Origin: Methanobacterium sp. UBA410
GTDB taxonomy: Archaea > Methanobacteriota > Methanobacteria > Methanobacteriales > Methanobacteriaceae
Assembly: GCA_002498385.1 (NCBI GenBank)
Contig: DAHH01000019.1
Coordinates: 1,772 to 65,771, forward strand
Direction of reading: 5' to 3'
DNA: 64,000 nt
Shown here: positions 1 to 64,000 of the stretch, one piece after another
How positions within the stretch are numbered: the stretch's first letter is position 1
Layout: each line of letters starts with the position of its first letter
Made by a program: the position numbers and the translations under genes
The notes under the pieces: model-generated
Told to the model about the DNA's origin: nothing
The model's input: the letters and a program-made list of their open reading frames with translations, nothing else
The model's database searches: none

Positions 1-4
1 TAAA

Positions 5-484
5 ATGGAGAAAATCCAGGAAGGAGCTGTTGGGAAGAAGGAAGGTGTACAGGAGGGTGTTAAAACCCGAAGGACACAGGCAGAGGACATCTGGAGTGAT
101 ATAATGAGAAGTTTCAGGGGCAGACAGGAAGATTTTGGACGGGCACTTTCAGAGTACACAAGCTCTCAAAAGCCGTTGACAGATGTGATTGAAACAGATG
201 ATGATGTAATAATCAAGGTAGACCTTCCAGGCGTTAAAAAAGAGGATATTAACATTGGAATTGCAGAAGACAGTGTGGAGGTCATGGCAAAATTTGAAGA
301 GGAAAGCGAGGTCAGGGACGTAAACTACATTCAAAAGGAGAGGACTTATGGAGAGACGTTGAGGAAGGTGTCGCTTCCGGCCAAGGTAAAGACTGAAGAA
401 ACCACAGGAACGTTCAGTGATTCTATTTTAACTATTAAAATGCCTAAACTGGAAAAGAAGATGCATAAACTGGACATTCAATGA
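5..484 (+). CDS. small heat-shock protein, Hsp20/alpha-crystallin family
   Basis: Alpha-crystallin core 'DVIETDDDVIIKVDLPGVKKEDINIGIAEDSVEVMA...LTIKMPK'. The ATG lies 4 nt from the window edge, so the 5' end could extend upstream. Confidence 0.85.
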   Translation: MEKIQEGAVGKKEGVQEGVKTRRTQAEDIWSDIMRSFRGRQEDFGRALSEYTSSQKPLTDVIETDDDVIIKVDLPGVKKEDINIGIAEDSVEVMAKFEEESEVRDVNYIQKERTYGETLRKVSLPAKVKTEETTGTFSDSILTIKMPKLEKKMHKLDIQ

Positions 485-813
485 GATATCCATTCTGGCA
501 TATGTGCTCAGTAGGATATTCTTAACTGGGATCTTCTTAAAAGTAGAGATATTCAACAAGATTCTTCTTAATTTTACTATTTTTTGTAGATTAAACGCAG
601 ATCGAACTGCTGTTTTTAACGCAGAGATTAATAATCAATAAGATCAATATAAAAAACTGTTTAATATGGGATCGTTGAGGATCTAACAAGGCTTAAACCA
701 GATCGAAACAACCTCAAGGCAACAACCTGTACCTTGAGAAAAACCGTGGCAAAAAAAGAAATCTTAAAGAAAGGAAGAAAGAACAATACTTTTAAGAGAA
801 AAAGTCTTAAATT

Positions 814-853
814 AAGAGAAGTGTTAAAATAGGAAGAGAAGTGTTAAAATAGG
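814..853. repeat. perfect 20-nt tandem duplication (aagagaagtgttaaaatagg x2) in a 570-bp AT-rich spacer
   Basis: Read directly: 814-833 and 834-853 are identical. The same spacer holds further short duplications ('ttacagcagaaa' x2, 'aattattctacaa' x2). Confidence 0.9.
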
Positions 854-1056
854 CGTGCTCATTTTCAACAAAAAAAATTTAACATGTAACCGATTACAGC
901 AGAAACATTTACAGCAGAAAATTAGTTTATAATTCAGTTCAGCCAGTATCTAAAAATTTTTTTAAAGATTAACATTCAAAGCATTAACATTTAAGTACGT
1001 TTAAAGAATTATTCTACAAATTATTCTACAATTTAAAACATTCAAGTGATACAAAA

Positions 1057-1713
1057 ATGATAGAAATTGCAATAAACATAAAGGCCCGGAACAAACCTGG
1101 AGTTTTGAGGGATATAACCGACATGATAGCCAAGTGCGGTGTTAACATTACTTACATTCATCTTTTCATGGAAAACAAGGAATCTGCATCCATATACATG
1201 GAACTTGAGTATGTTAAAAACGTTGAAAGGTTTATAGAGAACATCAAAAACTTTGAAGAGGTGCTCGATGTTCAAACCCACAGATCCATGGATGAGATCT
1301 ACGGTAAGAGGATCATAATAATAGGGGGAGGAGCCCAGGTATCTCAGGTAGCTTTAGGTGCTATAACAGAGTCTGATAGGCATAACATAAGGGGAGAAAG
1401 GATAAGCGTTGATACACTTCCACTTGTGGGTGAAAAGGGGCTTGCAGAGGCAGTTCTTGCAGTTGGAAGGCTTCCAAGGGTGAAGGCACTGGTGCTTGCA
1501 GGGTCCCTCATGGGCGGCAGCATCTCAAAGGCCATAGAAACGGTAAAAAAGGATCATGACGTGGTTGTTATAAGCCTCAACATGCCGGGAAGTGTTGCTC
1601 AGAAGGCGGATCTGGTTGTAACAGACCCAGTCCAGGCAGGGGTCATGGCTGTCATGGCCATTGCTGATACAGCAGCCTTCGATATAAACAGGATTAAGAA
1701 TAAAAGGTTTTGA
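1057..1713 (+). CDS. ACT-domain protein with a C-terminal Gly-rich Rossmann-like domain (predicted amino-acid-binding regulator)
   Basis: N-terminal ACT-like '[32 protein letters not shown]', followed by '[19 protein letters not shown]'. The antisense ORFs 1042-1281 and 1344-1535 are spurious. Confidence 0.7.
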
Positions 1714-1715
1714 TC

Positions 1716-2006
1716 TTACCCTATGGTCCTTATTAACCGTTCTACAGCATTTTTAAGTTCTGGATCTTTTATTTCCCCACTTTTTGCCAGTTTCATGGCC
1801 ATTTCAAGAACCTTAGGAACGTCCTCTGCTTTGATGTTCTGGGCCATTTCCATGTAACTTTGATCGGCATTAATCTCTTCAGGAAGTTCTGATTTCTTCT
1901 TTTCCATTGTTTCCAGCACAATTCTACACGTAGTCATAACTTCGGGCTTATTGTCCACCTCTTTACACTTTTCAACCATTTTTTGAGTTTCTTCATCCTT
2001 AGTCAT
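1716..2006 (-). CDS. small conserved hypothetical protein, paralog A of a tandem pair
   Basis: About 96 aa from the ATG at 2006, which is preceded by GGTGGT. The ORF track starts 9 nt further upstream at a GTG. Shares '(V/I)PKVLEMA(M/L)K...SG(E/D)IKD(P/T)ELKNA' and two N-terminal Cys with the next gene. Confidence 0.6.
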   Translation of the reverse strand: MTKDEETQKMVEKCKEVDNKPEVMTTCRIVLETMEKKKSELPEEINADQSYMEMAQNIKAEDVPKVLEMAMKLAKSGEIKDPELKNAVERLIRTIG

Positions 2007-2182
2007 AGTTACCACCGTTTATTATTATGTCAGAGAATCTACTTATTTTTAACGCTTCATAGAATTTTATAAAAAAGGCGAACTGTTCCTGTAAACTGAA
2101 GTTTCACTGGTAATTGGAGTTAACAGTTGATAAAGACGGTTGATAAAAAAAATTAATTACGTTACAAAAAATAGTTTTCAGG

Positions 2183-2455
2183 TTAACTCATTTCTATAGC
2201 TCGTATGAGTACACTTGCAGCATTTTTAAGCTCTGTATCTTTTATATCTCCACTTTCCCTTATTTTGAGTGCCATCTCAAGAACCTTTGGAATATCCTTT
2301 CTTTTGATGTTTTCCGCCATTGAAAGGTAGTTCTCATTGGGATCCAGCTTCAAATCCTTTTTATCCATCATCTCCAGGAGAACCTTGCATGATTCCATGA
2401 CATCGGTGCCCCCACTCTCACACTTCTTCATGAGTTCTTCAGTCTTTTTATCCAT
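2183..2455 (-). CDS. small conserved hypothetical protein, paralog B of a tandem pair
   Basis: An internal ATG at 2455 is preceded by AAAGGTGAT. The track start at 2518 adds 21 unlikely residues. Clear similarity to 1716-2006. Confidence 0.6.
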   Translation of the reverse strand: MDKKTEELMKKCESGGTDVMESCKVLLEMMDKKDLKLDPNENYLSMAENIKRKDIPKVLEMALKIRESGDIKDTELKNAASVLIRAIEMS

Positions 2456-2761
2456 GTTATCACCTTTCTTTAATATGAGCATAGTAAGATTTATACATTT
2501 GTGCTGTGGAGTTTTCAAGACATGGGAGTTTTTTTATGAGTAGAATAATAAATTTAAAAGCAGAATATAGTTTTTACAATATTAAGAACGTTTTAAAATT
2601 ATAAAGTGCTTTGCGATGTTTTAAAATGACTTTCAAATCTATTTGAATTACTTTAACCACTTTTTCTTGAATCTGAATTCTGGGCTGGCCTAATCCACTG
2701 GATGGTAAAATGTATATGATCATTTCTGCATATATTTAGCTTGAAACTTACTAAAATTATA

Positions 2762-2800
2762 TTATGTAAAAAATTTATTACATAAAAATTTATTACATAA
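2762..2800. repeat. perfect 15-nt tandem duplication (aaatttattacataa x2) plus an inverted copy of the 8-mer TTACATAA; candidate operator between the divergent genes
   Basis: TTATGTAA (2762-2769), TTACATAA (2778-2785) and TTACATAA (2793-2800). Lies in the divergent spacer between the small paralog gene and hcp. Confidence 0.5.
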
Positions 2801-2980
2801 AATCTTTTGTTAGCATAATTTTGAAACTTAATTTAAGGATCGTCAAAATTCTTAATCCGGAGGAACTTCAGACCTAAAAACCACATTTAATATGGATTTC
2901 AGTTTTTAACTTATAATTCAATGTTTATTTTAAGTTTTATCCTTTTAAAATCTTTGTAGATGTCAAAAAGGAGGTAAAAC

Positions 2981-4456
2981 ATGAAGAAATATCGGTGTTT
3001 GGTTTGTGACTATGTGTACGACCCTGAAAAAGGTGACCCTGTTGGGGGTATAGAACCTGGAACAGATTTTAAGGATCTTCCAGAGGACTGGATCTGTCCA
3101 GTCTGTGGAGTTGGTAAGGACAAGTTTGAAGAAGTTACAGAGAAATCGGAGAGAAAATCATTAGCAATGTTCTGTTACCAGTGCTCCCAGACTGCGGGAG
3201 AAACTGGTTGTACAGTTAGGGGTGTTTGTGGAAAGGAACCTACAGTTGCAAGACTTCAGGACAATCTGCTCTTTGCGATTAAGGGAATATCTGCCTATCT
3301 CTATCATGCAAGGGAACTTGGATACACAGATCCTGAGATAGATGCCTTCCTCGAGAGGGGATTTTACTCTACGCTTACCAACGTGAACTTTGATGCTGAG
3401 GATTTTGTGAAACTGGCGCTGGAAGCCGGTCACATGAACATACGAACCATGCAACTTCTGAAGAAGGCTCATATCGAGAGTTACGGCGAGCCAACGCCAA
3501 CAGAAGTTCGTGTGGGATCTGTGAAGGGTCCAGGGATCGTTGCAACAGGTCACAGCATGAAGGCACTTGAGGAACTCTTAAAACAGACTGAGGGAACTGG
3601 AGTAAATGTTTACACCCACTCTGAACTTTTACCGGCCCATGGATATCCTGGGCTTCGCAAGTACGATCACCTGGTGGGCCAGCTTGGAGGGCCATGGTTC
3701 GATCAAAGAGATACCTTTAGTAAATATCCTGTTGCAGTGCTTGGAACCTCAAACTGTGTATTGCTCCCTAAGGATGATTACAGAGATAGGATGTTCACGT
3801 CGGGTGTTGCACAGCTTCCAGGGGTTAAGCACATAGACGGCTACGATTTCACTCCTGTAATTGACAAGGCCAGATCACTACCGGAACTTCAAGATGAACC
3901 AAGAGAAACAGTTCTCACAACAGGATTTGGAACATCAACGGTCCTATCACTTGCAGATAATATAAAAGAACTTGTTGAATCCGGCAAGATAAGGCACTTC
4001 TTCGTGGTTGGGGGATGTGACTCACCAAAACCCCAGGCAACATATTACAGGGAATTTGTGCAGAAACTGCCTGAAGATACAGTTGTTTTAACGCTTGCAT
4101 GCGGGAAGTACAGGTTCAACGACCTTGAACTTGGAGACATCGAGGGAGTTCCAAGGCTCATAGATTTAGGCCAGTGCAATGATGCAATAGTCGGAATAGA
4201 CATTATAACAGCTTTATCAGAATTATTCGGCCAAGAAATAAATGAACTGCCCCTCACGTTCATCTTAAGCTGGATGGAACAGAAAGCAGTGGCAATACTC
4301 TGGAGCTTTCTATCACTAAATGTTAAAGGAATGTACCTCGGCCCAATAATACCTGGATGGATGAATGATGACATTCTGAAAATTTTGGTGGAAAATTACA
4401 ACATAAAACCAATTGGTGATCCGGAAAAAGATATAAAAGATATTCTTGGTGAGTGA
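2981..4456 (+). CDS. hcp: rubredoxin-domain / hybrid cluster protein (hydroxylamine reductase-like) fusion
   Basis: N-terminus '[17 protein letters not shown]...[20 protein letters not shown]' is a rubredoxin CxxC...CxxC knuckle pair. It is followed by the Hcp N-terminal cluster motif '[21 protein letters not shown]' and an Hcp-like body. RBS GGAGGT lies upstream. Confidence 0.85.
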
Positions 4457-4535
4457 AAACATTTTGATGAGTAAAATTTCGCTCCATTGACTAACATTTG
4501 ATTTAGATTTTATAATAAGAATCGGAGGTGAGTTT

Positions 4536-5045
4536 GTGGCGTCCCTTTCTGAGAACATGGAAGGTCCCGTTATTAAAGCCGCAAAATTGGCTCTGGAAAT
4601 GGAAAATGTTAATTATGTGCTTCCCTTTGTAAAGAAGGACTTTGAAGAAGAACTTAAAAATGCCTTCGAGAAGACTATGATGGTTAGGGATCTAAGCGGT
4701 GAGGCAGCAGAACTTGCAGATTACTGGTTCTTTGAAACAACAGTTCGCCTCCATAAACTTGGAAAAGAGGCGTATTTTACCGGATTAAAACCTCCAGAAC
4801 TTGATGGTGGTCCAGTAATTTCAATGGCAAACAAAGCAATTGAAACAGAAGATCTAGGTGAACTGAGGGAATTTTTGATGAAATTTATGGGTGGAGAAAT
4901 AGAAAAGCGTTTCCAGGCGGTAGTTTCCAGGAAAAATTATAGGATAAATAATGTGGAAGCAGCAAGAAGCTATGCAGAAGCTATGATGGAATTTTTACGG
5001 TTTTCTCACAATGTCTACAAATATGTTGAACTCTGCGGTGAATGA
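4536..5045 (+). CDS. conserved hypothetical protein (resembles the family I recall as DUF6448)
   Basis: GTG start after GGAGGTG. 'EGPVIKAAKLALEMENVNYVLPFV...ELADYWFFETTVRLH' resembles that family from memory. No function is known. Confidence 0.55.
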   Translation: MASLSENMEGPVIKAAKLALEMENVNYVLPFVKKDFEEELKNAFEKTMMVRDLSGEAAELADYWFFETTVRLHKLGKEAYFTGLKPPELDGGPVISMANKAIETEDLGELREFLMKFMGGEIEKRFQAVVSRKNYRINNVEAARSYAEAMMEFLRFSHNVYKYVELCGE

Positions 5046-5152
5046 TAAAAAAAGGAGGACAACCCTTTTATATACGGTTTCATACCACAAATTTATCTAT
5101 GGAATCGAAGTAACTATGGATTGATATAGGTAAAACTCTTGGAGGTTCGTTC

Positions 5153-5476
5153 ATGTCGGAAGATATAAAATCAAGAACTTTAAAAACAGTGGATCTAATA
5201 GATTATCAGGAAGGTGCAGTTGTAAGCCGTGAAATCATAAAAAGAGAAACAGGAACGGTCACGGTTTTTGCATTTGATAAGGGTGAGGGTTTGAGCGAGC
5301 ACACTGCACCCTTCGACGCAATGGTTCAGGTAATTGAAGGCAAGGCAGAAATAAGCATATCAGGCAAGAAAAATCACGTTGGTACTGGCGAAATGATAAT
5401 AATGCCTGCAAACATCCCCCATGCCCTGTATGCCCCTGAAAAGTACAAAATGATACTGACCATGATACGATCGTAA
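5153..5476 (+). CDS. cupin-domain protein
   Basis: 107 aa. Cupin motifs 'GEGLSEHTAPFDAMVQVIEGKA' and 'GEMIIMPANIPHAL'. RBS GGAGGT. Confidence 0.75.
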   Translation: MSEDIKSRTLKTVDLIDYQEGAVVSREIIKRETGTVTVFAFDKGEGLSEHTAPFDAMVQVIEGKAEISISGKKNHVGTGEMIIMPANIPHALYAPEKYKMILTMIRS

Positions 5477-5708
5477 GCCTGCAGAGATCCCACTTAGATA
5501 AATCTAAGTTATTGATGGATTAAATGGACTTATAGATGTACAGACACTTCTTTGATCATTTTTTTTTAAATTATTCATGGTTTCTCTAGGTATTATTAGA
5601 TTTTTTTGTAGAAATCCGTTTTTTAGGATTTTGATAGTTTTAAAGATGTTTTCTGAACAAAAAATCATTCTTAAACATAATTCTTAAACAAAAACTATGG
5701 ATATAGTT

Positions 5709-6518
5709 CTATGCACTGTACCTGCAGGAATCAGAAAAATCGCACTTTGCACATTTTTTAGGATTTTGCGTTAATTCAGGAATGTTTCCATCAGTTAGCA
5801 TGGCTTTTATATCTTCAAGCACATTTAAAACTTCTTCACGTAAGTCTATGCTTACAAGGACAGGTTTGCGCTGACAAGCGCCCGTGTAATCAATAAAACC
5901 CAATGGAATCTCCCTGTTGAATTCATGTTCCATTAACATGGCGTATGCACCTATCTGAAGGGCGTCAGATTTCCACACACCCTTCAAAGGGGGTAATCCA
6001 TTTTTTATTTCAACTGGATAGTAGGATCCATCAACTATCTCTATCCTGTCTAACTGTCCCTTTAAGTTGAGTTCAGGGTCTTCTATTGAAAATTCAGTGA
6101 GCAGGGGTGGAAAAAGCATATCCAGAACATCAGAACCGGATTTTCCAGTTCTTTTAAGTATTTTATAGGTTTTAAGGGTCAGAAACCAGGATTCAAGCTT
6201 CAAATCTTCTTCCAGATCCCTGCAGATTTTTTCTTTGATATCTGGGCTGATTAAGCCGGTTCTCTGGTAGCGTTCTGCTTTGCTTTCTATAAATTCTGGA
6301 ACATCCTCAAAGAGGGTTTCAAAGATATCTTTGACATCCATTTTCTCATCAACAGACCATATGTTCCGTTTTGAAAGTTCATCAAAACCCCTTCTGATTT
6401 CATGTGTGAGCTTCCCATTTACCATGGCTGCTGTCTGGATTTTGCGCTGTTCTGTGCATTTTATGTAGGTTTTCATGGGGCAGTACATATACTCTGAAAT
6501 TGAAGACACGTTGATCAT
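5709..6518 (-). CDS. Cas4-like PD-(D/E)XK nuclease with a 4-Cys cluster (DUF83 type), stand-alone
   Basis: N-terminal 'YCPMKTY', RecB motifs 'LDRIEIVDG...YPVEIKNG', 'QIGAYAML', and C-terminal 'CAKCDFSDSC' (C-x2-C-x5-C). No cas genes or CRISPR array in the window. Confidence 0.75.
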   Translation of the reverse strand: MINVSSISEYMYCPMKTYIKCTEQRKIQTAAMVNGKLTHEIRRGFDELSKRNIWSVDEKMDVKDIFETLFEDVPEFIESKAERYQRTGLISPDIKEKICRDLEEDLKLESWFLTLKTYKILKRTGKSGSDVLDMLFPPLLTEFSIEDPELNLKGQLDRIEIVDGSYYPVEIKNGLPPLKGVWKSDALQIGAYAMLMEHEFNREIPLGFIDYTGACQRKPVLVSIDLREEVLNVLEDIKAMLTDGNIPELTQNPKKCAKCDFSDSCRYSA

Positions 6519-6603
6519 GTTATCACCGTGTAATACTTAAACCACAAGTTATTAATACTTACTGGTACAATATTAATACTTGTCTTTACTTCCCTAACAT
6601 CCG

Positions 6604-6627
6604 GTGGTGGTGACGTATCACCACCAC
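6604..6627. other. perfect 10-bp stem / 4-nt loop hairpin (GTGGTGGTGA-CGTA-TCACCACCAC)
   Basis: Read directly. Lies about 90 nt upstream of the Cas4-like gene on the minus strand, with no flanking oligo-T. Function unknown. Confidence 0.8.
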
Positions 6628-7110
6628 ATCTATTAGCCCAAAAAAGCAGAGTTTTTTAAGTTAACTGTGCTCAAATCAGCATCTCAAATGTTGTTTTTGG
6701 AGATCATCCTCTTAAAACTCTTTTGTTCACCTTTATCACTTTCTTCTTTGACACGTTTATTTGTTAACACCTTCAGAGAACTTGTAATTGTTAACGTACT
6801 CCTTAAAATAGGATAAGCACTTGAATTTTTTTGGAAAAACTTGAACTTATAAAACAATAAAACAGATTAACCCCCAAAAAAAAATAAAGTATCAAAAATA
6901 AAAAAATCAAAAATAAAAAAAGTCTCCATTTCACCACTCAAACTCTACTTCTGAATTATTCAAAAGATGATCTCATGGAGATGTGCATCTGCATGGAATT
7001 TCAGGTTTTATCTGTGTTAACGAGTCATGTTCTGTGGTTAACGATGTTATAGTTTTGATTTTAATTTATAGGTTTATAACAGGTCTATTTTGATTATAAC
7101 TACCTTATAC

Positions 7111-8399
7111 TCATAAAATCCTTATAAAAACAGTTTCTCCCTTTAACAAACTCCAGTTCGTTGATCTTGGCCACAGCTGCATTCATATTTTTTTTCAAGG
7201 GCTTCGTGGGTCACCATGAAGATGGGAACTGGCTCCCCCTTGGCTGTCTGTTTTTGGTTTACAGATTCCAAACTTACGTTACAATCGCTCAGTATGCCAG
7301 ATATACTGTGAAGAACGCCGGGTTTATCCGTTGCCTGGAGCCTGATGTAGTACCGGGATCTTACATCTGCCATACCCTTCAAAGCTTTAACCCGGTTCTC
7401 TTTGGGTCCGTAAGCTGTGGGTTTATTCATGTTTTGGATTATGTCCATGCAATCACCCACCACAGCACTTGCAGTCGGCATCATTCCGGCTCCCGGGCTG
7501 TACATCATCACAGGCCCCACAATGTCCCCAACAATGTAAACTCCGTTGAAAACACCGTTAATAGATGCTAAAAGATGGCTTTCAGGTACAAGGGTTGGAT
7601 GTACCCTCACCTCAAGCTCACCATCAACCAGTTTGGCTATTGCAAGGAGTTTTATACATGATTTAAGTTCTTCCTTTGTAAATAGGATATCATCGGGTGT
7701 TATTTTGCTTATTCCCTCAACATGGAAGTTTTTCTGTTCCACGTAGGTCTCAAAGCCCAGAATTGTGAGTATAACCAGTTTATGGGCGGTGTCATAGCCT
7801 TCAACATCAAAAGTTGGATCCGTCTCGGCGTATCCCTTTTTCTGAGCTTTTTTAAGAACATCCCCAAATTCTCTGCCTTCTCCAGTCATCTTGGTGAGTA
7901 CGTAGTTGGCTGTACCGTTCAGTATACCGTAGATCTATGTTGTTTGCAGCCAGGTTTTCGTTCAACGCTGGAGAAGAGGTATTTCCTCACCGATGTTGGC
8001 CTTAAAACAGATCCTAACGCGGTTTTTACGTGCAGTTTCAATAACTTCCTGGCAGTGTTTGGCAAACAGGGCCTTGTTGGCGGTTACAACGTGTTTACCC
8101 TTGTTCAGGACTTTTAATATGAATTTAAGGGCAGGTTACTAACTTCCCATAAGTTCTGCAATGATGTCTATTTCTGGATCATCCAAAATATCATCAACGT
8201 CAGTTGAAAGTTTATAAGAATCAGCATCCACGCCCCTGTCTGTTGTTATGTCCAGATCAACTATTGTTTTAAGTTTAACATCCTTCTGAACCTTGTCATT
8301 TATGAGATCAGGGTTCTGGTTGAAGGTTTCCACAACTCCACTTCTTATGGTTCCAAAACCAATGAGTCCTATATTTACAGAATCCTTCATTAAAATCAT
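7111..8399 (-). pseudogene. hom: homoserine dehydrogenase pseudogene (multiple stops and frameshifts)
   Basis: The N-terminal fragment (8139-8399), the central '[14 protein letters not shown]...[20 protein letters not shown]' and the C-terminal catalytic plus ACT part (7143-7889) are collinear. They are interrupted by TAG-TAA (8136-8141), TGA (7952-7954), TAG (7925-7927), frame changes around '[11 protein letters not shown]', and two more at the 3' end (T8 run 7188-7195; CCC 7139-7141). Confidence 0.8.
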
Positions 8400-8570
8400 C
8401 CAGTTTTTATTTGATATCCTTTTTTATTACAATTGTTATAATTACGATTGTTATATTATAGGATCCACATGCACCTGACGTATTTTTGTGGTACTTTTGT
8501 GGTACTGTCAGGATTTGATCATAACATCAGGATTTGATCATATATTTGTTTGGAGTTTGGAGCCCATTGA

Positions 8571-9590
8571 TCACAGTTTTAAATCTTTCAGTTTAATGTA
8601 CTCGTTTATAGATTCTCTGGTTGTTCCAACTATGAGCCTGTAACTTACATTACCTTTAGTAACCTTTTCAAGCTTTCCCCTGGCCACTATTCTTTCTCCT
8701 TCCCTGACCTGACCTGCATAGGTGTGGGTGAAGGAGGCAACCTCATTTAAAGGCACTTCAGATCCTTCGAGGATCTCAACGTCCTCAACGTTGTAAACTG
8801 CAGGGTTGTCGAAGGCAGCAAGGGCATCTTTCACGGTACATTCAACCTTTATGGTCCCTACAGGCTCATAGATCGTGTCTCCATAAGTTCCACTGATTTC
8901 TTCCCAGTCCCTGGTTGCAAGGATATCGAAGAGAGTGCCCTCAATGATTCCCCTGTTGTGCTTTCGGTTTTCGTACCACATGAACTCATCGAAACTCAGG
9001 GATCCGTCTTTTATCCGTTTTTTGTAGAGTCTGTTCCAGTAACCACCCTGGATACCCTCAAGGATGCCTTTTTCCTTCTTTATTTCTTCGAAGGCTTTCA
9101 TGGCGTTCCTGTGATTTTCAAGGCCGTAAACAACAAAGTCAACGTCTGAATTTTCAGGGTCGTAGAGCCCCGGAAGGGTGGAACCTGAAATACCCATTTT
9201 ATCGTAGGGAATTCCAGCACGCTCATGGAAGGTTCTTGCAACCTTCACAACCTTTTTAAGCAGTTTATCCGGGTCTGGATCGTTCATTATTTCTTTAAGA
9301 CGATCATTTGGGTGCAAGATCTCTTTCACCCTGTCCTGGGGAACTCCCATCATCTGAACGTGGGTTACCTCAGAATCGAAGAGGTACTCTGGAAAATTCT
9401 TGTTTAAAAAATCGTAAGCCTGTTTTGAATCCACCTTGGAATACCTGGTACCATTTAAGGACCGCTCACCCTCAGGATCAGGAACGTATCTTAAAAAAGA
9501 CAGTATCCTGTCATCGGGGTGGAGATAATTCGTTGTTGCAAAGAAAAGATCGTCTGTTGTGTGTATAAAATCTCTGGGTCTGGCTCTCAT
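8571..9590 (-). CDS. predicted Pol-beta-type nucleotidyltransferase with a C-terminal OB-like barrel
   Basis: '[24 protein letters not shown]' is a GS...D-x-D nucleotidyltransferase motif. The C-terminal beta-rich region is '[26 protein letters not shown]'. Confidence 0.6.
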
Positions 9591-9623
9591 GGATTAATTT
9601 AATTGTGGGCAACACTATTAAAT

Positions 9624-10001
9624 ATGATAGTTTCAAGACTCGAACCCGGCATGGATCTTAAGGAAGGCATATTGAAGACACAAAACGAAAACAACGTTGA
9701 ATCAGGCATCATTATATGCATGGTTGGAAGCCTCAAAAAAGCTGTGTTGAGGATGTCAGATGGAAAACAAAGGGAGTTCACTGGTCCCTTTGAGATAGTG
9801 TCAGCTGAAGGTACCATATCTACCAATGGAGTACACTTACATCTGGCAGTATCAGACAGGGATGGGAAGGTTTTTGGAGGACATTTAAAGCCCGGATGCA
9901 CTGTGCACACAACTGCAGAGCTGTGCATCCTGGAATCAGACGAACCATTAAAAAGAGTTTTTGACCCCAAAACAGGTTACAGGGAACTTTTCGTTGAATG
10001 A
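9624..10001 (+). CDS. PPC (DUF296) domain protein
   Basis: 'VSRLEPGMDLKEGI...SGIIICMVGSLKKAVL...EIVSAEGTIS...HLHLAVSDRDGKVFGGHL'. ATG at 9624 is preferred over the GTG at 9603. Confidence 0.7.
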   Translation: MIVSRLEPGMDLKEGILKTQNENNVESGIIICMVGSLKKAVLRMSDGKQREFTGPFEIVSAEGTISTNGVHLHLAVSDRDGKVFGGHLKPGCTVHTTAELCILESDEPLKRVFDPKTGYRELFVE

Positions 10002-10253
10002 AATCGTTTTTCATTATTTTTTTCATGCAAAGGGGAAGAACTATAAATCCGGAAATTTTATACTTCAACTGATACAATTTTCAATTGATATCTAATTCAG
10101 TTGATCCCCCAATAAATTCGATCTCCAATTAAATTCATAAAAAAATTAAATTCATAGAAATAAATTCATAGAAAAAATTGGAATCATGTTACAAGGTATT
10201 TAAATTTATCATAAAATTTTCTTATAAAAAGGGGTTTCCCAGGTTGAATTTAA

Positions 10254-10898
10254 ATGTTGTTTATTGATGGAGGATCAAAACAACGGGATCAAACCTTAAA
10301 AAGTGAGCTTATGAAACACTTAAAACTTGAAAATGGCACCATATATGATGGAAGCCAGATACAGCCTATGTGGGCTTTCAGACAGTTTGGAATAAAGGAT
10401 TCCAGCATAGTAAGCTGGACAGGCCCCATGGAAATAAGATCAGATGAAGTGATAGACTACGAAGATGTTGAAGTTGAAATAAAAGGTGGAGAAATGTTAA
10501 ATTTCATAATAGAGCACTTCGATGTCCAGCCTGCAAATATAAGGCTCTGCTATCACAGGCAGCGCCTCTTTGTCACCATAGTCAAGGATCTCCTGGCGGG
10601 TCACGGTGTGAAAACCCGGCGGGATGGTGACGATCTCTACGTTCTTCAGAATGATAAAAGGAGAGGTAAGCTCAGTGTTTCAATAGCAACGTGCTCTGCA
10701 AGCAGCATGAAGGTCCACTTTGCATTGAATCTCACAGAAGAAGGAACACCTGATGATGTTGAAACTTCTGGTCTTCTGGAGTGTGGTGCAGGCCTTGAAA
10801 GGGAAAATGTTCAGGATCTTGCCGACGAAATATGTTCAGCTTACATAAATGAAGTAGAATCCATTGAAAGCGATATAACTAAAACAAGGGTATTTTAA
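10254..10898 (+). CDS. conserved archaeal hypothetical protein (DUF366-like from memory)
   Basis: '[23 protein letters not shown]'. An alternative start at 10311 is possible. Lies directly upstream of queD-queE. Confidence 0.5.
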
Positions 10899-11029
10899 GT
10901 ACTCATAAAAAAACAGTATTTTAAGGTTACAGTGGATCGTAACCAGATCATACAAAACAGTAAATAATAAACAAAACAGTAGATAATAATAGATGGAAGG
11001 TTTAAACGTATTAGGAGTAAGATGTTCAA

Positions 11030-11512
11030 ATGAAAATTGTTATAAACGGGATCCATGCCAATTTAAGGTTTTCTGCAGCGCATTTAATCCCGGAACATGA
11101 ATCATGTGGTGTTATACACGGCCACTCATACATAGTTGACGTTGTTATCGAGGGGGAAAGATCCGGCAAGTTCGGATTTGTTGTTGACTTCAAGAAGGTC
11201 AAGGCCATAGTGAGGGGTATATGCAAGAAACTCGACCACAGGGTTTTAATTCCACTAAAAAATCCTGAAATGAATTTTAAAAACCTTGAGGATGCTGTCG
11301 AATTTTCAATTGGATCTAAAGAGTACAAATTGCCGCTTGAAGACTGCAGACTGCTCGATCTTAGATCCACATCCGCAGAGGACCTCTCTGAGTTCTTTGC
11401 AAAGGAACTTTACAGGAAACTTGAGAAACTGGACAACAATATCTCGAGCATCCAGGTGGGTGTGAACGAGGGAATAGGACAGGGAGCCTACTTCACAAAA
11501 AAGGTTGAATAA
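11030..11512 (+). CDS. queD: 6-carboxy-5,6,7,8-tetrahydropterin synthase (PTPS family)
   Basis: '[23 protein letters not shown]' carries the catalytic Cys and the His zinc ligands. Confidence 0.85.
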
Positions 11513-11542
11513 AAAGAATAAATAGGGAAACAGGGTTTTAAA

Positions 11543-12244
11543 ATGAAAACACGTATAAGTGAGGTTTTTTCAAGCATTCAGGGTGAAGGGCTGCTTTTAG
11601 GCCGCAGACAAGTCTTTGTAAGGTTTACAGGATGCAACCTGAACTGCAACTACTGTGACACACCTGAAAACAAGGATCCCTCCTATGGAGAGCTTGTTTC
11701 CACAGATGAACTTTTTGAAAGAGTTGATAAATTAATAACTCCTGATTTTCATTCTATATCTTTTACAGGTGGTGAACCATTACTAAATGCAGATTTTATC
11801 AGTGAATTTTTAAGTAAATATGATTTTACTTCTTTAATTGAGACAAATGGTTCTTTACCTGATGAGTTGGCGAAAATAATAGATTTAATAGATTATGCAT
11901 CCATTGATATAAAATTGCCTGAACATGAATCCTCCGGTAACTGGGACGATCTCTTTGAATCTGAGCTTAAATCCATAAAACTATTAATAGATAAGGGGAT
12001 AAATACATACATAAAAGTGGTTGTGATGCCTTCAACAAAAGTTGACTTGGTGGGTTATATAGCCTCAAGGGTAAAAGATGAGGTTAAGGAAAGCACTGAC
12101 TTATCAATGGTTATTCAACCTGTAAGTCCCCTTGATTTGTGGGCAGATGAAGAAGATAAATTATTCAAGATCTCTGAAAAGGCAGGAGAGTACATGGATG
12201 TTTTAACCATACCTCAAGTTCATAAACTTCTAAAGGTTAGGTAG
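11543..12244 (+). CDS. queE: 7-carboxy-7-deazaguanine synthase (radical SAM)
   Basis: '[34 protein letters not shown]' is the QueE N-terminus with CX3CX2C. Confidence 0.85.
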
Positions 12245-12255
12245 GAGGTTTTAAG

Positions 12256-12813
12256 ATGGAAATGGACACCAAAGTTACAGTACACGACGCAATGACATCA
12301 AGCGTTATTACAGCAGACCCAAATACAACAGTTGCTGATGCAGCTATTTTAATGACAAGGTTTAAAATAGGCTGTCTCATAGTCAAGAGCAACAGCGAAC
12401 CTGAGGGACTGATCACAGAAAGTGATATCATTGGAAAAGTGGTATCAAAGGACATTAAGGCCAGTGAGATAACAATAGGAAATATAATGACCAAAAACCT
12501 CATAATGACCACTCCTGGAAGTGAATTAAATGAAGCCGCAAGGTTAATGGCTAAAAACCAGATAAGAAGACTTCCTGTTGTAAATAAGGGAGTTCTTGTA
12601 GGTATATTAACATCAACGGACATTGTGATGGTATCTCCTGAATTAACGGATATACTGGTTGAAAATGCCAAAATGCAGAACGTTGAATACTCTGATGTGG
12701 AGCAATCAGTGCCGGGCATATGTGAGATATGTGGAACATACGTTGAGTACCTCGATGAGGTTGATGGAAAGTTTGTTTGTGAAAGCTGTAAAGAGGATTT
12801 AAAGGGTGAATAA
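12256..12813 (+). CDS. CBS-pair protein with a C-terminal zinc ribbon
   Basis: Two CBS motifs ('IGCLIV...GLITESDI', '[21 protein letters not shown]'), then '[23 protein letters not shown]'. Confidence 0.8.
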
Positions 12814-12883
12814 ATTTAGGTGAGTCATCTAAGGATGCATACACAAAGCTTGAGTTGAATAAGCAATTTAAGGGGTGAGTAAC

Positions 12884-13699
12884 ATGAGCAATGTGGGAGA
12901 AATTATGACCTCCAACCCTGTATCTGTTTCCGTTGACACCTACGCAACCAAAGTAAGATCGATATTCAGGGAGGAATGGTTCAGATCCATACCTGTTGTT
13001 TCAGGAGAACGCCTTGAGGGATTGATAACCCGTGGCTGCATGATGAACATAAGTTCAACAAAGTCCAGCATAGACGCAAGGGGAATAATGGAACATGTGA
13101 AGGTTGTTGCAACCCCGGATATGGACACTGCAGAACTTGCAAAAAAACTGATCAAAGCAGACACTGTTCAGGCACCTGTTGTGGAATCAACAGAAAATAT
13201 GCGTCTTGTTGGTATAGTAACTGTTGCAGACATCCTTAAAAAATTTTTATACAACGGTAAAAAACCTAAAAACCAGACCTTAGCTGAAATAGCATCAGAA
13301 AAGGTTGTTACCTGCGGTCATGATGATCTGCTCTCGAAGGTTTGGAGCAAGATGGATGTGACTGGATTTTCAGGACTTCCAGTTATGAAGAAACGAAAAA
13401 TGATAGGTATAATAACAAGGAAGGATATTATAAACTCAGGGCACGCCAGAATAGGAAGGGAGTCCAATGAGTCCAAAAGTTCCATCCGTGTTGAACGTGT
13501 TATGAAAACACCACCTGTTGTTGTGACACCTGATACAAGTGTTAGAGAGGCTGCAGAACTCATTGTTGAACACGACATCGGACGTATCCCCGTTGTTAAA
13601 AATCCAGTGTATGTTAAAAAAGAACCAAGACGAGCAAGAGAAGCCGATTTGATCGGCATAGTTTCAAGGGAAGATATTTTAGGATCGTATCTAAATTGA
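12884..13699 (+). CDS. CBS-domain protein (four CBS motifs)
   Basis: Repeated '...G(I/L)(I/V)T..D(I/M)...' CBS signatures. ATG at 12884 follows GGGGTGA; the track start GTG at 12875 overlaps the RBS. Confidence 0.8.
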
Positions 13700-13922
13700 T
13701 CTTCAACTTACACGTGCATTCAAACTTCAAATTAAATTATTTTACAGACTATTTTTTAGATAAATTATTAAAAAATTACATATATCCAAATTTACAAGAT
13801 TTCTCAGGTTTATTAGATAATTACTTGTATGATTTTTTATATTTATTGAATAAACTAGATCTCCTTGAGTTAAATGATGAACTCTTAGGCATTCAAGGTC
13901 ATCTTTCACAAGAGGTGTATTG

Positions 13923-14864
13923 ATGAGAAGAAAAGAAACCATAAATATAGTAAAATCTATGGACAGAGGTCCAGTGGAATTTGAATCCCACGCCTCAGAA
14001 CACGAAGGCGATGTGATGAGCATCGCAAAGAAAAAGGTGGTTACAGTCCCTCAAAGCGCCACCATAAAAGAAGCCGCTGAAATAATGGTTAAAAACAAGT
14101 TCAGAAGGCTTCCAATAACAGATCCCGGAACTGGAAATCTCCTTGGAATTGTAACCTCCATGGACATCATCGACTTCCTAGGAGGAGGAGAAAAGTACAG
14201 GATAGTGGAGGATAAGTACCAGGGAAACTTTCTGGGAGCCATAAATGAATCCGTTAGGAGCATCATGACGCGCAACGTTGAGGTTTTAAATAACAAGAGC
14301 TCCATAAATGATGCCCTTAAAAAAATGATTGCAAAGGGTGTTGGAGCACTTCCAGTCCTGGATTCAGACAAAAAAATCGTTGGAATAGTTTCAGAAAGGG
14401 ATTTTGTCCTTTTACTTGCAGGAGTTCTAACGGATGAGGTTGTTGAAGATTTCATGACAGAGAAGGTCATAACAACAACCCCTGGAACAAGAATAGAGGG
14501 TGCATCAAAGATAATGGTGAGAAACAACCTCAGAAGAATTCCTGTTGTTGGTGAGGAACGAAAAACACCCCATCCTGAGAAGGACAAGATCGTTGGAATA
14601 GTTACAGCCACTGACATCCTGGGACTCCTTGGAAAAAACAAGGCCTTAACCCGGATGACTTCAAACAGTGCAGAGGAATTTTTAAACACAACCATAACCG
14701 AGATCATGGAGACACATGTGATAGCAACCACTGCAAACACAAGACTCGGAGACCTCTGCAATGCCATGGGAAGGGAAGGAATTGGTGGCCTGCCCGTTGT
14801 TCTCAACAGTGAACTAATAGGTATAATAACAGAAAGCGACATTTTAAAGGCCATAAGTTCCTAA
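13923..14864 (+). CDS. CBS-domain protein (four CBS motifs)
   Basis: 'FRRLPITDPGTGNLLGIVTSMDI', 'VGALPVLDSDKKIVGIVSERDF', 'LRRIPVV...IVGIVTATDI', 'IGGLPVVLNSELIGIITESDI'. ATG at 13923 follows AGAGGTG. Confidence 0.8.
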   Translation: MRRKETINIVKSMDRGPVEFESHASEHEGDVMSIAKKKVVTVPQSATIKEAAEIMVKNKFRRLPITDPGTGNLLGIVTSMDIIDFLGGGEKYRIVEDKYQGNFLGAINESVRSIMTRNVEVLNNKSSINDALKKMIAKGVGALPVLDSDKKIVGIVSERDFVLLLAGVLTDEVVEDFMTEKVITTTPGTRIEGASKIMVRNNLRRIPVVGEERKTPHPEKDKIVGIVTATDILGLLGKNKALTRMTSNSAEEFLNTTITEIMETHVIATTANTRLGDLCNAMGREGIGGLPVVLNSELIGIITESDILKAISS

Positions 14865-14929
14865 TGGCCATTAATTTTTAAAAAAAGGTTTACTCAACGG
14901 TTTATTGAATCTGTAGGCGGAGGATATAC

Positions 14930-15769
14930 ATGAAAGTTGAAGATGTGATGAATGATGAAGTGAGCGTAGTTCAGGAAAATGAGCATGTGGAACATGCAAG
15001 GAAGCTCATGCTCAAACACGGAGTCAGCAGGATCGTTGTGGTTGATGATGAATATAAACCCGTTGGAATAGTTACAGAAAAGGATTTAACCCGAAAAATG
15101 AGGGGAAATGGGCCAAAATGGAAAATGAGGCCTATAGATAAAATATCAATAAGGAGGGTCATGACGGAGGATCTTGTAACCCTAAGCCCCAAAGATGAGG
15201 CCAGGGATGCAGTGGAACTCATGCTGAAAAAGGATATAAGCTCCATACCAGTTGTTGATGAGGATGGACTTGCAGGAATAATATCCAAAACAGACCTTCT
15301 AAAGGTTTACACCAACAAATTTAAAGGTAGATGGAAAGTTTCAGATCTCATGAGCCCGGATGTAATAACAGTTAATGAAAATCACAGCATAGGCCATGTT
15401 ATAGGTGTTATGGAAAAGAATAATGTGGGTAAAATCGTTGTGATCCGGGATAATGAGCCTGTTGGAATTGTAACCCCTGAAAACATTTCATTTGCACAGG
15501 TTGAGGATCCTGAAACCGGAGTGAACGTTGAAAAGATCTACTTCGTGAGAAACTCCGAGGGAAAAACCAAAAAAAATGTTAGGATGGTTTCAATGCTCAC
15601 AGCAGGGGACATAATGAAAAATCACCTCATTAAAATTTCTAAAGATGAAGATGCAGTTAAAGCAGCTGATATAATGTACAAAGATAACATAAGTGGTATT
15701 CCAGTTGTTGAAGGGGGCGATCTTGTGGGTATAATAACAAAAACAGATGTGATTAAAGGTATCCAGTAG
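14930..15769 (+). CDS. CBS-domain protein (four CBS motifs)
   Basis: 'VSRIVVVDDEYKPVGIVTEKDL', 'ISSIPVVDEDGLAGIISKTDL', 'VGKIVVIRDNEPVGIVTPENI', 'ISGIPVVEGGDLVGIITKTDV'. Confidence 0.8.
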   Translation: MKVEDVMNDEVSVVQENEHVEHARKLMLKHGVSRIVVVDDEYKPVGIVTEKDLTRKMRGNGPKWKMRPIDKISIRRVMTEDLVTLSPKDEARDAVELMLKKDISSIPVVDEDGLAGIISKTDLLKVYTNKFKGRWKVSDLMSPDVITVNENHSIGHVIGVMEKNNVGKIVVIRDNEPVGIVTPENISFAQVEDPETGVNVEKIYFVRNSEGKTKKNVRMVSMLTAGDIMKNHLIKISKDEDAVKAADIMYKDNISGIPVVEGGDLVGIITKTDVIKGIQ

Positions 15770-15848
15770 GTGCCTGAATTAATTTTTTTGTATCTTAAAA
15801 AAAATATAACTTAAAAAGGTCAGAAACAGGGTCTCAAGAGGGATAGAG

Positions 15849-16670
15849 ATGCATGTGAAAGATATAATGAGGAGAGAAGTTTTTCTTGTGGACAAAGATC
15901 AGAATGTGAACGATGCACTGAAAATCATGAAAAAACATAAAATTTCAAGGCTTCCTGTTGTGAACACCAACAACAGCCATGTCAAAGAGCTTGTGGGCAT
16001 GGTGACTGAAAAGGACATAGCCATGCGTTTGAGCTCCTCAAAATACGGAAACCTTGCACCTTCACATTTCCATGTTTCAACTGTAATGAGCACGGACCTT
16101 GTAACTGTTGAAAGTGCAAGAAGCATAGGAAAGGCTGCAAAGTCCATGATCGATAATAAAATTGGTGGCCTGCCAGTTGTGGATCAGGGCGAAATAGTTG
16201 GAATGCTCACCAAAACAGATTTCATAGAAATATGCCAGGGAAAACCCTTCAACAACACCAGCGTTGCAAGCAGAATGAAAAAAAACGTCTTAACTGTCAG
16301 CCCTGATGACAGGCTTGTACACGCAAGAAGATGCATGATAGACGGTGGAATTGGAAGGATACCCGTAACAGAAGGAAATGAACTTGAAGGAATAATAACA
16401 GCCAAAGATATAGCAAAAGCAGTGGTATCATTTAGAAAACTTGTTCCAGACAAACACCAGGCTGCAAGGATAAGAAACCTCCTTGTAGGGGATATTATGA
16501 CCCAAAATGTAAAAACAATAAGTTCTGATGCTTCAATTGAGGAAACTTCAAGGATGATGCTTGAGAACAACTGCAGTGGACTGCCTGTTTCAGATGAGAA
16601 CAATCTTGTGGGTATAATTACAAAAACAGACATGCTCGATTTTATTGTGGAGCTTGAGGAGGTTTACTGA
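15849..16670 (+). CDS. CBS-domain protein (four CBS motifs)
   Basis: 'ISRLPVV...LVGMVTEKDI', 'IGGLPVVDQGEIVGMLTKTDF', 'IGRIPVTEGNELEGIITAKDI', 'CSGLPVSDENNLVGIITKTDM'. Confidence 0.8.
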   Translation: MHVKDIMRREVFLVDKDQNVNDALKIMKKHKISRLPVVNTNNSHVKELVGMVTEKDIAMRLSSSKYGNLAPSHFHVSTVMSTDLVTVESARSIGKAAKSMIDNKIGGLPVVDQGEIVGMLTKTDFIEICQGKPFNNTSVASRMKKNVLTVSPDDRLVHARRCMIDGGIGRIPVTEGNELEGIITAKDIAKAVVSFRKLVPDKHQAARIRNLLVGDIMTQNVKTISSDASIEETSRMMLENNCSGLPVSDENNLVGIITKTDMLDFIVELEEVY

Positions 16671-16709
16671 ATTTCACCAGAAATAAAATGTCCAGAATGC
16701 AATTCCAGA

Positions 16710-17924
16710 ATGGACATAAGGATTGGGAGAAAAAACTCCCATAAAACTTTTTTTTTTAATTGTTCCAACTGCAGCGGTAGTTACACCCATACTTTGCCTG
16801 GTTTTATAGAAGAAGAACTGCCAAAACTTGTTGATCTGGAACCAAAACGACTGAAAAACTCATTTCGCAGGGGAAACCTGAAGTTCTATGATTCAAAGGG
16901 AATAAATGCTATTCAATTTCGAAAAAAGGTTGGAGAAATTGAATCTGGAACAATGGTATGTTTTGGAGATGAAATTGAAATTATAAGGGGATTTCCAAAG
17001 ATAAGAAGGACTCTGATGCTGTCACCCACCCTGAGACAGCACTTCAACCATGAGGTGGCAGTTGAGGAAAAGATGAATGGTTACAATGTCAGAGTAGCTC
17101 TTGTAAATGGTAAAATTATTGCTTTCACACGTGGGGGATATATATGCCCCTACACAACACGTAAAGTGCCTCAAATCATGGACTTGACTGATTTCTTCAG
17201 AGAACATCCTCAGATTGTCATATGCGGCGAGATGGTTGGCACTGAAAACCCCTACGTAACCCACCATTACCCAGAGATTGGAAGCATCGGTTTTAGAATA
17301 TTCGACCTGCGGGAGAAAACTTCAAACAGGGCCATGAAGGTTACAGAAAGAAGAAACCTCCTTGAAAAATATGATCTGCCCTCTGTAAAACTTTTCGGAA
17401 TTTACAGTGTTGATGAAGTCCCTTCAAGGGTTGAGAACATCGTGAAAGACCTTGATAAAACAGACAGGGAGGGGGTGGTTATGAAGGATCCCCAGATGCA
17501 CCTGTCCCCACTCAAGTACACCTCATCACGCGCACATGCAGAGGAACTTGAATACGCCTTCAGCTATCCATTTGACTTTGGAAGGCAGTTCTTCTTCAGC
17601 AGGGTTATAAGGGAGGGTTTTCAAGCCTACGAAACCGGAGAGTCAGGTGAGGAACTTAAAAGAAGGGCCCAGAGGATTGGGGAATCCATACTCTACCCTA
17701 TGCTCGCCACCATAAAACGTGTTTCAAAGGATGATGTGGCAGGAGAAGACCTTACAATATATGTTGACAGTTACGATGAGGCAGCAGAGTTTGTACGTCA
17801 CCTCCGCGACCTTGGGGTGGTTGCAACGGTCTACGATTTCAAGGATGGGAAAGCAGTTATAAGGAGAATCCATCAATCTACAACTGACAAGATAAACAAC
17901 TACCTGAGGGGTGGCCTATATTGA
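16710..17924 (+). CDS. ATP-dependent RNA ligase (archaeal Rnl3 / Pab1020-MthRnl type) with an N-terminal zinc-ribbon extension
   Basis: Adenylyltransferase motif I 'VEEKMNGYNVRV', 'ICGEMVG', 'REGVVMKD'. The true 5' end is uncertain: half of a CxxC...CxxC ribbon lies upstream of this first ATG (see findings). Confidence 0.8.
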   Translation: MDIRIGRKNSHKTFFFNCSNCSGSYTHTLPGFIEEELPKLVDLEPKRLKNSFRRGNLKFYDSKGINAIQFRKKVGEIESGTMVCFGDEIEIIRGFPKIRRTLMLSPTLRQHFNHEVAVEEKMNGYNVRVALVNGKIIAFTRGGYICPYTTRKVPQIMDLTDFFREHPQIVICGEMVGTENPYVTHHYPEIGSIGFRIFDLREKTSNRAMKVTERRNLLEKYDLPSVKLFGIYSVDEVPSRVENIVKDLDKTDREGVVMKDPQMHLSPLKYTSSRAHAEELEYAFSYPFDFGRQFFFSRVIREGFQAYETGESGEELKRRAQRIGESILYPMLATIKRVSKDDVAGEDLTIYVDSYDEAAEFVRHLRDLGVVATVYDFKDGKAVIRRIHQSTTDKINNYLRGGLY

Positions 17925-18814
17925 TAATAACAGAGCCAATTGCAACGGAAGATGAAAGGGATTGCAGCCATCCTACACGTTTTAAAGCTAAAAAAATAGG
18001 ATTTTTAGGTCCTTCAGGAACTTTCACTGAAGAAGCAGCATCCAAACTTAAGGGGGAGCTTGTTCCATTTGAATCCATTGTGGATGTTCTTGATGCAGTG
18101 GACAGGGGCAAGGTGGACTGGGGAGTTGTGCCCATTGAAAATTCAATAGAGGGTCCTGTGGGCATGACACTGGACCTCATGGCCCATGAATACGATCTCA
18201 AAATAAGGAATGAAATAACACTTCCTGTAAGCCATAACCTTCTTGTAAACCATGGTGCTGACACAGACAGTATCACAACTGTTTATTCACATATCCAGGC
18301 CCTTTCACAGTGCAGAAAGTTTCTCGATGATCTTAAGGTTGTTGTGCATGCAACTCCAAGTACCTCTGCAGCTGCAGAGCTTGTTCAGGGCAGAATAGAT
18401 ACTGCAGCAGTTGGAACAACAAGAGCAGCCAGTATATACGGTTTGAAGGTTGCAGCCATGGATATCCAGGACTACGAGAACAACGTAACCCGGTTCGTTG
18501 TGCTGGATCAGGTGGATCATCCAAGGACCGGCAAGGATAAAACATCCATAGTTCTCTTCCTCAAGGAGGATAAACCTGGAGGTCTCTACGGGATACTTGG
18601 GGAGTTTGCCATGAAAGATGTGAACCTTACCAAGATTGAGTCAAGACCTTCAAAGGAAAAACTGGGCAGTTACATCTTTTTTATAGATTTCGAGGGTCAC
18701 AGAGACGATCCCGTTATCAAGAATATTATAAATATCATAAAAATCAAGGTAGATTATATAAAAATTTTAGGTTCATATCCTACAGAAGGAGCGGATTTAC
18801 ATAGCTACGGATAA
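17921..18814 (+). CDS. pheA: prephenate dehydratase with a C-terminal ACT domain
   Basis: 'KIGFLGPSGTFTEEAA', 'NVTRFVVL', 'ESRPSK'. TTG start overlaps the RNA ligase stop by 4 nt; no nearby ATG. Confidence 0.85.
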   Translation: MIITEPIATEDERDCSHPTRFKAKKIGFLGPSGTFTEEAASKLKGELVPFESIVDVLDAVDRGKVDWGVVPIENSIEGPVGMTLDLMAHEYDLKIRNEITLPVSHNLLVNHGADTDSITTVYSHIQALSQCRKFLDDLKVVVHATPSTSAAAELVQGRIDTAAVGTTRAASIYGLKVAAMDIQDYENNVTRFVVLDQVDHPRTGKDKTSIVLFLKEDKPGGLYGILGEFAMKDVNLTKIESRPSKEKLGSYIFFIDFEGHRDDPVIKNIINIIKIKVDYIKILGSYPTEGADLHSYG

Positions 18815-18824
18815 AGAAAAATTC

Positions 18825-19445
18825 ATGAAGGAGTTAGATAAGCTTGAAAAGGAATTTGCTGAGGGTAAGCTATCTAAGAGGCAGTATACTGTTCATAAAA
18901 AGGTTTTAGAAGATAAGTTAGGCACAGTTCTTGCTGTGGAAAGGGTTAAAAAACTTCAAGGAAAAGAGGACTCTGAAAAGACCCTGGACTACTGGGCAGA
19001 AAAGGAGAAAGAAAAGGAAGACCGTAAGGAAAAGGAAGAACTCGTTGAAAAGTACGTGATGATGCCTTCACCAAAGGCTTCCAAGAAGAGGAAGGCCCAG
19101 AGAAAGCAGGTTACCCAATCAAAAAACAGTGGATTCAAGTTCACAAAGGGAAAAATGCTGGTACTTGGAGTCCTCATAGTGGCGTTTCTTGTGGGCATAA
19201 GCTTTGGAGTGTCCTTATTGAAGGCACCGGCCCAGACATCAACCGTGCCAATGCTTGTGAACGAGAGTGCATTCCCAACAGCCAACATGACTGCCAACGT
19301 TACCAATAACACCACAACAAACACAACGAAGACCTACAAGACCAACAAAACAACGACTCCAACAACAACTACATACTATGTACAGCAGAATACACCAAAT
19401 AATGATCAACAAAGTACGAATACGAATGATAATAGTCAGTATTAA
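18825..19445 (+). CDS. single-pass membrane protein: SHOCT-like N-terminal helix, charged coiled coil, TM helix, Asn/Thr-rich exterior tail
   Basis: 'LEKEFAEGKLSKRQYTVHKKVLEDKL', 'KMLVLGVLIVAFLVGISFGVSLL', tail 'NMTANVTNNTTTNTTKTYKTNKTTTPTTTT'. Confidence 0.6.
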   Translation: MKELDKLEKEFAEGKLSKRQYTVHKKVLEDKLGTVLAVERVKKLQGKEDSEKTLDYWAEKEKEKEDRKEKEELVEKYVMMPSPKASKKRKAQRKQVTQSKNSGFKFTKGKMLVLGVLIVAFLVGISFGVSLLKAPAQTSTVPMLVNESAFPTANMTANVTNNTTTNTTKTYKTNKTTTPTTTTYYVQQNTPNNDQQSTNTNDNSQY

Positions 19446-19520
19446 CTAAAGTTTAAAATTTCCCATTTTTTTATTTTTAAACACTTTATCATATTTTTGA
19501 ATGAGAGAAGGTGAATAATC

Positions 19521-20048
19521 GTGAAAAAGTATCCTCTTTTAATAATAGCTCTTTTGGTTTCTATTGTGGCTGTATCTGGATGCGTTTCAAACCAGAACCA
19601 GACAAATCAAACCAGTTACTCACAAAATGGTGTTACATTTAACTACCCCTCATCGTGGCAGGTTGCAAACACAACCTCTCCAAATGCTGTGGTGGCAGTT
19701 GCAGATCCAAAAACTGTGGACAATCAGAGTTCTCCAACAACACTGGTTGTTATCCAGAAATCAAATGCAACTGGAGACCTTCAAACTGTTTACAGTGAAA
19801 ACTACGCAAACTTCTTCAACAACACAGGCAACCAGAGGGTTTCTGAGGGAAACATAACAGTCGGTGGTGCTCAGGCCATTGAAAACGTTTACACTGCCAA
19901 TGAATCAGGCGTTCAGAAGGAGATGAGGGCTGTTTGGCTTACACGCAACAGCCAGATATACGTTATACTGTGCAGTGCACTGCAGTCAGACTTCAACAAT
20001 GAACAGTCCAACTTCGACATGATAATCAACAGCTTCAAGGTACAGTAA
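19521..20048 (+). CDS. secreted or lipid-anchored protein of unknown function
   Basis: Signal peptide with a lipobox-like 'IVAVSGC'. GTG start after AGAAGGTGA. The mature part is beta-rich with several N-x-S/T sequons. Confidence 0.6.
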   Translation: MKKYPLLIIALLVSIVAVSGCVSNQNQTNQTSYSQNGVTFNYPSSWQVANTTSPNAVVAVADPKTVDNQSSPTTLVVIQKSNATGDLQTVYSENYANFFNNTGNQRVSEGNITVGGAQAIENVYTANESGVQKEMRAVWLTRNSQIYVILCSALQSDFNNEQSNFDMIINSFKVQ

Positions 20049-20162
20049 ACCTCTTTTTAGTTTTTTTATTTTTTTAAAGGAATTCTAAAGTTTTTGATGA
20101 TTTTAAAAATGGTTTTAAAGGTTTTTTGTACATGGATATTTATATGGATGAAGGTATACAGA

Positions 20163-20196
20163 TGAAAGGAAAGTACAACTGAAAGGAAAGTACAAC
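20163..20196. repeat. perfect 17-nt tandem duplication (tgaaaggaaagtacaac x2)
   Basis: 20163-20179 and 20180-20196 are identical. Intergenic. Confidence 0.9.
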
Positions 20197-20666
20197 TGAG
20201 AAAATTCTTAAGTGCTGTACAGCTGAAAAAGTTCTTAAAATGTCCAATCATTTTCCAGTGACCTGTTGTTATTCTTTTAATAAAAGTTAATACACATCTT
20301 GCTGCCATGCAAAATTATATATGCTGGACAGCAATACAGTTATATCTGTTATAGTACCATCTTTATAAGACAGAGCAAGAAGCCTTAAAATAGCCAAAAT
20401 ATAATCTGCTTTTATTTTAGTTGCATCGGCTCGATGCACAAAATGGAGACTATTAAGACCTCTCAGTTTAAAATAGGTTCTGCTAATTTGCTTATAATAA
20501 AATTAATCAGTTATTCGGGCACAAATTTATCCAAAAGCTGTCAAGAACAAATAAAATAATCGAAATACATGTTCAGACGATTTTGGGGGGCTATAATTAA
20601 GTTATTGACTAAAAAAACTGTAAAAAAGGATTTTAAGAATCATCAAATAACAAAGGAGGAATGTGA

Positions 20667-21167
20667 ATGGTATTGCCAGTATGCGATGTCTGTTTAAAAA
20701 GTGGCATGTTGTGTCAGGGGTGTGAGAAGAAGCTGAGAACAGGTGAAATCACCCAGTTAGACGTTGACATTGCAAAAATACTTTACAGGGTAGGTGAGGG
20801 TAAGATCGGATTCAAAAAAACCATTGAAATAGGTGACATCGTTATAATTGTCACAGAAAAGGATCAGGTCGGAAAACTCATAGGGAAAAGTGGAAAAATA
20901 GTGAGAGAGATATCCCGAACTGTAGGAAAGAAGATAAGGGTTGTTGGCGAAAATTCAGACCTCCGCTCAGTTGCAAAGGACATACTTGCCCCAGCAAGGA
21001 TATCAGGAATAAACATAGTTTACGGAACAGACGGAAACCAGAAATACAAAATAAGGGTCATGAGGGAAGATTCAAGAAAACTCCCAGGAAGATTGGATGT
21101 TTTAAACGGCATCATAAAACAGTTAACAGGCGAGGAAACCCTTCTTGTAATTGACAGAGAGTTTTAA
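20667..21167 (+). CDS. KH-domain RNA-binding protein with an N-terminal 4-Cys zinc knuckle (NusA-like KH)
   Basis: 'CDVCLKSGMLCQGC', then the KH GxxG core 'KLIGKSGKIVREISRTVGKKIRVV'. RBS AAGGAGG. Confidence 0.7.
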   Translation: MVLPVCDVCLKSGMLCQGCEKKLRTGEITQLDVDIAKILYRVGEGKIGFKKTIEIGDIVIIVTEKDQVGKLIGKSGKIVREISRTVGKKIRVVGENSDLRSVAKDILAPARISGINIVYGTDGNQKYKIRVMREDSRKLPGRLDVLNGIIKQLTGEETLLVIDREF

Positions 21168-21254
21168 ATTTAACCAAACTTTTCTTTTAACCAAATATTT
21201 CTTATACTTCGTTTTACAATATTTTTATCTAGATGCAAATGGATGATGGTTTGT

Positions 21255-22424
21255 ATGGAAATCGTGCTTTGTGTTACAGGGAGTGTAGCTGCAGTAGAGG
21301 CTGTGAAACTTGCAAGGGAACTTAAAAGGCAGGGATTTACAGTTAAATGTTTTATGAGCGACGGTGCATGTGACATAATCCATCCCTACGCCATGGAATT
21401 TGCAACGGGTCAGGAGGTTGTAACAAAACTCACAGGCGAAATTGAGCACGTTAAATATGCCCAATCAGACCTTATACTTGTAGCTCCGGCTACAGCCAAT
21501 GTTATAAGCAAGTTCGCGTACAGGATTGCAGACAACCCCATAAACACACTTTTAATAACGGCACTGGGACACGACACCCCAATTGTGCTGGTTCCATCCA
21601 TGCACGAGTCCATGTACACAGCCATCAAACCCAACATGAGGAAGATCAAGGCTGAGTGCAGGGGAGTAACCTTTGTCGAGCCCAAAAAAGAGGAAGGAAA
21701 GGCCAAGTTCCCCAGCATCCATGACATCACACTTCAAGCGCTGCGAGAAACATCAGATGGAGAGCTAAAAGGTAAAAAAGTCCTTGTAAGTGCGGGTGCA
21801 ACCTACGAGGCAATGGATCCAGTAAGGGGAATTACAAACCGCAGCTCTGGAAAGATGGGGGTTGAAATAGCCAAAGAGGCCTTCAAACAGGGAGCTGAAG
21901 TTACAATGCTCTGCGGAAGGATGCAGACTCACGTTCCAAAGGTTTTTGACAGAGTTCAGGCTGAATCAGTTGAAGATATGGGCAGGGAACTTGAGAAACT
22001 CCTGAAAGACCAGGATGTATTTGTTTCAACTGCAGCTGTTTCTGATTTTACGGTGGAAAGAGTTTCAGGTGTGGAAAGTGGTGTTAAATTCTCTTCAGAT
22101 GAAGCTGTGACCCTGAAACTGAAACCAACACCTAAGTTATTAACTAAAGCTAAAAAAATCAATCCAGACATATTTCTGGTTGGATTCAAGGCAGAGTACA
22201 ATGTTCCAGAGGGCGAGCTTGTTGAATCTGCCAGGCAGAGGATGAAGGATTCAGGAGCAGACCTCATGGTGGCCAATGACGTTGCATTTGAGGGCAGCGG
22301 CTTCGGCTCCGATAAAAATCAGGTCATACTTGTTGATGATGATGTTTCACGTGTTCTGTTAACTTCTAAGGCAGAGGTTGCAGAGAAGATCGTGGCTAGG
22401 ATCTTGAAAAAATTTAAGAATTAA
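21255..22424 (+). CDS. coaBC: bifunctional phosphopantothenoylcysteine decarboxylase / phosphopantothenate-cysteine ligase
   Basis: Flavoprotein N-domain 'IVLCVTGSVAAVEAVKLARELKRQG...LVAPATANVISKFA'. CoaB domain 'KVLVSAGATYEAMDPVRGITNRSSGKMG'. Confidence 0.85.
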   Translation: MEIVLCVTGSVAAVEAVKLARELKRQGFTVKCFMSDGACDIIHPYAMEFATGQEVVTKLTGEIEHVKYAQSDLILVAPATANVISKFAYRIADNPINTLLITALGHDTPIVLVPSMHESMYTAIKPNMRKIKAECRGVTFVEPKKEEGKAKFPSIHDITLQALRETSDGELKGKKVLVSAGATYEAMDPVRGITNRSSGKMGVEIAKEAFKQGAEVTMLCGRMQTHVPKVFDRVQAESVEDMGRELEKLLKDQDVFVSTAAVSDFTVERVSGVESGVKFSSDEAVTLKLKPTPKLLTKAKKINPDIFLVGFKAEYNVPEGELVESARQRMKDSGADLMVANDVAFEGSGFGSDKNQVILVDDDVSRVLLTSKAEVAEKIVARILKKFKN

Positions 22425-22725
22425 CCCACATTGATGATGTTTAAATTTGGGTTTAAGTACAAAAAATATAGAATGATAAATCTTTTTAATTAGGTTTAAC
22501 TCATAAACTTTTTTTCATTGGTTTAATCTTAATCTAATTATGGCTACAATTTTTACTTTACAAAATTTTTACTTTACAAAAAAAAAACATGAAATTAGTA
22601 AACACATAAAAAACATATAAAAATTAAACACAGAAAAAACTCCAAAAATTCTAAACTTCCTTTAAATTTCCGCCAATTGTAAGAGGTTAACCCTTTTTTC
22701 TATTCTGTATTTTCTATAAAAAATT

Positions 22726-23391
22726 TTAAAATGCAGCCTCACACATGAAGGCCATGTGATCCTTTTCGTAGGGTTCGAGATCTACCTTCTCAAGCACCCG
22801 GAATCCTCCTCTTTTAAGTTTGGATTCTTCTTCCTGGAAGATCTTTTTGGGGTTTTTGGTGACGTCTATGCTTCTGGCCTTCACCATCATGATTCCAACA
22901 CCCCCAGGTTTTAGAAACATGCGCATGTTGTCCATGAAAAGCTCGGACTGCTGGGGCTGGGCAACATCGCTGTAGAGAACGTCCACTTTCTCCACCATGT
23001 GCATGTACTCGCGGGGCTTGGTTGCATCGTTAAGCAGGGGCACCATGTTTTCCCTCACGCGGCAGAGCTCCACCAGGTCGCGCACCATTCTGGGTGAAAA
23101 CTCCACACAGTAAATTAAACCACTTGAAGCAATGTCTGAGATGTGGGAGGGTGTTGTACCCGATGATGCACCCAGGTAAAGCACCCTTGAATCTTCCATG
23201 AATGGGAAGCTTTCGAGGCCATTTAAGAGGGCTGCTGCAAGCTTTGAACGGCGAGGGTCCCATATCCTGTACTCATGACCTTCAAGTTCCACCAGTTTCT
23301 CACCGTACACTTTCTGGGTTGGTTTGAGATTTTCTGTGGCTACATGATCCTCTAAAATGTAAACTCCTGGGAATTTCTGTGTTACACTCAT
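22726..23391 (-). CDS. flpA: fibrillarin-like rRNA/tRNA 2'-O-methyltransferase
   Basis: '[19 protein letters not shown]', '[18 protein letters not shown]', '[13 protein letters not shown]'. Confidence 0.9.
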
Positions 23392-23502
23392 TTTTTGGTT
23401 CCTCTTGCTGCGATAAGATATTTTAAACTAAAATCAAGATATTTGAGTAGAATCTTTTTGTTTTATAGATAAAAGCATGCTTCCTGCAACTACCTTTAAG
23501 AT

Positions 23503-24768
23503 CTAGTAGTAATCACTGATCTTCTTCTTGTACTTGTCCCTCTTTTTGCGTTTCTTTTTGGATTTCTTCTTATCCACTTTTTTGCTGCTGCTCCGTTTTG
23601 GGAAGGGATTTGACTTCTCAATCTCCAGAACCTTCTCCTCAAAACTTTCCTTTATTGAGGGGTCATAATCTCCAGAGAAAACATCTTTACGAACTGCCAG
23701 CGATATCTTGGATGCCAGAGTCCTGGCAACTTTGCCCCGAATCCACCACTTGGCACCTCTAACAGCCGGGTGCTGGAATATGAGTCCATGCTTTGGAGGT
23801 CTTTCACCAGTCTTCAAATGCCTGAATAAAGCTTTTTCAGCACCTAAAACCTGTACAGTACCTGAAGGTAAGAGTGAAAGCCTTTTAATACCTCCAACGT
23901 GGGCTATGAGCTTTGCACCAAGGGAAGAACCGCAGAGATCCCTGAGGTTTGGTGCTATTTCCTTCATCTTCTGGTCTATGTAATCTGTTATGGATTCTTT
24001 TGATTCCTGGATGGATCTGATTGAGGCTGCAAAACCCTGAAGTACGAGAACGTCAGAATCACCTATTTCAGCCCCAACACTCCTTTCGATCTTCAGAACA
24101 TCTTCCAGATCTCCAGATCCAATAATGGCGTCCCTGTTGCCATGTTCTGCAACCAACCTCACGTAGCCCTTATGGTTCTTCATTCTGTCAAGCTCTGGGA
24201 AGTGCACTGAGTACCACTCCCTCAACCTCTCAACCAGCTTACCTGTTGCCTCGTCCACCTCATCTATTGAGTTTATTGCCTGTATAAGGAGCAGATCTTC
24301 GGCTTTGGAAGCTTCCTTCAACTTATCCTCAGTTAGTTCGATGGAGAGCTCGTGCAGAATCTCTTTGAACTCCTTCTCTGCATCTAAATTTTTTACATCT
24401 AAAAATTCATTTTCTGTATCCAAACCTTCTGAATCATCTGAATCTAAAAAACCGGTTTTAAAGAGAATTTCAGTCATGTTGGACCTTAAAAATTCTCCTC
24501 CACGGTTTGGAGTTTCAAATTTGAATTTAGAGTTGTCCTTGAGATTTTTGTACTTTGAACGTGGAATAACTGTTTCTATCACAACTTCTTCATGCTTTTT
24601 CACAGCTCTTTTCAGCACTGATTCTTCTTCTCTGGTTAAATTTCCGTTAGCTCTGCTTTTGAGTCTTTCTGCAAGTTTGCTCCGTGGGAAAAGTTCATAG
24701 TCTATGAGGCCACAATTCTCATTAAGAACTATAAAACCTGCAAAACAACATGTAAGATAACACTTCAT
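23503..24768 (-). CDS. nop5: C/D box sRNP core protein Nop5 (Nop56/58) with a Lys-rich tail
   Basis: 'IAPNLRDLCGSSLGAKLIAHVGGIKRLSLLPSGTVQVLGAEKALFRH' is the Nop domain. Directly upstream of flpA, as in other archaea. Tail 'KKVDKKKSKKKRKKRDKYKKK'. Confidence 0.9.
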   Translation of the reverse strand: MKCYLTCCFAGFIVLNENCGLIDYELFPRSKLAERLKSRANGNLTREEESVLKRAVKKHEEVVIETVIPRSKYKNLKDNSKFKFETPNRGGEFLRSNMTEILFKTGFLDSDDSEGLDTENEFLDVKNLDAEKEFKEILHELSIELTEDKLKEASKAEDLLLIQAINSIDEVDEATGKLVERLREWYSVHFPELDRMKNHKGYVRLVAEHGNRDAIIGSGDLEDVLKIERSVGAEIGDSDVLVLQGFAASIRSIQESKESITDYIDQKMKEIAPNLRDLCGSSLGAKLIAHVGGIKRLSLLPSGTVQVLGAEKALFRHLKTGERPPKHGLIFQHPAVRGAKWWIRGKVARTLASKISLAVRKDVFSGDYDPSIKESFEEKVLEIEKSNPFPKRSSSKKVDKKKSKKKRKKRDKYKKKISDYY

Positions 24769-24861
24769 ATAGTTAGTGTGTAATCTTCAGAATTTAAACT
24801 TTCTTTAGTATGTAATCTTGAGGTTCAAACTTTCTACCAGGTTTTACGGTAGGTGAATTCA

Positions 24862-25764
24862 ATGCTGGAAATTGAATTATGTAACATAAAAATGAAAAAT
24901 CCCACCATGCTTGCAGCAGGAGTGCTTGGAAGTACAGCAGCATCATTAAACTGGGTTGCAAGAAGTGGTGCAGGAGCCATTGTAACAAAATCATTCGGAC
25001 TAATACCCAACAAGGGATACTCAAACCCAACAACAGTTGAGGTGACAGGAGGGATAATAAACGCAATAGGCCTCTCAAACCCAGGAGTTGAGAACGTTAA
25101 AGAGGAACTGAAAAAGCTATCTGGATCTGTTCCTGCCGTTGCCTCCATCTACGGTGCCAACCCCCACGAGTTTTCGGTGATAGCAGATAGAATCAATGGA
25201 GAAGTGGATGCAATTGAACTCAACGTGTCCTGCCCCCATGCAATGGGAGGATGTGGAGCAGCAATAGGCCAGAACCCCCAGTTAACAGCAGACATAGTTC
25301 GGGCCGTTAAGGAAAAGGTGAGATGTCCGGTTTTTGTAAAGCTGACACCAAACGTTACGGACATAGTTGAGATAGCTACCGCTGCAGAGGAAGCAGGCTG
25401 CGACGCCCTTACCATGATAAACTCCCTGGGCCCTGGCATGAAGATAGATGTTGAAACAGCCAGACCAATACTCAGCAACAGATTCGGTGGAATGTCGGGG
25501 CCTGCAATAAAACCCATTGCACTTCGATGTGTTTTCGATGTCTACGAAGCGGTGAACGTTCCAATAATAGGCGTTGGCGGTGTAACGAACCACGAAGATG
25601 TTCTTGAGTTTTTGTACGCCGGTGCAAGGGCAGTGCAGGTTGGAACAGGGATCATGTACCATGGACCCGGCATTTTTGCAGATATCTGCGCAGGACTTGA
25701 GAAATTCATGGCTGAGAAGGGTTACAAATCGGTTGAAGAGATGGTGGGACTGGCCCACCTTTAA
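24862..25764 (+). CDS. pyrD: dihydroorotate dehydrogenase, class 1B catalytic subunit
   Basis: 'NPTMLAAGVLG', 'IELNVSCPH', 'GGMSGPAIKPIALR', 'IIGVGGV'. ATG at 24862 follows GGTAGGTG. Confidence 0.9.
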   Translation: MLEIELCNIKMKNPTMLAAGVLGSTAASLNWVARSGAGAIVTKSFGLIPNKGYSNPTTVEVTGGIINAIGLSNPGVENVKEELKKLSGSVPAVASIYGANPHEFSVIADRINGEVDAIELNVSCPHAMGGCGAAIGQNPQLTADIVRAVKEKVRCPVFVKLTPNVTDIVEIATAAEEAGCDALTMINSLGPGMKIDVETARPILSNRFGGMSGPAIKPIALRCVFDVYEAVNVPIIGVGGVTNHEDVLEFLYAGARAVQVGTGIMYHGPGIFADICAGLEKFMAEKGYKSVEEMVGLAHL

Positions 25765-25836
25765 AATAAGGCTTGATCAGTGGATATCACTTATGTAAGC
25801 ACTGAATTTACTTAGGCCAGTAAAGAGCTGAGAAAT

Positions 25837-26634
25837 ATGCACGTTCCAAAGGTACTTGAAATAAAACGAATAGTAAAAGAAACACCAACAGTTAAAACGT
25901 TTATATTTGATTGGAAGGTTAAAAATGAGGTTCCAGGCCAGTTTGTCATGGTTTGGAACTTCAAGGATGAGAAACCCATGTCTCTATCCATAATTGACCC
26001 TGTAAACAACGAAATCGGAGTTTCAATTAGGAAGGTGGGGGAGTTCACAGAGACCCTCCACAAAATGGATGTAGGGGACAAGCTGGGTATCAGAGGACCT
26101 TACGGTCATGGATTTGACATGGTGGGTTCCAGGATCCTGGCAGTGGGTGGAGGTATTGGAATGGCTCCAATAATCGCGTTCACAGAGGATGCACGCCGCA
26201 GGGGCATGGATGTTGACGTTGTAAGTGCAGCTGCAACCGCAGGTGAGCTCGTCTTCAGTGAGAGAGTTGAAAAATCGGGGGCAAAGCTGTTAACATGTAC
26301 AGATGATGGAAGTAAGGGCTTCTGCGGTTTCGGCACGGACCTTGCAGAGAAAACCCTCCAGGAAAATGATTATGACGTGGTTGTAAGCTGTGGTCCTGAG
26401 ATCATGATGAAAAAACTTTTCGAGCTCGTTTGCAGGTTCAGGATACCTGCACAGTTCTCACTTGAGCGTTACATGAAGTGCGGTGTGGGCATCTGTGGGC
26501 AATGCTGTCTAGATGATGTTGGATGGAGAGTATGCGCTGAGGGGCCGGTTTTCTGGACAGATCAGGTCAGGATGATATCTGAATTTGGAAAGTACAGAAG
26601 AGATGCCTCTGGTTTAAAACATGGGATGCCCTGA
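25837..26634 (+). CDS. pyrK: dihydroorotate dehydrogenase electron-transfer subunit (FAD / 2Fe-2S)
   Basis: FNR-like fold 'ILAVGGGIGMAPI' and the C-terminal cluster 'CGVGICGQCC'. Confidence 0.85.
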   Translation: MHVPKVLEIKRIVKETPTVKTFIFDWKVKNEVPGQFVMVWNFKDEKPMSLSIIDPVNNEIGVSIRKVGEFTETLHKMDVGDKLGIRGPYGHGFDMVGSRILAVGGGIGMAPIIAFTEDARRRGMDVDVVSAAATAGELVFSERVEKSGAKLLTCTDDGSKGFCGFGTDLAEKTLQENDYDVVVSCGPEIMMKKLFELVCRFRIPAQFSLERYMKCGVGICGQCCLDDVGWRVCAEGPVFWTDQVRMISEFGKYRRDASGLKHGMP

Positions 26635-26839
26635 ATTTTCTGTAACTATTTTTTAGGATAGATATCTTCAAAGTCAAGGATTAAGTGGGAATGTTTTAAA
26701 AAGGTCGCTCTTGTCCTTTTTCTGGTGCAAAGGTTAAATTAGTATGTGGTGTTATGTTTTTTAGGTAGTGAAGGGTGATTTGGCGTTGGAATTGTTTATT
26801 TCAGATGAAGAAAAGGCTTTAATTTTTTTTTTTAGATGC

Positions 26840-27620
26840 ATATGATGGCCTGGTGGGGTTTATTGTCCTGAGTGTGGGTCTTTATAATGTTTTATAAGTG
26901 TGGTTATGTTTTATAATAAATAGAGTTAGGCATTATTCTTGTAATGGATGTGGTGGATAATTTCACAGATTTCTTTTGAAACAAATATTCGTCAATAAAC
27001 ACTTATCTTCAGGTGAAAATGTTTTATAATAATAGTTAAAGTTTTATATAAATATTAAATCAGGAATAAAAAAAGTGTAAATCAGTTGTCAAAAGAATTA
27101 GGTCATAGATGGGAGAGTATTGACAGGTTATCCGAAGAATTTAAGGAATATCCCGAGAAAAACATGAAAGACCCTGTTTTATCTGGAATAAATAGAAATA
27201 GATGAAATGTACCAATCTTCAGGCGATAAAGGTTTAAAAAAGAATCCATGACACAGAGGCCTTAAACATAAGAGGAAAAGGCACATGGAACATTAAGACA
27301 AACCACCAATAAGTCACATAACGGAAAGAGAGAAACAAGAAAACACCATTCTAAGCGTTGAAAAGGAACCCTCTTCCTTCAAAAAAAATTAATACAGAAC
27401 AAAAACTTAAAACATACTGCAAAAAGCCAGTAACAGTATTTCACAGACGATTACACCATATACACAGGTTTAAAACAATATTATAATAATATTTGGGGGT
27501 ATTTCAAGAGGTATACCTCAACATAATACGTCAAATTCCTTCCAATTCACATTTCATAAACCAAGTAAACTGAATAAACAAAACAACACACATAACATAC
27601 AATGCACCTAAAAACCAATA
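26840..27620 (+). pseudogene. heavily decayed IS1595-type transposase relic
   Basis: Across shifting frames: zinc ribbon 'YCPECGS...RHYSCNGCG', then 'EIDEMYQSSGDKGLKK...RGLKHKRKRH...DKPPI', then a C-terminal-like 'FQEVYLN...SNSHF'. Many stops, and no ORF over 60 aa in 1.2 kb. Confidence 0.5.
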
Positions 27621-27881
27621 AGAGCGAAGGAAGGTTTATCCATTTCAGCATGAAACTTTAATAAAAAGGTATTGAAGAATTAATTTAAGTTTAGTTTCAA
27701 GTAAAGTAATTTCTTCAAGGTAAAGTATTTTTTAAGTATGAAGGATATTTTCAACTAAACTAATTGAATGGAAGTTGGATTATTGAATGGAACTTGGATT
27801 TTTACAAAAAAAATTGGAAGAATGTTGATAGAAACCCCATGGGGCCATGCTTTTTTATAAAACTTTAAAATAGTGATATTA

Positions 27882-28949
27882 ATGCGTTATGGAGTAAAAG
27901 GAACTTTAACATCAACAGTTTTCATCATTGTCCTGCTTCTTCTCCTGTCCCTCTTTGTACTGTTTCCAATGCTTGACATGGTGATTCTGGGTGCCATTGT
28001 TGCCTACCTTATCAGGCCCCTTTTTACCAGAATGGAGCCCTACATGAAGTTCAGATCCCTTGCAGTTTTCATAGCCATGGTGCTTGTTCTCATACCTTTA
28101 ATAGCTGTTCTGGCTCTTTTTGTTACCACCCTCATCCAGGCAACCCCTGCAGTTGTAAACAGTTTGAGCAGTGTTGATATAAACAGTTTGAGCACCAGCA
28201 GCATCCAGAACTATCCTCTGGTTAAACAGTACCTGCCTGAGGGATCACCCTACATATCTTCCATCATCAACTCCATCAGTGCAGCAGCTGCAGATATCCT
28301 TAAAAACGTTACAGAGTATCTCATTAAGATATTGGAGTCTGTACCGGTTATTGCTCTTGCACTCTTCATATTCTTTGCTTCAACCTTCTACTTTGCAAGG
28401 GACGGTGATAAACTATGGGAATATGTGGTTTACATCATACCTGAAAACCGTAAAGGCTATTTCAACACACTTTTTGAGGAAATAGACAGGGTTTTAAAGA
28501 GCATATTTGTTGGACATTTCTTCACAGCAGTCATCACAGGTACCATAGCAGGTCTTGGATTTGCAGGTCTTGGATATCCATTTCCATTGTTTTTAGGTGT
28601 TTTAACAGGATTCTTCCAGCTCATACCCATTATAGGGCACTGGCCAACAATTCTGGTCCTTGCACTCTACGATATCTTCTTTGGAAACTACATCAGAGGA
28701 ATTGAGGTGCTGATTCTTGGAGTGGCCTTGAGCCTCATAGACATGTACATAAGGCCAAAACTTGCAGGAAGATACGCAGACATCCATCCACTAATATTTC
28801 TCCTGGGATTCCTCTGCGGACCCCTTGTTATGGGTGTCGTGGGATTCATAATAGGCCCCCTGATTCTTGGAGTAACTTACGCTGCAGTCACCGCCTACAA
28901 GAAGGATGAAACCCGAAAAGAGGGTGCTGCGGTGAAACAGATTAAATGA
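27882..28949 (+). CDS. AI-2E family (PerM/UPF0118) membrane transporter
   Basis: Multi-TM protein with 'FYFARDGDKL', 'GFFQLIPIIG', 'IRPKLAG'. The start could be the GTG at 27873. Confidence 0.8.
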   Translation: MRYGVKGTLTSTVFIIVLLLLLSLFVLFPMLDMVILGAIVAYLIRPLFTRMEPYMKFRSLAVFIAMVLVLIPLIAVLALFVTTLIQATPAVVNSLSSVDINSLSTSSIQNYPLVKQYLPEGSPYISSIINSISAAAADILKNVTEYLIKILESVPVIALALFIFFASTFYFARDGDKLWEYVVYIIPENRKGYFNTLFEEIDRVLKSIFVGHFFTAVITGTIAGLGFAGLGYPFPLFLGVLTGFFQLIPIIGHWPTILVLALYDIFFGNYIRGIEVLILGVALSLIDMYIRPKLAGRYADIHPLIFLLGFLCGPLVMGVVGFIIGPLILGVTYAAVTAYKKDETRKEGAAVKQIK

Positions 28950-29125
28950 ATAAAATAGATCATGAAAATTGGATTGTATATTAATATAAAAATTAAGAAA
29001 TTAACTTTAAAAAAAATACAACGAGTACAAAAAAATAAAATTTCTTCATGCCCATAAAAAGTTAAAAAAACTTGAATTCAGATTTTTTTTATCTCTAAAC
29101 CCTTTTTTTACTTTAATTTTTTACT

Positions 29126-29620
29126 TTAAACCAGTTTTATCTCCAGATCGTTTGAGTTCAGCGAGTAACTTGAACCTGCAGAATCAGTGTAACTCACAGA
29201 GAATCCCCCTATGAAGAATGGGTTTGAAACTGTGGAGTTAGCTCCGAAATCCTCCTGAACTTCCTGGTCTGTGGGTATGTGTATGGTGTACTGAAAATTT
29301 CTGGTTGCACCGGCTTTTAAAGTTCCAAGGTTTTTATCAAAGTTTTGTGACTGGGCCTTAACATTGTAAGCAGGCTCGCCGCCTTTGTTAGTGATGTTGT
29401 AATTTACGGTTATATTTTCGCCTTTAATGGCTGTTGAAGGTCCTGTTTGGGTTGCAGCCACACGAACTCCAGAAACTTTCACGTTTGACGTGTTGCTGAG
29501 GTTGTTCTGGGTGCTGTTTGAAATGTTGAGTTGGGTCGTGCTTTTGAATGTAATGGATGCTGCCAGTGCAACTAAACAGAAAAAGATCACTAAAACCACT
29601 GCTGCGATTTTTTTATCCAT
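29126..29620 (-). CDS. N-terminally anchored extracellular beta-sandwich (CARDB-like) protein
   Basis: TM/signal anchor 'IAAVVLVIFFCLVALAA'. 'GENITVNYNITNKGGEPAYNVKA...LKAGATRNFQYTIHIP' resembles the CARDB/NEW3 pattern. Confidence 0.55.
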   Translation of the reverse strand: MDKKIAAVVLVIFFCLVALAASITFKSTTQLNISNSTQNNLSNTSNVKVSGVRVAATQTGPSTAIKGENITVNYNITNKGGEPAYNVKAQSQNFDKNLGTLKAGATRNFQYTIHIPTDQEVQEDFGANSTVSNPFFIGGFSVSYTDSAGSSYSLNSNDLEIKLV

Positions 29621-29678
29621 CTGGACACCCCCTCAAGGTTTTCCTGTAACTAATATGAACTGTTAACCTATATAATGA

Positions 29679-30089
29679 TCACACGAACTTGACCTGTTTA
29701 TCCTTCCCGGTAATTTCATCCAGTTCAAGGCCCTTATCAAGTATCAAATCTCTATCTACCCTATAATTTCCATTTTTAGTCTTTTTAAGGTCTTCAGGTT
29801 TTACAAAACGCCACTTCATGTAGTTGAACTTGACCCCAATGTAGGGATCGGCACCGAAGGTTCCTGAAAACTGGAGCAGACCATTTATCTTGGGATAATC
29901 AATATATATCCAGTCTTTAGAGGATGATTTGACTTCAATAGCCAGATAGATTTTACCGTTGCCCGCAAGAACATCAGGTAAAGGTTTTTTAGTTGCACCC
30001 CCAGATGCAGGGGCCCTCATGGCTGCAAAACCAGCATTCCACAACATCTTCACAAGGTCTCTCTCTTCCTTCGATCCAGTTTTACTCAT
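29679..30089 (-). CDS. hjc: Holliday junction resolvase Hjc
   Basis: '[27 protein letters not shown]...PDVLAG...YLAIEVKSS' carries the E...D...E-x-K nuclease motifs. ATG at 30089 is preferred over the TTG at 30110. Confidence 0.85.
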
Positions 30090-30222
30090 GGTAATCAGCC
30101 GAAAATCCAAAACAAGGATTCAATTTAATCATAGTTTATTTTATATATTATATAACTTGACGATAGTTGATGTGATGAATGAATAATGAAAGTAGATTAA
30201 AAAAATTTATTCCTCAATAATA

Positions 30223-30525
30223 TCAAAATTCATAGTTCTCTATTTTTTCAGCATGGAATGTGCCGTTTCTCATAGGACTTCTCATCCATTCAACCCTGGC
30301 ATTTTTAATGAGAAAAGGTTTATCACGAAATGCTATGTCTACAGTTATGCCGGAATGGCTGTTACCGGGATCCAGTGTTATGAACCTTGAAAAGTTTCCA
30401 GTGTAATGGTACCTGTTTTTAACAAACCACTGTGTTAAATTAACCCCTTCCATATGTCCTATTTTAGTGCCTTCCTGAATAACATCACATCTTAATGAAC
30501 CACAACATCTTTCCATTTTTATCAT
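30223..30525 (-). CDS. hypothetical protein (100 aa)
   Basis: ORF only; I recognise no motif. Coding-like composition and an isolated position downstream of the tRNA cluster. Confidence 0.4.
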   Translation of the reverse strand: MIKMERCCGSLRCDVIQEGTKIGHMEGVNLTQWFVKNRYHYTGNFSRFITLDPGNSHSGITVDIAFRDKPFLIKNARVEWMRSPMRNGTFHAEKIENYEF

Positions 30526-30842
30526 GGTATCACCCTCTGCTTCAATGTTTATGAAGCTGTTATAAGTAACTTTCTAAAAAAATTTCAGTGGACTGGCAAA
30601 ATTTGGATCAAAGAACTAAAGAGGGGATGGTTTGCCTGAAATTTCATAAAAGGCTGCTGTTTCAATGATAAATCTCTGAAAAATGAATCTCTGAAAAAAA
30701 GGGTTAATACGTTATAAAAGGTGAACCTTACTTATAAAATGGATTTTTATAGGATGAGAGTTATTTTGGGATTGATAAAATTATAAAACAAGACCATAAC
30801 CAAGGATAACAGCTTATAAAACAAGTAAATGGATAATAATAA

Positions 30843-30915
<73 letters not shown>

Positions 30916-30936
30916 ATATGAAAGTTAGCGTTTGAG

Positions 30937-31021
30937 TGCGGGGGCAGGGGTTCGAACCCTGGTAGACCTATGTCAACAGGTCCTAAGCCTGTCCCCTTTG
31001 ACCTGACTCGGGCACCCCCGC
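30937..31021 (-). tRNA. tRNA-Leu (UAG), long variable arm
   Basis: Acceptor GCGGGGG/CCCCCGC, anticodon arm ACAGG-CUUAGGA-CCUGU, 85 nt with an extra arm, T-loop GUUCGAACC. Confidence 0.85.
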
Positions 31022-31109
31022 AGTTAGATTTATTTAATGTCACTGTTTTTTTACGTATATTTCATATTCCTTTTTCATATTCCTTCACATGAAAAATGTA
31101 CATAAAAAC

Positions 31110-31188
<79 letters not shown>

Positions 31189-31236
31189 AATATGATCATG
31201 ATTGAACTGATTTTTTGAATAGTCTGTTGAATAGAG

Positions 31237-31310
<74 letters not shown>

Positions 31311-31312
31311 AA

Positions 31313-31389
<77 letters not shown>

Positions 31390-31481
31390 ATGTCAATCAA
31401 AGCCTGCAAACAATTTATCTGGATTTGCAGGATTTCAAAACACAGCATACCAAGGCGTATGTTTAAGATAGATATTTATCC

Positions 31482-31489
31482 TATATAAA
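31482..31489 (-). promoter_or_regulatory. candidate archaeal TATA box (TTTATATA) for the tRNA cluster
   Basis: A consensus TTTATATA on the minus strand about 95 nt upstream of the tRNA-Asn 5' end. An 8-bp-stem inverted repeat (CCTGCAAA...TTTGCAGG, 31404-31432) lies in the putative leader. Confidence 0.35.
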
Positions 31490-31991
31490 CGTTGCGGATG
31501 TAGGAGTTTCTGGATAAAAAATATGTTTCCATGCTGAATTTTGATGATTCTATTTATTTTATGTGTACATTCATTTAAAAGGTTATTTCTATAAATATTT
31601 AACGGTTCAAGCACCAAATCTCTAAGTTTTATTTTTATTTTTATTTAAATGAATTAAAAAACGTTTTACCACATTTGCAGGTATTGTTTCCATTTAGATA
31701 GGATGTAAACGGGTTCAAATGTCGTTAGATCTTAGTTTCCTGTATTCCCATTTCAGCTTGAAAAAATAGTTAACTAAGTAAAGTTTCCATTTATATGGTT
31801 CAACTTTTTTCATGAAGAACAGATTTATATGCATGTATCATTCAAAATAAGGAACATAAAATAAATATGTGGATCATCTACCTACCATGGAGATCCTGCA
31901 TTACTACCCAATTACTACTTAATTCTTTTTTTCTACCCTGATGAAGGGATTAGTGTAAAATTAGTACAAAAAAATAGTTAAAGGGCAGATC

Positions 31992-33032
31992 ATGAACCTC
32001 ATCAACAAAATCAAGAACTTTCAAACACTTGAACTTCTCAATGAATCCAACAGAATCACACTAAAAGAACATGGAAATAAAATATCCCTTGAAAGAGCTG
32101 TTTTCCTTTCATGGTGGTGCGAGAGGGGAGACTGCGCATTCTGCTACATGTCCTCCCAAAAATCCAGGATCAGGAAACCAGAAACAGCGCGCAGAAATGA
32201 AGAATCCATCCTCACGGAGGCAGAACTCACAAGAAGAATAGGATGGAACATAGAGTTCTTATCAGGTGGCTACGGTTCATTCACAACCCCTGAAATTAAA
32301 AACATAGCCGGGAACATCTACAAAATAACTGGAAAGCCAGTATGGCTCAATGTTGGAATAACCAAAGATCTCGAGGCATACGGCGATGAAATAGCAGGAG
32401 TGACAGGGGCAGTGGAAGCTGCAAACCCTCAGCTCCATGATAAGATCTGTCCAAGCAAATCCTTGGATGACATCGTTGAAATGCTTGAACTTGCAGGGGA
32501 TCTGGGATTTAAAAAAGCTATAACCATTATTCTGGGACTTGGAGAAACTCCAGAAGACCTTAAATATCTATGGGACATGATAGAAGATCTTGGAATTGAC
32601 AGGGTGACTTTTTACTCCCTGAACCCCCACAAGGACACCATCTATGAGAACGAACCCCAGCCTGCATCACTCTACTATGCTGGGGTTGTTGCAGCCACCA
32701 GAATAAGGTTCCCAAAACTTAAAATAATCACTGGCACCTGGACAGACAACCTTGCCAACATAGGACCCCTGCTTCTTGCAGGTGCCAATGGACTTACCAA
32801 GTTTCCACTCTTCAAGATGTTCGGAACAGGACGCGGTAAAAGAGTTGAAGATGAAATTTTATGGGCTGGTAGAACACTTGAAGGAACCTTCACAGATTTT
32901 GACAGACTCTGCAATGGTGAAGTTCCCAATCCAAAACTCGAGCCATTCATAAAAAGATATATTGATCAATGTCTCAATAACAAACCAAATAAAAGATTAA
33001 AACCAAAGAATGAATCAACAAACCAGATCTGA
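31992..33032 (+). CDS. radical SAM protein, BioB/ThiH-like, with an atypical CX4CX2C cluster motif
   Basis: 'LSWWCERGDCAFCYMSSQ', 'FLSGGYG', and TIM-barrel-like periodicity. Confidence 0.7.
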   Translation: MNLINKIKNFQTLELLNESNRITLKEHGNKISLERAVFLSWWCERGDCAFCYMSSQKSRIRKPETARRNEESILTEAELTRRIGWNIEFLSGGYGSFTTPEIKNIAGNIYKITGKPVWLNVGITKDLEAYGDEIAGVTGAVEAANPQLHDKICPSKSLDDIVEMLELAGDLGFKKAITIILGLGETPEDLKYLWDMIEDLGIDRVTFYSLNPHKDTIYENEPQPASLYYAGVVAATRIRFPKLKIITGTWTDNLANIGPLLLAGANGLTKFPLFKMFGTGRGKRVEDEILWAGRTLEGTFTDFDRLCNGEVPNPKLEPFIKRYIDQCLNNKPNKRLKPKNESTNQI

Positions 33033-33094
33033 AATTTAAGCTCACAATAAGTTATAACCCACAAAATTCATACCAGGAGGAATAAACCATTAAA

Positions 33095-34456
33095 ATGAAA
33101 TGCGGATTGGAAATTCACGTTCAGCTTGAAACTGATTCCAAACTATTTTGCACATGTCACACAAATTATCAGGAAGCCCCTCCAAACTCAAACATATGCT
33201 ACGTTTGTTTAAACCAGCCCGGGGCCAAGCCTTACCCACCAAACAGAGAGGCACTGGACGGGGCAGTGAAAATAGCCCTGATGCTTGGATGTAAGATATC
33301 CCCGGATATAACATACTTCCAGCGTAAACACTATGACTACCCTGACCTCTCATCAGGATACCAGCGAACATCCATACCCATAGGTTTTGAGGGCGATCTA
33401 AACGGCATCAGAATAAGGGAGGTTCACCTTGAAGAGGACCCGGGCCAGTACAAGCCAGACCTTGGAATTGTTGACTTCAACAGGTCTGGAATACCTTTAA
33501 TTGAGATCGTGACAGAGCCTGACATGAAATCACCGGAAGAGGCACGTACATTTCTTAAAGAACTTATAAGAGTGTTGGAGTACAGTGGAAGTGCACGTGG
33601 AGAGGGAACCATGCGTGCAGACGTGAACATTTCCCTTGAAGGCGGTAAGAGGGCCGAGATCAAGAACATAAACTCCATAAAAGGGGCTTACAAAGCCCTC
33701 AAGTTTGAGATGGTTCGTCAGAAAAACCTCCTTAAACGAGGAATAGAAATAAAACAGGAAACAAGAGCATTTCTTGAGTCACAGATGATAACAGTTCCAA
33801 TGCGTCTTAAAGAAGAGGCAGAAGATTACAGGTACATACCAGATCCTGATCTACCTCCAATGCTTGCAGAGGAAGAACGTATTGAGGCCATAAGGGAAGC
33901 AATGCCGGAACCAGCCCACCTGAAAACAGAACGTTTCGTTGAAGAGTATGGAATTGAAAGATCCCATGCAAAGGTTTTAACATCAGAACTGGAGCTTGCA
34001 GATACATTTGAAGAGGTTGCAAAGAGTGTTGATCCAGAGTTTGCTGCCCTCTGGATGAGGGATGAGCTCAAGAGGGTTATCTACTACAACAAGATGAGCT
34101 TCAAGGAAAGTGGAATAACCACAGCCCAGATAGTGGAACTTCTCAAGATGTTGCAGTCTAAGGAGATCACAACCAAGGCAGGACAGAGGATTGTTGAGAA
34201 ACTGCCTGGAAACAGTGAAATGCCCCGTAAGATAGCAGAGGATCTGGGACTTTTAGGTGTTGTAGAAGAGGATGCTGTCTTGAAGGCAGTGAAACAGGCT
34301 GTGGATGAAAACCCGGCAGCTGTTTCAGACTACTGTGAAGGTAAGAAAAATGCTGTGAACTTCTTGATAGGCCAAGTAATGAGGTTAACAAGGGGTAAAG
34401 CAGATCCAGGAGAAACTTTCAAGCTTATTGAGAAGGAGTTAAAAGAGAGAGTTTAG
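33095..34456 (+). CDS. gatB: Asp-tRNA(Asn)/Glu-tRNA(Gln) amidotransferase subunit B
   Basis: 'MKCGLEIHVQLETDSKLFC', 'HLEEDPG', 'NRSGIPLIEIVTEPD', and a C-terminal YqeY-like tail. Confidence 0.9.
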   Translation: MKCGLEIHVQLETDSKLFCTCHTNYQEAPPNSNICYVCLNQPGAKPYPPNREALDGAVKIALMLGCKISPDITYFQRKHYDYPDLSSGYQRTSIPIGFEGDLNGIRIREVHLEEDPGQYKPDLGIVDFNRSGIPLIEIVTEPDMKSPEEARTFLKELIRVLEYSGSARGEGTMRADVNISLEGGKRAEIKNINSIKGAYKALKFEMVRQKNLLKRGIEIKQETRAFLESQMITVPMRLKEEAEDYRYIPDPDLPPMLAEEERIEAIREAMPEPAHLKTERFVEEYGIERSHAKVLTSELELADTFEEVAKSVDPEFAALWMRDELKRVIYYNKMSFKESGITTAQIVELLKMLQSKEITTKAGQRIVEKLPGNSEMPRKIAEDLGLLGVVEEDAVLKAVKQAVDENPAAVSDYCEGKKNAVNFLIGQVMRLTRGKADPGETFKLIEKELKERV

Positions 34457-34476
34457 ATCTACTTAAACAGTTTTTT

Positions 34477-34552
34477 AAGCTTTACATTTAACTCTAAGCT
34501 TTACATTTAACTCTAAGCTTTACATTTAACTCTAAACTTTACACCTAACTTT
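34477..34552. repeat. 19-nt tandem repeat, three perfect copies plus one degenerate copy (aagctttacatttaactct)
   Basis: 34477-34495, 34496-34514 and 34515-34533 are identical; 34534-34552 is diverged. Starts 21 nt after the gatB stop. Confidence 0.9.
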
Positions 34553-34649
34553 ACTAATTCAGGGAATTTTGTTGGACCAACTGAAGTTTTGGGTCAACAT
34601 GTTCAAGTTTGAGGATACCTTTGGATTCTCAAACATCAAAATCCTCACG

Positions 34650-34877
34650 ATGGCAAAAAATATCATAAACATGATTTTATGGCATCCTGAAATGGATATT
34701 AACAAGGCCAAAATAACCTATGTACATAGGGGGGCTAAAGGAAACCTTAAAACAATTAATGGAGATTTTATTGAAGGTTTAAAAGGTGGATTTTTAATAC
34801 TGAAGGATGGAACACAAATTCCATGCCATAGAATTGTTAAAATAGAACTTAAAGATAGGTTGTTATGGAAAAAATGA
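34650..34877 (+). CDS. UPF0248/DUF504 family small protein
   Basis: 'ILWHPEMD...ITYVHRGAKGNLKTINGDFI...IPCHRIVKIE'. ATG at 34650 gives the usual length of about 75 aa; the TTG at 34569 is unlikely. Confidence 0.65.
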   Translation: MAKNIINMILWHPEMDINKAKITYVHRGAKGNLKTINGDFIEGLKGGFLILKDGTQIPCHRIVKIELKDRLLWKK

Positions 34878-34931
34878 GTTTGAATGATGATTAATTAAAT
34901 GATGCTTAAGATCTTAAATAGGAGACTTTAA

Positions 34932-35738
34932 ATGACGAGTTCAGCTTTAGTAAAAGATTACATGACTCGAAATGTCATCACTGTAACCCCTGAAACGCCC
35001 AACAACGAAGTTATAGAGCTCATGAAACGTACTGGCCACGATGGTTTTCCTGTTAAAAGCAATGGAGAAGTGATTGGAATAGTTACAGCATTTGATCTTC
35101 TCCTTAAGGAGTGGGTACCAGAGGTCAAGGGAATAATGTCAACTGACGTGGTTGTTGCAGACCATGAAATGCCCATAAACGATGCATCAAGGGTGATGTT
35201 TCGTATGGGAATATCAAGACTTCCTGTTGTGGATAAACAGGGAAAGTTAGTTGGTATACTTACAAATACCGACATCGTACGTTCTCATATTGAAAGATCC
35301 ACTCCCATGAAGGTTAAAAATTTCAAAAAAACCCTGGAAGACCTTTACAACATAAAAACCAGGATAGTCCGCATGAAGGTACCCATAAAGGAGTTAAGGC
35401 CAACTCAGGACAAGATATACGCTGATGAACTGCAAGGAAGGACTTATGAACTTAAAAGGGGTCTTGCAGAGCCAACAATAGTTGTTAAGGTTGGAAACCG
35501 TTTTGTGCTTGTTGATGGACACCACAGAACTGTTGCAGCACGTAAATTGGGTTATAATGAGATTGATGCATACGTGATCCAAATTGATGAGGACATGAGA
35601 CTTGGACTTGAAAAAACAGCCGATAAAGATGGCATATTTTCATTTGAGGACATAAAAATAGTAGACGATGCACAGCACCCCCTGATTGCATTAACCGAAA
35701 GCATGAAAAAAGGAACTGAGTCTAAAAAAGGAGGTTAA
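34932..35738 (+). CDS. CBS-pair / ParB-like (ParBc/Srx fold) fusion protein
   Basis: Two CBS motifs ('HDGFPVKSNGEVIGIVTAFDL', 'ISRLPVVDKQGKLVGILTNTDI'), then 'LRPTQDKIYADEL...FVLVDGHHRTVAARKLG'. Confidence 0.75.
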   Translation: MTSSALVKDYMTRNVITVTPETPNNEVIELMKRTGHDGFPVKSNGEVIGIVTAFDLLLKEWVPEVKGIMSTDVVVADHEMPINDASRVMFRMGISRLPVVDKQGKLVGILTNTDIVRSHIERSTPMKVKNFKKTLEDLYNIKTRIVRMKVPIKELRPTQDKIYADELQGRTYELKRGLAEPTIVVKVGNRFVLVDGHHRTVAARKLGYNEIDAYVIQIDEDMRLGLEKTADKDGIFSFEDIKIVDDAQHPLIALTESMKKGTESKKGG

Positions 35739-35741
35739 AAA

Positions 35742-36029
35742 GTGAAAGACGAGGTAATCAGGGAAGTTTACCAGGTTCTCGAGGAGAGAAGGGACAATCC
35801 AATAGATTCTTACACCTCAAAAATTATGAGGGACAGCGACAAAAGGGCGGAGGACAAGATACTTGAGAAAGTGGGTGAAGAAGCAGCTGAGGTTATACTT
35901 GCATCAAAAAATGATGAAAACCTTGTTTACGAATCCGTTGACCTCATATTCCACACACTGCTCCTTCTGGTTTACAAGGGCGTTGATCTGGATGAAGTTT
36001 TCGATGAGTTCAAGCGCAGGAGGCACTGA
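35742..36029 (+). CDS. hisE: phosphoribosyl-ATP pyrophosphohydrolase
   Basis: 'SYTSKIM...[19 protein letters not shown]...[13 protein letters not shown]'. GTG start after GGAGGT. Confidence 0.85.
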
Positions 36030-36192
36030 TTTTTAAAGGTTTTTTTTCAATACCCTTCCAGCTCATACTCCTTTTTACACGAGTTAAAATAGACTTTTTT
36101 TTGGAATTTTAGGAAATTTTCATGAAAAACAGGTTCAACTAAAATAAAATAAAAAATTGATGTGATCTTAACTTTTTACTTTAATCCAAATC

Positions 36193-36735
36193 CTAGCTTT
36201 TTACTTCCTTCATGAACCGGGTTTTAACTGCGCACGGATCCATATCAATTATTGGAACCTTTGCATTGCCCTTTTCAACCTTCACATGGACGAAAACAGG
36301 TCCTTTGCTCTTTAAAACTTCATTGAAGTTGATTTCATCCTTGAAGAAAAATGTTTTCCTGAATCCAATGGACTCTGCAACTTTTTTAAGGTTAACTGTT
36401 GAGGCGTAGGTTTTCTGGCATCCTGTTGAACCGTAGCACCCGTTGTCAAGAACCACAAGGATTAGGTTTTCTGGGTTCTGGTTGTAGGTTGTGACAAGGC
36501 TTCCAAGGTTCATAAGAACGGAGCCGTCACCGTCCAGGACCACGACCTTTTTGTCTGTGGACATTGAAAGCCCAAGCCCGATTGAGGAGGCCATGCCCAT
36601 TGAGCCCATCATGTAAAAGTGGGTTTTCGAATCTTTAACATGATACAGTTCCCTTGAAGGGAATCCTATGTTACATATTACCAGTTCGTCCTTAAGCTGT
36701 CCTGTGATCCGGGAGATAGCATCTATTCGTTTCAT
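36193..36735 (-). CDS. comE: sulfopyruvate decarboxylase beta subunit (ThDP pyrophosphate-binding half)
   Basis: '[13 protein letters not shown]...[19 protein letters not shown]' is the GDG-x-N ThDP motif. 180 aa, methanogen context. Confidence 0.8.
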
Positions 36736-36833
36736 GTTTTTTCATCCTTGATTCAATTTATTCCAACCATCTTTTTCAATTCATTACTCTCTTCTTTAAT
36801 CTTAAGCCATTTCCTGTTCTCTATAAACTAAAT

Positions 36834-37262
36834 TTACAAATCTCTCTCAAGTTTGATAACAGCATCCTGCACTGCTGATGTTAACTTAACACCATTCTCT
36901 TCACCTAAAATCATGGAGTACCTTTTGAAGAGGTTTTTCCAGCATGCAACTATTTTCTCTGTTAGTTCCAGTCCTTCTTCTGTGGGGTGGAGTGATGGTG
37001 ATTTTCCTTCAACTTTCCTCTCAACAAAACCCTTGTGCTCCAGTTTGTCCACAAAACGCGAGATTGTTGATGGTTTAAGATCAAGTTCACGGCTCAGACG
37101 GCTTTGGGATATTCCCGGGTTTTTGTTGATTAGCATGAGGGCAAGAGCCTGGGATGGGAAGAGGTCTGTTTCTCTGAATTCTTCCTCAGCCATTCTGGTC
37201 AGTACCCTTGACAATCTGCTGCTTGTGAAGTATAAACAGTTACAGAGGGATCCATCCACCAT
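36834..37262 (-). CDS. MarR-family transcriptional regulator
   Basis: Winged helix 'SQALALMLINKNPGISQSRLSRELDLKPSTISRFVDKLEHKGFVERK'. Confidence 0.8.
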   Translation of the reverse strand: MVDGSLCNCLYFTSSRLSRVLTRMAEEEFRETDLFPSQALALMLINKNPGISQSRLSRELDLKPSTISRFVDKLEHKGFVERKVEGKSPSLHPTEEGLELTEKIVACWKNLFKRYSMILGEENGVKLTSAVQDAVIKLERDL

Positions 37263-37282
37263 AATCTTTTCTCCTGTATTTA

Positions 37283-37299
37283 AATGCTTTTAAAGCATT
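37283..37299. promoter_or_regulatory. 8-1-8 palindrome AATGCTTT-T-AAAGCATT; candidate MarR operator
   Basis: A perfect inverted repeat 21 nt upstream of the marR start, in the divergent spacer towards the flavoprotein gene. Confidence 0.4.
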
Positions 37300-37497
37300 A
37301 GAAAATGAATTTTTCAACTTTAAAAGTTAATATGTTGCTGTCGGTATAAAAAATTGTTCCCTGATTGTGGTGAACCTGGATTTTTGGTGTATCACACATG
37401 GTTTACGCAGCAACTTGAAAAAGATTCATGCAGCATCTATAGAAAGATTTATATATGTTTGTACATACAATCTTCTTTGAGGATAGAGGTTCAAAAA

Positions 37498-38049
37498 ATG
37501 AAAGTACTGGGATTTGTTGGAAGCCCAAGGGAAGGCTCAAACACAGGAATAATGGTTGATGAAGTTTTAAAAGGAGCTTCTGATGAAGGAGCTGAAACAA
37601 AGGTCTTCAACCTCAACAAAATGAACATAAAACCATGCCAGGCATGCCAGCACTGTAAAGGCAATGCTGGTGAATGTGCCACAGACGATGACATGCAAGA
37701 TATTTACAAAGAGATAAAGGAAGCAGATGCTTTTGTACTCGGCGCACCTATCTACATGTGGCAGATGTCTGCCCAGGCAAAGCTGTTCATAGATAGGCTT
37801 TATGCGTTCTTCAAGACTGGATTTGAAGAAAAGTACGGTAAAAAAGATGTGGCACTGGTTTTCACACAGGGGAACCCTGAAGACATGTTTGCAGGATACA
37901 TAGACTCCACAAAAGACATGTTCAACTTCCTGGGTTACAACGTCAAGGGCGTGCTTTCTGCAAAAGGAAACCAGGCACCAGGAGACGTTAAAAATAAGGA
38001 AACTATTCTTAAAAAAGCAAGAGAGATAGGTAAAGACCTGGCCAACTAA
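37498..38049 (+). CDS. flavodoxin-fold NAD(P)H-dependent FMN reductase / iron-sulfur flavoprotein-like
   Basis: '[17 protein letters not shown]', 'CQACQHC', '[25 protein letters not shown]'. ATG at 37498 follows GAGGT; the track start at 37354 is not credible. Confidence 0.75.
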
Positions 38050-38144
38050 AAATTTTTATTTTTTAATTTTATTATTTTTGTTAATTGATGTAAATTTTTG
38101 TTAATTGATGTAAAAAGAGTCAACAAGGTTACGAGGTTTTTAAA

Positions 38145-38681
38145 GTGGAAAATGAAGCACTGGAAAATGAAGCATTGAAGGTTATAAAAAATCGTAAAAG
38201 TGTGAGAAATTATCTGGATAAACCTGTTGGTGAAAAAGACCTGGAAACTTTGATAAAATCAGGTATGGCTGCACCAAGTGCTGTTAATTTAAGACCATGG
38301 GATTTTTTAGCTGTTAAAAATGGATCCACACTCAAAGCTCTGGCAGATGTAATGCCCTTCGGTAAAATGCTCTCTGGTGCGGGTGCAGCATTGATAGTCT
38401 GTGGCACGCCTGAGAAATCCGTGCCGAATGCTCCTGAATTTTGGGTACAGGACTGTTCTGCTGCTTCAGAGAATATTCTTCTGGCTGCAGAATCCATGGG
38501 ACTTGGAGCTGTTTGGCTGGGTGTTTATCCAGTTAAAGAACGAATCCAAGGCGTTAGAAACATCCTTAACATCCCTGAAAACGTTGTTCCCCTGAACATC
38601 ATTTCAATAGGTTATCCTGCAGGTGCAGAAAAGCCCAAAAACAAGTTTGAGGTGGAAAAAATTCATAAAGAGAAATGGTGA
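38145..38681 (+). CDS. nitroreductase-family protein
   Basis: 'RKSVRNYLDKPV...MAAPSAVNLRPWDFL...LGAVWLG'. The N-terminus contains a 15-nt tandem duplication (ENEAL-ENEAL, 38148-38177). Confidence 0.8.
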   Translation: MENEALENEALKVIKNRKSVRNYLDKPVGEKDLETLIKSGMAAPSAVNLRPWDFLAVKNGSTLKALADVMPFGKMLSGAGAALIVCGTPEKSVPNAPEFWVQDCSAASENILLAAESMGLGAVWLGVYPVKERIQGVRNILNIPENVVPLNIISIGYPAGAEKPKNKFEVEKIHKEKW

Positions 38682-38825
38682 GAGCTTTTTTAGTTGTTTA
38701 ACTTAATTTTTTAGTTTAATCTTTTTTAGATATAAAATTTTAAATGTTTTTTTATTTTTAAAATTTAATTTTGTGTGATATGATAAGAAAATAATATGAT
38801 AAGAAAATATGGAAAGTGAGAGCAG

Positions 38826-39173
38826 ATGAAGGTCATGGCATTTAATGGAAGCTCAAGAAAGAGGGGAAACACTGCAGCCCTGCTTGAGAAAGCCCTTGAA
38901 GGGGCCAGACCAGAGGGAGCAGAAACAGAACTAATTCACATCTACGATCTGGATTATAAAGGATGTAAAAGTTGTTTTGTCTGCAAGCTGAAGGGAAGTA
39001 AAAGCTACGGAAGACGTGCTCAGCGGGACGCTTTGACACCCTTACTTGAAGAGGTTAAAAACTGTGATGCTCTTATATTGGGTTCAGAATTAAAGGCAAA
39101 AAGGCACAGGGAAGTTTTCCCTGAGGACTGTGAGAAGGCCTTCAAGATGGGTGCCAGGTTTGCAGGAAGATGA
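38826..39173 (+). pseudogene. internally deleted remnant of a flavodoxin-fold FMN reductase paralog
   Basis: Matches the 37498 gene through 'MKVMAFNGSSRKRGNT...CKSCFVC...CDALILGS', then jumps to a C-terminal tail. The FMN-binding core is missing. 115 aa against about 183. Confidence 0.5.
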
Positions 39174-39268
39174 TGTGTTTGTTGACCAAGTCCAAAGTCC
39201 TTCTAATTTCAACACTCTTCAGGTTCAATTTATTTTTAAGCTTCAATCAATCTTCATCACCAGATTCA

Positions 39269-39766
39269 TCACCAGAATGTGATGTTAAGGAGCACTCCAA
39301 CTGGCATGCTCCCTGTTTCGGCCAGCTTCCATGATTTTTCAATTACTTCGAGGGCTTCATCAGGTGTTTGTGGGTTGAAGTAAGGAACGTCCAGTGCATC
39401 GAGAATCTTGGATGTGGCCTTGCCCATGGGTATCTGTGCTGATATCCCCTCGCCAAGGGTTCCTCTCTGGCTTATGACCATTAAAATTGGGAATCTGTAA
39501 AGTTTAAAGAGTGATGCAAGCACGTTAACCGAGTTTCCAAGCCCTGAGTTCTGCATGAGAATTGCGGGTTTTCTGCCCCCCATGAAGGCACCGGCACATA
39601 TTCCAAAACCTTCTTCCTCCCGGGTTACAGGTACGTGGGTTATCTCAGGGTCGCATTCAATCATTTTCAGAACCTTTCCAAGGTTAACACATGGTACGCT
39701 CACTATAAAATCTATTCCTGCTTTTTTCAGGGCATCATAAACTGCTTGACTGCTGTCCAACTTCAT
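39269..39766 (-). CDS. comD: sulfopyruvate decarboxylase alpha subunit (ThDP pyrimidine-binding half)
   Basis: '[13 protein letters not shown]...[36 protein letters not shown]'. 165 aa. Confidence 0.8.
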
Positions 39767-40424
39767 ACACCTTTTATTTAAATTCTTACCTGGTTAAATT
39801 TAATCAACGCATTTAATTGAAAATTCCATTTAATTGAAAATCTTTTTCTCTGTTATAGAAGTATATCATCATGTAATTTAACTTTTTCAGGCAATGAACT
39901 GTGGGTTCGTAGTGTATCCACTTACAGTAATGGACTTTTAAAAACAATCTGAAAAACTAGAAATAAATTTTAATGGTTTAAGCTGATGTTTAGGTTAAGT
40001 CCTGAAGTTTGTTTATCTTTTTTTACAAAACAAATAGCGTAGGGATCCGCTATGTAAATTTAGCCTGTATGGATCCCCACATCTTGTATCGAAGGAAATG
40101 GCTGAATTAATAACATTCAATCAAATTCCATGATTTAGTAATAACAAACTCATTCTTCTTCCTATTGTAGATACCTTTCCCTTGATAATATTTAATAATT
40201 TCTATTTCTTCTGTATTATTACTTTCACCTTGAATCCATGGATTTTCGTAATAATCAGGATTAAGTTATTACTATTTGAGGTTATTTAAGTAAATAGTAA
40301 TAAAACTAACTTAAGTATTACTTTCGAGATGATTTTTCCTTTAAAAGTAATAATAATAATTGGATCGAAAGTATTATAAGTATATGACTCTAACCACAAA
40401 TTGTACTTACAATAAGAAAAGGAG

Positions 40425-43400
40425 GTGAAAAGTACGAAAAAACAAGCGACTTTAATGATATTTAGTTTAATTTGTGCACTGGCACTTTGTGGTAGTGCTT
40501 CTGCTGCTGATGTTGCTTTAAATACCACACACAATGGCACAGTTTCAGGTGATCTTTATGTGAACGCTACGCAGCCTGTGGCTTGGGGTAATCAGGCTAG
40601 TGGTGTAAATAGTCGAGAATTTAATCAGACTTTTAATCTGCCTACAAATGGAACAAATATCCAATGGGCAGAGGTATATGTGAATATTTACTCGGGAACT
40701 GCAAGTGCTAACTGGCCTTCCAATGCCACCATCATGTTGGATGGTGATGGTGATGGAGTTTATGAGACTACACTTGGCAATGAACTACTTGACAGTGGTA
40801 CTAAACATTCCATGGATGGGGTACAGTACTGGATTAATGGGCACTGTTTCAGAGTTGCCTCAGACTACCAGCTGTGTTACAACGTCACAGGACTAATAAC
40901 CTGCAACAACCCTTCCATCTATGTGAAAACCGAAAAAGTAGGCACATCTTCCTATGATGGCCGGTTGAAGATGATTGCACTGGTTGCAGCCTACAACGAC
41001 GGAGACAATGACAAAGTGGATTACTGGGTGAATGATGGACAGGACTGGATAAGCAGCGGTACATCACAGACCACCTTTAAAACCAGCACAGTAACCAGCA
41101 CAGTAACCAATGCCACACTCAATACCGTAGCTCTTTCCAGTGCAGATGGAAGCTACATATTTAACGGTGAAAAACACAACGGAACAAACTCAGTAAACCC
41201 AGTGAATTACTTCGAGACTCATACATGGAATGTCACCAGCCAGATCACTCCGGGAAATGACAGTACATTAACTTACAGAGCTGGAAACGGATCTTTTAAA
41301 AACGTTCTGGCTACACTCACGCTACGTGAAAAACCAGTAGCTCCAAAAGCTAATTTCACAGCAAACGCAACTTCAGGCAATGATCCATTAGGAATAACAT
41401 TTACTGATGAATCCACAGGAACTATAACAGGATACAACTGGGATTTTGGTGATAACAGCACATCAACTGATGAAAACCCAAAACACACCTACACCAAAGC
41501 AGGTACCTACACTGTAAAACTTATGGTAACAGGACCTGGCGGTAATGACACCAAGGTGATGAATAACTACATTACAGTTCTATCCCAGTGTGATCTTCAG
41601 GTTACTGAAGTAACAATCCCTGTAAATGGACCAACTGTTTTCCCAGGTGAAACAAACAACGTGACAGTTACCATCAAAAACAATGGTCCTGATGCTTCTC
41701 AGGCCACTACGGTGAATCTTTACGCCAGCGACGTTACTTCTGGCCCGGTAGCCTCAGCAAACGTGCCAGCACTGGCATCTGGAGCACAAACAACCGTATT
41801 ATTAACTGATCCAACGATCCGTCCCATAACCGCAAACACCACCTACGGAAACAGCAATGCAAGTTATGTGACCTACACTGCAAATGTGGACCCTCTTAAC
41901 ACTGTACCTGAATCCAATGAAAACAACAATCAGCTGGCCAGTACAGCATGCCCAGTTTACTACAACGGCTACAAGGGTAAACAGTACGAGTACGGTGGAG
42001 ATGATTCAACCCAGCGCAGCTACGATCTGCGCGGAGATCTTGTCTATTCAATTGGAGACTCGACCTACGGTAGTAAAAAGGCTGGTTATACTGTAAAATG
42101 GAACTCGACAGATCTTACAATTCCTGCAGGTGCAACTATCAAGGAAGCATGGTTGTACATGGCATATTCCTGGGACAGCACCAATCTCTTCCCAGGCAAC
42201 ATGCAGATAACCTTTGATGGTCAGAATGTTTCCTACGTTAAATGGTACTACGATCTTAGTAACTTCGGTAGTTGGGGTAGTGGTGTTTATGGAATGTTAA
42301 CGTACAACGTAACTTCACTCTTCCAACCAAACTCTGAAAATAATGTTACAATTTTTAACAGTACAGTCAGTGCAACTTTGTATCCATTCACGTTAATGGT
42401 GATCTACGAGGATTCAAGTTCTACTGAGAAACAGATATTCATAAATGATGGATACGATCTTTTAGGTGTGGATGAGCGTTATGGAACAACAATTAATGAA
42501 GCAACAGCTTATACTCAATTTAATGGAACAATAAAAGATATTTCAAATGTTAAGAGTGCAAAACTCATAACATCTACATCAGCCACTGGTCAGGGTGAAG
42601 GTAACCTGCTTTTTAATGGTAATACACTTGGACTAAATGTCTGGAACGCAACAAGTACATACTGGTATGCTATTGATGTGCACGATGTGAAGGATTACCT
42701 CAACACATCCAACAACACGGTAGGTATCCAGGAAACAGATTCATGCTTAGGTGCAAATCAACAATTTTTAGTTTTAGAATACAATGAACCGGTACCAGTT
42801 GCAAATTTCACATCCAACACAACCAATGGAACAGTACCACTTGATGTGCAGTTTACTGATAATTCTACAGGTTACATAACATCATATGCCTGGGACTTTG
42901 ATGGTGATGGAACTGTTGATAGTACAGCTCAAAATCCAAGTTATACCTATACCAAATCGGGTAATTACACTGTAACAGAGACTGTAACAGGACCAGGTGG
43001 TAGTAACAGTACAACTAGTATCGTAACAGTTAACGCTCCTGATCTCGTCGTGACAAATGTTACAGCTAACAACGGCACCGGTGGCTGCATGTTCGCCAAC
43101 GAGCCTAACGTGATCTATGTAACAGTTGAAAACAATGGAACTGCAGCAACTCCAGAGTCCACACTCAACGTGAACATAAATGGAACGGATTACACTGTGA
43201 ACGTTCCTGCTTTAGCTGTGGGTGAATCCACAACTGTAACTGTAACAGATCCAGTTTCACGAAAAGATGGTGACAGCGTACCTATAAATGCTACAACCAA
43301 TCCAAACAATACCATACCAGAAACCAACACGTCCAACAACAGCTTCTCAACCAATTTAACAGTTTACAACAACGGATACAAAGGTAAAAGATGCACTGAC

Positions 43401-45023
43401 GGCAGTGACATAGACACCCAGAACACGTTCCAGGGTAACTACGATGTGGAGTACTCCAGTGGTAATTCAGCCTATTCTGGTAGTAACTGGACATCAAATA
43501 ATGTCACATGGACTTCAAGTCAGCTGCCAATACCTGAAGGAGCTACTGTAACCCAGGTCAGACTTTACCAGCCCTACACGTGGGATAAAACAAGTGGTCA
43601 GCCACATTTGAATGTTATTTTCAACGGTGGAAATGTTGTGAATTATATCGGTTGGTACACTGACAGTAAAGGATTTGGAAGCTCTAATTACCCATCAGGA
43701 CTTTTCGTCTACGATGTGACGAGCTTATTCAACACTGCAGGCAACACTCTCAACATGACACCCGGAACTGGTACAAATCTAATACTCTACGGCAGCTACC
43801 TAGTAGTGGTTTACCAGGACCCAAACACAACCAATAAAACCATTATTATCAATGACGGCTGCGACCTGCTCTGTTCAAACCCAGCATATTCTGTTAACGA
43901 CACTGAAGCAACAGCATACGCTAACTTCCAGAACGTTAGCACGAATAAAGCTATAAATGCCAAACTCATTGACGTGCTTGCTTCAGCAAATGGAGATGAT
44001 GGTAATGGAGCAAACCAAGCATTCTTCAACGGCAGCGTTGTAGGTTCATTCAATTCAGACTACCTGAAAGATCCAGAGATAGGTTTCAGTCTTTTCAACA
44101 TAACAAGCCTGCTCCAGAATGGTACCAACACTGCAGCTATGCAGAGCCACAACAACGCCACCAAAGGTGACAACATGGTAGCTTTAAGCAGTTTACTGGT
44201 TATTGAGTACGATACTGTGGCTCCTACGGTGAGTGCAGATATTAAAGGTGGTTCTTTTAATGCTTCGCAGAGTGTTAATTTAACGGCTTTGGATGATCAG
44301 GATTCTAATCCAACGATTTATTACACAACTGATGGTAGTGACCCAACAACGAGCAGTGCTAAGTATACTGGTTCTATCAGTGTTGCTAAGACTACCACGT
44401 TGAAGTTCATGGCGGTTGATGCTGCTGGTAATCATTCAAACATCTGTAATGAGACCTACGCGATTCCTGATGCGGATGTTTATGTGAATTCTTCGGTAAG
44501 CGAGACCAATCCAAAGGTTGGTGACACAGTTACTGTGACGCTTAAGGTTGGAAACAATGGTCCTGACACAGCTCATGGCGTTGTTGTAACCTACACAGTG
44601 CCTGAGGGAATGGAATTTGTTGGTGCAATCACTGACACGCCAGGTGCCTCAGCACCAGTCTACAACGCAACCACAAGAACTGTTACCTGGAATATTGGTG
44701 ATGTACCAGTTGGAGATCCTAAACTCTTCGTAACCTTGAAGGTTTTAACTGCTGGTAAACTTGCAGGTAATGCTCTTGTAACCTCAACATCCCACGATCC
44801 AGTTTCAACTGATGATACAGGATCCTTAACTGTTGAAGCAGTGGATGTGCAGTCCGGAACAGGACAATCAACAGCGGGACAAGAAAGTAGTTCTGTTGCA
44901 AACGCAGCAGAAGTTACAACCACCAGTAAGGTACCGATGCAGCCAACAGGAATCCCATTAGCAGGATTTGTCTTAGCTGCTCTCTCCATATTCAGTGGAC
45001 TGTTAGTTCCAAGAAGAAAATAA
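40425..45023 (+). CDS. large secreted cell-surface protein: [DUF3344-like / PKD / CARDB] x2 + DUF3344-like + chitobiase-C-like Ig + DUF11, with an LPXTG-like C-terminal anchor
   Basis: Signal peptide 'LMIFSLICALALCGSASAADV'. PKD 'ITFTDESTGTITGYNWDFGDNSTS...HTYTKAGTYTVKL' (approx. 41343-41585 and 42792-43035). CARDB 'DLQVTEV...VTVTIKNNGPDAS' (approx. 41592-41940 and 43035-43360). DUF11-like 'VGDTVTVTLKVGNNGPDTAHGVVVTYTVPEGMEFV'. The start is uncertain because the GTG is embedded in GGAGGTG. Confidence 0.8.
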   Translation: MKSTKKQATLMIFSLICALALCGSASAADVALNTTHNGTVSGDLYVNATQPVAWGNQASGVNSREFNQTFNLPTNGTNIQWAEVYVNIYSGTASANWPSNATIMLDGDGDGVYETTLGNELLDSGTKHSMDGVQYWINGHCFRVASDYQLCYNVTGLITCNNPSIYVKTEKVGTSSYDGRLKMIALVAAYNDGDNDKVDYWVNDGQDWISSGTSQTTFKTSTVTSTVTNATLNTVALSSADGSYIFNGEKHNGTNSVNPVNYFETHTWNVTSQITPGNDSTLTYRAGNGSFKNVLATLTLREKPVAPKANFTANATSGNDPLGITFTDESTGTITGYNWDFGDNSTSTDENPKHTYTKAGTYTVKLMVTGPGGNDTKVMNNYITVLSQCDLQVTEVTIPVNGPTVFPGETNNVTVTIKNNGPDASQATTVNLYASDVTSGPVASANVPALASGAQTTVLLTDPTIRPITANTTYGNSNASYVTYTANVDPLNTVPESNENNNQLASTACPVYYNGYKGKQYEYGGDDSTQRSYDLRGDLVYSIGDSTYGSKKAGYTVKWNSTDLTIPAGATIKEAWLYMAYSWDSTNLFPGNMQITFDGQNVSYVKWYYDLSNFGSWGSGVYGMLTYNVTSLFQPNSENNVTIFNSTVSATLYPFTLMVIYEDSSSTEKQIFINDGYDLLGVDERYGTTINEATAYTQFNGTIKDISNVKSAKLITSTSATGQGEGNLLFNGNTLGLNVWNATSTYWYAIDVHDVKDYLNTSNNTVGIQETDSCLGANQQFLVLEYNEPVPVANFTSNTTNGTVPLDVQFTDNSTGYITSYAWDFDGDGTVDSTAQNPSYTYTKSGNYTVTETVTGPGGSNSTTSIVTVNAPDLVVTNVTANNGTGGCMFANEPNVIYVTVENNGTAATPESTLNVNINGTDYTVNVPALAVGESTTVTVTDPVSRKDGDSVPINATTNPNNTIPETNTSNNSFSTNLTVYNNGYKGKRCTDGSDIDTQNTFQGNYDVEYSSGNSAYSGSNWTSNNVTWTSSQLPIPEGATVTQVRLYQPYTWDKTSGQPHLNVIFNGGNVVNYIGWYTDSKGFGSSNYPSGLFVYDVTSLFNTAGNTLNMTPGTGTNLILYGSYLVVVYQDPNTTNKTIIINDGCDLLCSNPAYSVNDTEATAYANFQNVSTNKAINAKLIDVLASANGDDGNGANQAFFNGSVVGSFNSDYLKDPEIGFSLFNITSLLQNGTNTAAMQSHNNATKGDNMVALSSLLVIEYDTVAPTVSADIKGGSFNASQSVNLTALDDQDSNPTIYYTTDGSDPTTSSAKYTGSISVAKTTTLKFMAVDAAGNHSNICNETYAIPDADVYVNSSVSETNPKVGDTVTVTLKVGNNGPDTAHGVVVTYTVPEGMEFVGAITDTPGASAPVYNATTRTVTWNIGDVPVGDPKLFVTLKVLTAGKLAGNALVTSTSHDPVSTDDTGSLTVEAVDVQSGTGQSTAGQESSSVANAAEVTTTSKVPMQPTGIPLAGFVLAALSIFSGLLVPRRK

Positions 45024-45121
45024 ACCCATTTTCCCTTTTTTATTTTTTTAAGGTCTGAATTTAACTTTAAGCTTAAACTTACTTTTAATCCTGTAATGAT
45101 ACTTTAATTAATCTTATTTCA

Positions 45122-48100
45122 GTGGAGGCACATAAATTGGCGAATAAAAAAGTCAAAATAAATATTTTCATGCTACTCTTCTTAACACTGTTTTCTTTAA
45201 CAATCTGTGGCACCGCCTCTGCAGACAGTAGTGTGGGAGGTCAGCCCGTTGTCACAGTTTTAAACGGCACTGTGAGCGGTGGTCTCTACAATGATTCTTA
45301 TTATGGTATCAATGGCTCAGAAGATCACCAGAACGTAACTTACAATTTCAAGGATCTTCCAAGTAACGCCCAGGTTCAAAATGCCACACTTTATGTAGCT
45401 GTTTACTCTGGAAACATGCAGAGTGATCATATAACCTGTGCAAACGTTACTTTCAATGGTAAACAGATTGACAGCCAGACTTTAGACACCCACTATAATT
45501 CTCCAAGTAGCGGTGGCAACGATAACACCGCTTACGGTGGAACAAGAAGGGATCCCTACCTTATAGTAAACAACCACACTGTAAGGGTTACCAGTGATTA
45601 CATCATGTGTTATGATGTCACAAGCCTCGTAAAACAAAAAAACATGGCTTACGTTGACACGGTCGGTTCCTACGATGGTGGAATAAAGCTCATAACTTTA
45701 ATTGTGGCTTACAATGATGGGGACTCGGATAAAATAGCCTACTGGGTAAACTTTGGCCAGGACGTTTGTGACTCTAATGACTCTGGAAATACAACGTTCG
45801 GTGGATTGCCTGTGGATGATACAGTAAACAGCGCAATTTTAAAGGTTATACACCTGGCAAGTGCTGATGGTATATATCACTTTAACAGTGCTCACGACAG
45901 TATGGACAACATCCTTTCCAACAGCAGTCCAGTTGGAAGTTACAGTGGATCAGATACATGGGATGTTACAAGCATGTACAAAAAGGGCACTGAAAACACC
46001 TTAATTTACCATAGAAGTCTCGCATATTACAAACTGGTACTGGCCCTTCTAACAGTAAACTACACAGAACCAGCGGTTAAATTACCAGATTTACAGGTTA
46101 GCAACATTATATGCAACCCAGATGCAATCAAACTTTCAGGTAACCTTTTTTCTGACAGTTCCAACACCATAAAAGCCACGGTTAAGAATTTAGGCAGTCT
46201 TGATGCAGGTCAGTTCAAAATGGTCCTTAAGGTTGGTAACTACATAGAAACAAAGGTGATAAAAGGCCTGGCATCCGGTGCAAGCACAATTGTTTCATTT
46301 ACAGGGTTTTTGCCCATCACAAATGGGCTTGTTACACTGGATGTAACTGCAGACAGTGATGGGCAGATTACAGAGGCCAATGAAACCAACAACATGGCTG
46401 CCAAATCTGTGAACGTTGTTACAAGCATTCTTCCTGATCTTGTACCTGTGAGTATCAGCGTTCCAAGTGACCTGAAAGTAGACACGGCCTATCCTGTTAC
46501 TGTTACAGTTGTAAATGAGGGTGTTAAATCTTCAGGTAAAACAAGAGTTATCCTATGGGCAACAAATATCAAAACTGGAGATAAGGTTGAAGTTGGAAGT
46601 ATGGATCTGGACTCTCTACCTGTTAATGGAACGAAGGTTTTAACGTTCAGCTGGACACCAAAGCTCTACACAACCTACAACCTGACTGCAGAAGTTGACC
46701 CCGATGGATCCATAGAAGAACTGGATGAAACAAACAACAAAAAAGTGGATGTAGAATACGTAAAAGAACCAGGTTCCACCATGATCTTCCTCACCAGTGA
46801 CAATAATGGAGTTAACATCCTGGACTCTGCAGCACGGGAGGTACTTAAACAGTATCCAAAAATTGATTTCAAGATAAGGACTGGAACAGAGATATCAAAC
46901 ATGGACACAAGTGAGTTAAGGACATACCTCTTAAATTGTGATATCTTTATAGGTACGTGGGTAACTACAGAAGCTTACGAAGCAATAAATGCAACTTTAA
47001 CGGCTTATCCAGATCTTATCAATGTAATTGCAGGTAAAAAAGTATTTTTGGTGCTGGAACCTCCAGCATCAACAGTTTCAAATGCAATAAACTTCATGAA
47101 CTACTCTGTTATTGATGGAGTTAAACTGCTTGGAAACTTCACATCTGATGATTTAACTGCTTACTACCAGAACACTGAGAGGGGTACTGATTACAATCAG
47201 GTTTTAAAGTACGTTGAATCTGGAACTCTTGCAACCCTCATCAAGAGTTATGAGGGAGCAAGCAGTGATGTTAAAACCAGCATAGTTTCCCAGGTAAAAT
47301 CCATTATAAACATCTTCAACATAGGTTCGAACATCCAGAACTTAACTGGAGATAATCTGATAAATGCAGTGAAAGCTTACCTATCACTGGTAACCTTAAC
47401 CACCAGTTATTCCAGTGCAGGTACAGATGAAAGAAACAAAATAGCTGCCAAGATCCAGGAACTCATAAAAAACTACAACTTCAACTCCTTCACTGATGAA
47501 ATGAATGCATGTGTTGCCCTTGAAACATTGGTGGACAACTATCAAAACGCATCAACGGACGAGGATAAAACCAAGATAGTTTCACGGCTTGAAAACATCA
47601 TTAAAGATATAACAGCTTACACAGCTGCAACCAGTGATTCTGATAGGGCAAACATTCTCCATGACTTTAAAAGTCTTATTGGCAGTACAGGAACAGATGC
47701 AGATGCAGTTACAATGATGGTTCAGGTGAGAAGCATCCTTGAAGACGTAACTGGCATGAAACTTGAGAACTTAACTGCTGATGAGAACCTAACAGGCAAC
47801 GTCACTGCAATCCTGAAGTACAGGGGAGTTTTCAATGACTACTTGATCGGCGCAGTCAGCAAATACACTGGAAGCACTGTTGTCACGGATTTAGACCTTC
47901 CAGACCTATTTGATAAGGCAGTGCTCTACAAAGATCTGAACGATGCTTCACGTGCAAAGGACATGATACTGTGGGCTTTAAGCCTTGATGGTTTTGTTAC
48001 AACCTACAACGAGCCGCCAAGTTTCTCAAGCACACCCTCCTATGGAATCTATAGAAATAAATGGTACTCTTACGTTGACAGTGACGGCGTGTGGCACACT

Positions 48101-51100
48101 GGACTTGAAGAATATGAAAAAGAATACTTCAAATCAGGACAGCCATGTGTGGGACTCCTTGAAAGTACAATGTACGTTACGGGTAATGGATTACAGCCTT
48201 ACTATGCCATAATAGCAGCTCTTGAAGCAAAAGGAATAAATGTAATACCCATTGTTGCATACGGTGGAACAGCTGCTCAACTTGAAGCAATGCTTGAAAT
48301 ATTCACCAACGCAACGAGTTATGATAAATTCATTCTTAACCCCTCGGCCTACAAAGTTAATCTAGATGCTGTTGTTGACATGGTTGCATATGGTCTTGGA
48401 GGAACTGATTTCTCCGAGATAATTCCATTCTTCAATGCTTTGAACGTGGAAGTTGTGGCTGCAGTTCATTCGGATTTCGAAACGAATGCTCAGTATGCAC
48501 TGGGCACCAGTGGATTAAATGCTTTAACAGGTGACAAGTGGTGGCACATTGCAATTTTGGAAGATCAGGGGATAGTGGATCCCATATTTGTTGGAGGTAA
48601 AGCAGAGACTGTAGACCCTCTTACAGGAACAACAATCAGTAGCTACGTTCCATATGAACAAAATATAGAACTTCTGGCAAATAAAATAAGTAGCTGGACA
48701 GCTCTAAAATACCTCTCAAATGCAGCAAAGAAGGTAGCCTTAATATACTACAACTACCCTCCAGGAAAACAGAACATTGCAGCAAGCTACCTGGATCCTG
48801 TGCAGAGCATATTGAACCTTTTAAATGTGCTGAAACAGAACGGGTACAATGTACAAAACATTCCGTCCAATGCGGCCCTTCTCCTGGATGAGATGATGGC
48901 GCAGGGAACCAACATAGCTTCCTGGGCACAGGGTCTTGTGGAAATCTTAGCCAACAACAACGGATCCCTCTTGGATGAATTAAAGGCCTACCAGGAGAAT
49001 GACACCTACAAGGTAGACCTGACCAAGCTGGATAAAACTGAACTGGAAAAACTCGCCAACACACCAGGAGTTATACTGTACTCTGCAGATGACTTCATGA
49101 AATGGTTCAACCAGCTCGACGACCTTGTGAAGCTGGATATTACAGAGGGACCCGTTGCCTACATAGGCGAACTCTGTAAAAGGGCAGTTGCACTGGGTTA
49201 TGTAGATAACATGGACAGCGTTATAGACAGCTGGTACTCCCAGATGGTCTCACTGCTTCCAGACAATCAAACAAACGTGGCATTACCAATATTGACAAAT
49301 TTAATCAGTGAACTCAAGGTTTACGTGGATTATAACAGTACAGCTGCATACAACAAATATTTGAACTACAAAAAAGAGTTTTTAGCCATTGAAATAAAGG
49401 GAATGTCTGGATGGGGAGATTTCCCCGGAAATGTAATGACAGTTGTGAAGAATGGAATCAAGTACTTTGTTTTACCAGGCATACAGTTTGGAAATGTGCT
49501 TATAGCGCCAGAACCGCAACGTGGATGGGAAGGAAATGCTGAACAACTTTACCACAACAGTGTTGTACCTCCAGATTACCAGTACCTTGCATTTTATGCT
49601 TACCTGCAGCAGCAGGGGTATAATGCAATGGTCTTCGTAGGAAGACACGCAACCCATGAGTGGCTACCAGGTAAGGAGGTGCTTGAAGATGCAGATGATT
49701 TCACATCCATAGTCACAGGAAACGTGCCACAGATATACTTCTACATAGTTGACGGTGTGGCAGAAGGAATAACAGCTAAAAGAAGGGGATCTGCAGTCAT
49801 AATAGATCATCTAACCCCACCAATGGGATTCACCAGCCTTTATGGAGGTATGTCAGATCTTGAAAGCCTGGTTGAGGATTATGATGGTGCAGATGATGCT
49901 GGAAAGGCTTCTATCATAATTAAAATCAAAGAGACAGTGAAAGACAACAACCTGGCGGCAGACATAGGCATCGACATAAATAACTTGAGCAGTGATAAAA
50001 TAATCAAGTTAATCAATGAGTACCTTGAAGCTGTGACAAACACGTTCTATCCATACGGTGTGGACGTTCTGGGCCAGAACTGGACGGATGATCAGATAGC
50101 TCTGCTTGTAACCTCCATGCTTTCTGTTCCATTCAATGTTGGCGGTGGAAACGAAACGAGTTTGCAGAATGAAATAGCCCTGTTAATGAGGGGAAAGACC
50201 TATGACTCGTTGAATGCTGCCGAACAGAATGCGGTGCAGGAGAAGTGTATTGAAGTTGTGAAGGAGCTCCTTCAAAGTGATGTTACAACAGTTGCAAATA
50301 AACTCACACCTAATCCCACGGAAAACCTGCAAACTGCCCTTAAAAAGGCTGTAACCTACTGCAATGAAATAAAGGAGAGCGTGAACAATGAGATAAACAG
50401 CTTCCTCAATGCGCTGAACGGGGGTTACATAACTCCAGGACCTGCAAACGATCCTATAAATAACCCTGAGGCCCTTCCTACTGGAAGAAATTTTTACCAG
50501 GATCAAGCAGCTGAGATACCCACTAAACAGGCTTACCAGAATGCAAAAGACCTTGTTCTCGCAACTTTGGAGGGTTCAGACCTTAAAGACACTGTGAAGA
50601 AGATCGTGGTTGGAATCTGGGATGTGGAAACAGCCAGGGACAATGGAGAACTCATCGCAATGATACTTTGCCTTCTTGGAATGGAGCCACAGTGGACAGA
50701 TTCACCAAGTGCAGGATCAGGCGGTGCAAAACTCAAAGAAATGCCCATCTATGATGAATTAAGCAGTCTGGTCAGGCCAGATGGTTGGGGGAAGAAAAGA
50801 ATAGATGTGGTGGTTGTAATCGACGGTAACTTCAGGGATCTTTACAGCAGACAGCTGGGACTACTGGATAAAGCGTTCAGAGTGGCTCTGGCAAGATCAT
50901 ACTACACCCTACTCAACAATGCAACCCTCCAATCCAAATATGGAGACAAGATGAAAACAGCTTTAGATGCTGTGCTTTTGGACATTGGATACTATGGTCT
51001 TGGCAGTGAGCCCCTTGACGATAATTACGTGGCATATGATTGGGTTGATGATTTCCAGTACTACATGGATGAGGGCATGAACTGCACAGAGGCAGGAGAA

Positions 51101-52306
51101 CTTGCAATATCCAGAATATTTGCCCCACCAGAAAATGATTACGGTGCACTCATCAGCCAGTCTGTGAAGCAGAGCTGGACCTGGAGCAATTCCGCAGAAC
51201 TTGCAGAGAACTACCTGAACAGAATGGGACACATTTACTCCTCTGAAAACTGGGGAACCTACAGTGCAAAAGCATTCAAAAGAGCCCTCACAGGAGTTTC
51301 TAAAGTTTTCACAAGCAGGGACACAAACTTATACGGTATACTTGACAACGATGACTTTTTCGATTACTGGGGGGGTCTTTCACTGGCAATAACTGCAGTG
51401 AACGGTCAGACACCTGACATGTATGTTTTAAAATATGGTAGTGGTACTAAACCAGGAGTTATGGGCATTGAACAGTTCCTTAACAGGGAATTGAACACCA
51501 GATACTACAACCCACAGTGGATCCGGGGAATGATGAGCAGTGGGTATGCCGGTGCAGGATACATGCAGAAATTCGTATCCAACCTCTGGGGATGGCAGGT
51601 TACAAGGTCAAGCGCGGTTCAGAACTGGATGTGGGACAACATAGTTGACACATACCTCAAAGATAAAAACAACCTTGGGGTTACACAGTTCCTTGAAAAC
51701 GGTAACAATGCCTATGCCATGATAAGTATGACGGGAACGCTTTTAACGGCTGCTTACAATGGTTACTGGAAGACGGATCAGGCAACCTTACAGATGGTTG
51801 CAAATGAATGGGCTCGCATGGTTATTGAACATGGTGTGGCCTGCTGTGACTGTAGCTGCGGTAACATTGCCATGATGAAGTGGGCTGTTCAGTACATCAA
51901 TGTGGACATGCTGGCGCAGTTTAAAAGTCAATTATATGCTGCAACTCAGAATTCTGCATTTGCTCCTTCATCGCAGCAGCAGACAAATCCCGGTGAAAGT
52001 CAATCTTCTCAAAGTCAGTCCGGTCAGTCTCAATCTGGCCAGTCCAGTGCTCAGGGTAGTTCTCAGGGACAATCCAGTGGTTCAAATCAGGGTCAAAGTC
52101 CGGCAGGTGTTGGGACTTCATCTGGACAGTCATCCTCTGAGTCGGGCCAAGGATCCTCTGGAGATCAGGGTAAAGCCAGTGAGGTAACTCCTGTAAGCCA
52201 AAGTTCCTCTTCACAGACAGGAATGCCAATAGCAGCCATATTTGGTATTATTGCAATTGTCTGCCTTGTTGGTGTGGGGTACTTTAGGGGCAAAGGTAAA
52301 TTCTAA
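45122..52306 (+). CDS. giant secreted, C-terminally anchored DUF3344-like / CARDB / CobN-type chelatase-domain fusion protein
   Basis: Signal peptide 'IFMLLFLTLFSLTICGTASADSS'. The N-domain is homologous to the N-terminus of the previous protein ('NGTVSGGLY', 'VYSGN', 'RVTSDYIMCYDVTSL', 'AYNDGDSDKIAYWVN'). CARDB 'LPDLQVSNI...', 'LPDLVPVSI...'. CobN signatures 'FVGRHATHEWLPGKE', 'AKRRGSAVIIDHLTPP', 'DYWGG'. Ser/Gln-rich linker, TM helix, and a 'RGKGKF' tail. The TTG at 45137, 8 nt after GGAGG, is an alternative start. Confidence 0.85.
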   Translation: MEAHKLANKKVKINIFMLLFLTLFSLTICGTASADSSVGGQPVVTVLNGTVSGGLYNDSYYGINGSEDHQNVTYNFKDLPSNAQVQNATLYVAVYSGNMQSDHITCANVTFNGKQIDSQTLDTHYNSPSSGGNDNTAYGGTRRDPYLIVNNHTVRVTSDYIMCYDVTSLVKQKNMAYVDTVGSYDGGIKLITLIVAYNDGDSDKIAYWVNFGQDVCDSNDSGNTTFGGLPVDDTVNSAILKVIHLASADGIYHFNSAHDSMDNILSNSSPVGSYSGSDTWDVTSMYKKGTENTLIYHRSLAYYKLVLALLTVNYTEPAVKLPDLQVSNIICNPDAIKLSGNLFSDSSNTIKATVKNLGSLDAGQFKMVLKVGNYIETKVIKGLASGASTIVSFTGFLPITNGLVTLDVTADSDGQITEANETNNMAAKSVNVVTSILPDLVPVSISVPSDLKVDTAYPVTVTVVNEGVKSSGKTRVILWATNIKTGDKVEVGSMDLDSLPVNGTKVLTFSWTPKLYTTYNLTAEVDPDGSIEELDETNNKKVDVEYVKEPGSTMIFLTSDNNGVNILDSAAREVLKQYPKIDFKIRTGTEISNMDTSELRTYLLNCDIFIGTWVTTEAYEAINATLTAYPDLINVIAGKKVFLVLEPPASTVSNAINFMNYSVIDGVKLLGNFTSDDLTAYYQNTERGTDYNQVLKYVESGTLATLIKSYEGASSDVKTSIVSQVKSIINIFNIGSNIQNLTGDNLINAVKAYLSLVTLTTSYSSAGTDERNKIAAKIQELIKNYNFNSFTDEMNACVALETLVDNYQNASTDEDKTKIVSRLENIIKDITAYTAATSDSDRANILHDFKSLIGSTGTDADAVTMMVQVRSILEDVTGMKLENLTADENLTGNVTAILKYRGVFNDYLIGAVSKYTGSTVVTDLDLPDLFDKAVLYKDLNDASRAKDMILWALSLDGFVTTYNEPPSFSSTPSYGIYRNKWYSYVDSDGVWHTGLEEYEKEYFKSGQPCVGLLESTMYVTGNGLQPYYAIIAALEAKGINVIPIVAYGGTAAQLEAMLEIFTNATSYDKFILNPSAYKVNLDAVVDMVAYGLGGTDFSEIIPFFNALNVEVVAAVHSDFETNAQYALGTSGLNALTGDKWWHIAILEDQGIVDPIFVGGKAETVDPLTGTTISSYVPYEQNIELLANKISSWTALKYLSNAAKKVALIYYNYPPGKQNIAASYLDPVQSILNLLNVLKQNGYNVQNIPSNAALLLDEMMAQGTNIASWAQGLVEILANNNGSLLDELKAYQENDTYKVDLTKLDKTELEKLANTPGVILYSADDFMKWFNQLDDLVKLDITEGPVAYIGELCKRAVALGYVDNMDSVIDSWYSQMVSLLPDNQTNVALPILTNLISELKVYVDYNSTAAYNKYLNYKKEFLAIEIKGMSGWGDFPGNVMTVVKNGIKYFVLPGIQFGNVLIAPEPQRGWEGNAEQLYHNSVVPPDYQYLAFYAYLQQQGYNAMVFVGRHATHEWLPGKEVLEDADDFTSIVTGNVPQIYFYIVDGVAEGITAKRRGSAVIIDHLTPPMGFTSLYGGMSDLESLVEDYDGADDAGKASIIIKIKETVKDNNLAADIGIDINNLSSDKIIKLINEYLEAVTNTFYPYGVDVLGQNWTDDQIALLVTSMLSVPFNVGGGNETSLQNEIALLMRGKTYDSLNAAEQNAVQEKCIEVVKELLQSDVTTVANKLTPNPTENLQTALKKAVTYCNEIKESVNNEINSFLNALNGGYITPGPANDPINNPEALPTGRNFYQDQAAEIPTKQAYQNAKDLVLATLEGSDLKDTVKKIVVGIWDVETARDNGELIAMILCLLGMEPQWTDSPSAGSGGAKLKEMPIYDELSSLVRPDGWGKKRIDVVVVIDGNFRDLYSRQLGLLDKAFRVALARSYYTLLNNATLQSKYGDKMKTALDAVLLDIGYYGLGSEPLDDNYVAYDWVDDFQYYMDEGMNCTEAGELAISRIFAPPENDYGALISQSVKQSWTWSNSAELAENYLNRMGHIYSSENWGTYSAKAFKRALTGVSKVFTSRDTNLYGILDNDDFFDYWGGLSLAITAVNGQTPDMYVLKYGSGTKPGVMGIEQFLNRELNTRYYNPQWIRGMMSSGYAGAGYMQKFVSNLWGWQVTRSSAVQNWMWDNIVDTYLKDKNNLGVTQFLENGNNAYAMISMTGTLLTAAYNGYWKTDQATLQMVANEWARMVIEHGVACCDCSCGNIAMMKWAVQYINVDMLAQFKSQLYAATQNSAFAPSSQQQTNPGESQSSQSQSGQSQSGQSSAQGSSQGQSSGSNQGQSPAGVGTSSGQSSSESGQGSSGDQGKASEVTPVSQSSSSQTGMPIAAIFGIIAIVCLVGVGYFRGKGKF

Positions 52307-52846
52307 AAATATTTTTCTTTTTTTCTTTTTTTAGATTAGTAAGATAATTTGTAATTAGTTTTAAAAATTAGTTTTTTGCAGATTCTGGATCAGCGCATGA
52401 TTATTTTAAAAATCCTGTAAAAAAAGTAGTTTCTGAAATGTTTAGAGTGTTTCAAACCCCTTGAAATTCAAGTTAATTCTATAAAAAGTTCTAAGAATAT
52501 GTTTTAGATCTCTATTTTGAATCCAAACTTCAAGGAGGAAATAGAGGATCTAAACTATTAAAACAAGAGTTAGATCCCGGTTACCCATTTTTTTCTATTT
52601 TGATGTTTTTTTTAGGAGGTTTAAAACTGTTCAGTGGTGGAATTAATTATTGGTCTCATCACCACACTTGCTTGTGCACCACAGTATATAAAGCTTTCTT
52701 TATTTTTTATCAAGTAACTGTGAAAAAAATAGTAAATTATATAAGTCATATTTACTTTACTTTTTTTCATGTACATTTGATTAATTTGGATTGATTGTTG
52801 AATGTACAATAAAAAATTTCTTATAAAAAGTGAAGGAGGTGAAAAT

Positions 52847-55800
52847 GTGAAAAAGCAAGTGTTATTACTATTTTTTGGTCTTATTATTGGAATTACAGTT
52901 TTTGGATCAGCGGTTTCAGCTGCCGACGTGAATTCTAATGTTAATGGCGCTCAAATTCAGATGGATAGTGATGTTTCAAACAGTACTGTAAATCCATCCG
53001 GTATTAATGCATCAACAGTAGTCGTGAATTCTCAAGGTTCAAACAACTGTGAGGATTCAGATTATAATGTTACAGCAGGTACTGATCCAGAAATTACCCT
53101 GAATGTTAATCTTGAACATCCAAAAGCACTTTCCAATAATTTACCAACAGTAACGGTAACAGATTCAGATGGTAAAACCATAGGTGATGTAACAGTAACA
53201 AAAACTGGAGACAAACAGTACAAAGTGAACTTCACAAGCGATAAAAAGAACTTCAACTTAACAGTTGGTGCAGGAGGACATGTACCTCAAACAGTGAACG
53301 TATCAGTCTCACAAAAAAACGCCAGCGATTCTACACGCTACGGTGAAGCAACAGTAAACCTGAGGGTTTACAATCTACTTATAATCAGTGGATCTCCAAA
53401 TTATGCCAAGAACTTCGTTGATTCGAATAGGGAATTAAGAGATAAAGGTTACTACTTTAATTTGAACTTTTTCACCACAACTGATGTAATATCCGGTGAT
53501 CCCAATGTGCAAAACAAGATAAAAAAAATGGCTTCAAGGGCAGACCTTATCATTCTTGAAATGATGAGTGAACAGGACACAGTTTCAATGGTAAGAAAAC
53601 TTATAAATGGCACAAATGCCAAGATAATGGCTTTAAGATGTGGTGTGACATTTTTAAATGACCCAATCATTGACTCAAACGACACTGAACTGACGGCTTA
53701 CTGGGATGGAACGGGTACAGAGAACATGGCAAGATTCCAGTTAAAAGCACTTCAAAAAGTGGGAATGAATGTTGACCCTTCCGAAGATCTGAGTGTTGTT
53801 AATTATCCAACTGAGTTCATTTACCATCCAGATTCTAACATATCAATGTTTTCAACGTGGGATGACTACCTGAAATGGTACATGCAGAGTGGTCATTACA
53901 AATCGGGAGCCCCATGGGTTGGAATAATGATGTATGGGTCAATGTTTTTCGGTGGAAACAGTGATATGGCTATGAGTATACTCAGAAGCCTTGAAGCAAA
54001 GGGTTTAAATGTGATTTTAGCTGTAACTACATCCACTGATAAAGCCAGAGTAAATGCAATCCTCAAATATTTCTTGGACGGTGATCTAAGTAGAATAAAT
54101 GCCCTTGTGGCCTGTGTGGGTTTCAACATCATTTACAATAACCCACAAAACAGTACAGATCTACTTAAAAAAATGGATATACCCATATTTGCACCGATAT
54201 ATGCTTCAGACCTTGAAGCATGGAAAAATAGTTCTGGTGGATTGTCTAGTGAGGTTTACTGGCAGGTTGCATGGCCAGAGATGGAAGGAAGGATAGAACC
54301 CATTATAATGGGTGGTGTAGAGTCTGGAGAAACAGATCCGTACACAAGCATCACAGTTAAAAACTATGAACCGATAGCAGATCGGATAGAAAGAATAGCA
54401 AACAGAGTACTGAACTGGGTAGAACTTCAAACTCTCCCCAACAGTGGGAAGAAAATAGCTTTGATCTATTACAACACTGCAGGGGGTAAAGATGGTGTTG
54501 GTGCTTCTTACCTCAACGTATCTGAAAGCATATCTGAAATTCTAAAAGCTCTCAAAGCAGCAGGTTACAATTTATCAGATGATTATTCAGTGGATTCCAT
54601 AATTAAGCTGCTTTTAACTGCGGGTAACAACGTTGGTTCCTGGGCTCCGGGAGAGCTTAAAAAGGTTGTGGATGCAGGTGCGATAACCATACCCGTTAAT
54701 GAATACATGCAGTGGTTTAATGCTTTACCTGAAGAACTTAGAAATGAAGTTATCGTTAAATGGGGTCCAGCTCCTGGTAATGTCATGGTTTATGAAGATA
54801 AAATCGTTTTACCTGGCATAATGTTGGGTAATATTTTTGTTGGAGCTCAACCAATGCGTGGATGGGGAGAAGATCCTGCGCAGATAGCTCACTCTCCAAC
54901 CTTACCACCAACTCACCAGTACATAGCCTTTTACATGTGGCTACAAAATGAAATGAAGGCCAATGCAGCCATACATCTGGGAACACACGGAACACTGGAA
55001 TGGTTGCCAGGAAAAAGTGTGGGATTAAGTGGTGATGACTGGCCGGATGTTCTAATGGGAAACATACCTGACATATATCCATATATTGTGGATAACCCTG
55101 GAGAAGGAACTCAGGCCAAAAGAAGGGGTTATGCAGTGATAATTGATCACATGACTGCTCCTGAAATAAGCTCAGGGCTCTATGGAGATCTTTCAGACCT
55201 GCAGACTCTGATAAACAGCTACGACAGTACCACCGATGAGGAACGTAAAAATGTTCTTGAAAAGCAGATCAGGGAACTTGTAACCAAACTGCATCTGGAC
55301 CAGGATCTGGGAATCAACATGGATACTGAAGCTTTCAACAACATTAAAAATGATGTTGAACACAAATTGCAGGATATTTCAACAACACTCATGCCTTACG
55401 GTCTTCATACCTTTGGAGTTACCCTAAATGGTACAATTCTGGATCAGATGATTGAATCCATAGTCAGCTTTGACCCAGCAACTAGGGACAACCAGGAATT
55501 CAGAGACAAATTAAGAGAGGAACTTTCTAAAAACTATGAAATAGAAGATTTATTGACAGTATTGAGTGGAAAATTTGTATCGCCTGCTTTGGGTGGTGAT
55601 CCAATTCGTAAACCTGATGTTTTGCCGACTGGTATGAACTTTTATTCATTTGATCCAAGATCAGCGCCAGATAAAACTGCCTGGGAAATTGGTAAGAATA
55701 TGGCCGATGACATGATTGCAGATTACTACCAGAAAAATGGTCACTACCCAGAATCAGTAGGAGTTGTTTTATGGTCAACTGAAACCATGCGTACCAACGG

Positions 55801-57283
55801 TCAAACTATAGCCATGATACTCAGGTACATGGGCTTAGAACCGGTCTGGGATTCCTCAGGAAGATTCAAAAGCTTTAAAGTAACACCATTGAGTGAGCTT
55901 CAGAGGCCTCGTTTGGACGTCATGGTAACCATAAGCGGTCTTTTCAGAGACACCTTCTCTTACACAATTGATGTTTTAGACCGGGCCTGTCGTGAAGTTG
56001 GAAGCCTACAGGAAAGTAACAGTGACAACTACGTTAAAAAACACTATCAAAATGACTACAATAAATATATACAGGAAGGAATGAGTTCTAAAGATGCAGC
56101 AAAATTTGCAGGAGCCCGTATATTCGGCCCTGCTGCTGAAGGTTATGGAACAGGAATTGCGGCACAGGTACCTTCAACTTCAGGATGGAAGGACCAATCA
56201 GATCTTGTGGATACTTACCTATCAAGAATGTCCTACATTTATGGCAGTGGAAACTACGGTGTTCAGGCAACTGAAACCTTTAAAGACCAGCTTAAAAATG
56301 TGCAGGCAACTGTACAGGTCAGAGACAATAATTATGGGCTTCTGGACAACGACGACGTGTACCAGTACCTCGGTGGTTTAACCATGGCTGCAAAAAGTCT
56401 TTCTGGCCAGGATGTAAATGTTTACATAGCAAACACCAGATCACAACCAAGAATAGAAACTTTGGGAAGCTTCCTGAGTAACGAACTTCGAACCAGACTC
56501 TACAATCCTAAATGGATTCAGGGAATGCTTAATGAAGGTTTTTCAGGGGCTCATGAGATAGATCAGGAACTAGGAAACTTTTTCGGCTGGAATGCTGTTA
56601 CTCCAGGTGCTATAAGTGATTGGATGTGGCAGGGTATGGCTCAAACTTATGCGTTTGATTCAAGTGTCCGAAGCCAGATGCTTCAGGCAAATCCTTATGC
56701 TTACACTTCGATGCTTGGGTGGATGCTTGAGGCAGGTAGAAGAGGCATGTGGAATGTTGATAAGACAACTCTAACGGAACTTGCCAATCAGTACGCTAGT
56801 TACACGAATCAGTACGGTGTTACATGTTGTCATCACACCTGTGCGAACATCATGTTCAACCAGTGGGTTGTTCAGGCTTCTTCCTTAAATAGCGGCCAAC
56901 TGCAGCAGTTTGCAAGTGTTGTGGCTGCTGCCACAGGTAAGAGCATAAGTGTTCCAAGTGGTTCAAGCAGTCAATCTGGTTCTCAGAGTTCCAGTGGGTC
57001 TCACTCTTCTTCGTCTGTGACTCCTGGTCTCAGTGCATCTGCAAGTAAAGTTCAGGGCAGTGCATCTGGTGCACAGTCAAGTTCTGCATCTCAGAGTGGT
57101 TCAGCTGGTTCTCAAAGTAGTTCTACCAGTGGATCCAGTAGTAAAAATGCGCATGAGATCTCTCCAGTGAGCTCTCAAAGTTCTTCAGCAGCATCTGGAG
57201 TTTCTTTTGCAGCCATAATTGGGGTAATATGCATTGTGTGTCTTGTTGCTGTGGGATACTTTAGAACTAGAAGAAATATTTAA
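52847..57283 (+). CDS. secreted, C-terminally anchored CobN-type chelatase-domain protein (paralog of the previous gene's C-terminal part)
   Basis: GTG start 5 nt after GGAGGTG. Signal peptide 'VLLLFFGLIIGITVFGSAVSAADV'. CobN signatures 'HLGTHGTLEWLPGKS', 'AKRRGYAVIIDHMTAP', 'LPTGMNFYSFDP', 'VYQYLGG'. Ser-rich linker, TM 'FAAIIGVICIVCLVAVGYF', and a 'RTRRNI' tail. Confidence 0.85.
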   Translation: MKKQVLLLFFGLIIGITVFGSAVSAADVNSNVNGAQIQMDSDVSNSTVNPSGINASTVVVNSQGSNNCEDSDYNVTAGTDPEITLNVNLEHPKALSNNLPTVTVTDSDGKTIGDVTVTKTGDKQYKVNFTSDKKNFNLTVGAGGHVPQTVNVSVSQKNASDSTRYGEATVNLRVYNLLIISGSPNYAKNFVDSNRELRDKGYYFNLNFFTTTDVISGDPNVQNKIKKMASRADLIILEMMSEQDTVSMVRKLINGTNAKIMALRCGVTFLNDPIIDSNDTELTAYWDGTGTENMARFQLKALQKVGMNVDPSEDLSVVNYPTEFIYHPDSNISMFSTWDDYLKWYMQSGHYKSGAPWVGIMMYGSMFFGGNSDMAMSILRSLEAKGLNVILAVTTSTDKARVNAILKYFLDGDLSRINALVACVGFNIIYNNPQNSTDLLKKMDIPIFAPIYASDLEAWKNSSGGLSSEVYWQVAWPEMEGRIEPIIMGGVESGETDPYTSITVKNYEPIADRIERIANRVLNWVELQTLPNSGKKIALIYYNTAGGKDGVGASYLNVSESISEILKALKAAGYNLSDDYSVDSIIKLLLTAGNNVGSWAPGELKKVVDAGAITIPVNEYMQWFNALPEELRNEVIVKWGPAPGNVMVYEDKIVLPGIMLGNIFVGAQPMRGWGEDPAQIAHSPTLPPTHQYIAFYMWLQNEMKANAAIHLGTHGTLEWLPGKSVGLSGDDWPDVLMGNIPDIYPYIVDNPGEGTQAKRRGYAVIIDHMTAPEISSGLYGDLSDLQTLINSYDSTTDEERKNVLEKQIRELVTKLHLDQDLGINMDTEAFNNIKNDVEHKLQDISTTLMPYGLHTFGVTLNGTILDQMIESIVSFDPATRDNQEFRDKLREELSKNYEIEDLLTVLSGKFVSPALGGDPIRKPDVLPTGMNFYSFDPRSAPDKTAWEIGKNMADDMIADYYQKNGHYPESVGVVLWSTETMRTNGQTIAMILRYMGLEPVWDSSGRFKSFKVTPLSELQRPRLDVMVTISGLFRDTFSYTIDVLDRACREVGSLQESNSDNYVKKHYQNDYNKYIQEGMSSKDAAKFAGARIFGPAAEGYGTGIAAQVPSTSGWKDQSDLVDTYLSRMSYIYGSGNYGVQATETFKDQLKNVQATVQVRDNNYGLLDNDDVYQYLGGLTMAAKSLSGQDVNVYIANTRSQPRIETLGSFLSNELRTRLYNPKWIQGMLNEGFSGAHEIDQELGNFFGWNAVTPGAISDWMWQGMAQTYAFDSSVRSQMLQANPYAYTSMLGWMLEAGRRGMWNVDKTTLTELANQYASYTNQYGVTCCHHTCANIMFNQWVVQASSLNSGQLQQFASVVAAATGKSISVPSGSSSQSGSQSSSGSHSSSSVTPGLSASASKVQGSASGAQSSSASQSGSAGSQSSSTSGSSSKNAHEISPVSSQSSSAASGVSFAAIIGVICIVCLVAVGYFRTRRNI

Positions 57284-57288
57284 TTTTT

Positions 57289-57317
57289 GGGGTTTAAACC
57301 CTTTATTTTATTTTTTA
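57289..57317 (+). terminator. candidate terminator: GGGTTTAAACCC palindrome followed by a T-rich tract
   Basis: Lies 6 nt after the stop of the CobN paralog: 'ggggtttaaaccc tttattttatttttt'. Confidence 0.35.
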
Positions 57318-57667
57318 AATCATTGGATCAAAGTTTTTAGGATTTTATTTTTGGTTTTAAGGTGATATTTTCTTGTTTTGCTCAGTTATTGATGTTTGTT
57401 GGTTTTAAGTTTCATAGGAAAATAGATTTTTCAGATGGTTTTTTTTGGACTGTTTTTAATCAAAAACTTTAAATATTCCATTTATCTTTAATTTTTATAA
57501 AGTATTCTTGATTAGGGGGAATGGCTAAACCAAAGAAGTTACAAAAAGGATTCGATCATATGCGAATAAGTTTTAAATAGATTAATGTATTACTTAAAGG
57601 CTTAAAAACAGCTTTAAAGTAATAATATTTATCAAATGAAAAGTATTATATGCTCAAAGAATAAATC

Positions 57668-58387
57668 ATGGAAATGATTAAAATGATTGAGTTACTATGG
57701 AAATTAGGAGTTCTATCAGCAGTTCTGGTTTTTGGAGTGAAGATTGGACTGGCAATGGGATTTGCAGGTTTGTCTAAAAAACTGGCAGCTTTGATCACCT
57801 TTGGATACGGTGGTGGGATACTTATCCTGTCAAAACTGGCTGAGGCTTATACAAGCGTTCTTTATAATGTTATCTATAACTACAGCAGTGTTGCTTTCAT
57901 GTTGATGGCGTTGATCATTTTTGTTGCAGGGTTCCACACCATTAAGGAGTGGAAGAAGAACAAGAAGAACCATGCAAAGGCCACATGTGCAGCCATGATA
58001 GCACCTTGCCCATGTTGTTTTGGGGCAGTTATAACTGCGATCATAATTGTATCACCAATAATTGGAGCTTCATCTTTCTTTGTTGGAAAGTACGCAGCAA
58101 TATTTTTGATGGTGTTCATAGGTGTTTTCTACCTGTTATCCGATGTGATCGTGAGGATCAGCAGGAAACCCTTCCCGGTTTTGCTGGGTAACTTCATGCT
58201 CTTTGTTGGATTGTACTTCCTCGCATCTGCCCTGATCATGCCAAACATCAGCTCGGTTTTAGCATCGCCCATGTCCAAAGTGGAAATTCCTTCAGTTGCA
58301 AACATGGTTTACGTGTTGATCGTGGTTGTAGCTTTGCTGGCATTGGGAATTTATAAAACAAGGAAAACCAGTTCTCTGATAAATTAA
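57668..58387 (+). CDS. polytopic membrane protein (DUF2162-like predicted transporter) with an intramembrane Cys cluster
   Basis: About 6-7 hydrophobic helices. 'TCAAMIAPCPCCFGAVITAIIIV' lies in a predicted TM segment. The family name is from memory. Confidence 0.7.
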   Translation: MEMIKMIELLWKLGVLSAVLVFGVKIGLAMGFAGLSKKLAALITFGYGGGILILSKLAEAYTSVLYNVIYNYSSVAFMLMALIIFVAGFHTIKEWKKNKKNHAKATCAAMIAPCPCCFGAVITAIIIVSPIIGASSFFVGKYAAIFLMVFIGVFYLLSDVIVRISRKPFPVLLGNFMLFVGLYFLASALIMPNISSVLASPMSKVEIPSVANMVYVLIVVVALLALGIYKTRKTSSLIN

Positions 58388-58403
58388 GGTGAGGGGTGAA
58401 TCA

Positions 58404-59078
58404 ATGGTATCAATTCCGGGCAGTGACTTGCTTAGTGGAGCTTTACACGTGGTTTCGCAGAGTCTTCTCATACCAGTAATGGTGACTCTGTTAATATTTC
58501 TAGTTTATGCAGTGATTGAGGTAGGAGGAATCCTATCTGAATATTCAAGTAGAATCAAGCTTGATGCAGCTCAAGTTGAGCTCATTGTAAAAGGCATCAC
58601 TGTTGCAACTACATCATCTGATATATGCAGGGTTGTAGAAAACACTGAACTTCCACGTGAACACAAAGACGTACTTATAAAAATTGCAAACAATATTGAA
58701 ATGGCTCCAAAGGCCAGGGAAACACTTGCAAGAAAATTAATTGAAGATGAAGAATTGAAGGCAGAAAAAAGAGTTGAAAAGACGGATATTATTGGTAAAG
58801 TTGGGCCTGCAATAGGTCTTATGGGTACGTTAATCCCACTGGGCCCAGGACTTTCAGCCATGGGTTCCGGAGATATAACCACGCTATCCAAACATTTGAT
58901 AATTGCGTTTGATGCTGCAGTTATTGGAATGGCCACAGCATCAATTGGATACACAATATCCAAGATCAGGAGGAGATGGTATGATGATCAGCTTTCAACT
59001 CTGGATGCACTTGCAGAATCAATACTGGAGGTTTTAGAAGATGTTAAGGCGGAGACGAAGACTGTCGTCTTCCAGTGA
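58404..59078 (+). CDS. MotA/TolQ/ExbB-family proton-channel protein
   Basis: Three-TM topology and the family core 'GPAIGLMGTLIPLGPGLSAMG...IIAFDAAVIGMATASIGYTISKIRRRWY'. ATG at 58404 follows GGTGAGGGGTGA, 17 nt after the DUF2162 stop. Confidence 0.8.
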   Translation: MVSIPGSDLLSGALHVVSQSLLIPVMVTLLIFLVYAVIEVGGILSEYSSRIKLDAAQVELIVKGITVATTSSDICRVVENTELPREHKDVLIKIANNIEMAPKARETLARKLIEDEELKAEKRVEKTDIIGKVGPAIGLMGTLIPLGPGLSAMGSGDITTLSKHLIIAFDAAVIGMATASIGYTISKIRRRWYDDQLSTLDALAESILEVLEDVKAETKTVVFQ

Positions 59079-59379
59079 AGATATAGACCCCATGGTTTAC
59101 GCCGTGAACATGGTGGACTGCATGCTTGTGCTTGCTGTGGGCTTTCTGATCTTCACTGTGATGTCCATGGGTTTGCAGAGTATTGTTTTCAGCGACGCAA
59201 CACCCCAGCAGAAACAGGAAATGATAAAAACAGTGGCACAAACAGTCCAGGTCCAGCAGGGACAGCAGCTAAATGAAACACCTCAAACATCATCTGGATC
59301 AGGCTCAGGATATGCAGAAATGGGAAAAGTCTACAAAGATCCCTCAACAGGCAAACTTATCATGGTGCAGGGTTCTTGA
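59041..59379 (+). CDS. ExbD/TolR-like single-TM protein (DUF2149-like), truncated exterior domain
   Basis: 'RRRRRLSSSSEDIDPMVYAVNMVDCMLVLAVGFLIFTV' parallels the E. coli ExbD N-terminus 'INVTPFIDVMLVLLIIFMV', including the TM Asp. Overlaps the ExbB-like gene by 38 nt. Confidence 0.65.
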   Translation: MLRRRRRLSSSSEDIDPMVYAVNMVDCMLVLAVGFLIFTVMSMGLQSIVFSDATPQQKQEMIKTVAQTVQVQQGQQLNETPQTSSGSGSGYAEMGKVYKDPSTGKLIMVQGS

Positions 59380-59842
59380 AGTCTTTAAAACTAAATTTTA
59401 ATTTTTTTAATTATCCTTTTTTTAACTATCCTTTTTTTAACTATCTGATGTTGATGGGTTATTGAGGAATATGAATCCACATGAATTTAAATAAAATGTT
59501 AATGCTGATTGAAACTAATTTTAAAATTTATTTATAAAATTTTTATTTATAAAATTACAACAGGTACCTTTAGACTCTATGAGAATTTCTAGATTCTATG
59601 AATTTTTAATTAGAGCAAAAATTGTTTAAGACATCATGAAGAAGCTGCATGAAAAATTAAAAATCCTTCCGTTATTTCATAAGCTTTGCTTAATTCCTTA
59701 CTTTTTTTAAGCGTACCATTTGAGTTGGTTGCATGAAATAATTTTAATTGTTTACTTGTACTGTTTAGGCCCTCCTAAGAAAAGAATAATTAAAAATAAT
59801 CTATAAAAATAGAATCTCTGAAAAAATAGTATACTAAAAATG

Positions 59843-59890
59843 ATCTAAAAATTCTAAAATCTAAAAATTCTAAAATCTAAAAATTCTAAA
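59843..59890. repeat. 16-nt tandem repeat, three perfect copies (atctaaaaattctaaa) with degenerate copies to about 59920
   Basis: 59843-59858, 59859-59874 and 59875-59890 are identical. The same spacer also has 'tatcctttttttaac' x2 (approx. 59411-59446). Confidence 0.85.
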
Positions 59891-60043
59891 AATTCTAAAA
59901 ATTTCTTCTAAAAATTTCTATTAAACCAAAAATTTTTCTTAAATTAAAAAGGTTGGAATTTTGGGAAGTTAAAACTCCCCTTAAACGTTCCTCTTGAATT
60001 CTTGAGTTATATCCACTTTTGAGTTATATCCACCAAAACAGGA

Positions 60044-61075
60044 TTACTCTTCGCCCAGAAAGGCTTCCAGATCGAAGGAGAGTTCACTGGATATCTCTTT
60101 GAGCTGGTTGAAGAGTTTATCATCTAATTTAAATCCTTCTTCTTTATGTTTCTCAACGTTTCTGGCTTCAATATCTCCAGGGATGAGAACGTTTCCTGCA
60201 GCTTTGACCTCTTCAACAAAGTCGTCAACATTTTCCTCGAACTCTCCAAGGTCGCAGAACTTGGTTGGATCTATGGCCATTACAAGGTCACCCTTGGTAC
60301 ATGTGGCATCACAGTGAGCTGTTCCAGTTACCTTTGTACCGAAAGCTGCTTTCACAAGTGGACCTGAGAGTATTTCTATCATGAAGGCAAGCGCATAACC
60401 CTTGTGGGCTCCAAATGGCAGTATGGAACCTTTGAGTGCCTCGTTAGGATCCGTTGTTGGGTTGCCATCAGCATCCAGTGCAACGTTTTCTGGGATCTTC
60501 TCACCTTTACGTGCTGCCTCAAGGAGTTTTCCCCTTGCAGATGCGGATGTTGCCATGTCCATGGAAATGTAATTCTTATTTGAGGGTATGCCAATTGCAA
60601 GCGGGTTTGTACCTATTATGGGTTTTGTTCCACCAAGCGGAGCTACTGCAGGTTCTGTGTTGGCTATAACAATGCCTATCATGCCCTGCATCAGTGCCAT
60701 ATCTGAGTAGTAACCCGTTGCACCGAAGTGGTTTGAATTATGAACTCCAACAAGTCCAACACCAGTTTCATGTGCTTTTTCTATTGCAAGTTCCATTGCC
60801 CTGTAGGTTACAACGTGTCCAAACTTGTGGTTACCATTTATAAGGGCTGTGGACACGGTTTCCTTCTCTATCTCCATGTCCTGATCCTTTGTTATGAAGC
60901 CTAAGTTCAGTCCCTTCACGTACTGTGGGAATCTTCCAATTCCATGGGATGAAAAGCCCTTAAGATCCGCGTCTACAGTGACGTCTGCAACGATCTCTGC
61001 ATCCTCCTTCTGCACTCCCATTCTATCCAGGATCTCAAGAACTATTGATCTTTCCTGTTCTACTGTTATATTCAT
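60044..61075 (-). CDS. comC: L-sulfolactate dehydrogenase / (S)-2-hydroxyacid (malate) dehydrogenase, Ldh_2 family
   Basis: '[19 protein letters not shown]', '[15 protein letters not shown]', '[10 protein letters not shown]', '[11 protein letters not shown]'. 343 aa. Confidence 0.8.
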
Positions 61076-61187
61076 GTATGCACCTTCCGTTTTTTAAAAG
61101 TCTTCTTGTTACTAATTGGATTAGGTTATAGCAAAATTTTTCATCAAAAAAGAAAGCCCAAAAGCAATCAATAAAAATTTTTTTAGC

Positions 61188-62216
61188 TTACATCTCTATG
61201 ATACTGTCATCAAGGGCCTTTATTCTAACCTTTTCTTCTGTGTCTCTGGTGACGTATCCTATTTTATAAGCTTTGTTGTACTTTTCTATAACCTTTATGG
61301 TTCTCTCGGTATCTTCTTCCCCTACAATAATAACAAAACCAATACCCATATTAAAAACGTGGTACATCTCACTTAGGGGAACTCCCAGAGAGTAAATAGA
61401 TTTAAATATTGGATTCGGTTCAGGTAAACCATTTATATTGTAGCCAACACCATTTTTAAGCCTTTTAAGATTTGAAAATCCGCCGCCAGTTATGTGGGCA
61501 AGTCCGTGAACATCAACGTCAGTTTTTAAGAGTTCAACAACTGGTTTCACATATATTATGGTTGGTTCAAGTAGCTGGGAACCTACAGACGTGCTTGGAT
61601 CATCTGGAAGGGGATCATCCACGTTAAAACCACCTTTTTCAAATAAAACATTTCTTGCAAGACTTAAACCGTTGCTGTGGATTCCGCTACTTTCAACTCC
61701 GATTAAAACATCTCCCTCCCGGATGTGCTCTCCAGTTATGATTTTTTCCGAGTCAGCGATACCAATACCAGTACCTGCAAGGTCGAAGTTCTTTATTATC
61801 TCAGGGAGGGAAGCTGTTTCACCGCCTATCATTGCAACATTTGCCTGTTTTGCCCCTTCCAGGAGGCCTGCACCTATCTGACTTGCTACATTGGGGTCTG
61901 GTTTTTCAACTGCAAGGTAGTCAACCATTGCCACGGGTTCTGCTCCAACGCAGAGTATGTCATTTACAACCATTGCAACACAGTCTATACCAATTGTATC
62001 ATACTTTTCCATCATTTCAGCCACAAGTATCTTGCTTCCAACACCGTCAGTGCTCATTGCAATAGCCCTATCACCGAGCTTAACAAGTGCCGCGAAATGA
62101 CCGCTTTCTGTCATCACATCCCTGAACTTGAGGGTTTCTTTTAGTTTTGAGGTTAATGCAGAAACTGTTGCTCCCTCAAGGTCTATGTCAACCCCTGATT
62201 CTGAATAAGTTACCAT
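61188..62216 (-). CDS. purM: phosphoribosylformylglycinamidine cyclo-ligase (AIR synthetase)
   Basis: 'YSESGVDID', '[16 protein letters not shown]', '[19 protein letters not shown]', 'MIGGETA', 'HITGGGF'. ATG at 62216 follows GGTGA. Confidence 0.9.
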
Positions 62217-62326
62217 AAAATTCACCGTTTATTGATGTTTTTGAGTATTTATTTTGATATTTTGATTGATATCCAATTTTGATATCTGAATTTGATTCTG
62301 TTGTTGATAATTTAACATGGCAGGTA

Positions 62327-63394
62327 TCAACTGGAACCATCTATACTACCTTTCTCTTTTAGGTTAATTAATATATCTGCAACATGACTTAAAGCTGCAG
62401 CCCCGATCATCCGTGTGTTGTGGTCTTCATCATCCAGGAAGGATTCTAACCTGCGTAAATGCCCTTTTTCAAGGAAAGTGTTGGTATAAACAGTTGCTAA
62501 CTTATTTAAAGGGTTTTTTTCTTCGGATTCAATTTTTGTCAGTTGAGAAATGGGTAATACTCCCCTCTCCTCAACTAAGATATCCAGATCATCAAATATG
62601 GGTATTATATCATTTATTTTGGATAAAAAACTGTTTTTGTATATTGAGTAGGTCAACATGTTGTAACGAATTTTTAAATTCCTTCGAAGTTTAATTTCTG
62701 GTTTGAAGTTTGAGATCTTGAGTTTGTACTTGTACACAAGGTAATTCAAAACATTGCAAAACTGTGTTATTCTGGCTGAAATTTTGGCTAAAATTGAGGT
62801 TTCAGTTCTATCTTTGAAAACTGGTGAATTGGAATGTAATTCGAATTTTGGTGTTTTGAATGATAATTCAAAGGAGTTTAAGGTGGGTAAAACTGGAAAC
62901 TGGATTTGCAGGGATTTGAAATGTTGTTCAAGTTTGGATCTAAACTGGTTTTCCAGCTGGGTGGATAGTTTCGGTATAACCTCAACTGCCTCCAGCATTT
63001 CTGATCTGTTTAAAACTAGTTCCAGTGATTCTTCTGCACATTTTTGGACATCTGGGTCCTCATTGCTCATTAATGACCTGAGTTCGCTGATCATGATCCC
63101 ATTTAAGTGGGGTTCCTGATTTAATGAGGATAGGTTTCCAAGGGCGTAGGCCTCCACATCCTTTCTCTCATGTGAGAGAAGTACTAACGCGATTTTTAAA
63201 CCAATCTCTAAGTTATGGTTGGAGGTTTTTTTTAGAACAGTTTCCAGAATTTCTTTTAGATCTTCCAGATTTTTAGGATCATCTCTTATTACATATTTCT
63301 GATTTGATTCCTTTTTATTCAAATTTAAGTTTTTAAAAACCTTAATAGAACCATATTTGTTTTTATAACTTATCTCAGGCACCATATCCTCCAT
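62327..63394 (-). CDS. hypothetical protein, alpha-helical, possibly HEAT/ARM-like repeats at both ends
   Basis: ORF with coding-like composition. 'NEDPDVQKCAEESLELV' and 'DEDHNTRMIGAAALSHVAD' resemble HEAT repeat cores. The central part is Lys/Asn-rich. Confidence 0.45.
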   Translation of the reverse strand: MEDMVPEISYKNKYGSIKVFKNLNLNKKESNQKYVIRDDPKNLEDLKEILETVLKKTSNHNLEIGLKIALVLLSHERKDVEAYALGNLSSLNQEPHLNGIMISELRSLMSNEDPDVQKCAEESLELVLNRSEMLEAVEVIPKLSTQLENQFRSKLEQHFKSLQIQFPVLPTLNSFELSFKTPKFELHSNSPVFKDRTETSILAKISARITQFCNVLNYLVYKYKLKISNFKPEIKLRRNLKIRYNMLTYSIYKNSFLSKINDIIPIFDDLDILVEERGVLPISQLTKIESEEKNPLNKLATVYTNTFLEKGHLRRLESFLDDEDHNTRMIGAAALSHVADILINLKEKGSIDGSS

Positions 63395-64000
63395 TCCTCC
63401 TTATATCTTTTGAAAAAATATTGGTTCGAGGTTATCATAGGATCGATAACTATTAATATGTTGTAATTACAAACAATTAAGTTTTGTGGTATTACTAATA
63501 ATTGAAGTTCCAGTCTTTAATCAGAATTTTGAGTAAAAATAAGCATAAAAAAATTATAAAATTCCGTATAATGCCTTCCTGGAAAAAGGAGTTCTAACTG
63601 CAATGAACTTTAAAAAATGTTTTTCATGTATCAATTTTACAACTGGATTTGAATTTAAAGAAAGATTTGTTGTAAAAAAAATGATTTTCCAATTGTTCAA
63701 CGTATTGGAGCAATAAAAAATTTGTATGTCTACTTAAAACTATTCTAAAGAGTTTTTAAGCAAATAAAAGTGTAAATCAAAAAAAAGTTGGAAGAATTAA
63801 AGAAGATTAAGAAGTTCAAAAATGTGGTGTTTTTTTCACGACTTCTTGATTCTTCTTGGGCTTTTACAAAACCACTGGAAACTTAAATTACTATTGCCTT
63901 TTAAAAATTAAATGTTTATCTGAAATAAATTAATGCTTCTAAATTAATGCTTCCTTACAAAAAAGGTAGTTTCCTTTGGAACTACCAGTTTAAGTGTACA

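Follow-up and report, generated by a model that had tools for sequence, protein, structure and literature searches.

The six plus-strand genes described here form a real locus, which lies in a 64-kb window (the whole stretch of Methanobacterium sp. UBA410 DNA that was analysed) and matches its earlier description save for two small corrections. Its core (an outward-facing CobN protein, an HmuU-type protein, and a DUF2149 protein) is, on sequence evidence, homologous to hmuS-U-V of Bacteroidota and to PA1923-25 of Pseudomonas, and the locus appears to be the archaeal form of a module that spans bacteria and archaea, composed of one or more membrane-anchored, outward-facing class I chelatase proteins together with one MotA/ExbB-like and one DUF2149 protein, to which DUF2162 is added in archaea and Trichlorobacter. 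We give an even chance to the reading that it is an extracellular module for scavenging Ni or Co under metal limitation, in which a proton-motor pair might stand in for the AAA+ ATPase. Ni and Co are needed to an exceptional degree by methanogens, for F430, hydrogenases, CODH/ACS, and corrinoid methyltransferases. To our knowledge, no role has been assigned to their many "CobN" paralogues since the F430 Ni-chelatase proved to be CfbA, and the authors of the HmuS structure describe what the archaeal homologues do as unclear. These paralogues now gain a predicted extracellular location, conserved partners in the membrane triad (DUF2162, MotA/ExbB, and DUF2149), and a candidate regulon with its operator.

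All six genes were recovered from the list of open reading frames in the window and their Pfam matches, and are shown with the regulatory elements in Table 1. The GTG at 52847 is preceded by a Shine-Dalgarno sequence, GGAGGTGA, so we take 52847 as the start of the third giant protein, whose earlier stated length of 1478 aa is thereby upheld. A T-rich terminator-like tract follows the stop of this gene at 57283, and the DUF2149 gene overlaps the MotA/ExbB gene by 38 nt. Searches of the window with tblastn found no gene for a ChlD/ChlI-type AAA+ protein, TonB, or canonical ExbD (the best E-value with a ChlD-like query is 6.5), in agreement with the earlier note, which had pointed out that an AAA+ chelatase partner and a TonB-like gene are missing from the window. 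Likewise, no HmuY, HmuR TonB-dependent receptor, or HmuT was found in the window.

Table 1. Genes and putative regulatory elements of the locus (window coordinates).
Feature	Position	Strand	Remarks
Three tandem putative operators, TATTAC-N24/25-GTAATA	40217..40352 (starts 40217, 40267, 40316)		5' of 1532-aa gene
BRE/TATA-like element AAAGTATTATA	40368..40378	+	15 nt past last operator copy
1532-aa predicted secreted wall protein	40425..45023	+	Pfam: DUF3344 x3, PKD x2, CARDB x2, CHB_HEX_C, DUF11
2394-aa fusion, DUF3344 + CARDB x2 + CobN body	45122..52306	+	CobN-Mg_chel, E 1.5e-235
1478-aa CobN-family protein	52847..57283 (ORF open from 52802)	+	Full CobN-Mg_chel, 1143 bits
Putative operator, TATTAC-N25-GTAATA	57588..57624		5' of triad
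BRE/TATA-like element AAAGTATTATA of triad promoter	57640..57650	+	Same string as at 40368
DUF2162 polytopic membrane protein	57668..58387	+	Pfam, E 8e-67
HmuU-type MotA/ExbB-family protein	58389..59078	+	Pfam MotA_ExbB, E 1.4e-8
HmuV-type DUF2149 protein	59041..59379	+	Pfam, E 2e-21

Both CobN proteins match CobN-Mg_chel (PF02514) over its full length (785 bits for the 2394-aa fusion; Table 1 gives the 1478-aa CobN), and the window CobN scores 480-528 bits against the solved CobN, ChlH, and HmuS structures. These matches place the proteins in the class I chelatase large-subunit superfamily CobN/ChlH/HmuS; the NCBIfam equivalog cut-off for canonical cobaltochelatase CobN is missed, with the best model, NF004645, scoring 956 and 729 bits against 1619. 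Both window paralogues, like nearly all of the cassette homologues, have equivalents of the cleft residues H538 (HxGxHG), E577, and D1208, and the equivalent of H1209 is D in the 1478-aa CobN. The active-site motifs of the fusion are GRHATHEWLP and LDNDDFFDYWGG. At the position of the HmuS motif LSLDHxxEFMGG, which includes His-1209 and Glu-1212, the window has LLDNDDVYQYLGG and LDNDDFFDYWGG; the window motif LDNDD is that of the solved cobaltochelatases 9UK9 and 7C6O, whereas HmuS has LSLDH. Judged by these motifs, the active site belongs with those of the cobaltochelatases ("DD" type) and not with that of HmuS. The haem site-1 of HmuS (Met-79/His-254) is also absent, with His-254 replaced by Gly or Ala in an N-terminal region where the alignment is weak, and in place of the Met-rich insertion of HmuS (118 residues, 21 Met) there are 14-39 residues and no Met.

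Each of the three giant proteins has, by hydrophobicity and motifs only, an N-terminal signal-like segment with ASA/SAD cleavage-type motifs, and each ends in a C-terminal transmembrane helix followed by a basic tail (GYFR in the 1478-aa CobN), much as the earlier note had described their signal peptides, cleavage motifs, and anchors. Of 44 full-length CobN homologues linked to the cassette, 43 have the same anchors and 36 have the N-terminal segment. The CobN bodies are therefore predicted to lie outside the cytoplasm, as had been proposed. Experiments place their characterised relative HmuS, a proven periplasmic haem de-chelatase with N- and C-terminal transmembrane helices (PDB 9D26; PMC12583661), in the periplasm, anchored to the membrane (PMC12583661, PMC12094164). 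The cytoplasmic CobNST and ChlHID enzymes share the superfamily fold and the cleft residues with the window proteins, which have the D-D motif of CobN, but are soluble and driven by ATP through AAA+ partners, whereas the window proteins are predicted to be secreted and anchored and have a proton-channel-type pair encoded beside them.

The system is not without precedent, as the earlier note had taken it to be; the homology to hmuSTUV had been missed. The MotA/ExbB protein is 29% identical to HmuU of B. thetaiotaomicron over its full length (E 1e-32), the DUF2149 Pfam family is common to HmuV, and gene order as well as homology match hmuS-(T)-U-V. In the hmuYRSTUV operons of B. thetaiotaomicron and P. 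gingivalis, as in the archaeal locus, a big CobN protein with hydrophobic anchors at both ends and its body outside the cytoplasm is followed by a polytopic protein of ~235 aa, a MotA/ExbB protein of ~205-230 aa, and an overlapping DUF2149 protein of ~110 aa, with no AAA+ partner. Unlike hmu, the archaeal locus has neither the HmuY hemophore nor HmuR, lacks the signature residues and Met-rich insertion of HmuS, and adds DUF3344/CARDB wall modules, two or three giant paralogues, and other regulation. DUF2162 occupies the place of HmuT and is equivalent in position only: HmuT has no Pfam match, and no relation between the two is detectable (hhalign probability 0.1).

All four families also occur together in Trichlorobacter (Geobacter) lovleyi SZ (pGLOV01, Glov_3667-3675), in the order two cobalamin riboswitches, TBDT, DUF2162, MotA/ExbB, DUF2149, CobN, and a separate canonical ExbB-ExbD-TonB set. 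The T. lovleyi DUF2162 protein has PCPVC, and the window CobN finds its best full-length match in the T. lovleyi CobN (32% identity over 1234 aa and 644 bits with the 1478-aa protein), which is secreted and C-terminally anchored and has the same LDNDDFFQYLGG motif. The arrangement differs in that the triad lies 5' of CobN and TonB-dependent receptors flank the cluster, which has its own ExbB-ExbD-TonB and the riboswitches. The cluster was read in the original paper as an ordinary TonB system (PMC3403914); the separate canonical set argues that the triad is not simply a TonB energiser. Because the quartet exists without an outer membrane, and in T. lovleyi adjoins a full ExbB-ExbD-TonB, we argue, contrary to current models of hmu, that HmuU and HmuV are not simply energisers of the outer-membrane receptor and that their role is more likely with the CobN-type enzyme or in transport across the inner membrane.

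PA1922-PA1925 of P. aeruginosa, in the Zur regulon, has by published descriptions a CobN-like, a MotA/ExbB-family, and a DUF2149 protein; it differs in its TonB-dependent receptor, in that no DUF2162 is reported, and in its metal, which is zinc, with cobalt accumulation noted. These genes are co-transcribed and strongly induced by zinc limitation (PMC4542158, PMC9431628). Together with the cobN-exbBD-tonB genes of G. lovleyi (PMC3403914) and the hmu operons, PA1922-25 (PMC4542158) bears out the statement in the earlier note that CobN-like genes occur in TonB-dependent metal loci.

The DUF2162-like and ExbB/MotA-like calls for the fourth and fifth genes stand at the Pfam E-values in Table 1. 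The DUF2162 family is small, with 185 clusters at 50% identity among 1.84 billion representatives, and the intramembrane C-x6-PCPCC motif, although called invariant, is incomplete in part of the family, where PCPxC is missing. The AlphaFold2 model of DUF2162 is weak (pLDDT 66.6) and gave no Foldseek match below E 0.4; a literature search for "DUF2162" or "COG4827" returned no papers. The MotA/ExbB protein has three transmembrane helices and a GLMGT motif, and matches its T. lovleyi counterpart at E 9e-25 but canonical ExbB at just E 2e-6. The sixth protein had been described as ExbD-like; its single N-terminal transmembrane helix with an invariant Asp agrees with this, but its Pfam family is DUF2149 and not ExbD/TolR. 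It ends in a short beta-hairpin, and residues D16, P17, N23, D26, and V30 are invariant, D26 being so across archaeal and bacterial sequences. Its NMVDCMLVL, of the motif N-x-(V/F)-D-x-(M/A)-(L/M)-V, resembles IPFIDIMLVL of canonical ExbD. A sequence relationship to ExbD/TolR was rejected, in that a 24-sequence profile retrieved no PDB chain at E<=10, and the two share only the transmembrane Asp motif. The pair resembles ExbB-ExbD-TonB, TolQ-TolR-TolA, and MotA-MotB in its MotA_ExbB domain, small single-pass partner, overlapping genes, and an essential-looking Asp at the start of the DUF2149 transmembrane helix. It differs from these stators in the short beta-hairpin ectodomain of that partner; TonB, TolA, and an outer membrane are all missing, and the gene context is neither flagellar nor archaellar.

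Related loci were collected with exact AMIAPCPC/GNFMLF patterns, so that the scan of genome contigs sampled Methanobacteriaceae only, and wider taxa were reached through cluster look-ups. The triad is kept in 54 of 57 related loci, and the same quartet is present in a Methanosarcinales-type contig (L141) and a groundwater contig (L145); with the triad in 54/57 loci, and recurring in Methanosarcinales-type contigs and a bacterium, the gene arrangement is far beyond chance. Among the Methanobacteriaceae, CobN lies directly 5' of the triad in 34/53 loci, which confirms the expected conservation of this linkage, and a DUF3344-CARDB-CobN fusion adjoins the triad also in L087, L088, and L098. The triad is, however, not CobN-specific, since in 12/53 loci a NosD/beta-helix surface protein takes the place of CobN, with neither CobN nor the operator described below.

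These other pairings raise the question of whether large wall-anchored proteins in general have the triad as their PMF-coupled partner, for example in being assembled, anchored, turned over, or controlled in conformation, in which case CobN domains would be just one cargo among several and the metal chemistry incidental. Type-B loci, in which the triad is paired with NosD/beta-helix(+DUF11) proteins and DUF169, fit such a role, as do L143, where the triad is paired with a protein of 829 aa lacking any Pfam domain, L144, where it is paired with beta-helix proteins, and the first gene of the present locus, which encodes purely a wall protein and has the same operator as the triad. We consider it decidedly unlikely, however, because the CobN-ExbB-DUF2149 linkage recurs across Bacteroidota, Pseudomonas, Azospirillum, Diaphorobacter, and Trichlorobacter, and because the operator joins CobN-linked triads, and not NosD-linked ones, to metal-uptake genes.

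The putative operator is a 37-nt palindrome with only four copies in the window, every one at this locus; none lies 5' of the third giant gene (the 1478-aa CobN). It is read as a DNA operator because its outer hexamers are invariant across loci and the 25-nt spacer is neither conserved nor, in most loci, self-complementary; an RNA hairpin or terminator was rejected on the same grounds. The promoter-like string AAAGTATTATA has exactly two matches in the 64 kb, against 0.07 expected. Across the related loci there are 68 operator sites against 1.45 expected, and their targets include DUF2162 (27 sites), cbiM (12), CobN (8), a nicotianamine-synthase-like (NAS-like) gene (2), and cdhA (1), so that the element is common to the cassette, cbiMNQ, the NAS-like gene, and cdhA. 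It precedes DUF2162 in 26/34 CobN-linked loci as against 0/12 NosD-linked loci. An extended form, (G/T)TATTAC-N25-GTAATA(A/C), is found 5' of cbiM, cdhA, and the cassette. Its half-site is similar to GTGTTAC, the predicted NikR box (PMC545781), with a spacing of N25 as against N13/14-16 in known or predicted NikR boxes. No cobalamin riboswitch or other Rfam element was found at the archaeal locus. The neighbouring ECF transporter is named CbiM/CbiN/CbiQ by NCBIfam, a name that fits Ni or Co alike.

The putative operator favours a link of the CobN triad to Ni/Co or corrinoid metabolism, a link also favoured by the cobalamin riboswitches of T. lovleyi and the cobaltochelatase-type motif. In some loci the neighbouring genes point to iron: in L003/L092, L111, and L121 the cassette has feoAB and a NAS-like gene for neighbours, and in L145 the genes directly 5' of it are those of a DtxR-type repressor and FeoB_N. 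These neighbours, and the fact that HmuS is the sole characterised member (PMC12583661), would suit strict HmuS-like iron scavenging, in which the ectodomains de-chelate haem or an iron tetrapyrrole and Fe(II) enters by FeoB. We think this quite unlikely, given that His-1209, Glu-1212, the Met-79/His-254 site, and the Met-rich insertion are missing, that the operator is common to cbiMNQ and cdhA and not to feo genes, and that cobalamin riboswitches control the nearest relative in bacteria.

In the Ni/Co scavenging model, metal limitation would cause a metal-responsive repressor, possibly a NikR paralogue, to release two promoters, one for the surface proteins and the other for the triad. CobN ectodomains at the pseudomurein wall would then bind a metal-macrocycle or other metal chelate, the candidates being corrinoids, F430-type or other Ni/Co tetrapyrroles, and metallophore complexes, and would extract or exchange the metal, by analogy with the action of HmuS on haem iron. 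Because ATP and AAA+ partners are absent outside the cell, the ExbB-like/DUF2149 pair is the proposed energy source, and would turn proton flow into conformational work as ChlI/D or CobS/T do in the cytoplasm. The freed ion could move inward through DUF2162, with its intramembrane PCPxC, or a neighbouring CbiMNQO transporter. Capture, PMF-driven release, and import by the module are all inferred steps. A more specific version, which we put forward tentatively and hold to be on balance doubtful, is that an ExbB/ExbD-like stator replaced the AAA+ motor and does mechanical work on anchored CobN to pull Ni or Co from environmental tetrapyrroles or corrinoids at the surface of a cell lacking an outer membrane, with the bacterial HmuU/V proteins (hmu, PA1923-25, and Trichlorobacter) serving the de-chelatase and not the TonB-dependent receptor. 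Proton-motor coupling, if true, would be a new way to power metal chelation or de-chelation, and would widen the known uses of ExbB/ExbD-type motors.

Alternatively, the CobN ectodomain might bind a corrinoid or tetrapyrrole that the triad, as a PMF-driven importer, takes up whole with its metal kept. The authors of the P. gingivalis work propose that HmuTUV carries haem over the inner membrane (PMC13227078), and the T. lovleyi locus lies amid cobamide lower-ligand genes, behind B12 riboswitches. The cleft residues H538, E577, and D1208 are strictly kept, however, and would be needless in a mere binding protein, and the co-regulated cbiMNQ imports the free ion. Furthermore, we know of no MotA/ExbB-type complex that acts as a substrate channel for large molecules, and whole-molecule import seems to us unlikely. 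Very improbable is a forward chelatase, which would charge a metal-free macrocycle with Ni or Co outside the cell, as in the repair or completion of scavenged corrinoid or F430 precursors; the active-site motif is of the right type, identical to that of true cobaltochelatases, and a PMF motor could power the energy-requiring forward reaction of a class I chelatase, but an extracellular pool of metal-free corrinoid is not known, acquisition is the better fit to joint regulation with importers of the ion when the metal is presumed limiting, and the sole characterised extracytoplasmic member runs in reverse.

The DUF3344 domain is confidently modelled as a tandem beta-sandwich (pLDDT 89.5). A hemophore-like or corrinoid-binding fold was considered for it and dropped, the model having only a weak likeness to PNGase F and double jelly rolls (TM ~0.3) that gives no clue to a ligand. 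The 1532-aa wall protein has a sequon density of 3.9 per 100 aa.

Judged from its sequence, the locus represents the HmuS/PA1923-type module in a new archaeal variant that lacks a TonB-dependent transporter (TBDT); its active site is of the cobaltochelatase type, and it has a candidate operator of its own. It consists of six co-directional ORFs, all found on the plus strand at the coordinates claimed in the earlier note: three encode large, predicted surface proteins (the giants) and three form a triad of DUF2162, MotA/ExbB-like and DUF2149 genes, which together with its linked genes we call a cassette. The length of 1478 aa given previously for the third giant is correct, with a GTG start at 52847 preceded by a GGAGGTGA Shine-Dalgarno sequence. 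The sixth protein, formerly described as ExbD/TolR-like, is assigned by Pfam to DUF2149 and not to ExbD; this family has a single TM helix with an invariant Asp at the helix start. Neither a ChlD/ChlI-type AAA+ gene, nor TonB, nor a canonical ExbD is detectable within the 64-kb window, as had been noted for the AAA+ chelatase partner and TonB, and housekeeping genes lie on both flanks.

Features of the locus and its surroundings (window positions; domains from Pfam)
Feature	Position	Strand	Content or location
First giant, 1532 aa	40425-45023	+	DUF3344 x3, PKD, CARDB, CHB_HEX_C, DUF11
Second giant, 2394-aa fusion	45122-52306	+	DUF3344, CARDB x2, CobN-Mg_chel
Third giant (ORF)	52802-57283	+	complete CobN-Mg_chel
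DUF2162 gene	57668-58387	+	
MotA_ExbB gene	58389-59078	+	
DUF2149 gene	59041-59379	+	
Candidate operator, three tandem copies	40217-40352		upstream of first giant
Candidate operator, one copy	57588-57624		upstream of DUF2162
TPP_enzyme_C gene	36193-36735	-	ComE-like
TPP_enzyme_N gene	39269-39766	-	ComD-like
Ldh_2 gene	60044-61075	-	ComC-like
Five tRNA genes	30843-31387	-	Rfam tRNA matches, 52-71 bits

The CobN giants are predicted to be extracytoplasmic. All three giants begin with a hydrophobic, signal-like segment and close with a TM helix and a basic tail, a topology that agrees with the earlier proposal of secreted, C-terminally anchored proteins. Relative to the window's cytoplasmic proteins, the density of N-glycosylation sequons is about double in the CobN bodies and tenfold in the first giant. 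Of 44 cassette-linked CobNs, 43 have the C-terminal anchor and its G(Y/F)F(R/K) tail. At the C-termini (about 44930-45023, 52210-52306 and 57190-57283) Ser/Gln/Gly-rich linkers lead into the TM helix, and the basic tail is a conserved G-Y-F-R/K in both CobN giants and LVPRRK in the first giant. A (P/Q)TG(I/M)P motif immediately precedes the helix in the first and second giants and recalls a sorting signal; NCBIfam C-terminal sorting-domain models give no match at the three C-termini. The N-terminal CobN region of the second giant (residues ~700-880) contains several helical repeats of ~35 aa (Y-x-x-A-S/T-x-D-x-x-x-K-x-x-I-x-x-x-x-x-x-I-I) which fall outside the Pfam CobN profile. Its DUF3344 domain (45227-46066) is modelled confidently by AlphaFold2 as a tandem beta-sandwich (pLDDT 89.5, pTM 0.90), with only weak likeness (TM ~0.3) to known structures, namely PNGase F and double-jelly-roll proteins; DUF3344 homologues are mostly from methanogens (Methanolinea, Methanoregula, Methanoculleus).

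The core of the locus is homologous to hmuS-U-V, and the system is not unprecedented. The hmuYRSTUV operon of Bacteroidota encodes a CobN-like protein (HmuS), a membrane protein (HmuT), a MotA/ExbB protein (HmuU) and a DUF2149 protein (HmuV). HmuS of B. thetaiotaomicron is a membrane-bound, NADH-dependent haem de-chelatase whose body is periplasmic and held by TM helices at both the N- and C-terminus (PDB 9D26; PMC12583661, PMC12094164). The window ExbB-like protein and B. thetaiotaomicron HmuU align at 29% identity along the full length (E 1e-32); HmuV, like the sixth protein here, falls in DUF2149; and DUF2162 has no detectable similarity to HmuT of that species. Pseudomonas aeruginosa PA1922-25, encoding a TBDT and CobN-like, MotA/ExbB-family and DUF2149 proteins, belongs to the Zur regulon (PMC4542158, PMC9431628). 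When plasmids were searched by tblastn with the ExbB-like query, only ten records were returned, all of the same subfamily, and CobN adjoins the ExbB-like gene in all three of the loci examined. Of the full-length matches to the window CobN, the strongest (32% identity over 1234 aa, 644 bits) is the CobN of Trichlorobacter lovleyi, which carries both a signal peptide and a TM anchor at its C-terminus. On pGLOV01 of this bacterium the order is TBDT, DUF2162, MotA/ExbB, DUF2149 and CobN, followed by a canonical ExbB-ExbD-TonB set distinct from the triad; two cobalamin riboswitches lie upstream of the TBDT, and cobamide lower-ligand genes surround the cluster. In current hmu schemes the triad energises TonB; we argue that it is not merely a TonB energiser, because the archaea have no outer membrane and because T. 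lovleyi has its own ExbB-ExbD-TonB set beside the triad.

On Azospirillum brasilense p4 (L148), a cobalamin riboswitch (7731-7948, 119 bits) directly follows a CobN(DH-type)-MotA/ExbB-DUF2149 unit and precedes an ABC transporter and TBDT operon, and B12-box structures are reported within the P. gingivalis hmu operon (PMC11681262). A Diaphorobacter plasmid (L147) has a DUF2149-type ORF after its MotA/ExbB gene (7531-7917, MKFLDETEADDPILSVVNLIDVFLVV...) that is absent from the public gene table.

Both window CobN paralogues keep His-538, Glu-577 and Asp-1208 (HmuS numbering), and both lack the HmuS-specific His-1209, Glu-1212, Met-79/His-254 haem site and Met-rich insertion. Their active-site motif, L(L)DNDD(V/F)(Y/F)(Q/D), matches those of the solved cobaltochelatases 9UK9 and 7C6O (LLDSDDYYQ, IADSDDYFQ) and of T. 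lovleyi CobN (LDNDDFFQ), whereas in HmuS, ChlH and the Azospirillum homologue the second Asp is replaced by His. The D-D type is seen in every archaeal cassette CobN matched by regular expression. Towards the end of the CobN body is a Cys cluster, CC(H/D/G)x(T/S)C(A/G)N (~51970 in the second giant, ~56950 in the third); it is conserved in archaeal copies, including those of L141 and L145 (described below), is missing from B. thetaiotaomicron HmuS, and may be a metal or Fe-S site.

The synteny of the cassette holds across archaeal orders and extends to bacteria. Genomes scanned with a DUF2162 alignment, covering Methanobacteriaceae only, yielded 55 loci; the window's species is not in the scanned collection, since the nearest locus is only 73% identical. 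The order DUF2162, ExbB-like, DUF2149 is kept in 54 of 57 loci. Upstream sequence is available for 53: in 34 of these the triad directly follows one or two CobN genes (type A), which bears out the suggested linkage of secreted CobN to the triad; in 12 a NosD/beta-helix(+DUF11) surface protein lies 5' and DUF169 3' (type B); and seven are arranged otherwise. DUF2162 is a very small family, with 185 clusters at 50% identity in 1.84 billion representatives, and its distant members remain in the same cassette: with two CobNs on a Methanosarcinales-type contig (L141), with beta-helix proteins on a Halobacteriota-type contig (L144), and on a groundwater contig (L145) as DtxR-type repressor, FeoB_N, DUF11-CobN, TPR-DUF2162, ExbB-like and DUF2149. 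Most of the distant DUF2162 proteins, the bacterial one among them, keep an intramembrane PCPxC motif, which is PCPCC in the window; a subset does not have it.

Type-B cassettes (L101-L110, L112, L119, L131, L139, L140) have divergent surface-protein genes, with no CobN and no operator, and some genomes, such as OY969779.1 and CP099988.1, have both types. A ChlD-like AAA+/VWA protein (713 aa; L104/L139 2323-4464, minus strand; also L106 and L119) is encoded on the strand opposite a type-B triad, at a distance of ~5.5 kb, and is found neither in the window nor in the type-A loci examined. In one Methanobacteriaceae MAG (L135, 10016-11402) the triad is pseudogenised: DUF2162 is broken into two ORFs, as is the ExbB-like gene.

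Of the octamer AAGTAATA the window has five copies, all 5' of the first giant or DUF2162, and of the full element, (A/T)(G/T)TATTAC-N25-GTAATA(A/C)TA, exactly four. At both promoters AAAGTATTATA follows 15 nt past the operator, with no other copy of this 11-mer in the 64 kb. Because the spacer is unconserved and mostly not self-complementary, the element is read as a putative binding site for a protein and not as an RNA hairpin. Its half-site resembles the predicted NikR box, GTGTTAC-N13/14-GTAACAC (PMC545781), but its N25 spacing adds one helical turn; two or three NikR paralogues are encoded in Methanothermobacter genomes (PMC3087415). Related loci totalling 931 kb contain 68 sites against 1.45 expected: 27 upstream of DUF2162, 12 of cbiM (cbiM-cbiN-cbiQ ECF transporter), eight of CobN, three of an FmdE-domain protein gene and two of a nicotianamine-synthase/CntL-like gene, with others upstream of DUF3344 wall-protein genes, an MFS fragment and cdhA (the Ni-containing CODH/ACS alpha subunit). 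The candidate operator is statistically strong and is shared with Ni/Co-related genes. We infer that the cassette is part of a metal-limitation regulon, most likely for Ni and/or Co. This reading and the model below are qualified by iron-related neighbours at some loci and by the existence of NosD-linked triads. The operator lies 5' of DUF2162 in 26 of 34 CobN-linked loci versus none of 12 NosD-linked loci.

At the wall, the metal of chelates, macrocyclic or other, would be removed or exchanged by the CobN ectodomains. The ExbB-like/DUF2149 pair would stand in for the missing AAA+ ATPase by supplying PMF-derived work, or would gate import, and DUF2162 or CbiMNQO would carry the ion inward. The earlier model, of surface CobN paralogs and a PMF-coupled triad for metal or tetrapyrrole acquisition, is partly supported and is strengthened by the new evidence.

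Directly upstream of the locus (36834-39173) a minus-strand MarR-family regulator gene is divergent from genes for an FMN reductase, a nitroreductase and a second FMN_red protein. FMN_red genes recur 3' of the type-B triads L139 and L140, and HmuS requires a reductant in vitro. The locus is flanked by ComE-, ComD- and ComC-like genes, which places the 19-kb cassette together with the reductase cluster between coenzyme M biosynthesis-like genes and may reflect insertions. Two copies of a perfect direct repeat of 15 nt, CATTTAATTGAAAAT, with 17-nt spacing (39810-39841), lie just past the end of the ComD-like gene and ~600 nt before the first giant. The five tRNA genes stand in a tight row.

Follow-up and report, generated by a model that had tools for sequence, protein, structure and literature searches.

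In Methanobacterium sp. UBA410, one unbroken open reading frame (ORF) joins adhesin-type DUF3344 and CARDB domains to a chelatase body of the CobN/ChlH family, and the predicted topology of its product is extracytoplasmic. We propose that the product is a type I membrane protein with its entire mass on the outer side of the cytoplasmic membrane, and we lean, somewhat more than evenly, toward its being the extracytoplasmic substrate-handling component of an archaeal HmuS-like metal-acquisition system, probably one for Ni/Co or Fe. The ORF was followed within a window of 64,000 nucleotides, the whole stretch of DNA analysed here (Table 1). An earlier note on this DNA had described the fusion and predicted it to lie outside the cytoplasm, and both the fusion and the prediction hold: Pfam finds DUF3344, CARDB and CobN-Mg_chel in a single frame, and a predicted signal peptide and C-terminal transmembrane (TM) anchor agree with that location. 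From N to C terminus the order is signal peptide, DUF3344, two CARDB modules, CobN/ChlH-type body, Ser/Gln-rich linker, TM helix and basic tail. The start codon is more likely TTG 45137, five codons into the listed ORF, with GGAGG (45124-45128) 8 nt ahead of it.

Table 1. Features of the fusion ORF and its neighborhood (positions in the window; residue numbers refer to the fusion ORF)
Feature	Positions	Strand	Basis or remark
Three tandem copies of palindrome [T/G]TATTAC-N24/25-GTAATAA	40216..40353	.	73-172 bp upstream of wall-protein gene
Upstream wall protein, 1532 aa	40425..45023	+	DUF3344 x3, PKD, CARDB, CHB_HEX_C, DUF11
Whole fusion ORF	45122..52306	+	2394 codons, unbroken
Signal peptide (predicted), aa 1-34	45122..45223	+	n-region KLANKKVK, hydrophobic core INIFMLLFLTLFSLTI, c-region CGTASA/D
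DUF3344 domain, aa 38-312	45233..46057	+	Pfam, E 1.5e-50
Two CARDB modules, aa ~322-427 and ~438-548	46085..46765	+	Pfam, two stretches
Chelatase head-like alpha/beta domain, aa ~553-670	46778..47131	+	AlphaFold model
Lineage-specific helical insertion, aa ~700-925	47219..47896	+	missing in orthologs (BLASTP)
CobN/ChlH/HmuS-type neck and body, aa ~934-2276	47921..51949	+	Pfam PF02514, NCBIfam CobN/BchH models
Active-site loop FVGRHATHEWLPGK, aa 1505-1518	49634..49675	+	alignment
Motif LDNDDFFDYWGG, aa 2074-2085	51341..51376	+	alignment
Cys cluster CCDCSCGN, aa 2241-2248	51842..51865	+	sole Cys/His-rich patch in the protein
Ser/Gln/Gly-rich linker, aa 2277-2365	51950..52216	+	composition
C-terminal TM helix, aa ~2368-2388, and tail RGKGKF	52223..52303	+	sequence features
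Second CobN paralog, 1493 aa as listed	52802..57283	+	likely start GTG 52847
Fourth palindrome copy	57587..57625	.	44 bp upstream of DUF2162 gene
DUF2162 predicted membrane transporter	57668..58387	+	invariant PCPCC motif
MotA/TolQ/ExbB-family protein	58389..59078	+	same Pfam family as reported for HmuU
DUF2149 protein	59041..59379	+	family annotation as HmuV

Only its unusual length might suggest that the ORF is an artefact, with a wall-protein gene joined to a CobN gene by misassembly or read-through, and we give this virtually no weight. About 25 independent protein clusters (at 90% identity) combine DUF3344, CARDB and CobN with the identical junction, orthologs lie on complete chromosomes, and 23 full-length relatives align end to end at 47-63% identity, collinear through the junction. 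Composition runs without a break around 46.7 kb, where the junction falls. The shared junction and collinear alignment rule the artefact out. They also make the description of the architecture as novel an overstatement, as does the finding that nearly all retrieved Methanobacteriales CobN paralogs carry a signal peptide and a C-terminal anchor; the fusion is already in the databases, under the name "cobaltochelatase CobN."

The N-terminal part is that of a surface protein. Its Sec-type signal peptide, called from n-, core and c-region features rather than by a trained predictor, has a Lys-rich n-region and a hydrophobic core of 16-18 residues, with the boundary at aa 34 instead of the 30 previously noted. 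Orthologs show the same layout, and the N terminus is hydrophobic in 68 of 73 complete homologous ORFs. The DUF3344 domain (PF11824; 172.8 bits against a gathering score of 27.2) is rich in N-glycosylation sequons (39 per 1000 aa) and is modelled as all-beta (AlphaFold pLDDT 90, pTM 0.91). Foldseek returned weak jelly-roll-type matches only (PNGase F, double jelly-roll capsid proteins and the SID1 ectodomain); as these reach a TM-score of at most 0.30, we deduce no function from them. The claim of at least two CARDB-like modules stands (PF07705; best stretch 322-427 with E 2.6e-33, 114.7 bits against a gathering score of 22.7), and in the PDB this region matches 2l0d, a "cell surface protein," and 2kl6 by sequence.

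Homology to the upstream wall protein, also claimed earlier, extends over the N-terminal ~530 aa (BLASTP 30% identity, E 5e-37). These residues are related to the DUF3344/PKD/CARDB surface or adhesin-like proteins of methanogens, which, unlike the fusion ORF, have no enzyme-like body. In some relatives (P0015, P0026 and a 3964-aa ORF in locus L014) a complete surface protein of the DUF3344/PKD/CARDB type is fused to CobN. Other genomes also keep a DUF3344 wall gene as neighbor, and a separate DUF3344 gene flanks 42 of 58 loci in which CobN is unfused.

The remainder of the protein belongs to the class I chelatase family, as the earlier note had recognized. CobN-Mg_chel (PF02514) matches with 785 bits (cut-off 24.5; E 1.5e-235), and the best PDB match of the ORF is HmuS (5.6e-100), followed by ChlH (2e-89) and CobN (3e-84). 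In the active-site loop, H1509 occupies the position of HmuS His-538 and E1513 that of ChlH E625; H1509, E1513 and E1548 are invariant among the 23 aligned full-length relatives, and equivalents of both ChlH E625 and E660 are thereby retained. The first His of the HFG(T/A)HG loop is F, Y or H among the 23 orthologs. Farther along, D2078 stands at the position of HmuS His-1209 and of the ChlH His in a motif that resembles LDSDD of CobN, and LDNDD is invariant in the aligned relatives. In place of the Cys cluster, one lineage has GDHHTHDH (seen in P0019) and the family of the 1493-aa paralog has CCHHTC; across relatives, active-site motifs and Cys cluster are invariant or nearly so.

Where the body begins depends on the method. 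It had been placed at about nt 46770, and sequence HMMs detect CobN homology only from aa ~934 onward, with no match in the segment at aa ~553-670. AlphaFold, however, models that segment as a four-stranded parallel alpha/beta domain (pLDDT >90), and with the modelled fragment 545-1180 all 11 Foldseek matches at E<=1e-3 are ChlH, CobN or HmuS, at low TM-score. The segment is therefore a candidate chelatase "head," supported by the model and not by the HMMs. The intervening insertion is modelled as all-helical and reads as ~4-5 copies of a ~35-aa motif, L..L...Y..A.[ST]D..K..I...I..I, akin to a canonical element at aa ~1577-1610.

At the C terminus, the Ser/Gln-rich linker, TM helix and basic tail were all as described: the linker of 89 aa contains 32 S, 19 Q and 14 G, and the helix (2370-2388) is followed by RGKGKF. 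Among NCBIfam models for C-terminal sorting signals, none matches the anchor. A pattern at this end, YE[VI]...G.P..A..G....L.G.GY[FY], is kept throughout the CobN subfamilies. As the membrane tether is the C-terminal linker, the DUF3344/CARDB modules form the distal end and not a stalk. The picture of a CobN domain mounted on a wall-spanning stalk is consequently reversed, with the body predicted to be held beside the membrane by its own C terminus.

The database name invites another explanation, namely a classical cytoplasmic cobaltochelatase CobN acting with an AAA+ motor in cobalamin synthesis. CobN (PDB 7c6o, 9uk9) and ChlH/BchH (PDB 4zhj) do share superfamily PF02514 and the neck and body domains with the fusion ORF; their loop HxGxHGxLEWLPGK corresponds to xxGRHATHEWLPGK, and the CobN-type LDxDD motif is present. 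Yet they are soluble, cytoplasmic proteins of ~1100-1400 aa that work with AAA+ CobST or ChlID and ATP, whereas the ORF encodes 2394 aa, predicted to be exported and anchored. Its signal peptide, surface-type domains and C-terminal anchor give a contradictory topology; genes for ChlI/ChlD-type AAA+ proteins and CobS/CobT are absent from the 64-kb window. Despite the strong PF02514 match, NCBIfam CobN/BchH equivalog scores all fall far under the cut-offs (NF004645, 729 against 1619 bits; TIGR02257, 459 against 822 bits). In Methanothermobacter, moreover, corrinoid synthesis follows the anaerobic route and the cobalt chelatase is CbiX (PMC3087415). We therefore find a classical role very improbable; trace-metal acquisition is, most likely, the better account of this protein than vitamin B12 synthesis.

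The same low equivalog scores, together with the wall-protein-like sequon density and the occurrence of DUF3344 and CARDB in giant wall proteins, would suit a wall or adhesin protein in which the CobN body is enzymatically dead and serves as a large structural or spacer module. The pattern of conservation makes this improbable. The body is the best-conserved part (49-61% identical between genera, where the N terminus reaches 30-50%), its active-site motifs and Cys cluster barely vary, and many family members without adhesin-type modules still keep the DUF2162 trio described below.

Downstream of the fusion gene lies a second CobN paralog, also with a predicted signal peptide, Ser-rich linker and C-terminal TM helix, and with the motifs HLGTHGTLEW, LDNDDVYQYLGG and CCHHTC. 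After this second surface-anchored CobN come genes for DUF2162, an ExbB-like protein and DUF2149. DUF2162 is ~235 aa long, and its invariant PCPCC motif is intramembrane. The ExbB-like protein matches PF01618 (34.9 bits, cut-off 22.9), with weak matches only to solved MotA and to the TolQ and PomA models; the DUF2149 protein has one TM helix, like ExbD, and no match among solved structures or NCBIfam models. No TonB was found. Downstream sequence of at least 2.5 kb is available for 68 related CobN loci; at 52 of them DUF2162 lies no more than 1.5 kb away, followed by the ExbB-like gene and DUF2149. At other related loci the trio is directly upstream or, as in the window, behind a second CobN. 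The Methanothermobacter thermautotrophicus ortholog and a few others have no adjoining trio. Genes for ion uptake also appear, with CbiM-PDGLE-CbiQ downstream of the trio at one locus (L005) and feoAB downstream of a related surface CobN at another (L003).

This arrangement recalls the HmuS system of Bacteroidota. HmuS, a homolog of CobN, has a signal peptide and TM helices at its termini. It faces the periplasm and de-chelates heme, removing its iron without ATP and requiring only a reductant in vitro (PMC12583661, PMC13227078). The statement that CobN/ChlH proteins are soluble and cytoplasmic is thus outdated, and HmuS is also the best PDB match of our ORF. In Porphyromonas gingivalis, HmuU is a MotA/TolQ/ExbB protein and HmuV a DUF2149 protein (PMC11681262). 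Many archaeal HmuS homologs exist, their role being stated as unknown (PMC12583661). HmuS (B. thetaiotaomicron PDB 9d26; P. gingivalis PG1553) and the fusion ORF share a class I chelatase-family body outside the cytoplasm (predicted for the fusion ORF), hydrophobic segments at both ends (at the N terminus as signal peptide or TM helix, at the C terminus as TM helix), the essential His (His-538, here H1509) and the absence of an AAA+ partner (for the fusion ORF, from the window). In HmuS operons and at most related CobN loci, the genes that come next encode a membrane protein, a member of the MotA/ExbB family and a DUF2149 protein.

There are also differences. HmuS His-1209 and Glu-1212 (LSLDHxxEFMGG) are replaced by D2078 and D2081 in LDNDDFFDYWGG, and the Met-rich insertion of HmuS is missing, so that the likeness does not imply heme de-chelation itself. 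The heme ligands in the HmuS head and neck are Met-79 and His-254, and the head and neck of the fusion ORF do not align with HmuS by sequence. The cluster CCDCSC, the N-terminal DUF3344/CARDB part and the long Ser/Gln linker are extra. Neither the HmuY hemophore nor the HmuR TonB-dependent receptor of the HmuS operon occurs in the window or at the archaeal loci; archaea are without an outer membrane. P. gingivalis HmuT appears only as "hypothetical protein" in published gene tables. A profile search with a DUF2162 alignment found archaeal and actinobacterial proteins only among the 120 matches listed, a tblastn search of plasmids for a link between HmuT and DUF2162 gave no match, and a literature search found no paper connecting the two.

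The earlier note had proposed an ATP-independent role in binding or capture rather than chelation. The first half is a sensible deduction, given the lack of a ChlI/ChlD-type AAA+ gene in the window; on the second half we differ, as conservation of the catalytic residues makes catalysis, such as de-chelation, at least as likely as passive binding. A related possibility is a tetrapyrrole capture or salvage receptor, which would pass a corrinoid, heme or other metalloporphyrinoid intact, with its metal retained, to DUF2162, powered by the ExbB-like/DUF2149 pair. The conserved cavity residues suit ligand binding equally with catalysis, P. gingivalis HmuS may, according to one proposal, also chaperone heme to HmuTUV (PMC13227078), and CobN-like BtuS of Methanosarcina barkeri has been discussed among metalloporphyrin-salvage proteins (PMC10846266). 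We nonetheless consider intact transfer unlikely. The small size of DUF2162 and its invariant PCPCC would fit an ion pathway better than a tetrapyrrole pore, adjoining or co-regulated genes encode the ion importers CbiM and FeoB, the fusion relatives all retain the catalytic His and Glu of HmuS and ChlH, and Rfam identifies no riboswitch, including the cobalamin riboswitch, in the window.

In the HmuS-like system that we favor, made up of CobN, DUF2162, the ExbB-like protein and DUF2149, the metal handled is most likely Ni/Co or Fe. Genes for CbiM and FeoB at related loci, the palindrome ahead of a CbiM gene and the Ni response of CobN1, a CobN of another subfamily, point in this direction. 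The body would bind a metal-tetrapyrrole or other metal chelate between membrane and pseudomurein and, by analogy with HmuS, may release the metal ion without ATP or hand it over. To take Ni or Co out of a corrinoid- or F430-type macrocycle is demanding chemistry. The freed ion could then enter through DUF2162 or through an importer of divalent metals, for instance CbiMNQ or FeoB, with proton-motive energy perhaps supplied by the ExbB-like/DUF2149 pair. The distal DUF3344/CARDB modules may position the enzyme at the wall or display it there, in concert with co-regulated DUF3344 wall proteins.

Evidence for co-regulation comes from a palindrome, TATTAC-N24/25-GTAATAA, which lies upstream of CobN, DUF3344 wall-protein and DUF2162 genes in many loci and yields 6 strand-matches in the window, where 0.01 would be expected. 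The fusion gene itself has no copy within its own 99-bp upstream spacer; at one locus (L086) a CbiM gene is preceded by the same palindrome. Upstream regions of the Methanothermobacter CobN1 and fusion ortholog contain single half-sites only. Published NikR operators have the same TTAC/GTAA core with a spacing of N13/14 (PMC545781) in place of N24/25, and we do not claim the palindrome as a NikR site. Among ORFs divergent from the palindrome, scanned for a regulator, no DNA-binding protein stood out; they encode coiled-coil proteins, a GNAT protein, an FMN reductase, an MFS fragment and an FmdE-domain protein. Scans for sigma-70 promoters and intrinsic terminators gave counts not above shuffled controls, the bacterial consensus being uninformative for an archaeon.

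CobN1 of Methanothermobacter marburgensis (MTBMA_c06860), another Methanobacteriales CobN homolog, rises ~300-fold and reaches a high level only under Ni limitation (PMC12350162). Like the fusion ORF, its ortholog P0127 starts with a predicted signal peptide and ends in the same anchor pattern, and it has a linker of low complexity. CobN1 is, by contrast, ~1310 aa long and of a different subfamily, without the LDNDD and Cys-cluster regions, DUF3344 or CARDB, and it is not beside the DUF2162 trio.

A wider reading is offered tentatively, as a speculation that may well be wrong. Methanobacteriales and a few bacteria would possess a previously unrecognized pathway in which extracellular class I chelatase homologs are powered by a proton-driven ExbB-like/DUF2149 stator instead of an AAA+ ATPase, and in which the stator acts on CobN in a TonB-like way by means of its conserved TM helix at the C terminus. 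CobN would free Ni/Co or Fe from chelates in the environment, the ion would enter via the PCPCC-motif protein DUF2162 or CbiMNQ/FeoB, DUF3344 wall proteins would be co-regulated accessory capture components, and TATTAC-N24/25-GTAATAA would define the regulon.

Methanogens carry several "CobN" genes of obscure purpose and use the anaerobic cobalamin route. The nickel chelatase of F430 synthesis has been identified as CfbA (PMC7689651). Our analysis describes an archaeal "CobN" that is predicted to be surface anchored, has its active site intact, travels with an HmuU/HmuV-like membrane module and has a palindrome in common with DUF3344 wall-protein genes and one Ni/Co importer gene. For DUF3344, DUF2162 and DUF2149 it offers a first clue to function. 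Methane production, whether in nature, in the rumen and gut or in digesters, is limited by Ni, Co and Fe, and what was an annotation error, "cobaltochelatase," becomes a testable hypothesis about how methanogens may be supplied with Ni, Co or Fe.

The DUF3344-CARDB-CobN fusion occupies one stop-free reading frame of 2394 codons (45122-52306, plus strand), as the earlier note held, and Pfam models recognize DUF3344, two stretches of CARDB and CobN-Mg_chel along it. Its first ~530 amino acids align with the N-terminus of the upstream wall protein at 30% identity (BLASTP, E 5e-37), confirming the homology claimed between the two. The same three domains recur in about 25 protein clusters of 1931-2862 aa, including Methanothermobacter thermautotrophicus and a MAG labelled Methanomicrobiales, so the orthologous fusions that the earlier note asked about do exist. 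That the frame is an assembly chimera has a negligible probability and is ruled out, since 23 full-length relatives align with it collinearly at 47-63% identity, complete chromosomes carry orthologs, and base composition shows no break at the junction of the DUF3344/CARDB and CobN parts. Larger fusions were also found, in proteins P0015 and P0026 and at locus L014 (4129-16023), where 2838, 2862 and 3964 aa join a whole PKD/DUF11/DUF3344 wall protein to a CobN body. An in-frame TTG at 45137, 8 nt past a GGAGG (45124-45128), suggests that the protein starts five codons downstream of the listed start.

The CobN-like body had been placed from about nt 46770. By sequence models CobN homology is detected from about aa 934 onward only; the preceding head is predicted from structure modelling, in which an AlphaFold model built on an alignment of 23 sequences folds aa ~553-670 as a four-stranded parallel alpha/beta domain (pLDDT >90) that agrees with how the chelatase head has been described in the literature. 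Foldseek, queried with the modelled fragment (aa 545-1180), gave 11 matches at E<=1e-3, every one of them ChlH, CobN or HmuS, at low TM-score. Between head and neck lies an insertion of ~225 aa (aa ~700-925), missing from all five orthologs compared and made up of a ~35-aa motif present about 4-5 times. The motif resembles the canonical helical element at aa ~1577-1610, from which the insertion appears to derive by duplication.

Features of the fusion gene, its surroundings and compared loci
Feature	Position	Remarks
CBS-domain proteins	12256-16670	five consecutive genes
Small ORF, 163 aa	29126-29620 (-)	weak hits to CARDB and TRAP-beta-like; perhaps a further small surface protein
tRNA gene cluster	30843-31388 (-)	His, Leu, Glu, Met, Asn
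FMN-reductase and nitroreductase-family genes	37354-39173	just upstream of the cluster
Palindrome, three tandem copies	40216-40353	upstream of wall-protein gene
Upstream wall protein, 1532 aa	40425-45023	DUF3344 x3, PKD, CARDB, CHB_HEX_C, DUF11
Fusion, DUF3344	aa 38-312	Pfam E 1.5e-50
Fusion, CARDB (two stretches)	best aa 322-427	Pfam E 2.6e-33
Fusion, CobN-Mg_chel		Pfam 785 bits, E 1.5e-235
Fusion, helical repeat insertion	47219-47896	helical hairpins in AlphaFold model
Fusion, C-terminal linker		89 aa, chiefly Ser (32), Gln (19), Gly (14)
Fusion, C-terminal hydrophobic helix	aa 2370-2388	
Fusion, C-terminal tail		RGKGKF
Shared C-terminal pattern	52150-52303	also C-termini of homologs P0075-P0129
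Second CobN	52802-57283	29% identical to fusion; signal peptide, Ser-rich linker, same-type C-terminal anchor
Palindrome, fourth copy	57587-57625	44 bp upstream of DUF2162
DUF2162	57668-58387	downstream of second CobN
MotA/TolQ/ExbB-family protein	58389-59078	
DUF2149	59041-59379	
Palindrome, other loci	L005 6384, 9853, 21301; L086 25500	many other loci

The N-terminus of the fusion protein, in a layout common to its orthologs, has a Lys-rich n-region, a hydrophobic core of 16-18 residues and CGTASA|D, with no twin-arginine motif. Among complete homologous ORFs of species-representative genomes, 68 of 73 have a hydrophobic N-terminus and 70 of 73 a hydrophobic C-terminus. Together with the C-terminal helix, these features argue strongly for a predicted topology of export and C-terminal anchoring. 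The signal peptide, the Ser/Gln-rich linker, the membrane helix and the basic tail described in the earlier note are all recovered, and of its interpretation the fusion and the predicted extracytoplasmic placement stand. Its N-terminal wall-spanning stalk does not: with the tether at the C-terminus, it is the CobN body that sits closest to the membrane, with DUF3344 and CARDB farther out. A classical cytoplasmic CobN is thus a highly improbable reading, and the database name cobaltochelatase, carried as 'cobaltochelatase CobN' by a near-identical 2397-aa protein in IMG, is a mis-annotation. N-glycosylation sequons number 39 per 1000 aa in the DUF3344 domain and likewise in the upstream wall protein, about 20 in the head and insertion, 7 in the CobN body and 0-10 in the 19 other ORFs of the window. 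All retrieved CobN subfamilies end in YE[VI], a Ser-rich stretch, G.P..A..G....L.G.GY[FY] and a basic tail. Conservation of this pattern is higher than a plain anchor would call for; no NCBIfam sorting-signal model matches it, and its role may lie in sorting or in contact with the ExbB-like/DUF2149 complex.

Pocket residues were located by alignment to solved structures of HmuS, ChlH and CobN. The loop reads FVGRHATHEW in the fusion, HFGTHGSLEF in both HmuS and ChlH, and H(M/L)GKHGNLEW in CobN; the second motif is LDNDDFFDYWGG, set against LSLDHvyEFMGG, DVSHYFD and LDSDDyyqFEGG, respectively. H1509 aligns with HmuS His-538, whose change to Ala abolishes heme de-chelation (PMC12583661), and E1513 and E1548 align with the sites changed in the ChlH E625K and E660D/W structures. 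These residues and those of the second motif are invariant among 23 orthologs, so the pocket, whose retention had been in question, is predicted to be kept. In the second motif the fusion has Asp, like CobN and unlike HmuS (His-1209) and ChlH, and this replacement argues against the plain name 'heme de-chelatase'. The protein's sole Cys/His-rich patch, CCDCSCGN (aa 2241-2248), is nearly invariant, being replaced by GDHHTHDH in one lineage (as in homolog P0019) and by CCHHTC in the second CobN family; that it varies yet stays rich in metal ligands suggests a metal-binding site. Across genera the CobN body is better conserved than the N-terminal modules. With the invariant pocket and the ligand-rich patch, this makes a degenerate scaffold unlikely, and the same conservation weighs against a purely structural protein, to which we give a low probability.

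The fusion is followed by a second CobN with a canonical HLGTHG loop and CCHHTC, which probably starts at GTG 52847, just past a GGAGGTGA, matching its homologs' N-termini, and then by DUF2162, ExbB-like and DUF2149 genes. No ChlI/ChlD-type gene lies anywhere in the 64-kb window. A survey of one genome per species for the fusion's CobN subfamily yielded 80 loci in Methanobrevibacter, Methanosphaera, Methanobacterium, Methanothermobacter and a few bacteria (Actinomycetota MAGs, Ammonifex). At 52 of the 68 loci with enough downstream sequence, DUF2162, the ExbB-like gene and DUF2149 come next in that order, DUF2162 lying within 1.5 kb of the end of CobN; three loci have a second CobN interposed, as in the window. 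The trio lies upstream in Ammonifex and at three Methanosphaera loci, ending in the latter just before the CobN gene. The bacterial members (L071, L083 and L084) are 37-40% identical, and two of them, L071 and L084, also have the trio, so the module is not confined to archaea. DUF3344 is in frame with CobN in only 10 of 73 complete ORFs, Methanobrevibacter versions (about 1650-1790 aa) consisting of signal peptide, CobN and anchor. A separate DUF3344 gene flanks 42 of 58 unfused loci, usually directly after DUF2149. The fusion thus serves as a 'Rosetta stone' that ties DUF3344 wall proteins functionally to surface CobN. In DUF2162 the motif PCPCC is invariant; it is reminiscent of the CPC metal sites found within the membrane in P1B-type ATPases and by this analogy suggests a pathway for thiophilic metal ions.

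A shared palindrome, [T/G]TATTAC-N24/25-GTAATAA, provides a candidate regulon operator. Its four copies in the window give 6 strand-matches versus 0.01 expected from shuffles. In the fetched loci, from Methanobacterium, Methanobrevibacter and Methanosphaera, CobN genes of both subfamilies have it 15-280 bp upstream, as do DUF3344 wall-protein genes, DUF2162 operons and, at one locus, L086, a CbiM gene. An FMN reductase adjoins the palindrome at L008 (9034-9627); such flavin/nitroreductase neighbors may be tied to a reductant need of the HmuS type or may be coincidence.

The closest known system is HmuS of Bacteroidota, which is homologous to CobN and ChlH. This protein carries a signal peptide and TM helices at its termini, is membrane bound and periplasm exposed, and splits heme into protoporphyrin IX and Fe2+, requiring reductant and not ATP (PMC12583661, PMC13227078). 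In the hmu operon it is followed by HmuT, a membrane protein, HmuU of the MotA/TolQ/ExbB family and HmuV, a DUF2149 protein (PMC11681262, PMC10434189). Its authors noted many archaeal homologs of unknown role (PMC12583661), and our literature search found no paper on surface-anchored archaeal CobN, the DUF3344 fusion or DUF2162. As for the metal, at L003 (8001-14273) of Methanothermobacter sp. EMTCatA1 the closest relative of the second CobN directly precedes feoA-feoB, echoing the Bacteroides route of iron from HmuS to FeoB, and at L005 the trio precedes CbiM-PDGLE-CbiQ. Nickel limitation raises CobN1 of M. marburgensis about 300-fold (PMC12350162); its ortholog, assigned by synteny, has the signal peptide and C-terminal anchor, although this subfamily is divergent from the fusion and lacks the LDNDD and Cys motifs. 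Iron and sulfur source alters the abundance of CobN-like 'BtuS' proteins in Methanosarcina barkeri (PMC10846266).

We show, as read from sequence, a class I chelatase homolog predicted to be exported and C-terminally anchored, with an intact pocket and no AAA+ partner in the window, and a conserved link of CobN to DUF2162, an ExbB-like protein and DUF2149. The CobN body would, independently of ATP, handle a metal chelate on the outer side of the membrane and release the metal, a candidate being Ni/Co or Fe, or pass it on for import, with the ExbB-like/DUF2149 pair as proton-motive energy source and DUF3344 and CARDB placing the protein in the wall beside co-regulated DUF3344 proteins. Salvage of an intact tetrapyrrole is an alternative that we consider unlikely. 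The fusion is related to the HmuS-type extracytoplasmic chelatase homologs, as an archaeal form that bears wall modules, and the orphan CobN paralogs of methanogens thereby gain a concrete, testable role.

Follow-up and report, generated by a model that had tools for sequence, protein, structure and literature searches.

A predicted ExbB/ExbD-type motor encoded beside secreted, membrane-anchored CobN-family proteins in Methanobacterium

Motors of the ExbB/ExbD class convert an ion gradient into work. The 64,000-nucleotide stretch of Methanobacterium DNA analysed here (the window) carries three tightly packed plus-strand open reading frames that encode a DUF2162 membrane protein, a protein with the ExbB/TolQ fold and a DUF2149 protein. 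The reading that we prefer, and to which we give an even chance, is that this triad comprises a TonB-independent, ion-driven motor of the ExbB/ExbD type (5:2) together with an accessory membrane protein, and that it acts on anchored CobN-family chelatases or dechelatases. The secreted proteins encoded beside the motor have a C-terminal module in common, which is a new finding. A comparison of about 100 related loci points to such membrane-anchored surface proteins as the target of the motor, which, if true, would be a new job for the ExbB/ExbD class.

The triad and its products

The genes of the triad occupy 57683..58387 (DUF2162, 234 aa; Pfam PF09930), 58404..59078 (an A subunit of the ExbB/TolQ/MotA type, 224 aa; Pfam PF01618) and 59041..59379 (DUF2149, 112 aa, taken as the equivalent of the B subunits ExbD, TolR and MotB; Pfam PF09919, E=2.1e-21), all on the plus strand and where the original prediction had placed them. 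The DUF2162 reading frame opens at 57668, and its third Met, at 57683, is the start according to both homologues and the public gene call. The ExbB-like gene has its ATG at 58404, preceded by AGGTGAGGGGTGA, and the DUF2149 start at 59041 is backed by a basic N-terminus that is conserved among homologues. The packing first described holds for the 38-nt overlap between the ExbB-like and DUF2149 genes, but the gap between DUF2162 and the ExbB-like gene measures 16 nt (58388-58403), not 17. The comparison sample consisted of the gene neighbourhoods of 80 archaeal and about 11 bacterial related loci: the ExbB-like gene lies directly 5' of DUF2149 in every archaeal and bacterial locus examined, and of 76 related loci, 43 have the two genes overlapping and 26 more have them at most 20 nt apart (69/76 in total). 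An AT-rich spacer of 399 nt (57284..57682) separates the triad from the CobN gene upstream. It contains a terminator-like stem and T-run at 57289-57312 and no Rfam family was found within it; the triad probably forms a separate transcription unit.

The ExbB-like protein matches Pfam MotA_ExbB (PF01618) across residues 110-205 with 34.9 bits (gathering cut-off 22.9; E=1.4e-8). Its AF2 model (pLDDT 74.6) shows the ExbB/TolQ layout of three TM helices, in which TM1 and TM2 are joined by a helical domain on the cytoplasmic side. When the model is compared with the PDB by Foldseek, 49 of the top 50 matches are ExbB, TolQ, MotA or PomA, mostly with probability 1.0, at TM-scores of 0.28-0.58 (mostly 0.42-0.58) over ~205 columns of the 224 residues. 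A structure incompatible with a stator, which the original prediction had named as evidence against itself, is thus not what the A-subunit model shows. The ExbB/TolQ core had been assigned to the last two helices: the likeness to ExbB is real, but Foldseek extends it over the whole 224-aa protein. The signature motifs are G-L-M-G-T142 in TM2 and A-F-D170-A-A-V-I-G in TM3. Residues P135, G138, L139, G141 and T142 are kept in alignment with E. coli ExbB and TolQ, and G141-T142, which aligns with the GLFGT of both, is invariant in 27 archaeal homologues; we take T142 to be the pore-lining TM2 Thr, the counterpart of ExbB T148 and TolQ T145. The TM3 Thr (ExbB T181, MotA T209) is Ala in the window protein (AFDAAVIG) and is kept in most orthologues, as well as in the bacterium Trichlorobacter lovleyi (AFDTTVVG, AFTTVVVG). 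The TM3 Asp, D170, is invariant across the archaeal clade.

DUF2149 passes from a basic N-terminus into a single N-in TM helix, VNMVDCMLVLAVGFLIF, at residues ~20-42, within which, towards the cytoplasmic end, lies Asp26 (codon 59116-59118). The alignment of this helix and its Asp with E. coli ExbD could be reproduced: hhalign sets the helix against ExbD residues 19-39 with D26 on D25, a likeness that is confined to 20-21 TM columns (E about 1e-3, probability 17-22%). A search of 1.84 billion representatives supplied 97 diverse DUF2149 sequences (25-56% identity) for an alignment in which neither D26 nor G95 varies; the TM Asp was claimed to be conserved, and none of the 97 aligned sequences lacks it. 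Pfam ExbD (PF02472) has no match on the window protein and matches 3 of the 97 family members weakly (best E=3e-3), while a sequence-profile search of the PDB with DUF2149 returned 0 matches. One bridging sequence, P0490, reads DVNVTPLVDVMLVF as ExbD does, yet ends with the DUF2149 motif. The exterior part of the protein (~70 aa) has no ExbD/TolR periplasmic or OmpA-like domain, Pfam giving DUF2149 alone. As foreseen, there is no folded ExbD periplasmic domain and the variable linker is of low complexity, but the exterior is not featureless: the linker leads into a conserved 15-residue C-terminal motif, GKVYKDPSTGKLIMV (59323-59367), for which the family pattern is G-x-V-Y-K-D-P-x-T-G-K-L-I-M-V. 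These last ~15 residues are hairpin-like and among the most conserved positions family-wide.

The remaining product was called DUF2162-like from the start, an identity confirmed by Pfam (E=7.7e-67). It has about 7 predicted helices and a Cys motif, A-P-C-P-C-C, at 58001-58018, of which PCPxC does not vary from archaea to T. lovleyi. Its AF2 model (pLDDT 68.7) gave no fold match in the PDB and recovered no known transporter fold.

Neighbouring genes and a shared C-terminal anchor

Two secreted giants are encoded upstream on the plus strand: a CobN-family chelatase or dechelatase of 1493 aa (52802..57283; Pfam CobN-Mg_chel) and a protein of 2394 aa (45122..52306; 2389 in the public gene call), in which Pfam recognises DUF3344, CARDB and CobN. 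The CobN/ChlH domain (PF02514) scores 1143 bits in the former and 785 bits in the latter, and each of the proteins has a signal peptide and, at its C-terminus, a TM anchor. Inspection against the published HFG(T/A)HG (PMC12583661) locates the active-site His in the HLGTHG of the 1493-aa CobN and an equivalent His in the 2394-aa protein. No AAA+ partner (CobS/CobT, ChlI/ChlD) is adjacent among the window ORFs scanned; near one related locus a ChlD/ChlI-like gene occurs at a distance of 5 kb, on the opposite strand.

The anchor of the 1493-aa CobN, at 57146-57280, reads NAHEISPVSS...VSFAAIIGVICIVCLVAVGYFRTRRNI, and the NCBIfam CobN model NF004645 aligns up to the extreme C-terminus of this protein. 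The 2394-aa giant ends in an anchor of the same type at 52169-52303, KASEVTPVSQSSSSQTGMPIAAIFGIIAIVCLVGVGYFRGKGKF. The module is composed of [Y/H/F]-E-[I/V/L/M], a polar spacer and a TM helix ending G-Y-F-[R/K]. It is present on all 34 of the CobNs encoded directly upstream of motors and on the tandem second CobNs of related loci. Other proteins encoded next to the motor that carry it are 9 of the DUF11 type and 2 more, and it is found as well on NosD-like, FmdE-like and Big_2 proteins and an unknown 539-aa protein of motor clusters. In bacterial neighbours of the motor a TM helix comes after AYEL, GFEM, VFEM, VYEV, TYEL or LHEV, and the T. lovleyi CobN terminates in GFEM...TM...GFGFRR. A motif scan of the window found the anchor on two of 104 long ORFs, namely both CobN giants, and the motor-linked anchor is on none of the 70 PKD/DUF3344 giants otherwise encoded in related loci (7 have PxQxTG).

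The window also holds an internal control for the anchor: a third surface giant (40425..45023, plus strand; DUF3344/PKD/CARDB/DUF11 by Pfam, without CobN) ends in a sortase-type signal, KVPMQPTG, with a hydrophobic tail, and not in the YE...GYF anchor.

Genomes contain several motor paralogues, each beside its own, different client, and the ExbB-like paralogues are not cleanly sorted by client type. There are also motors without an anchored client next to them, for example in the Methanobrevibacter loci L064, L067, L077 and L082 and in loci of the actinobacterial type, which have a lipoprotein binding protein instead.

Across the sample, CobN is present in 38 of the 80 archaeal loci and lies directly 5' of the triad in 34, and five independent bacterial loci have CobN, the ExbB-like gene and DUF2149 inside cobalamin gene sets. 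Besides CobN, the genes around the motor include CbiM/CbiN, FecCD/Peripla_BP_2 and ferritin as well as genes for surface proteins and for cobalamin salvage. From Methanobacteriales to Thermodesulfobacteriota, the motor keeps its place beside CobN or some other protein with the anchor. Linkage with motility or secretion genes had been put forward as a finding that would count against the predicted motor, and no such genes were recognised in the 80 archaeal and ~11 bacterial loci.

To our knowledge, archaea have neither an outer membrane nor TonB, and the motor pair is also found in loci of monoderm look (SLH, dockerin, lipoprotein binding proteins). In the window, phmmer gave no match to TonB, TolA or ExbD; the power of these searches was low, as the positive control failed as well. 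The gene order on the T. lovleyi plasmid NC_010815 is TonB-dependent receptor, DUF2162, ExbB-like, DUF2149, CobN, ExbB, ExbD, TonB, TonB-dependent receptor, so that one CobN gene has the triad on one side and a genuine ExbB-ExbD-TonB set on the other. This arrangement strongly backs the original expectation that the motor has an output other than TonB.

What the motor may act on

In the mechanism that we propose, the ExbB-like protein would be the A subunit and DUF2149 the B subunit, with the buried Asp26 in the role of ExbD Asp25, TolR Asp23 and MotB Asp32. The two would presumably assemble at 5:2, and the ion may well be the proton. Ion flow through the motor would yield mechanical work, passed on to the client via the juxtamembrane [Y/H]-E-[I/V] and the GYF[R/K] TM anchor and/or via the hairpin-like motif at the C-terminus of DUF2149; the client anchor would then play the part taken in diderms by that of TonB or TolA. 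The work would replace that of an AAA+ partner (CobST, ChlID), which cannot act outside the cell, and would serve, at the cell surface, to extract a metal from a ligand of the tetrapyrrole type or to insert one, for the acquisition of Ni, Co or Fe. The PCPxC of DUF2162, which is embedded in the membrane, would most likely serve for the transmembrane passage of a soft metal ion or of reducing equivalents. The triad as a whole would be the archaeal counterpart of HmuT, HmuU and HmuV. Two outputs had been suggested originally, and the evidence divides them: the C-terminal anchors of the CobN type are favoured because the anchor tracks the motor across unrelated passenger domains, and DUF2162 is less so, being missing from 23 of 80 archaeal and most bacterial loci. 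The preferred reading is weakened by the narrow likeness of DUF2149 to ExbD, the Ala in TM3, the motors that have no anchored neighbour, the paralogues that follow client type poorly, the sorting-signal look of the anchor, the spacer with its terminator-like site, and the activity of HmuS (see below) in the absence of HmuTUV.

Were DUF2162 the output nonetheless, the motor would energise it as an otherwise passive importer of a metal ion or tetrapyrrole, and the CobN giants would just bind or process the substrate outside. In 57 of the 80 archaeal loci and in T. lovleyi the DUF2162 gene immediately precedes that of the ExbB-like protein, the intramembrane PCPxC is invariant, Pfam labels the family a "predicted transporter", and some triads are found beside CbiM/CbiN without an adjacent CobN. 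All this fits an importer, but where DUF2162 is absent, as in the 23 archaeal and nearly all sampled bacterial loci, the ExbB-like/DUF2149 pair persists and is therefore not dependent on it; the lack of a known transporter fold also weighs against the proposal, which we judge unlikely without dismissing it. The pair may alternatively be a device for sorting, anchoring or exporting YE...TM...GYF[R/K] surface proteins, loosely like GldLM and its type IX cargo, and not an energiser of enzymes. With its motif, TM helix and basic tail, the anchor does resemble a tripartite sorting signal, and this module is all that a very diverse set of passengers (CobN, DUF11, NosD-like beta-helix, FmdE-like, Big_2 and the 539-aa unknown) has in common. 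Every client is a secreted surface protein, and the sortase-type signal on other giants indicates that C-terminal signals are in use in these genomes. We nevertheless regard a sorting role as decidedly unlikely: among the annotated neighbours in the neighbourhoods covered we recognised no sortase, archaeosortase or rhombosortase peptidase or transpeptidase and no secretion component, and none of the NCBIfam C-terminal sorting-signal models is significant on the anchor (the best, LPXTG_anchor, reaches 13.6 bits against a cut-off of 15.9, E=0.084). Within the same neighbourhoods each motor has one or two adjacent clients and each of the several paralogues in a genome has its own, which looks like dedicated pairs and not like a single machine with scattered substrates.

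The remaining explanations detach the motor from CobN altogether or tie it to functions known from other systems. Generic envelope maintenance as by Tol-Pal, or an ion channel working on its own, with the adjacency to CobN incidental, would agree with the 399-nt spacer and with the wide distribution that is reported for MotA/TolQ/ExbB proteins among prokaryotes, small-genome archaea not excepted (bioRxiv 10.64898/2026.03.26.714534). It is very unlikely given the synteny with CobN and anchor-bearing proteins from Methanobacteriales to Thermodesulfobacteriota and the placing of several paralogues per genome beside different clients; TolA, TolB and Pal-like genes were not seen. Powering of a TonB-dependent outer-membrane receptor is the role assumed for HmuU/HmuV in the Bacteroides literature, where the operon in Bacteroidota is shared with HmuR and HmuU/HmuV are drawn as its energiser (PMC12583661). 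However, the T. lovleyi cluster contains, besides the triad, all of ExbB-ExbD-TonB, DUF2149 is without the ExbD periplasmic domain that contacts TonB, and the low-power phmmer searches detected no TonB, TolA or ExbD relative in the window. For the window itself the organism, an archaeon without an outer membrane, excludes this role, and we attach hardly any credence to it. Least probable, to the point of being effectively excluded, is an anti-phage system resembling Zorya, with a motor of the MotAB type. The one hint is that PADLOC matches the ExbB-like protein weakly to ZorA (E=2e-4, 18.5 bits), over the shared MotA/ExbB region only, but it found no partner genes: ZorB, ZorC and ZorD are missing and neither DUF2149 nor DUF2162 has a match. 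The protein, moreover, has 224 aa against the 505 positions of the ZorA model, and its neighbours are metal and tetrapyrrole genes.

Comparison with known systems

The preferred reading, a motor acting on anchored CobN-family proteins, can be set beside the Hmu haem-uptake systems of Bacteroidota (hmuYRSTUV; Porphyromonas gingivalis PG1553-1556, Bacteroides thetaiotaomicron BT_0491-0495), which have the same order of CobN-like protein, membrane protein, MotA/TolQ/ExbB protein and DUF2149. The Pfam assignments in the window agree with the order HmuS/HmuU/HmuV as annotated in the literature for PG1553-1556 and for the loci of P. intermedia and B. thetaiotaomicron; HmuT is likened to DUF2162 by gene position, and DUF2162 does occur in a bacterial form of the cluster (T. 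lovleyi). HmuS is a CobN-like haem dechelatase, extracytoplasmic and with N- and C-terminal TM helices, whose reaction is independent of ATP and most active with the membrane fraction and NADH (PMC12583661). Purified soluble HmuS turns ferrohaem into PPIX without HmuTUV (PMC12583661), and the motor is therefore not strictly required for the chemistry. HmuTUV have no assigned function, HmuV being described as unrelated to any family (PMC12094164, PMC13227078), and the canonical ExbB/ExbD genes of B. thetaiotaomicron are separate from the Hmu pair (PMC10434189). Like the Hmu chelatase homologue, the window CobNs are extracytoplasmic with terminal TM helices, and among the window ORFs scanned, as in Hmu, no adjacent gene is for CobS/CobT or ChlI/ChlD. 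In contrast with Hmu, the window cluster has no HmuY hemophore, HmuR receptor or outer membrane (HmuY and HmuR genes were found neither in the window nor in the 80 related archaeal loci), and its CobN giants, of which there are two, carry additional DUF3344/CARDB surface domains. Tetrapyrroles are made by the host itself, whose demand for Ni and Co is large, so that the substrate, unlike that of Hmu, need not be haem.

The cobN-exbB-exbD-tonB cluster of the G. (Trichlorobacter) lovleyi plasmid pSZ77 was described in 2012 in terms of its canonical genes, the DUF2149-type motor being unmentioned (PMC3403914). As in the window, a CobN without CobS/CobT is found beside ExbB-type genes, there in cobalamin sets, with DUF2162, the ExbB-like gene and DUF2149 directly upstream. 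T. lovleyi differs from the window host in being a diderm with TonB-dependent receptors.

The Ton and Tol systems resemble the triad in their A subunit, with the ExbB/TolQ fold and the TM2 Thr, in the B gene that directly follows the A gene, and in the single N-in TM helix of the B subunit with an Asp at the same depth. The proposed client, like TonB and TolA, has a single TM anchor and an extended polar linker, but this anchor is C-terminal and reversed (N-out, C-in), and the client would be an enzyme or surface protein in its own right. There is no TonB/TolA, outer membrane or TonB-dependent receptor, and the B subunit ends in its conserved motif instead of a folded periplasmic domain. The triad also departs from Ton in the Ala at the position of ExbB T181 and in the D170 invariant in its archaeal clade.

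Class I chelatases of the cytoplasm use an ATP-driven AAA+ partner (CobST, ChlID). The window CobNs share with CobNST and ChlHID/BchHID the CobN/ChlH catalytic family and the His of H-x-G-T-H-G, and their reaction would likewise be expected to need an energy-transducing partner. They differ in being secreted and membrane-anchored, with no AAA+ partner adjacent among the ORFs scanned, and their direction may be dechelation. Secretion, indicated by the signal peptides, argues against an ATP-driven partner, and the energy is proposed to come from an ion gradient via the ExbBD-type motor. As a predicted ion-driven A/B motor the triad recalls GldLM (type IX secretion/gliding), AglRQS and ZorAB, which have a non-flagellar, non-TonB task and a specialised B exterior; the triad is set apart from them by a B exterior of ~70 residues and by proposed metal-handling surface clients, and homology with them was detected in the MotA/ExbB core only.

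Gene layout and the two stator-like subunits

The triad occupies positions 57668-59379 on the plus strand and encodes a DUF2162 protein, an ExbB-like protein and a DUF2149 protein. [quoted passage not shown] A 16-nt gap containing AGGTGAGGGGTGA separates the first two genes, and the end of the ExbB-like gene overlaps the DUF2149 gene by 38 nt; the layout is that of the original prediction, except that the gap had been given as 17 nt. The host is a Methanobacterium: metagenome contigs hold near-identical copies of the triad proteins, and the nearest relatives with a name belong to Methanobacterium and Methanobacteriaceae.

Upstream on the same strand lie three genes for secreted giants, with domains assigned by Pfam: a surface giant with DUF3344, PKD, CARDB and DUF11 domains and no CobN (40425-45023, +), a giant combining DUF3344 and CARDB with CobN (45122-52306, +), and a CobN protein (52802-57283, +). 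The spacer behind the last CobN gene is 399 nt long, AT-rich, and carries a stem and a T-run, so the triad is probably its own transcription unit. On the 3′ side, a long AT-rich region holds tandem repeats: TTTTTTTAACTATCC is repeated 2.9 times immediately after the DUF2149 stop (59402-59445) and is probably a T-rich archaeal terminator, and farther on (59834-59903) there is an array of ∼8 units of CTAAAAATT, which can also be scored as repeats of 16 nt. Near the cluster Rfam detects neither a riboswitch nor any other RNA, its only matches in the window being five tRNA genes clustered at 30843-31387 (-); a sigma-70 promoter scan of the window is uninformative, the host being an archaeon. A 355-residue ORF without a Pfam family (62327-63394, -) adjoins purM.

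The AlphaFold2 model of the ExbB-like protein (mean pLDDT 74.6) is made up of a long TM1 helix, three short helices in the cytoplasm and a pair of long helices that hold TM2 and TM3. A PDB sequence search gives only a marginal MotA match (E=0.12), so that a fold comparison is needed to place the protein: with Foldseek, ExbB, TolQ, MotA or PomA chains make up 49 of the 50 top PDB matches, with probability mostly 1.0 and TM-scores of 0.28-0.58 (mostly 0.42-0.58). Because these matches extend over ∼205 columns, the resemblance takes in the whole protein; the original prediction had seen the ExbB/TolQ kinship but confined the core to the last two helices. P135, G138, L139, G141 and T142 (equivalent to ExbB T148) do not vary when the protein is aligned with ExbB and TolQ of E. 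coli and with both proteins of Trichlorobacter (Geobacter) lovleyi. The position of ExbB T181 holds Thr in most orthologues and Ala in the window protein and its closest relatives. Two residues before it, D170 in the TM3 motif A-F-D is invariant in 27 archaeal homologues and also present in actinobacterial-type homologues, the T. lovleyi protein having Thr; the choice of ion could be influenced by this additional acidic residue of the pore-lining helix.

The DUF2149 protein consists of a basic N-terminus, a single TM helix and an exterior part of ∼70 residues. The family is small, since a profile search retrieves just 348 clusters at E<=1e-3 from 1.84 billion cluster representatives; neither it nor DUF2162 is covered by an NCBIfam model, and its profile matches no PDB sequence even at E up to 10. 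Just two alignment columns are invariant among 97 full-length members that share 25-56% identity with the window protein: G95 and the TM aspartate D26, whose conservation the original prediction had proposed as a check. At least 90% conserved are P17, N23, M28, L29, V30 and G34, together with V97, Y98, D100, T103 and G104. These fall into two blocks, D-P-x4-N-[L/M]-x-D-x-M-L-V at the helix start and, usually 50-70 residues past the Asp, a hairpin-like motif near the C-terminus, G-x-V-Y-[K/R]-D-P-x-T-G-K-[L/M]-[I/Y]-x-[V/I], a segment of which is GKVYKDPSTGKLIMV; the linker joining them varies in length and composition.

When DUF2149 is compared by hhalign with E. coli ExbD or a small ExbD/TolR alignment, only the TM segment is aligned, with D26 on ExbD D25 (E ∼1e-3, probability 17-22%). 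Three of the 97 members weakly match Pfam ExbD, and one, P0490, has an ExbD-like DVNVTPLVDVMLVF at its start and a DUF2149-type end. Homology to ExbD on sequence alone is suggestive, not proven. The assignment of DUF2149 as the ExbD/TolR/MotB-equivalent subunit is nevertheless well supported by its N-in topology, the invariant Asp, its place right behind an ExbB-fold gene in all loci seen, and tight coupling (the two genes overlap in 43 of 76 loci and are at most 20 nt apart in 26 more), taken together. It is not a strict ExbD family member, since the folded periplasmic domain is absent, as originally proposed from the window protein.

Neighbours of the motor and a shared C-terminal anchor

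A genome scan with one genome per species and a 28-sequence DUF2149 subset as query yields at least 556 relatives, of which the best 80 loci all belong to Methanobacteriales, several genomes giving two or three. In these 80 loci ORFs were called and tagged by profiles from the window families, and the remainder was clustered; bacterial context comes from 11 loci looked up one at a time, many of them on short contigs. The ExbB-like gene lies directly 5′ of DUF2149 in all 80 best loci, DUF2162 precedes it in 57, and CobN is present in 38, in 34 of them directly upstream of the triad. Linkage to motility or secretion genes had originally been named as evidence that would count against the prediction; none were recognised near the motor in the 80 archaeal and ∼11 bacterial loci sampled.

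Several other arrangements recur in the archaeal loci. In one, a pair of NosD-like beta-helix/DUF11 proteins precedes the triad and DUF169 follows it; in a locus with NosD-like clients and no CobN (L007), a gene for a 704-residue ChlD/ChlI-like protein with AAA+, AAA lid and VWA domains (1018-3132, -) lies ∼5 kb from the triad. In another, a 1000-residue secreted FmdE-domain protein, a small protein, CbiM and a further small protein lie 5′ of the triad, with CbiM and a ∼100-residue ORF, CbiN-like by size and position, on its 3′ side; CbiM and CbiN are components of Ni/Co ECF transporters. Three Methanobacterium loci, L025 (7283-7906, 10736-11679), L032 and L047, have the triad flanked by Pfam-confirmed CbiM and the CbiN-like ORF. 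A third arrangement, devoid of DUF2162, runs from giant PKD/CHB_HEX/DUF11 surface proteins through a DUF11 protein of 260-300 residues to the ExbB-like and DUF2149 genes. DUF2162 is also missing from the Methanobrevibacter loci L064, L067, L077, L079 and L082 (with a longer ExbB-like protein of 243-250 residues and a longer DUF2149 of 120-134 residues), where the surface giant encoded upstream lacks a C-terminal TM helix; L079 has an anchored protein two genes upstream.

Among the bacterial loci, five (L003, L084/L085, L091, L093 and L101/L102) have CobN, a short ExbB-like protein (149-199 residues) and DUF2149 amid cobalamin-salvage genes, two have the order Big_2, ExbB-like, DUF2149 and an Oxidored_molyb/CHB_HEX protein, and in about four Peripla_BP_2 and/or FecCD ABC-importer genes adjoin the pair. 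On the bacterial metagenome contigs L086, L092, L095 and L099, whose loci have a monoderm appearance (SLH, dockerin, lipoprotein binding proteins), the pair has a Peripla_BP_2 substrate-binding protein on one side and FecCD and ABC ATPase genes on the other; ABC-type importers of iron, haem or B12 might be served by the motor as well.

The motor's most consistent companion, above any passenger domain or DUF2162, is a C-terminal anchor module composed of [Y/H/F]-E-[I/V/L/M], a spacer, a TM helix and GYF[R/K]. Right-aligned on GYF, the consensus has Glu ∼31 residues before it and G-M-P at the helix start. The two CobN giants of the window end in ...NAHEISPVSS QSSSAASGVS FAAIIGVICIVCLVAVGYF RTRRNI and ...KASEVTPVSQ SSSSQTGMP IAAIFGIIAIVCLVGVGYF RGKGKF, and are the only two of 104 long reading frames in the 64-kb window to carry the anchor. 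When [Y/H/S/T/F]-E-[I/V/L], a spacer and a TM helix ending G-[Y/F]-[F/Y/L/K/V] are counted across the 80 loci, all 34 CobNs directly upstream of the motor are positive, as are six second CobNs elsewhere. Other proteins directly upstream carry the anchor in 11 cases (nine DUF11-type and two others) and lack it in 20. Elsewhere in the loci it is found on none of 70 PKD/DUF3344-type giants (seven of which have PxQxTG) and on 8 unrelated proteins, with 514 lacking it; these 8 are not strays, being NosD-like divergent neighbours and FmdE-like proteins of the same clusters. The 1000-residue FmdE-domain protein of the L025/L032/L047-type loci bears it.

In bacteria, the anchor is recognisable in CobNs (AYEL...TM in L084, GFEM...TM...GFGFRR in T. 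lovleyi, TEL in L101), in a Big_2 protein (VFEM, L088), in a 539-residue protein without a Pfam family (VYEV, L095), and as TYEL in L092 and LHEV in L090. HmuS, of the Bacteroidota haem-uptake operon hmuYRSTUV, ends in B. thetaiotaomicron with ...KKEEMNQTAENQNTLSNVAVGIAVIIVILALILFVRKRRK (PMC12583661 appendix), a weaker variant. The non-CobN giant at 40425-45023 (+) ends instead in KVPMQPTGIPLAGFVLAALSIFSGLLVPRRK, that is, KVPMQPTG and a hydrophobic tail of the LPXTG/sortase type, and the same PMQxTG tail closes seven further surface giants from related Methanobacteriales loci; two modes of C-terminal anchoring therefore coexist in these genomes. As for the motor-linked anchor itself, an identity as a sortase, archaeosortase or other known C-terminal sorting signal was rejected, no NCBIfam sorting-signal model being significant (best LPXTG_anchor, 13.6 bits against 15.9, E=0.084).

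Possible outputs of the motor

The pair very probably forms an ExbB/ExbD-type ion-conducting complex, homologous to HmuU/HmuV of the hmu operon, that acts without TonB. The original prediction of an output other than TonB agrees with the archaeal host, with the monoderm-looking bacterial loci (SLH/dockerin proteins, lipoprotein binding proteins, FecCD and ABC ATPase) and with T. lovleyi. One strand of the T. lovleyi plasmid NC_010815 encodes a TonB-dependent receptor, DUF2162, MotA/TolQ/ExbB, DUF2149 and CobN, then ExbB, ExbD, TonB and a TonB-dependent receptor, the set being flanked by cobalamin biosynthesis genes. The 2012 genome paper reported cobN-exbB-exbD-tonB and the absence of CobS/CobT in this organism, and left the second, DUF2149-type motor unremarked (PMC3403914). 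A tblastn of a bacterial DUF2149 against a plasmid collection gives no match. Since this diderm keeps both sets side by side, the DUF2149-type pair is not its TonB energiser, and a pair that energises TonB was rejected as scarcely credible. In the window, phmmer with TonB, TolA, ExbD, TolR, ExbB and TolQ finds no match, a negative of little power because the ExbB and TolQ queries miss the ExbB-like gene itself.

The chances are about even that the motor's work is directed at neighbouring C-terminally anchored surface proteins, here the two CobN-family (de)chelatases. Class I chelatases require an energy-transducing AAA+ partner, the window CobNs are extracellular and so cut off from ATP, no adjacent AAA+ partner is recognised among the window ORFs scanned, and the motor is always with them; hence the reading of CobN as client. 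Motors of the ExbB/ExbD kind are known to act mechanically on a partner protein with one TM helix. If the client resembles TonB and TolA in this, its TM helix would lie on the outside of the A pentamer. The DUF2149 C-terminal motif and the juxtamembrane Y-E-[I/V] segment of the client are candidates for strand-to-strand contact; the anchor might be a functional analogue of the TonB/TolA anchor with reversed topology. The CbiM/CbiN, ferritin, FecCD and cobalamin neighbours point to metal or tetrapyrrole acquisition. Against such a client stand the activity of purified HmuS alone (PMC12583661), the resemblance of the anchor to a sorting signal, and the loci without an adjacent anchored client. 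Tentatively, these elements can be joined into one scheme, less likely than not, in which an ExbB/ExbD-type rotary ion motor would mechanically power extracytoplasmic enzymes of archaea and bacteria by gripping the dedicated C-terminal anchor of CobN-family (de)chelatases and other metal-handling surface proteins, replacing the AAA+ ATPase, with DUF2149 as a minimal B subunit whose C-terminal motif engages the client.

Of the two outputs originally envisaged, the CobN C-terminal anchors are favoured, as the anchor tracks the motor, and DUF2162 loses ground. Energisation of DUF2162 as a permease is unlikely, as it leaves the many loci without DUF2162 unexplained; for the same reason DUF2162 is an accessory and not the obligatory output. 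In the archaeal DUF2162 proteins C-x6-C-P-C-C is invariant and lies, past a basic loop, within a predicted helix; in the window protein, the invariant A-P-C-P-C-C (residues 107-112, 58001-58018) starts a TM helix after a Lys/Asn-rich loop, and the T. lovleyi homologue (24% identity) retains P-C-P-x-C. The cysteines could make up a soft-metal site, or they could act as a redox-active relay. The DUF2162 model, of moderate confidence (pLDDT 68.7), matches no solved fold in the PDB (best E=1.4, TM-score <=0.35), leaving a P1B-ATPase-like or CcdA/DsbD-like reading of the PCPxC motif unsupported; a Pfam E1-E2_ATPase match (E=0.006) is below threshold and was not counted as evidence. A sorting or anchoring machine would fit the diversity of passengers, yet it does not fit the arrangement of one motor with one client, nor were peptidase or secretion genes recognised among the annotated neighbours, and it seems rather improbable. 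Generic envelope maintenance is poorly supported and very unlikely, and a Zorya-like defence role for the pair was rejected, its probability being negligible. ExbB-like paralogues clustered by identity do not separate cleanly by client type, so no argument from co-diversification is made.

Relation to the hmu operon and to known motors

The last four proteins of hmuYRSTUV are annotated as cobaltochelatase subunit CobN (HmuS), a hypothetical protein or putative permease (HmuT), MotA/TolQ/ExbB (HmuU) and DUF2149 (HmuV) (PMC10434189, PMC11681262), an order matched by the window cluster, which is the counterpart of hmuSTUV with DUF2162 as a putative equivalent of HmuT. A 2025 study shows HmuS to be a membrane-bound haem dechelatase with TM helices predicted at both ends, needing no ATP and most active with the membrane fraction and NADH; HmuU and HmuV are drawn as energiser of the TonB-dependent receptor HmuR, and archaea are said to possess many homologues of HmuS, CobN or ChlH that have no known use, and to lack an hmu operon in full (PMC12583661). 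Other papers and reviews of 2025-2026 leave HmuT, HmuU and HmuV without function and HmuV without homology to a known family (PMC12094164, PMC13227078); surveys of MotAB/ExbBD diversity mention neither DUF2149 nor CobN. That HmuU/HmuV serve a TonB-dependent receptor is hard to reconcile with the archaeal loci and the plasmid of T. lovleyi. If the joint scheme were true, this pair of the human-gut and oral Bacteroidota haem system would be reassigned to powering HmuS instead of HmuR.

This is not a new kind of system, because its families are catalogued and its gene order is known from hmu operons. What is new, as far as the searchable literature goes, is the reading of DUF2149/HmuV as an Asp-bearing B subunit, the evidence that sets the pair apart from the Ton system, the archaeal occurrence of the pair alongside secreted CobNs, and the shared client anchor. 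The energy source of extracytoplasmic CobN-type enzymes, a question raised by the HmuS papers, thereby receives a testable answer. Because F430 and corrinoid synthesis use small CfbA/CbiX chelatases, the many secreted CobN paralogues of methanogens have had no assigned role; their link to the motor, and to CbiMN transporters in related loci, points to a surface route for Ni, Co or Fe, relevant to methane production under metal limitation. Both the HmuTUV question and the role of these paralogues become directly testable.

To our knowledge, the known 5:2 motors (MotAB, ExbBD, TolQR, GldLM and ZorAB) are all bacterial, and what defines ExbBD and TolQR is that they pass force on to an outer membrane. 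A conserved pair with an invariant Asp, in organisms that have neither outer membrane nor TonB and typically next to a membrane-anchored surface protein, points to a different output for this class of motor, and one that exists in Archaea too.
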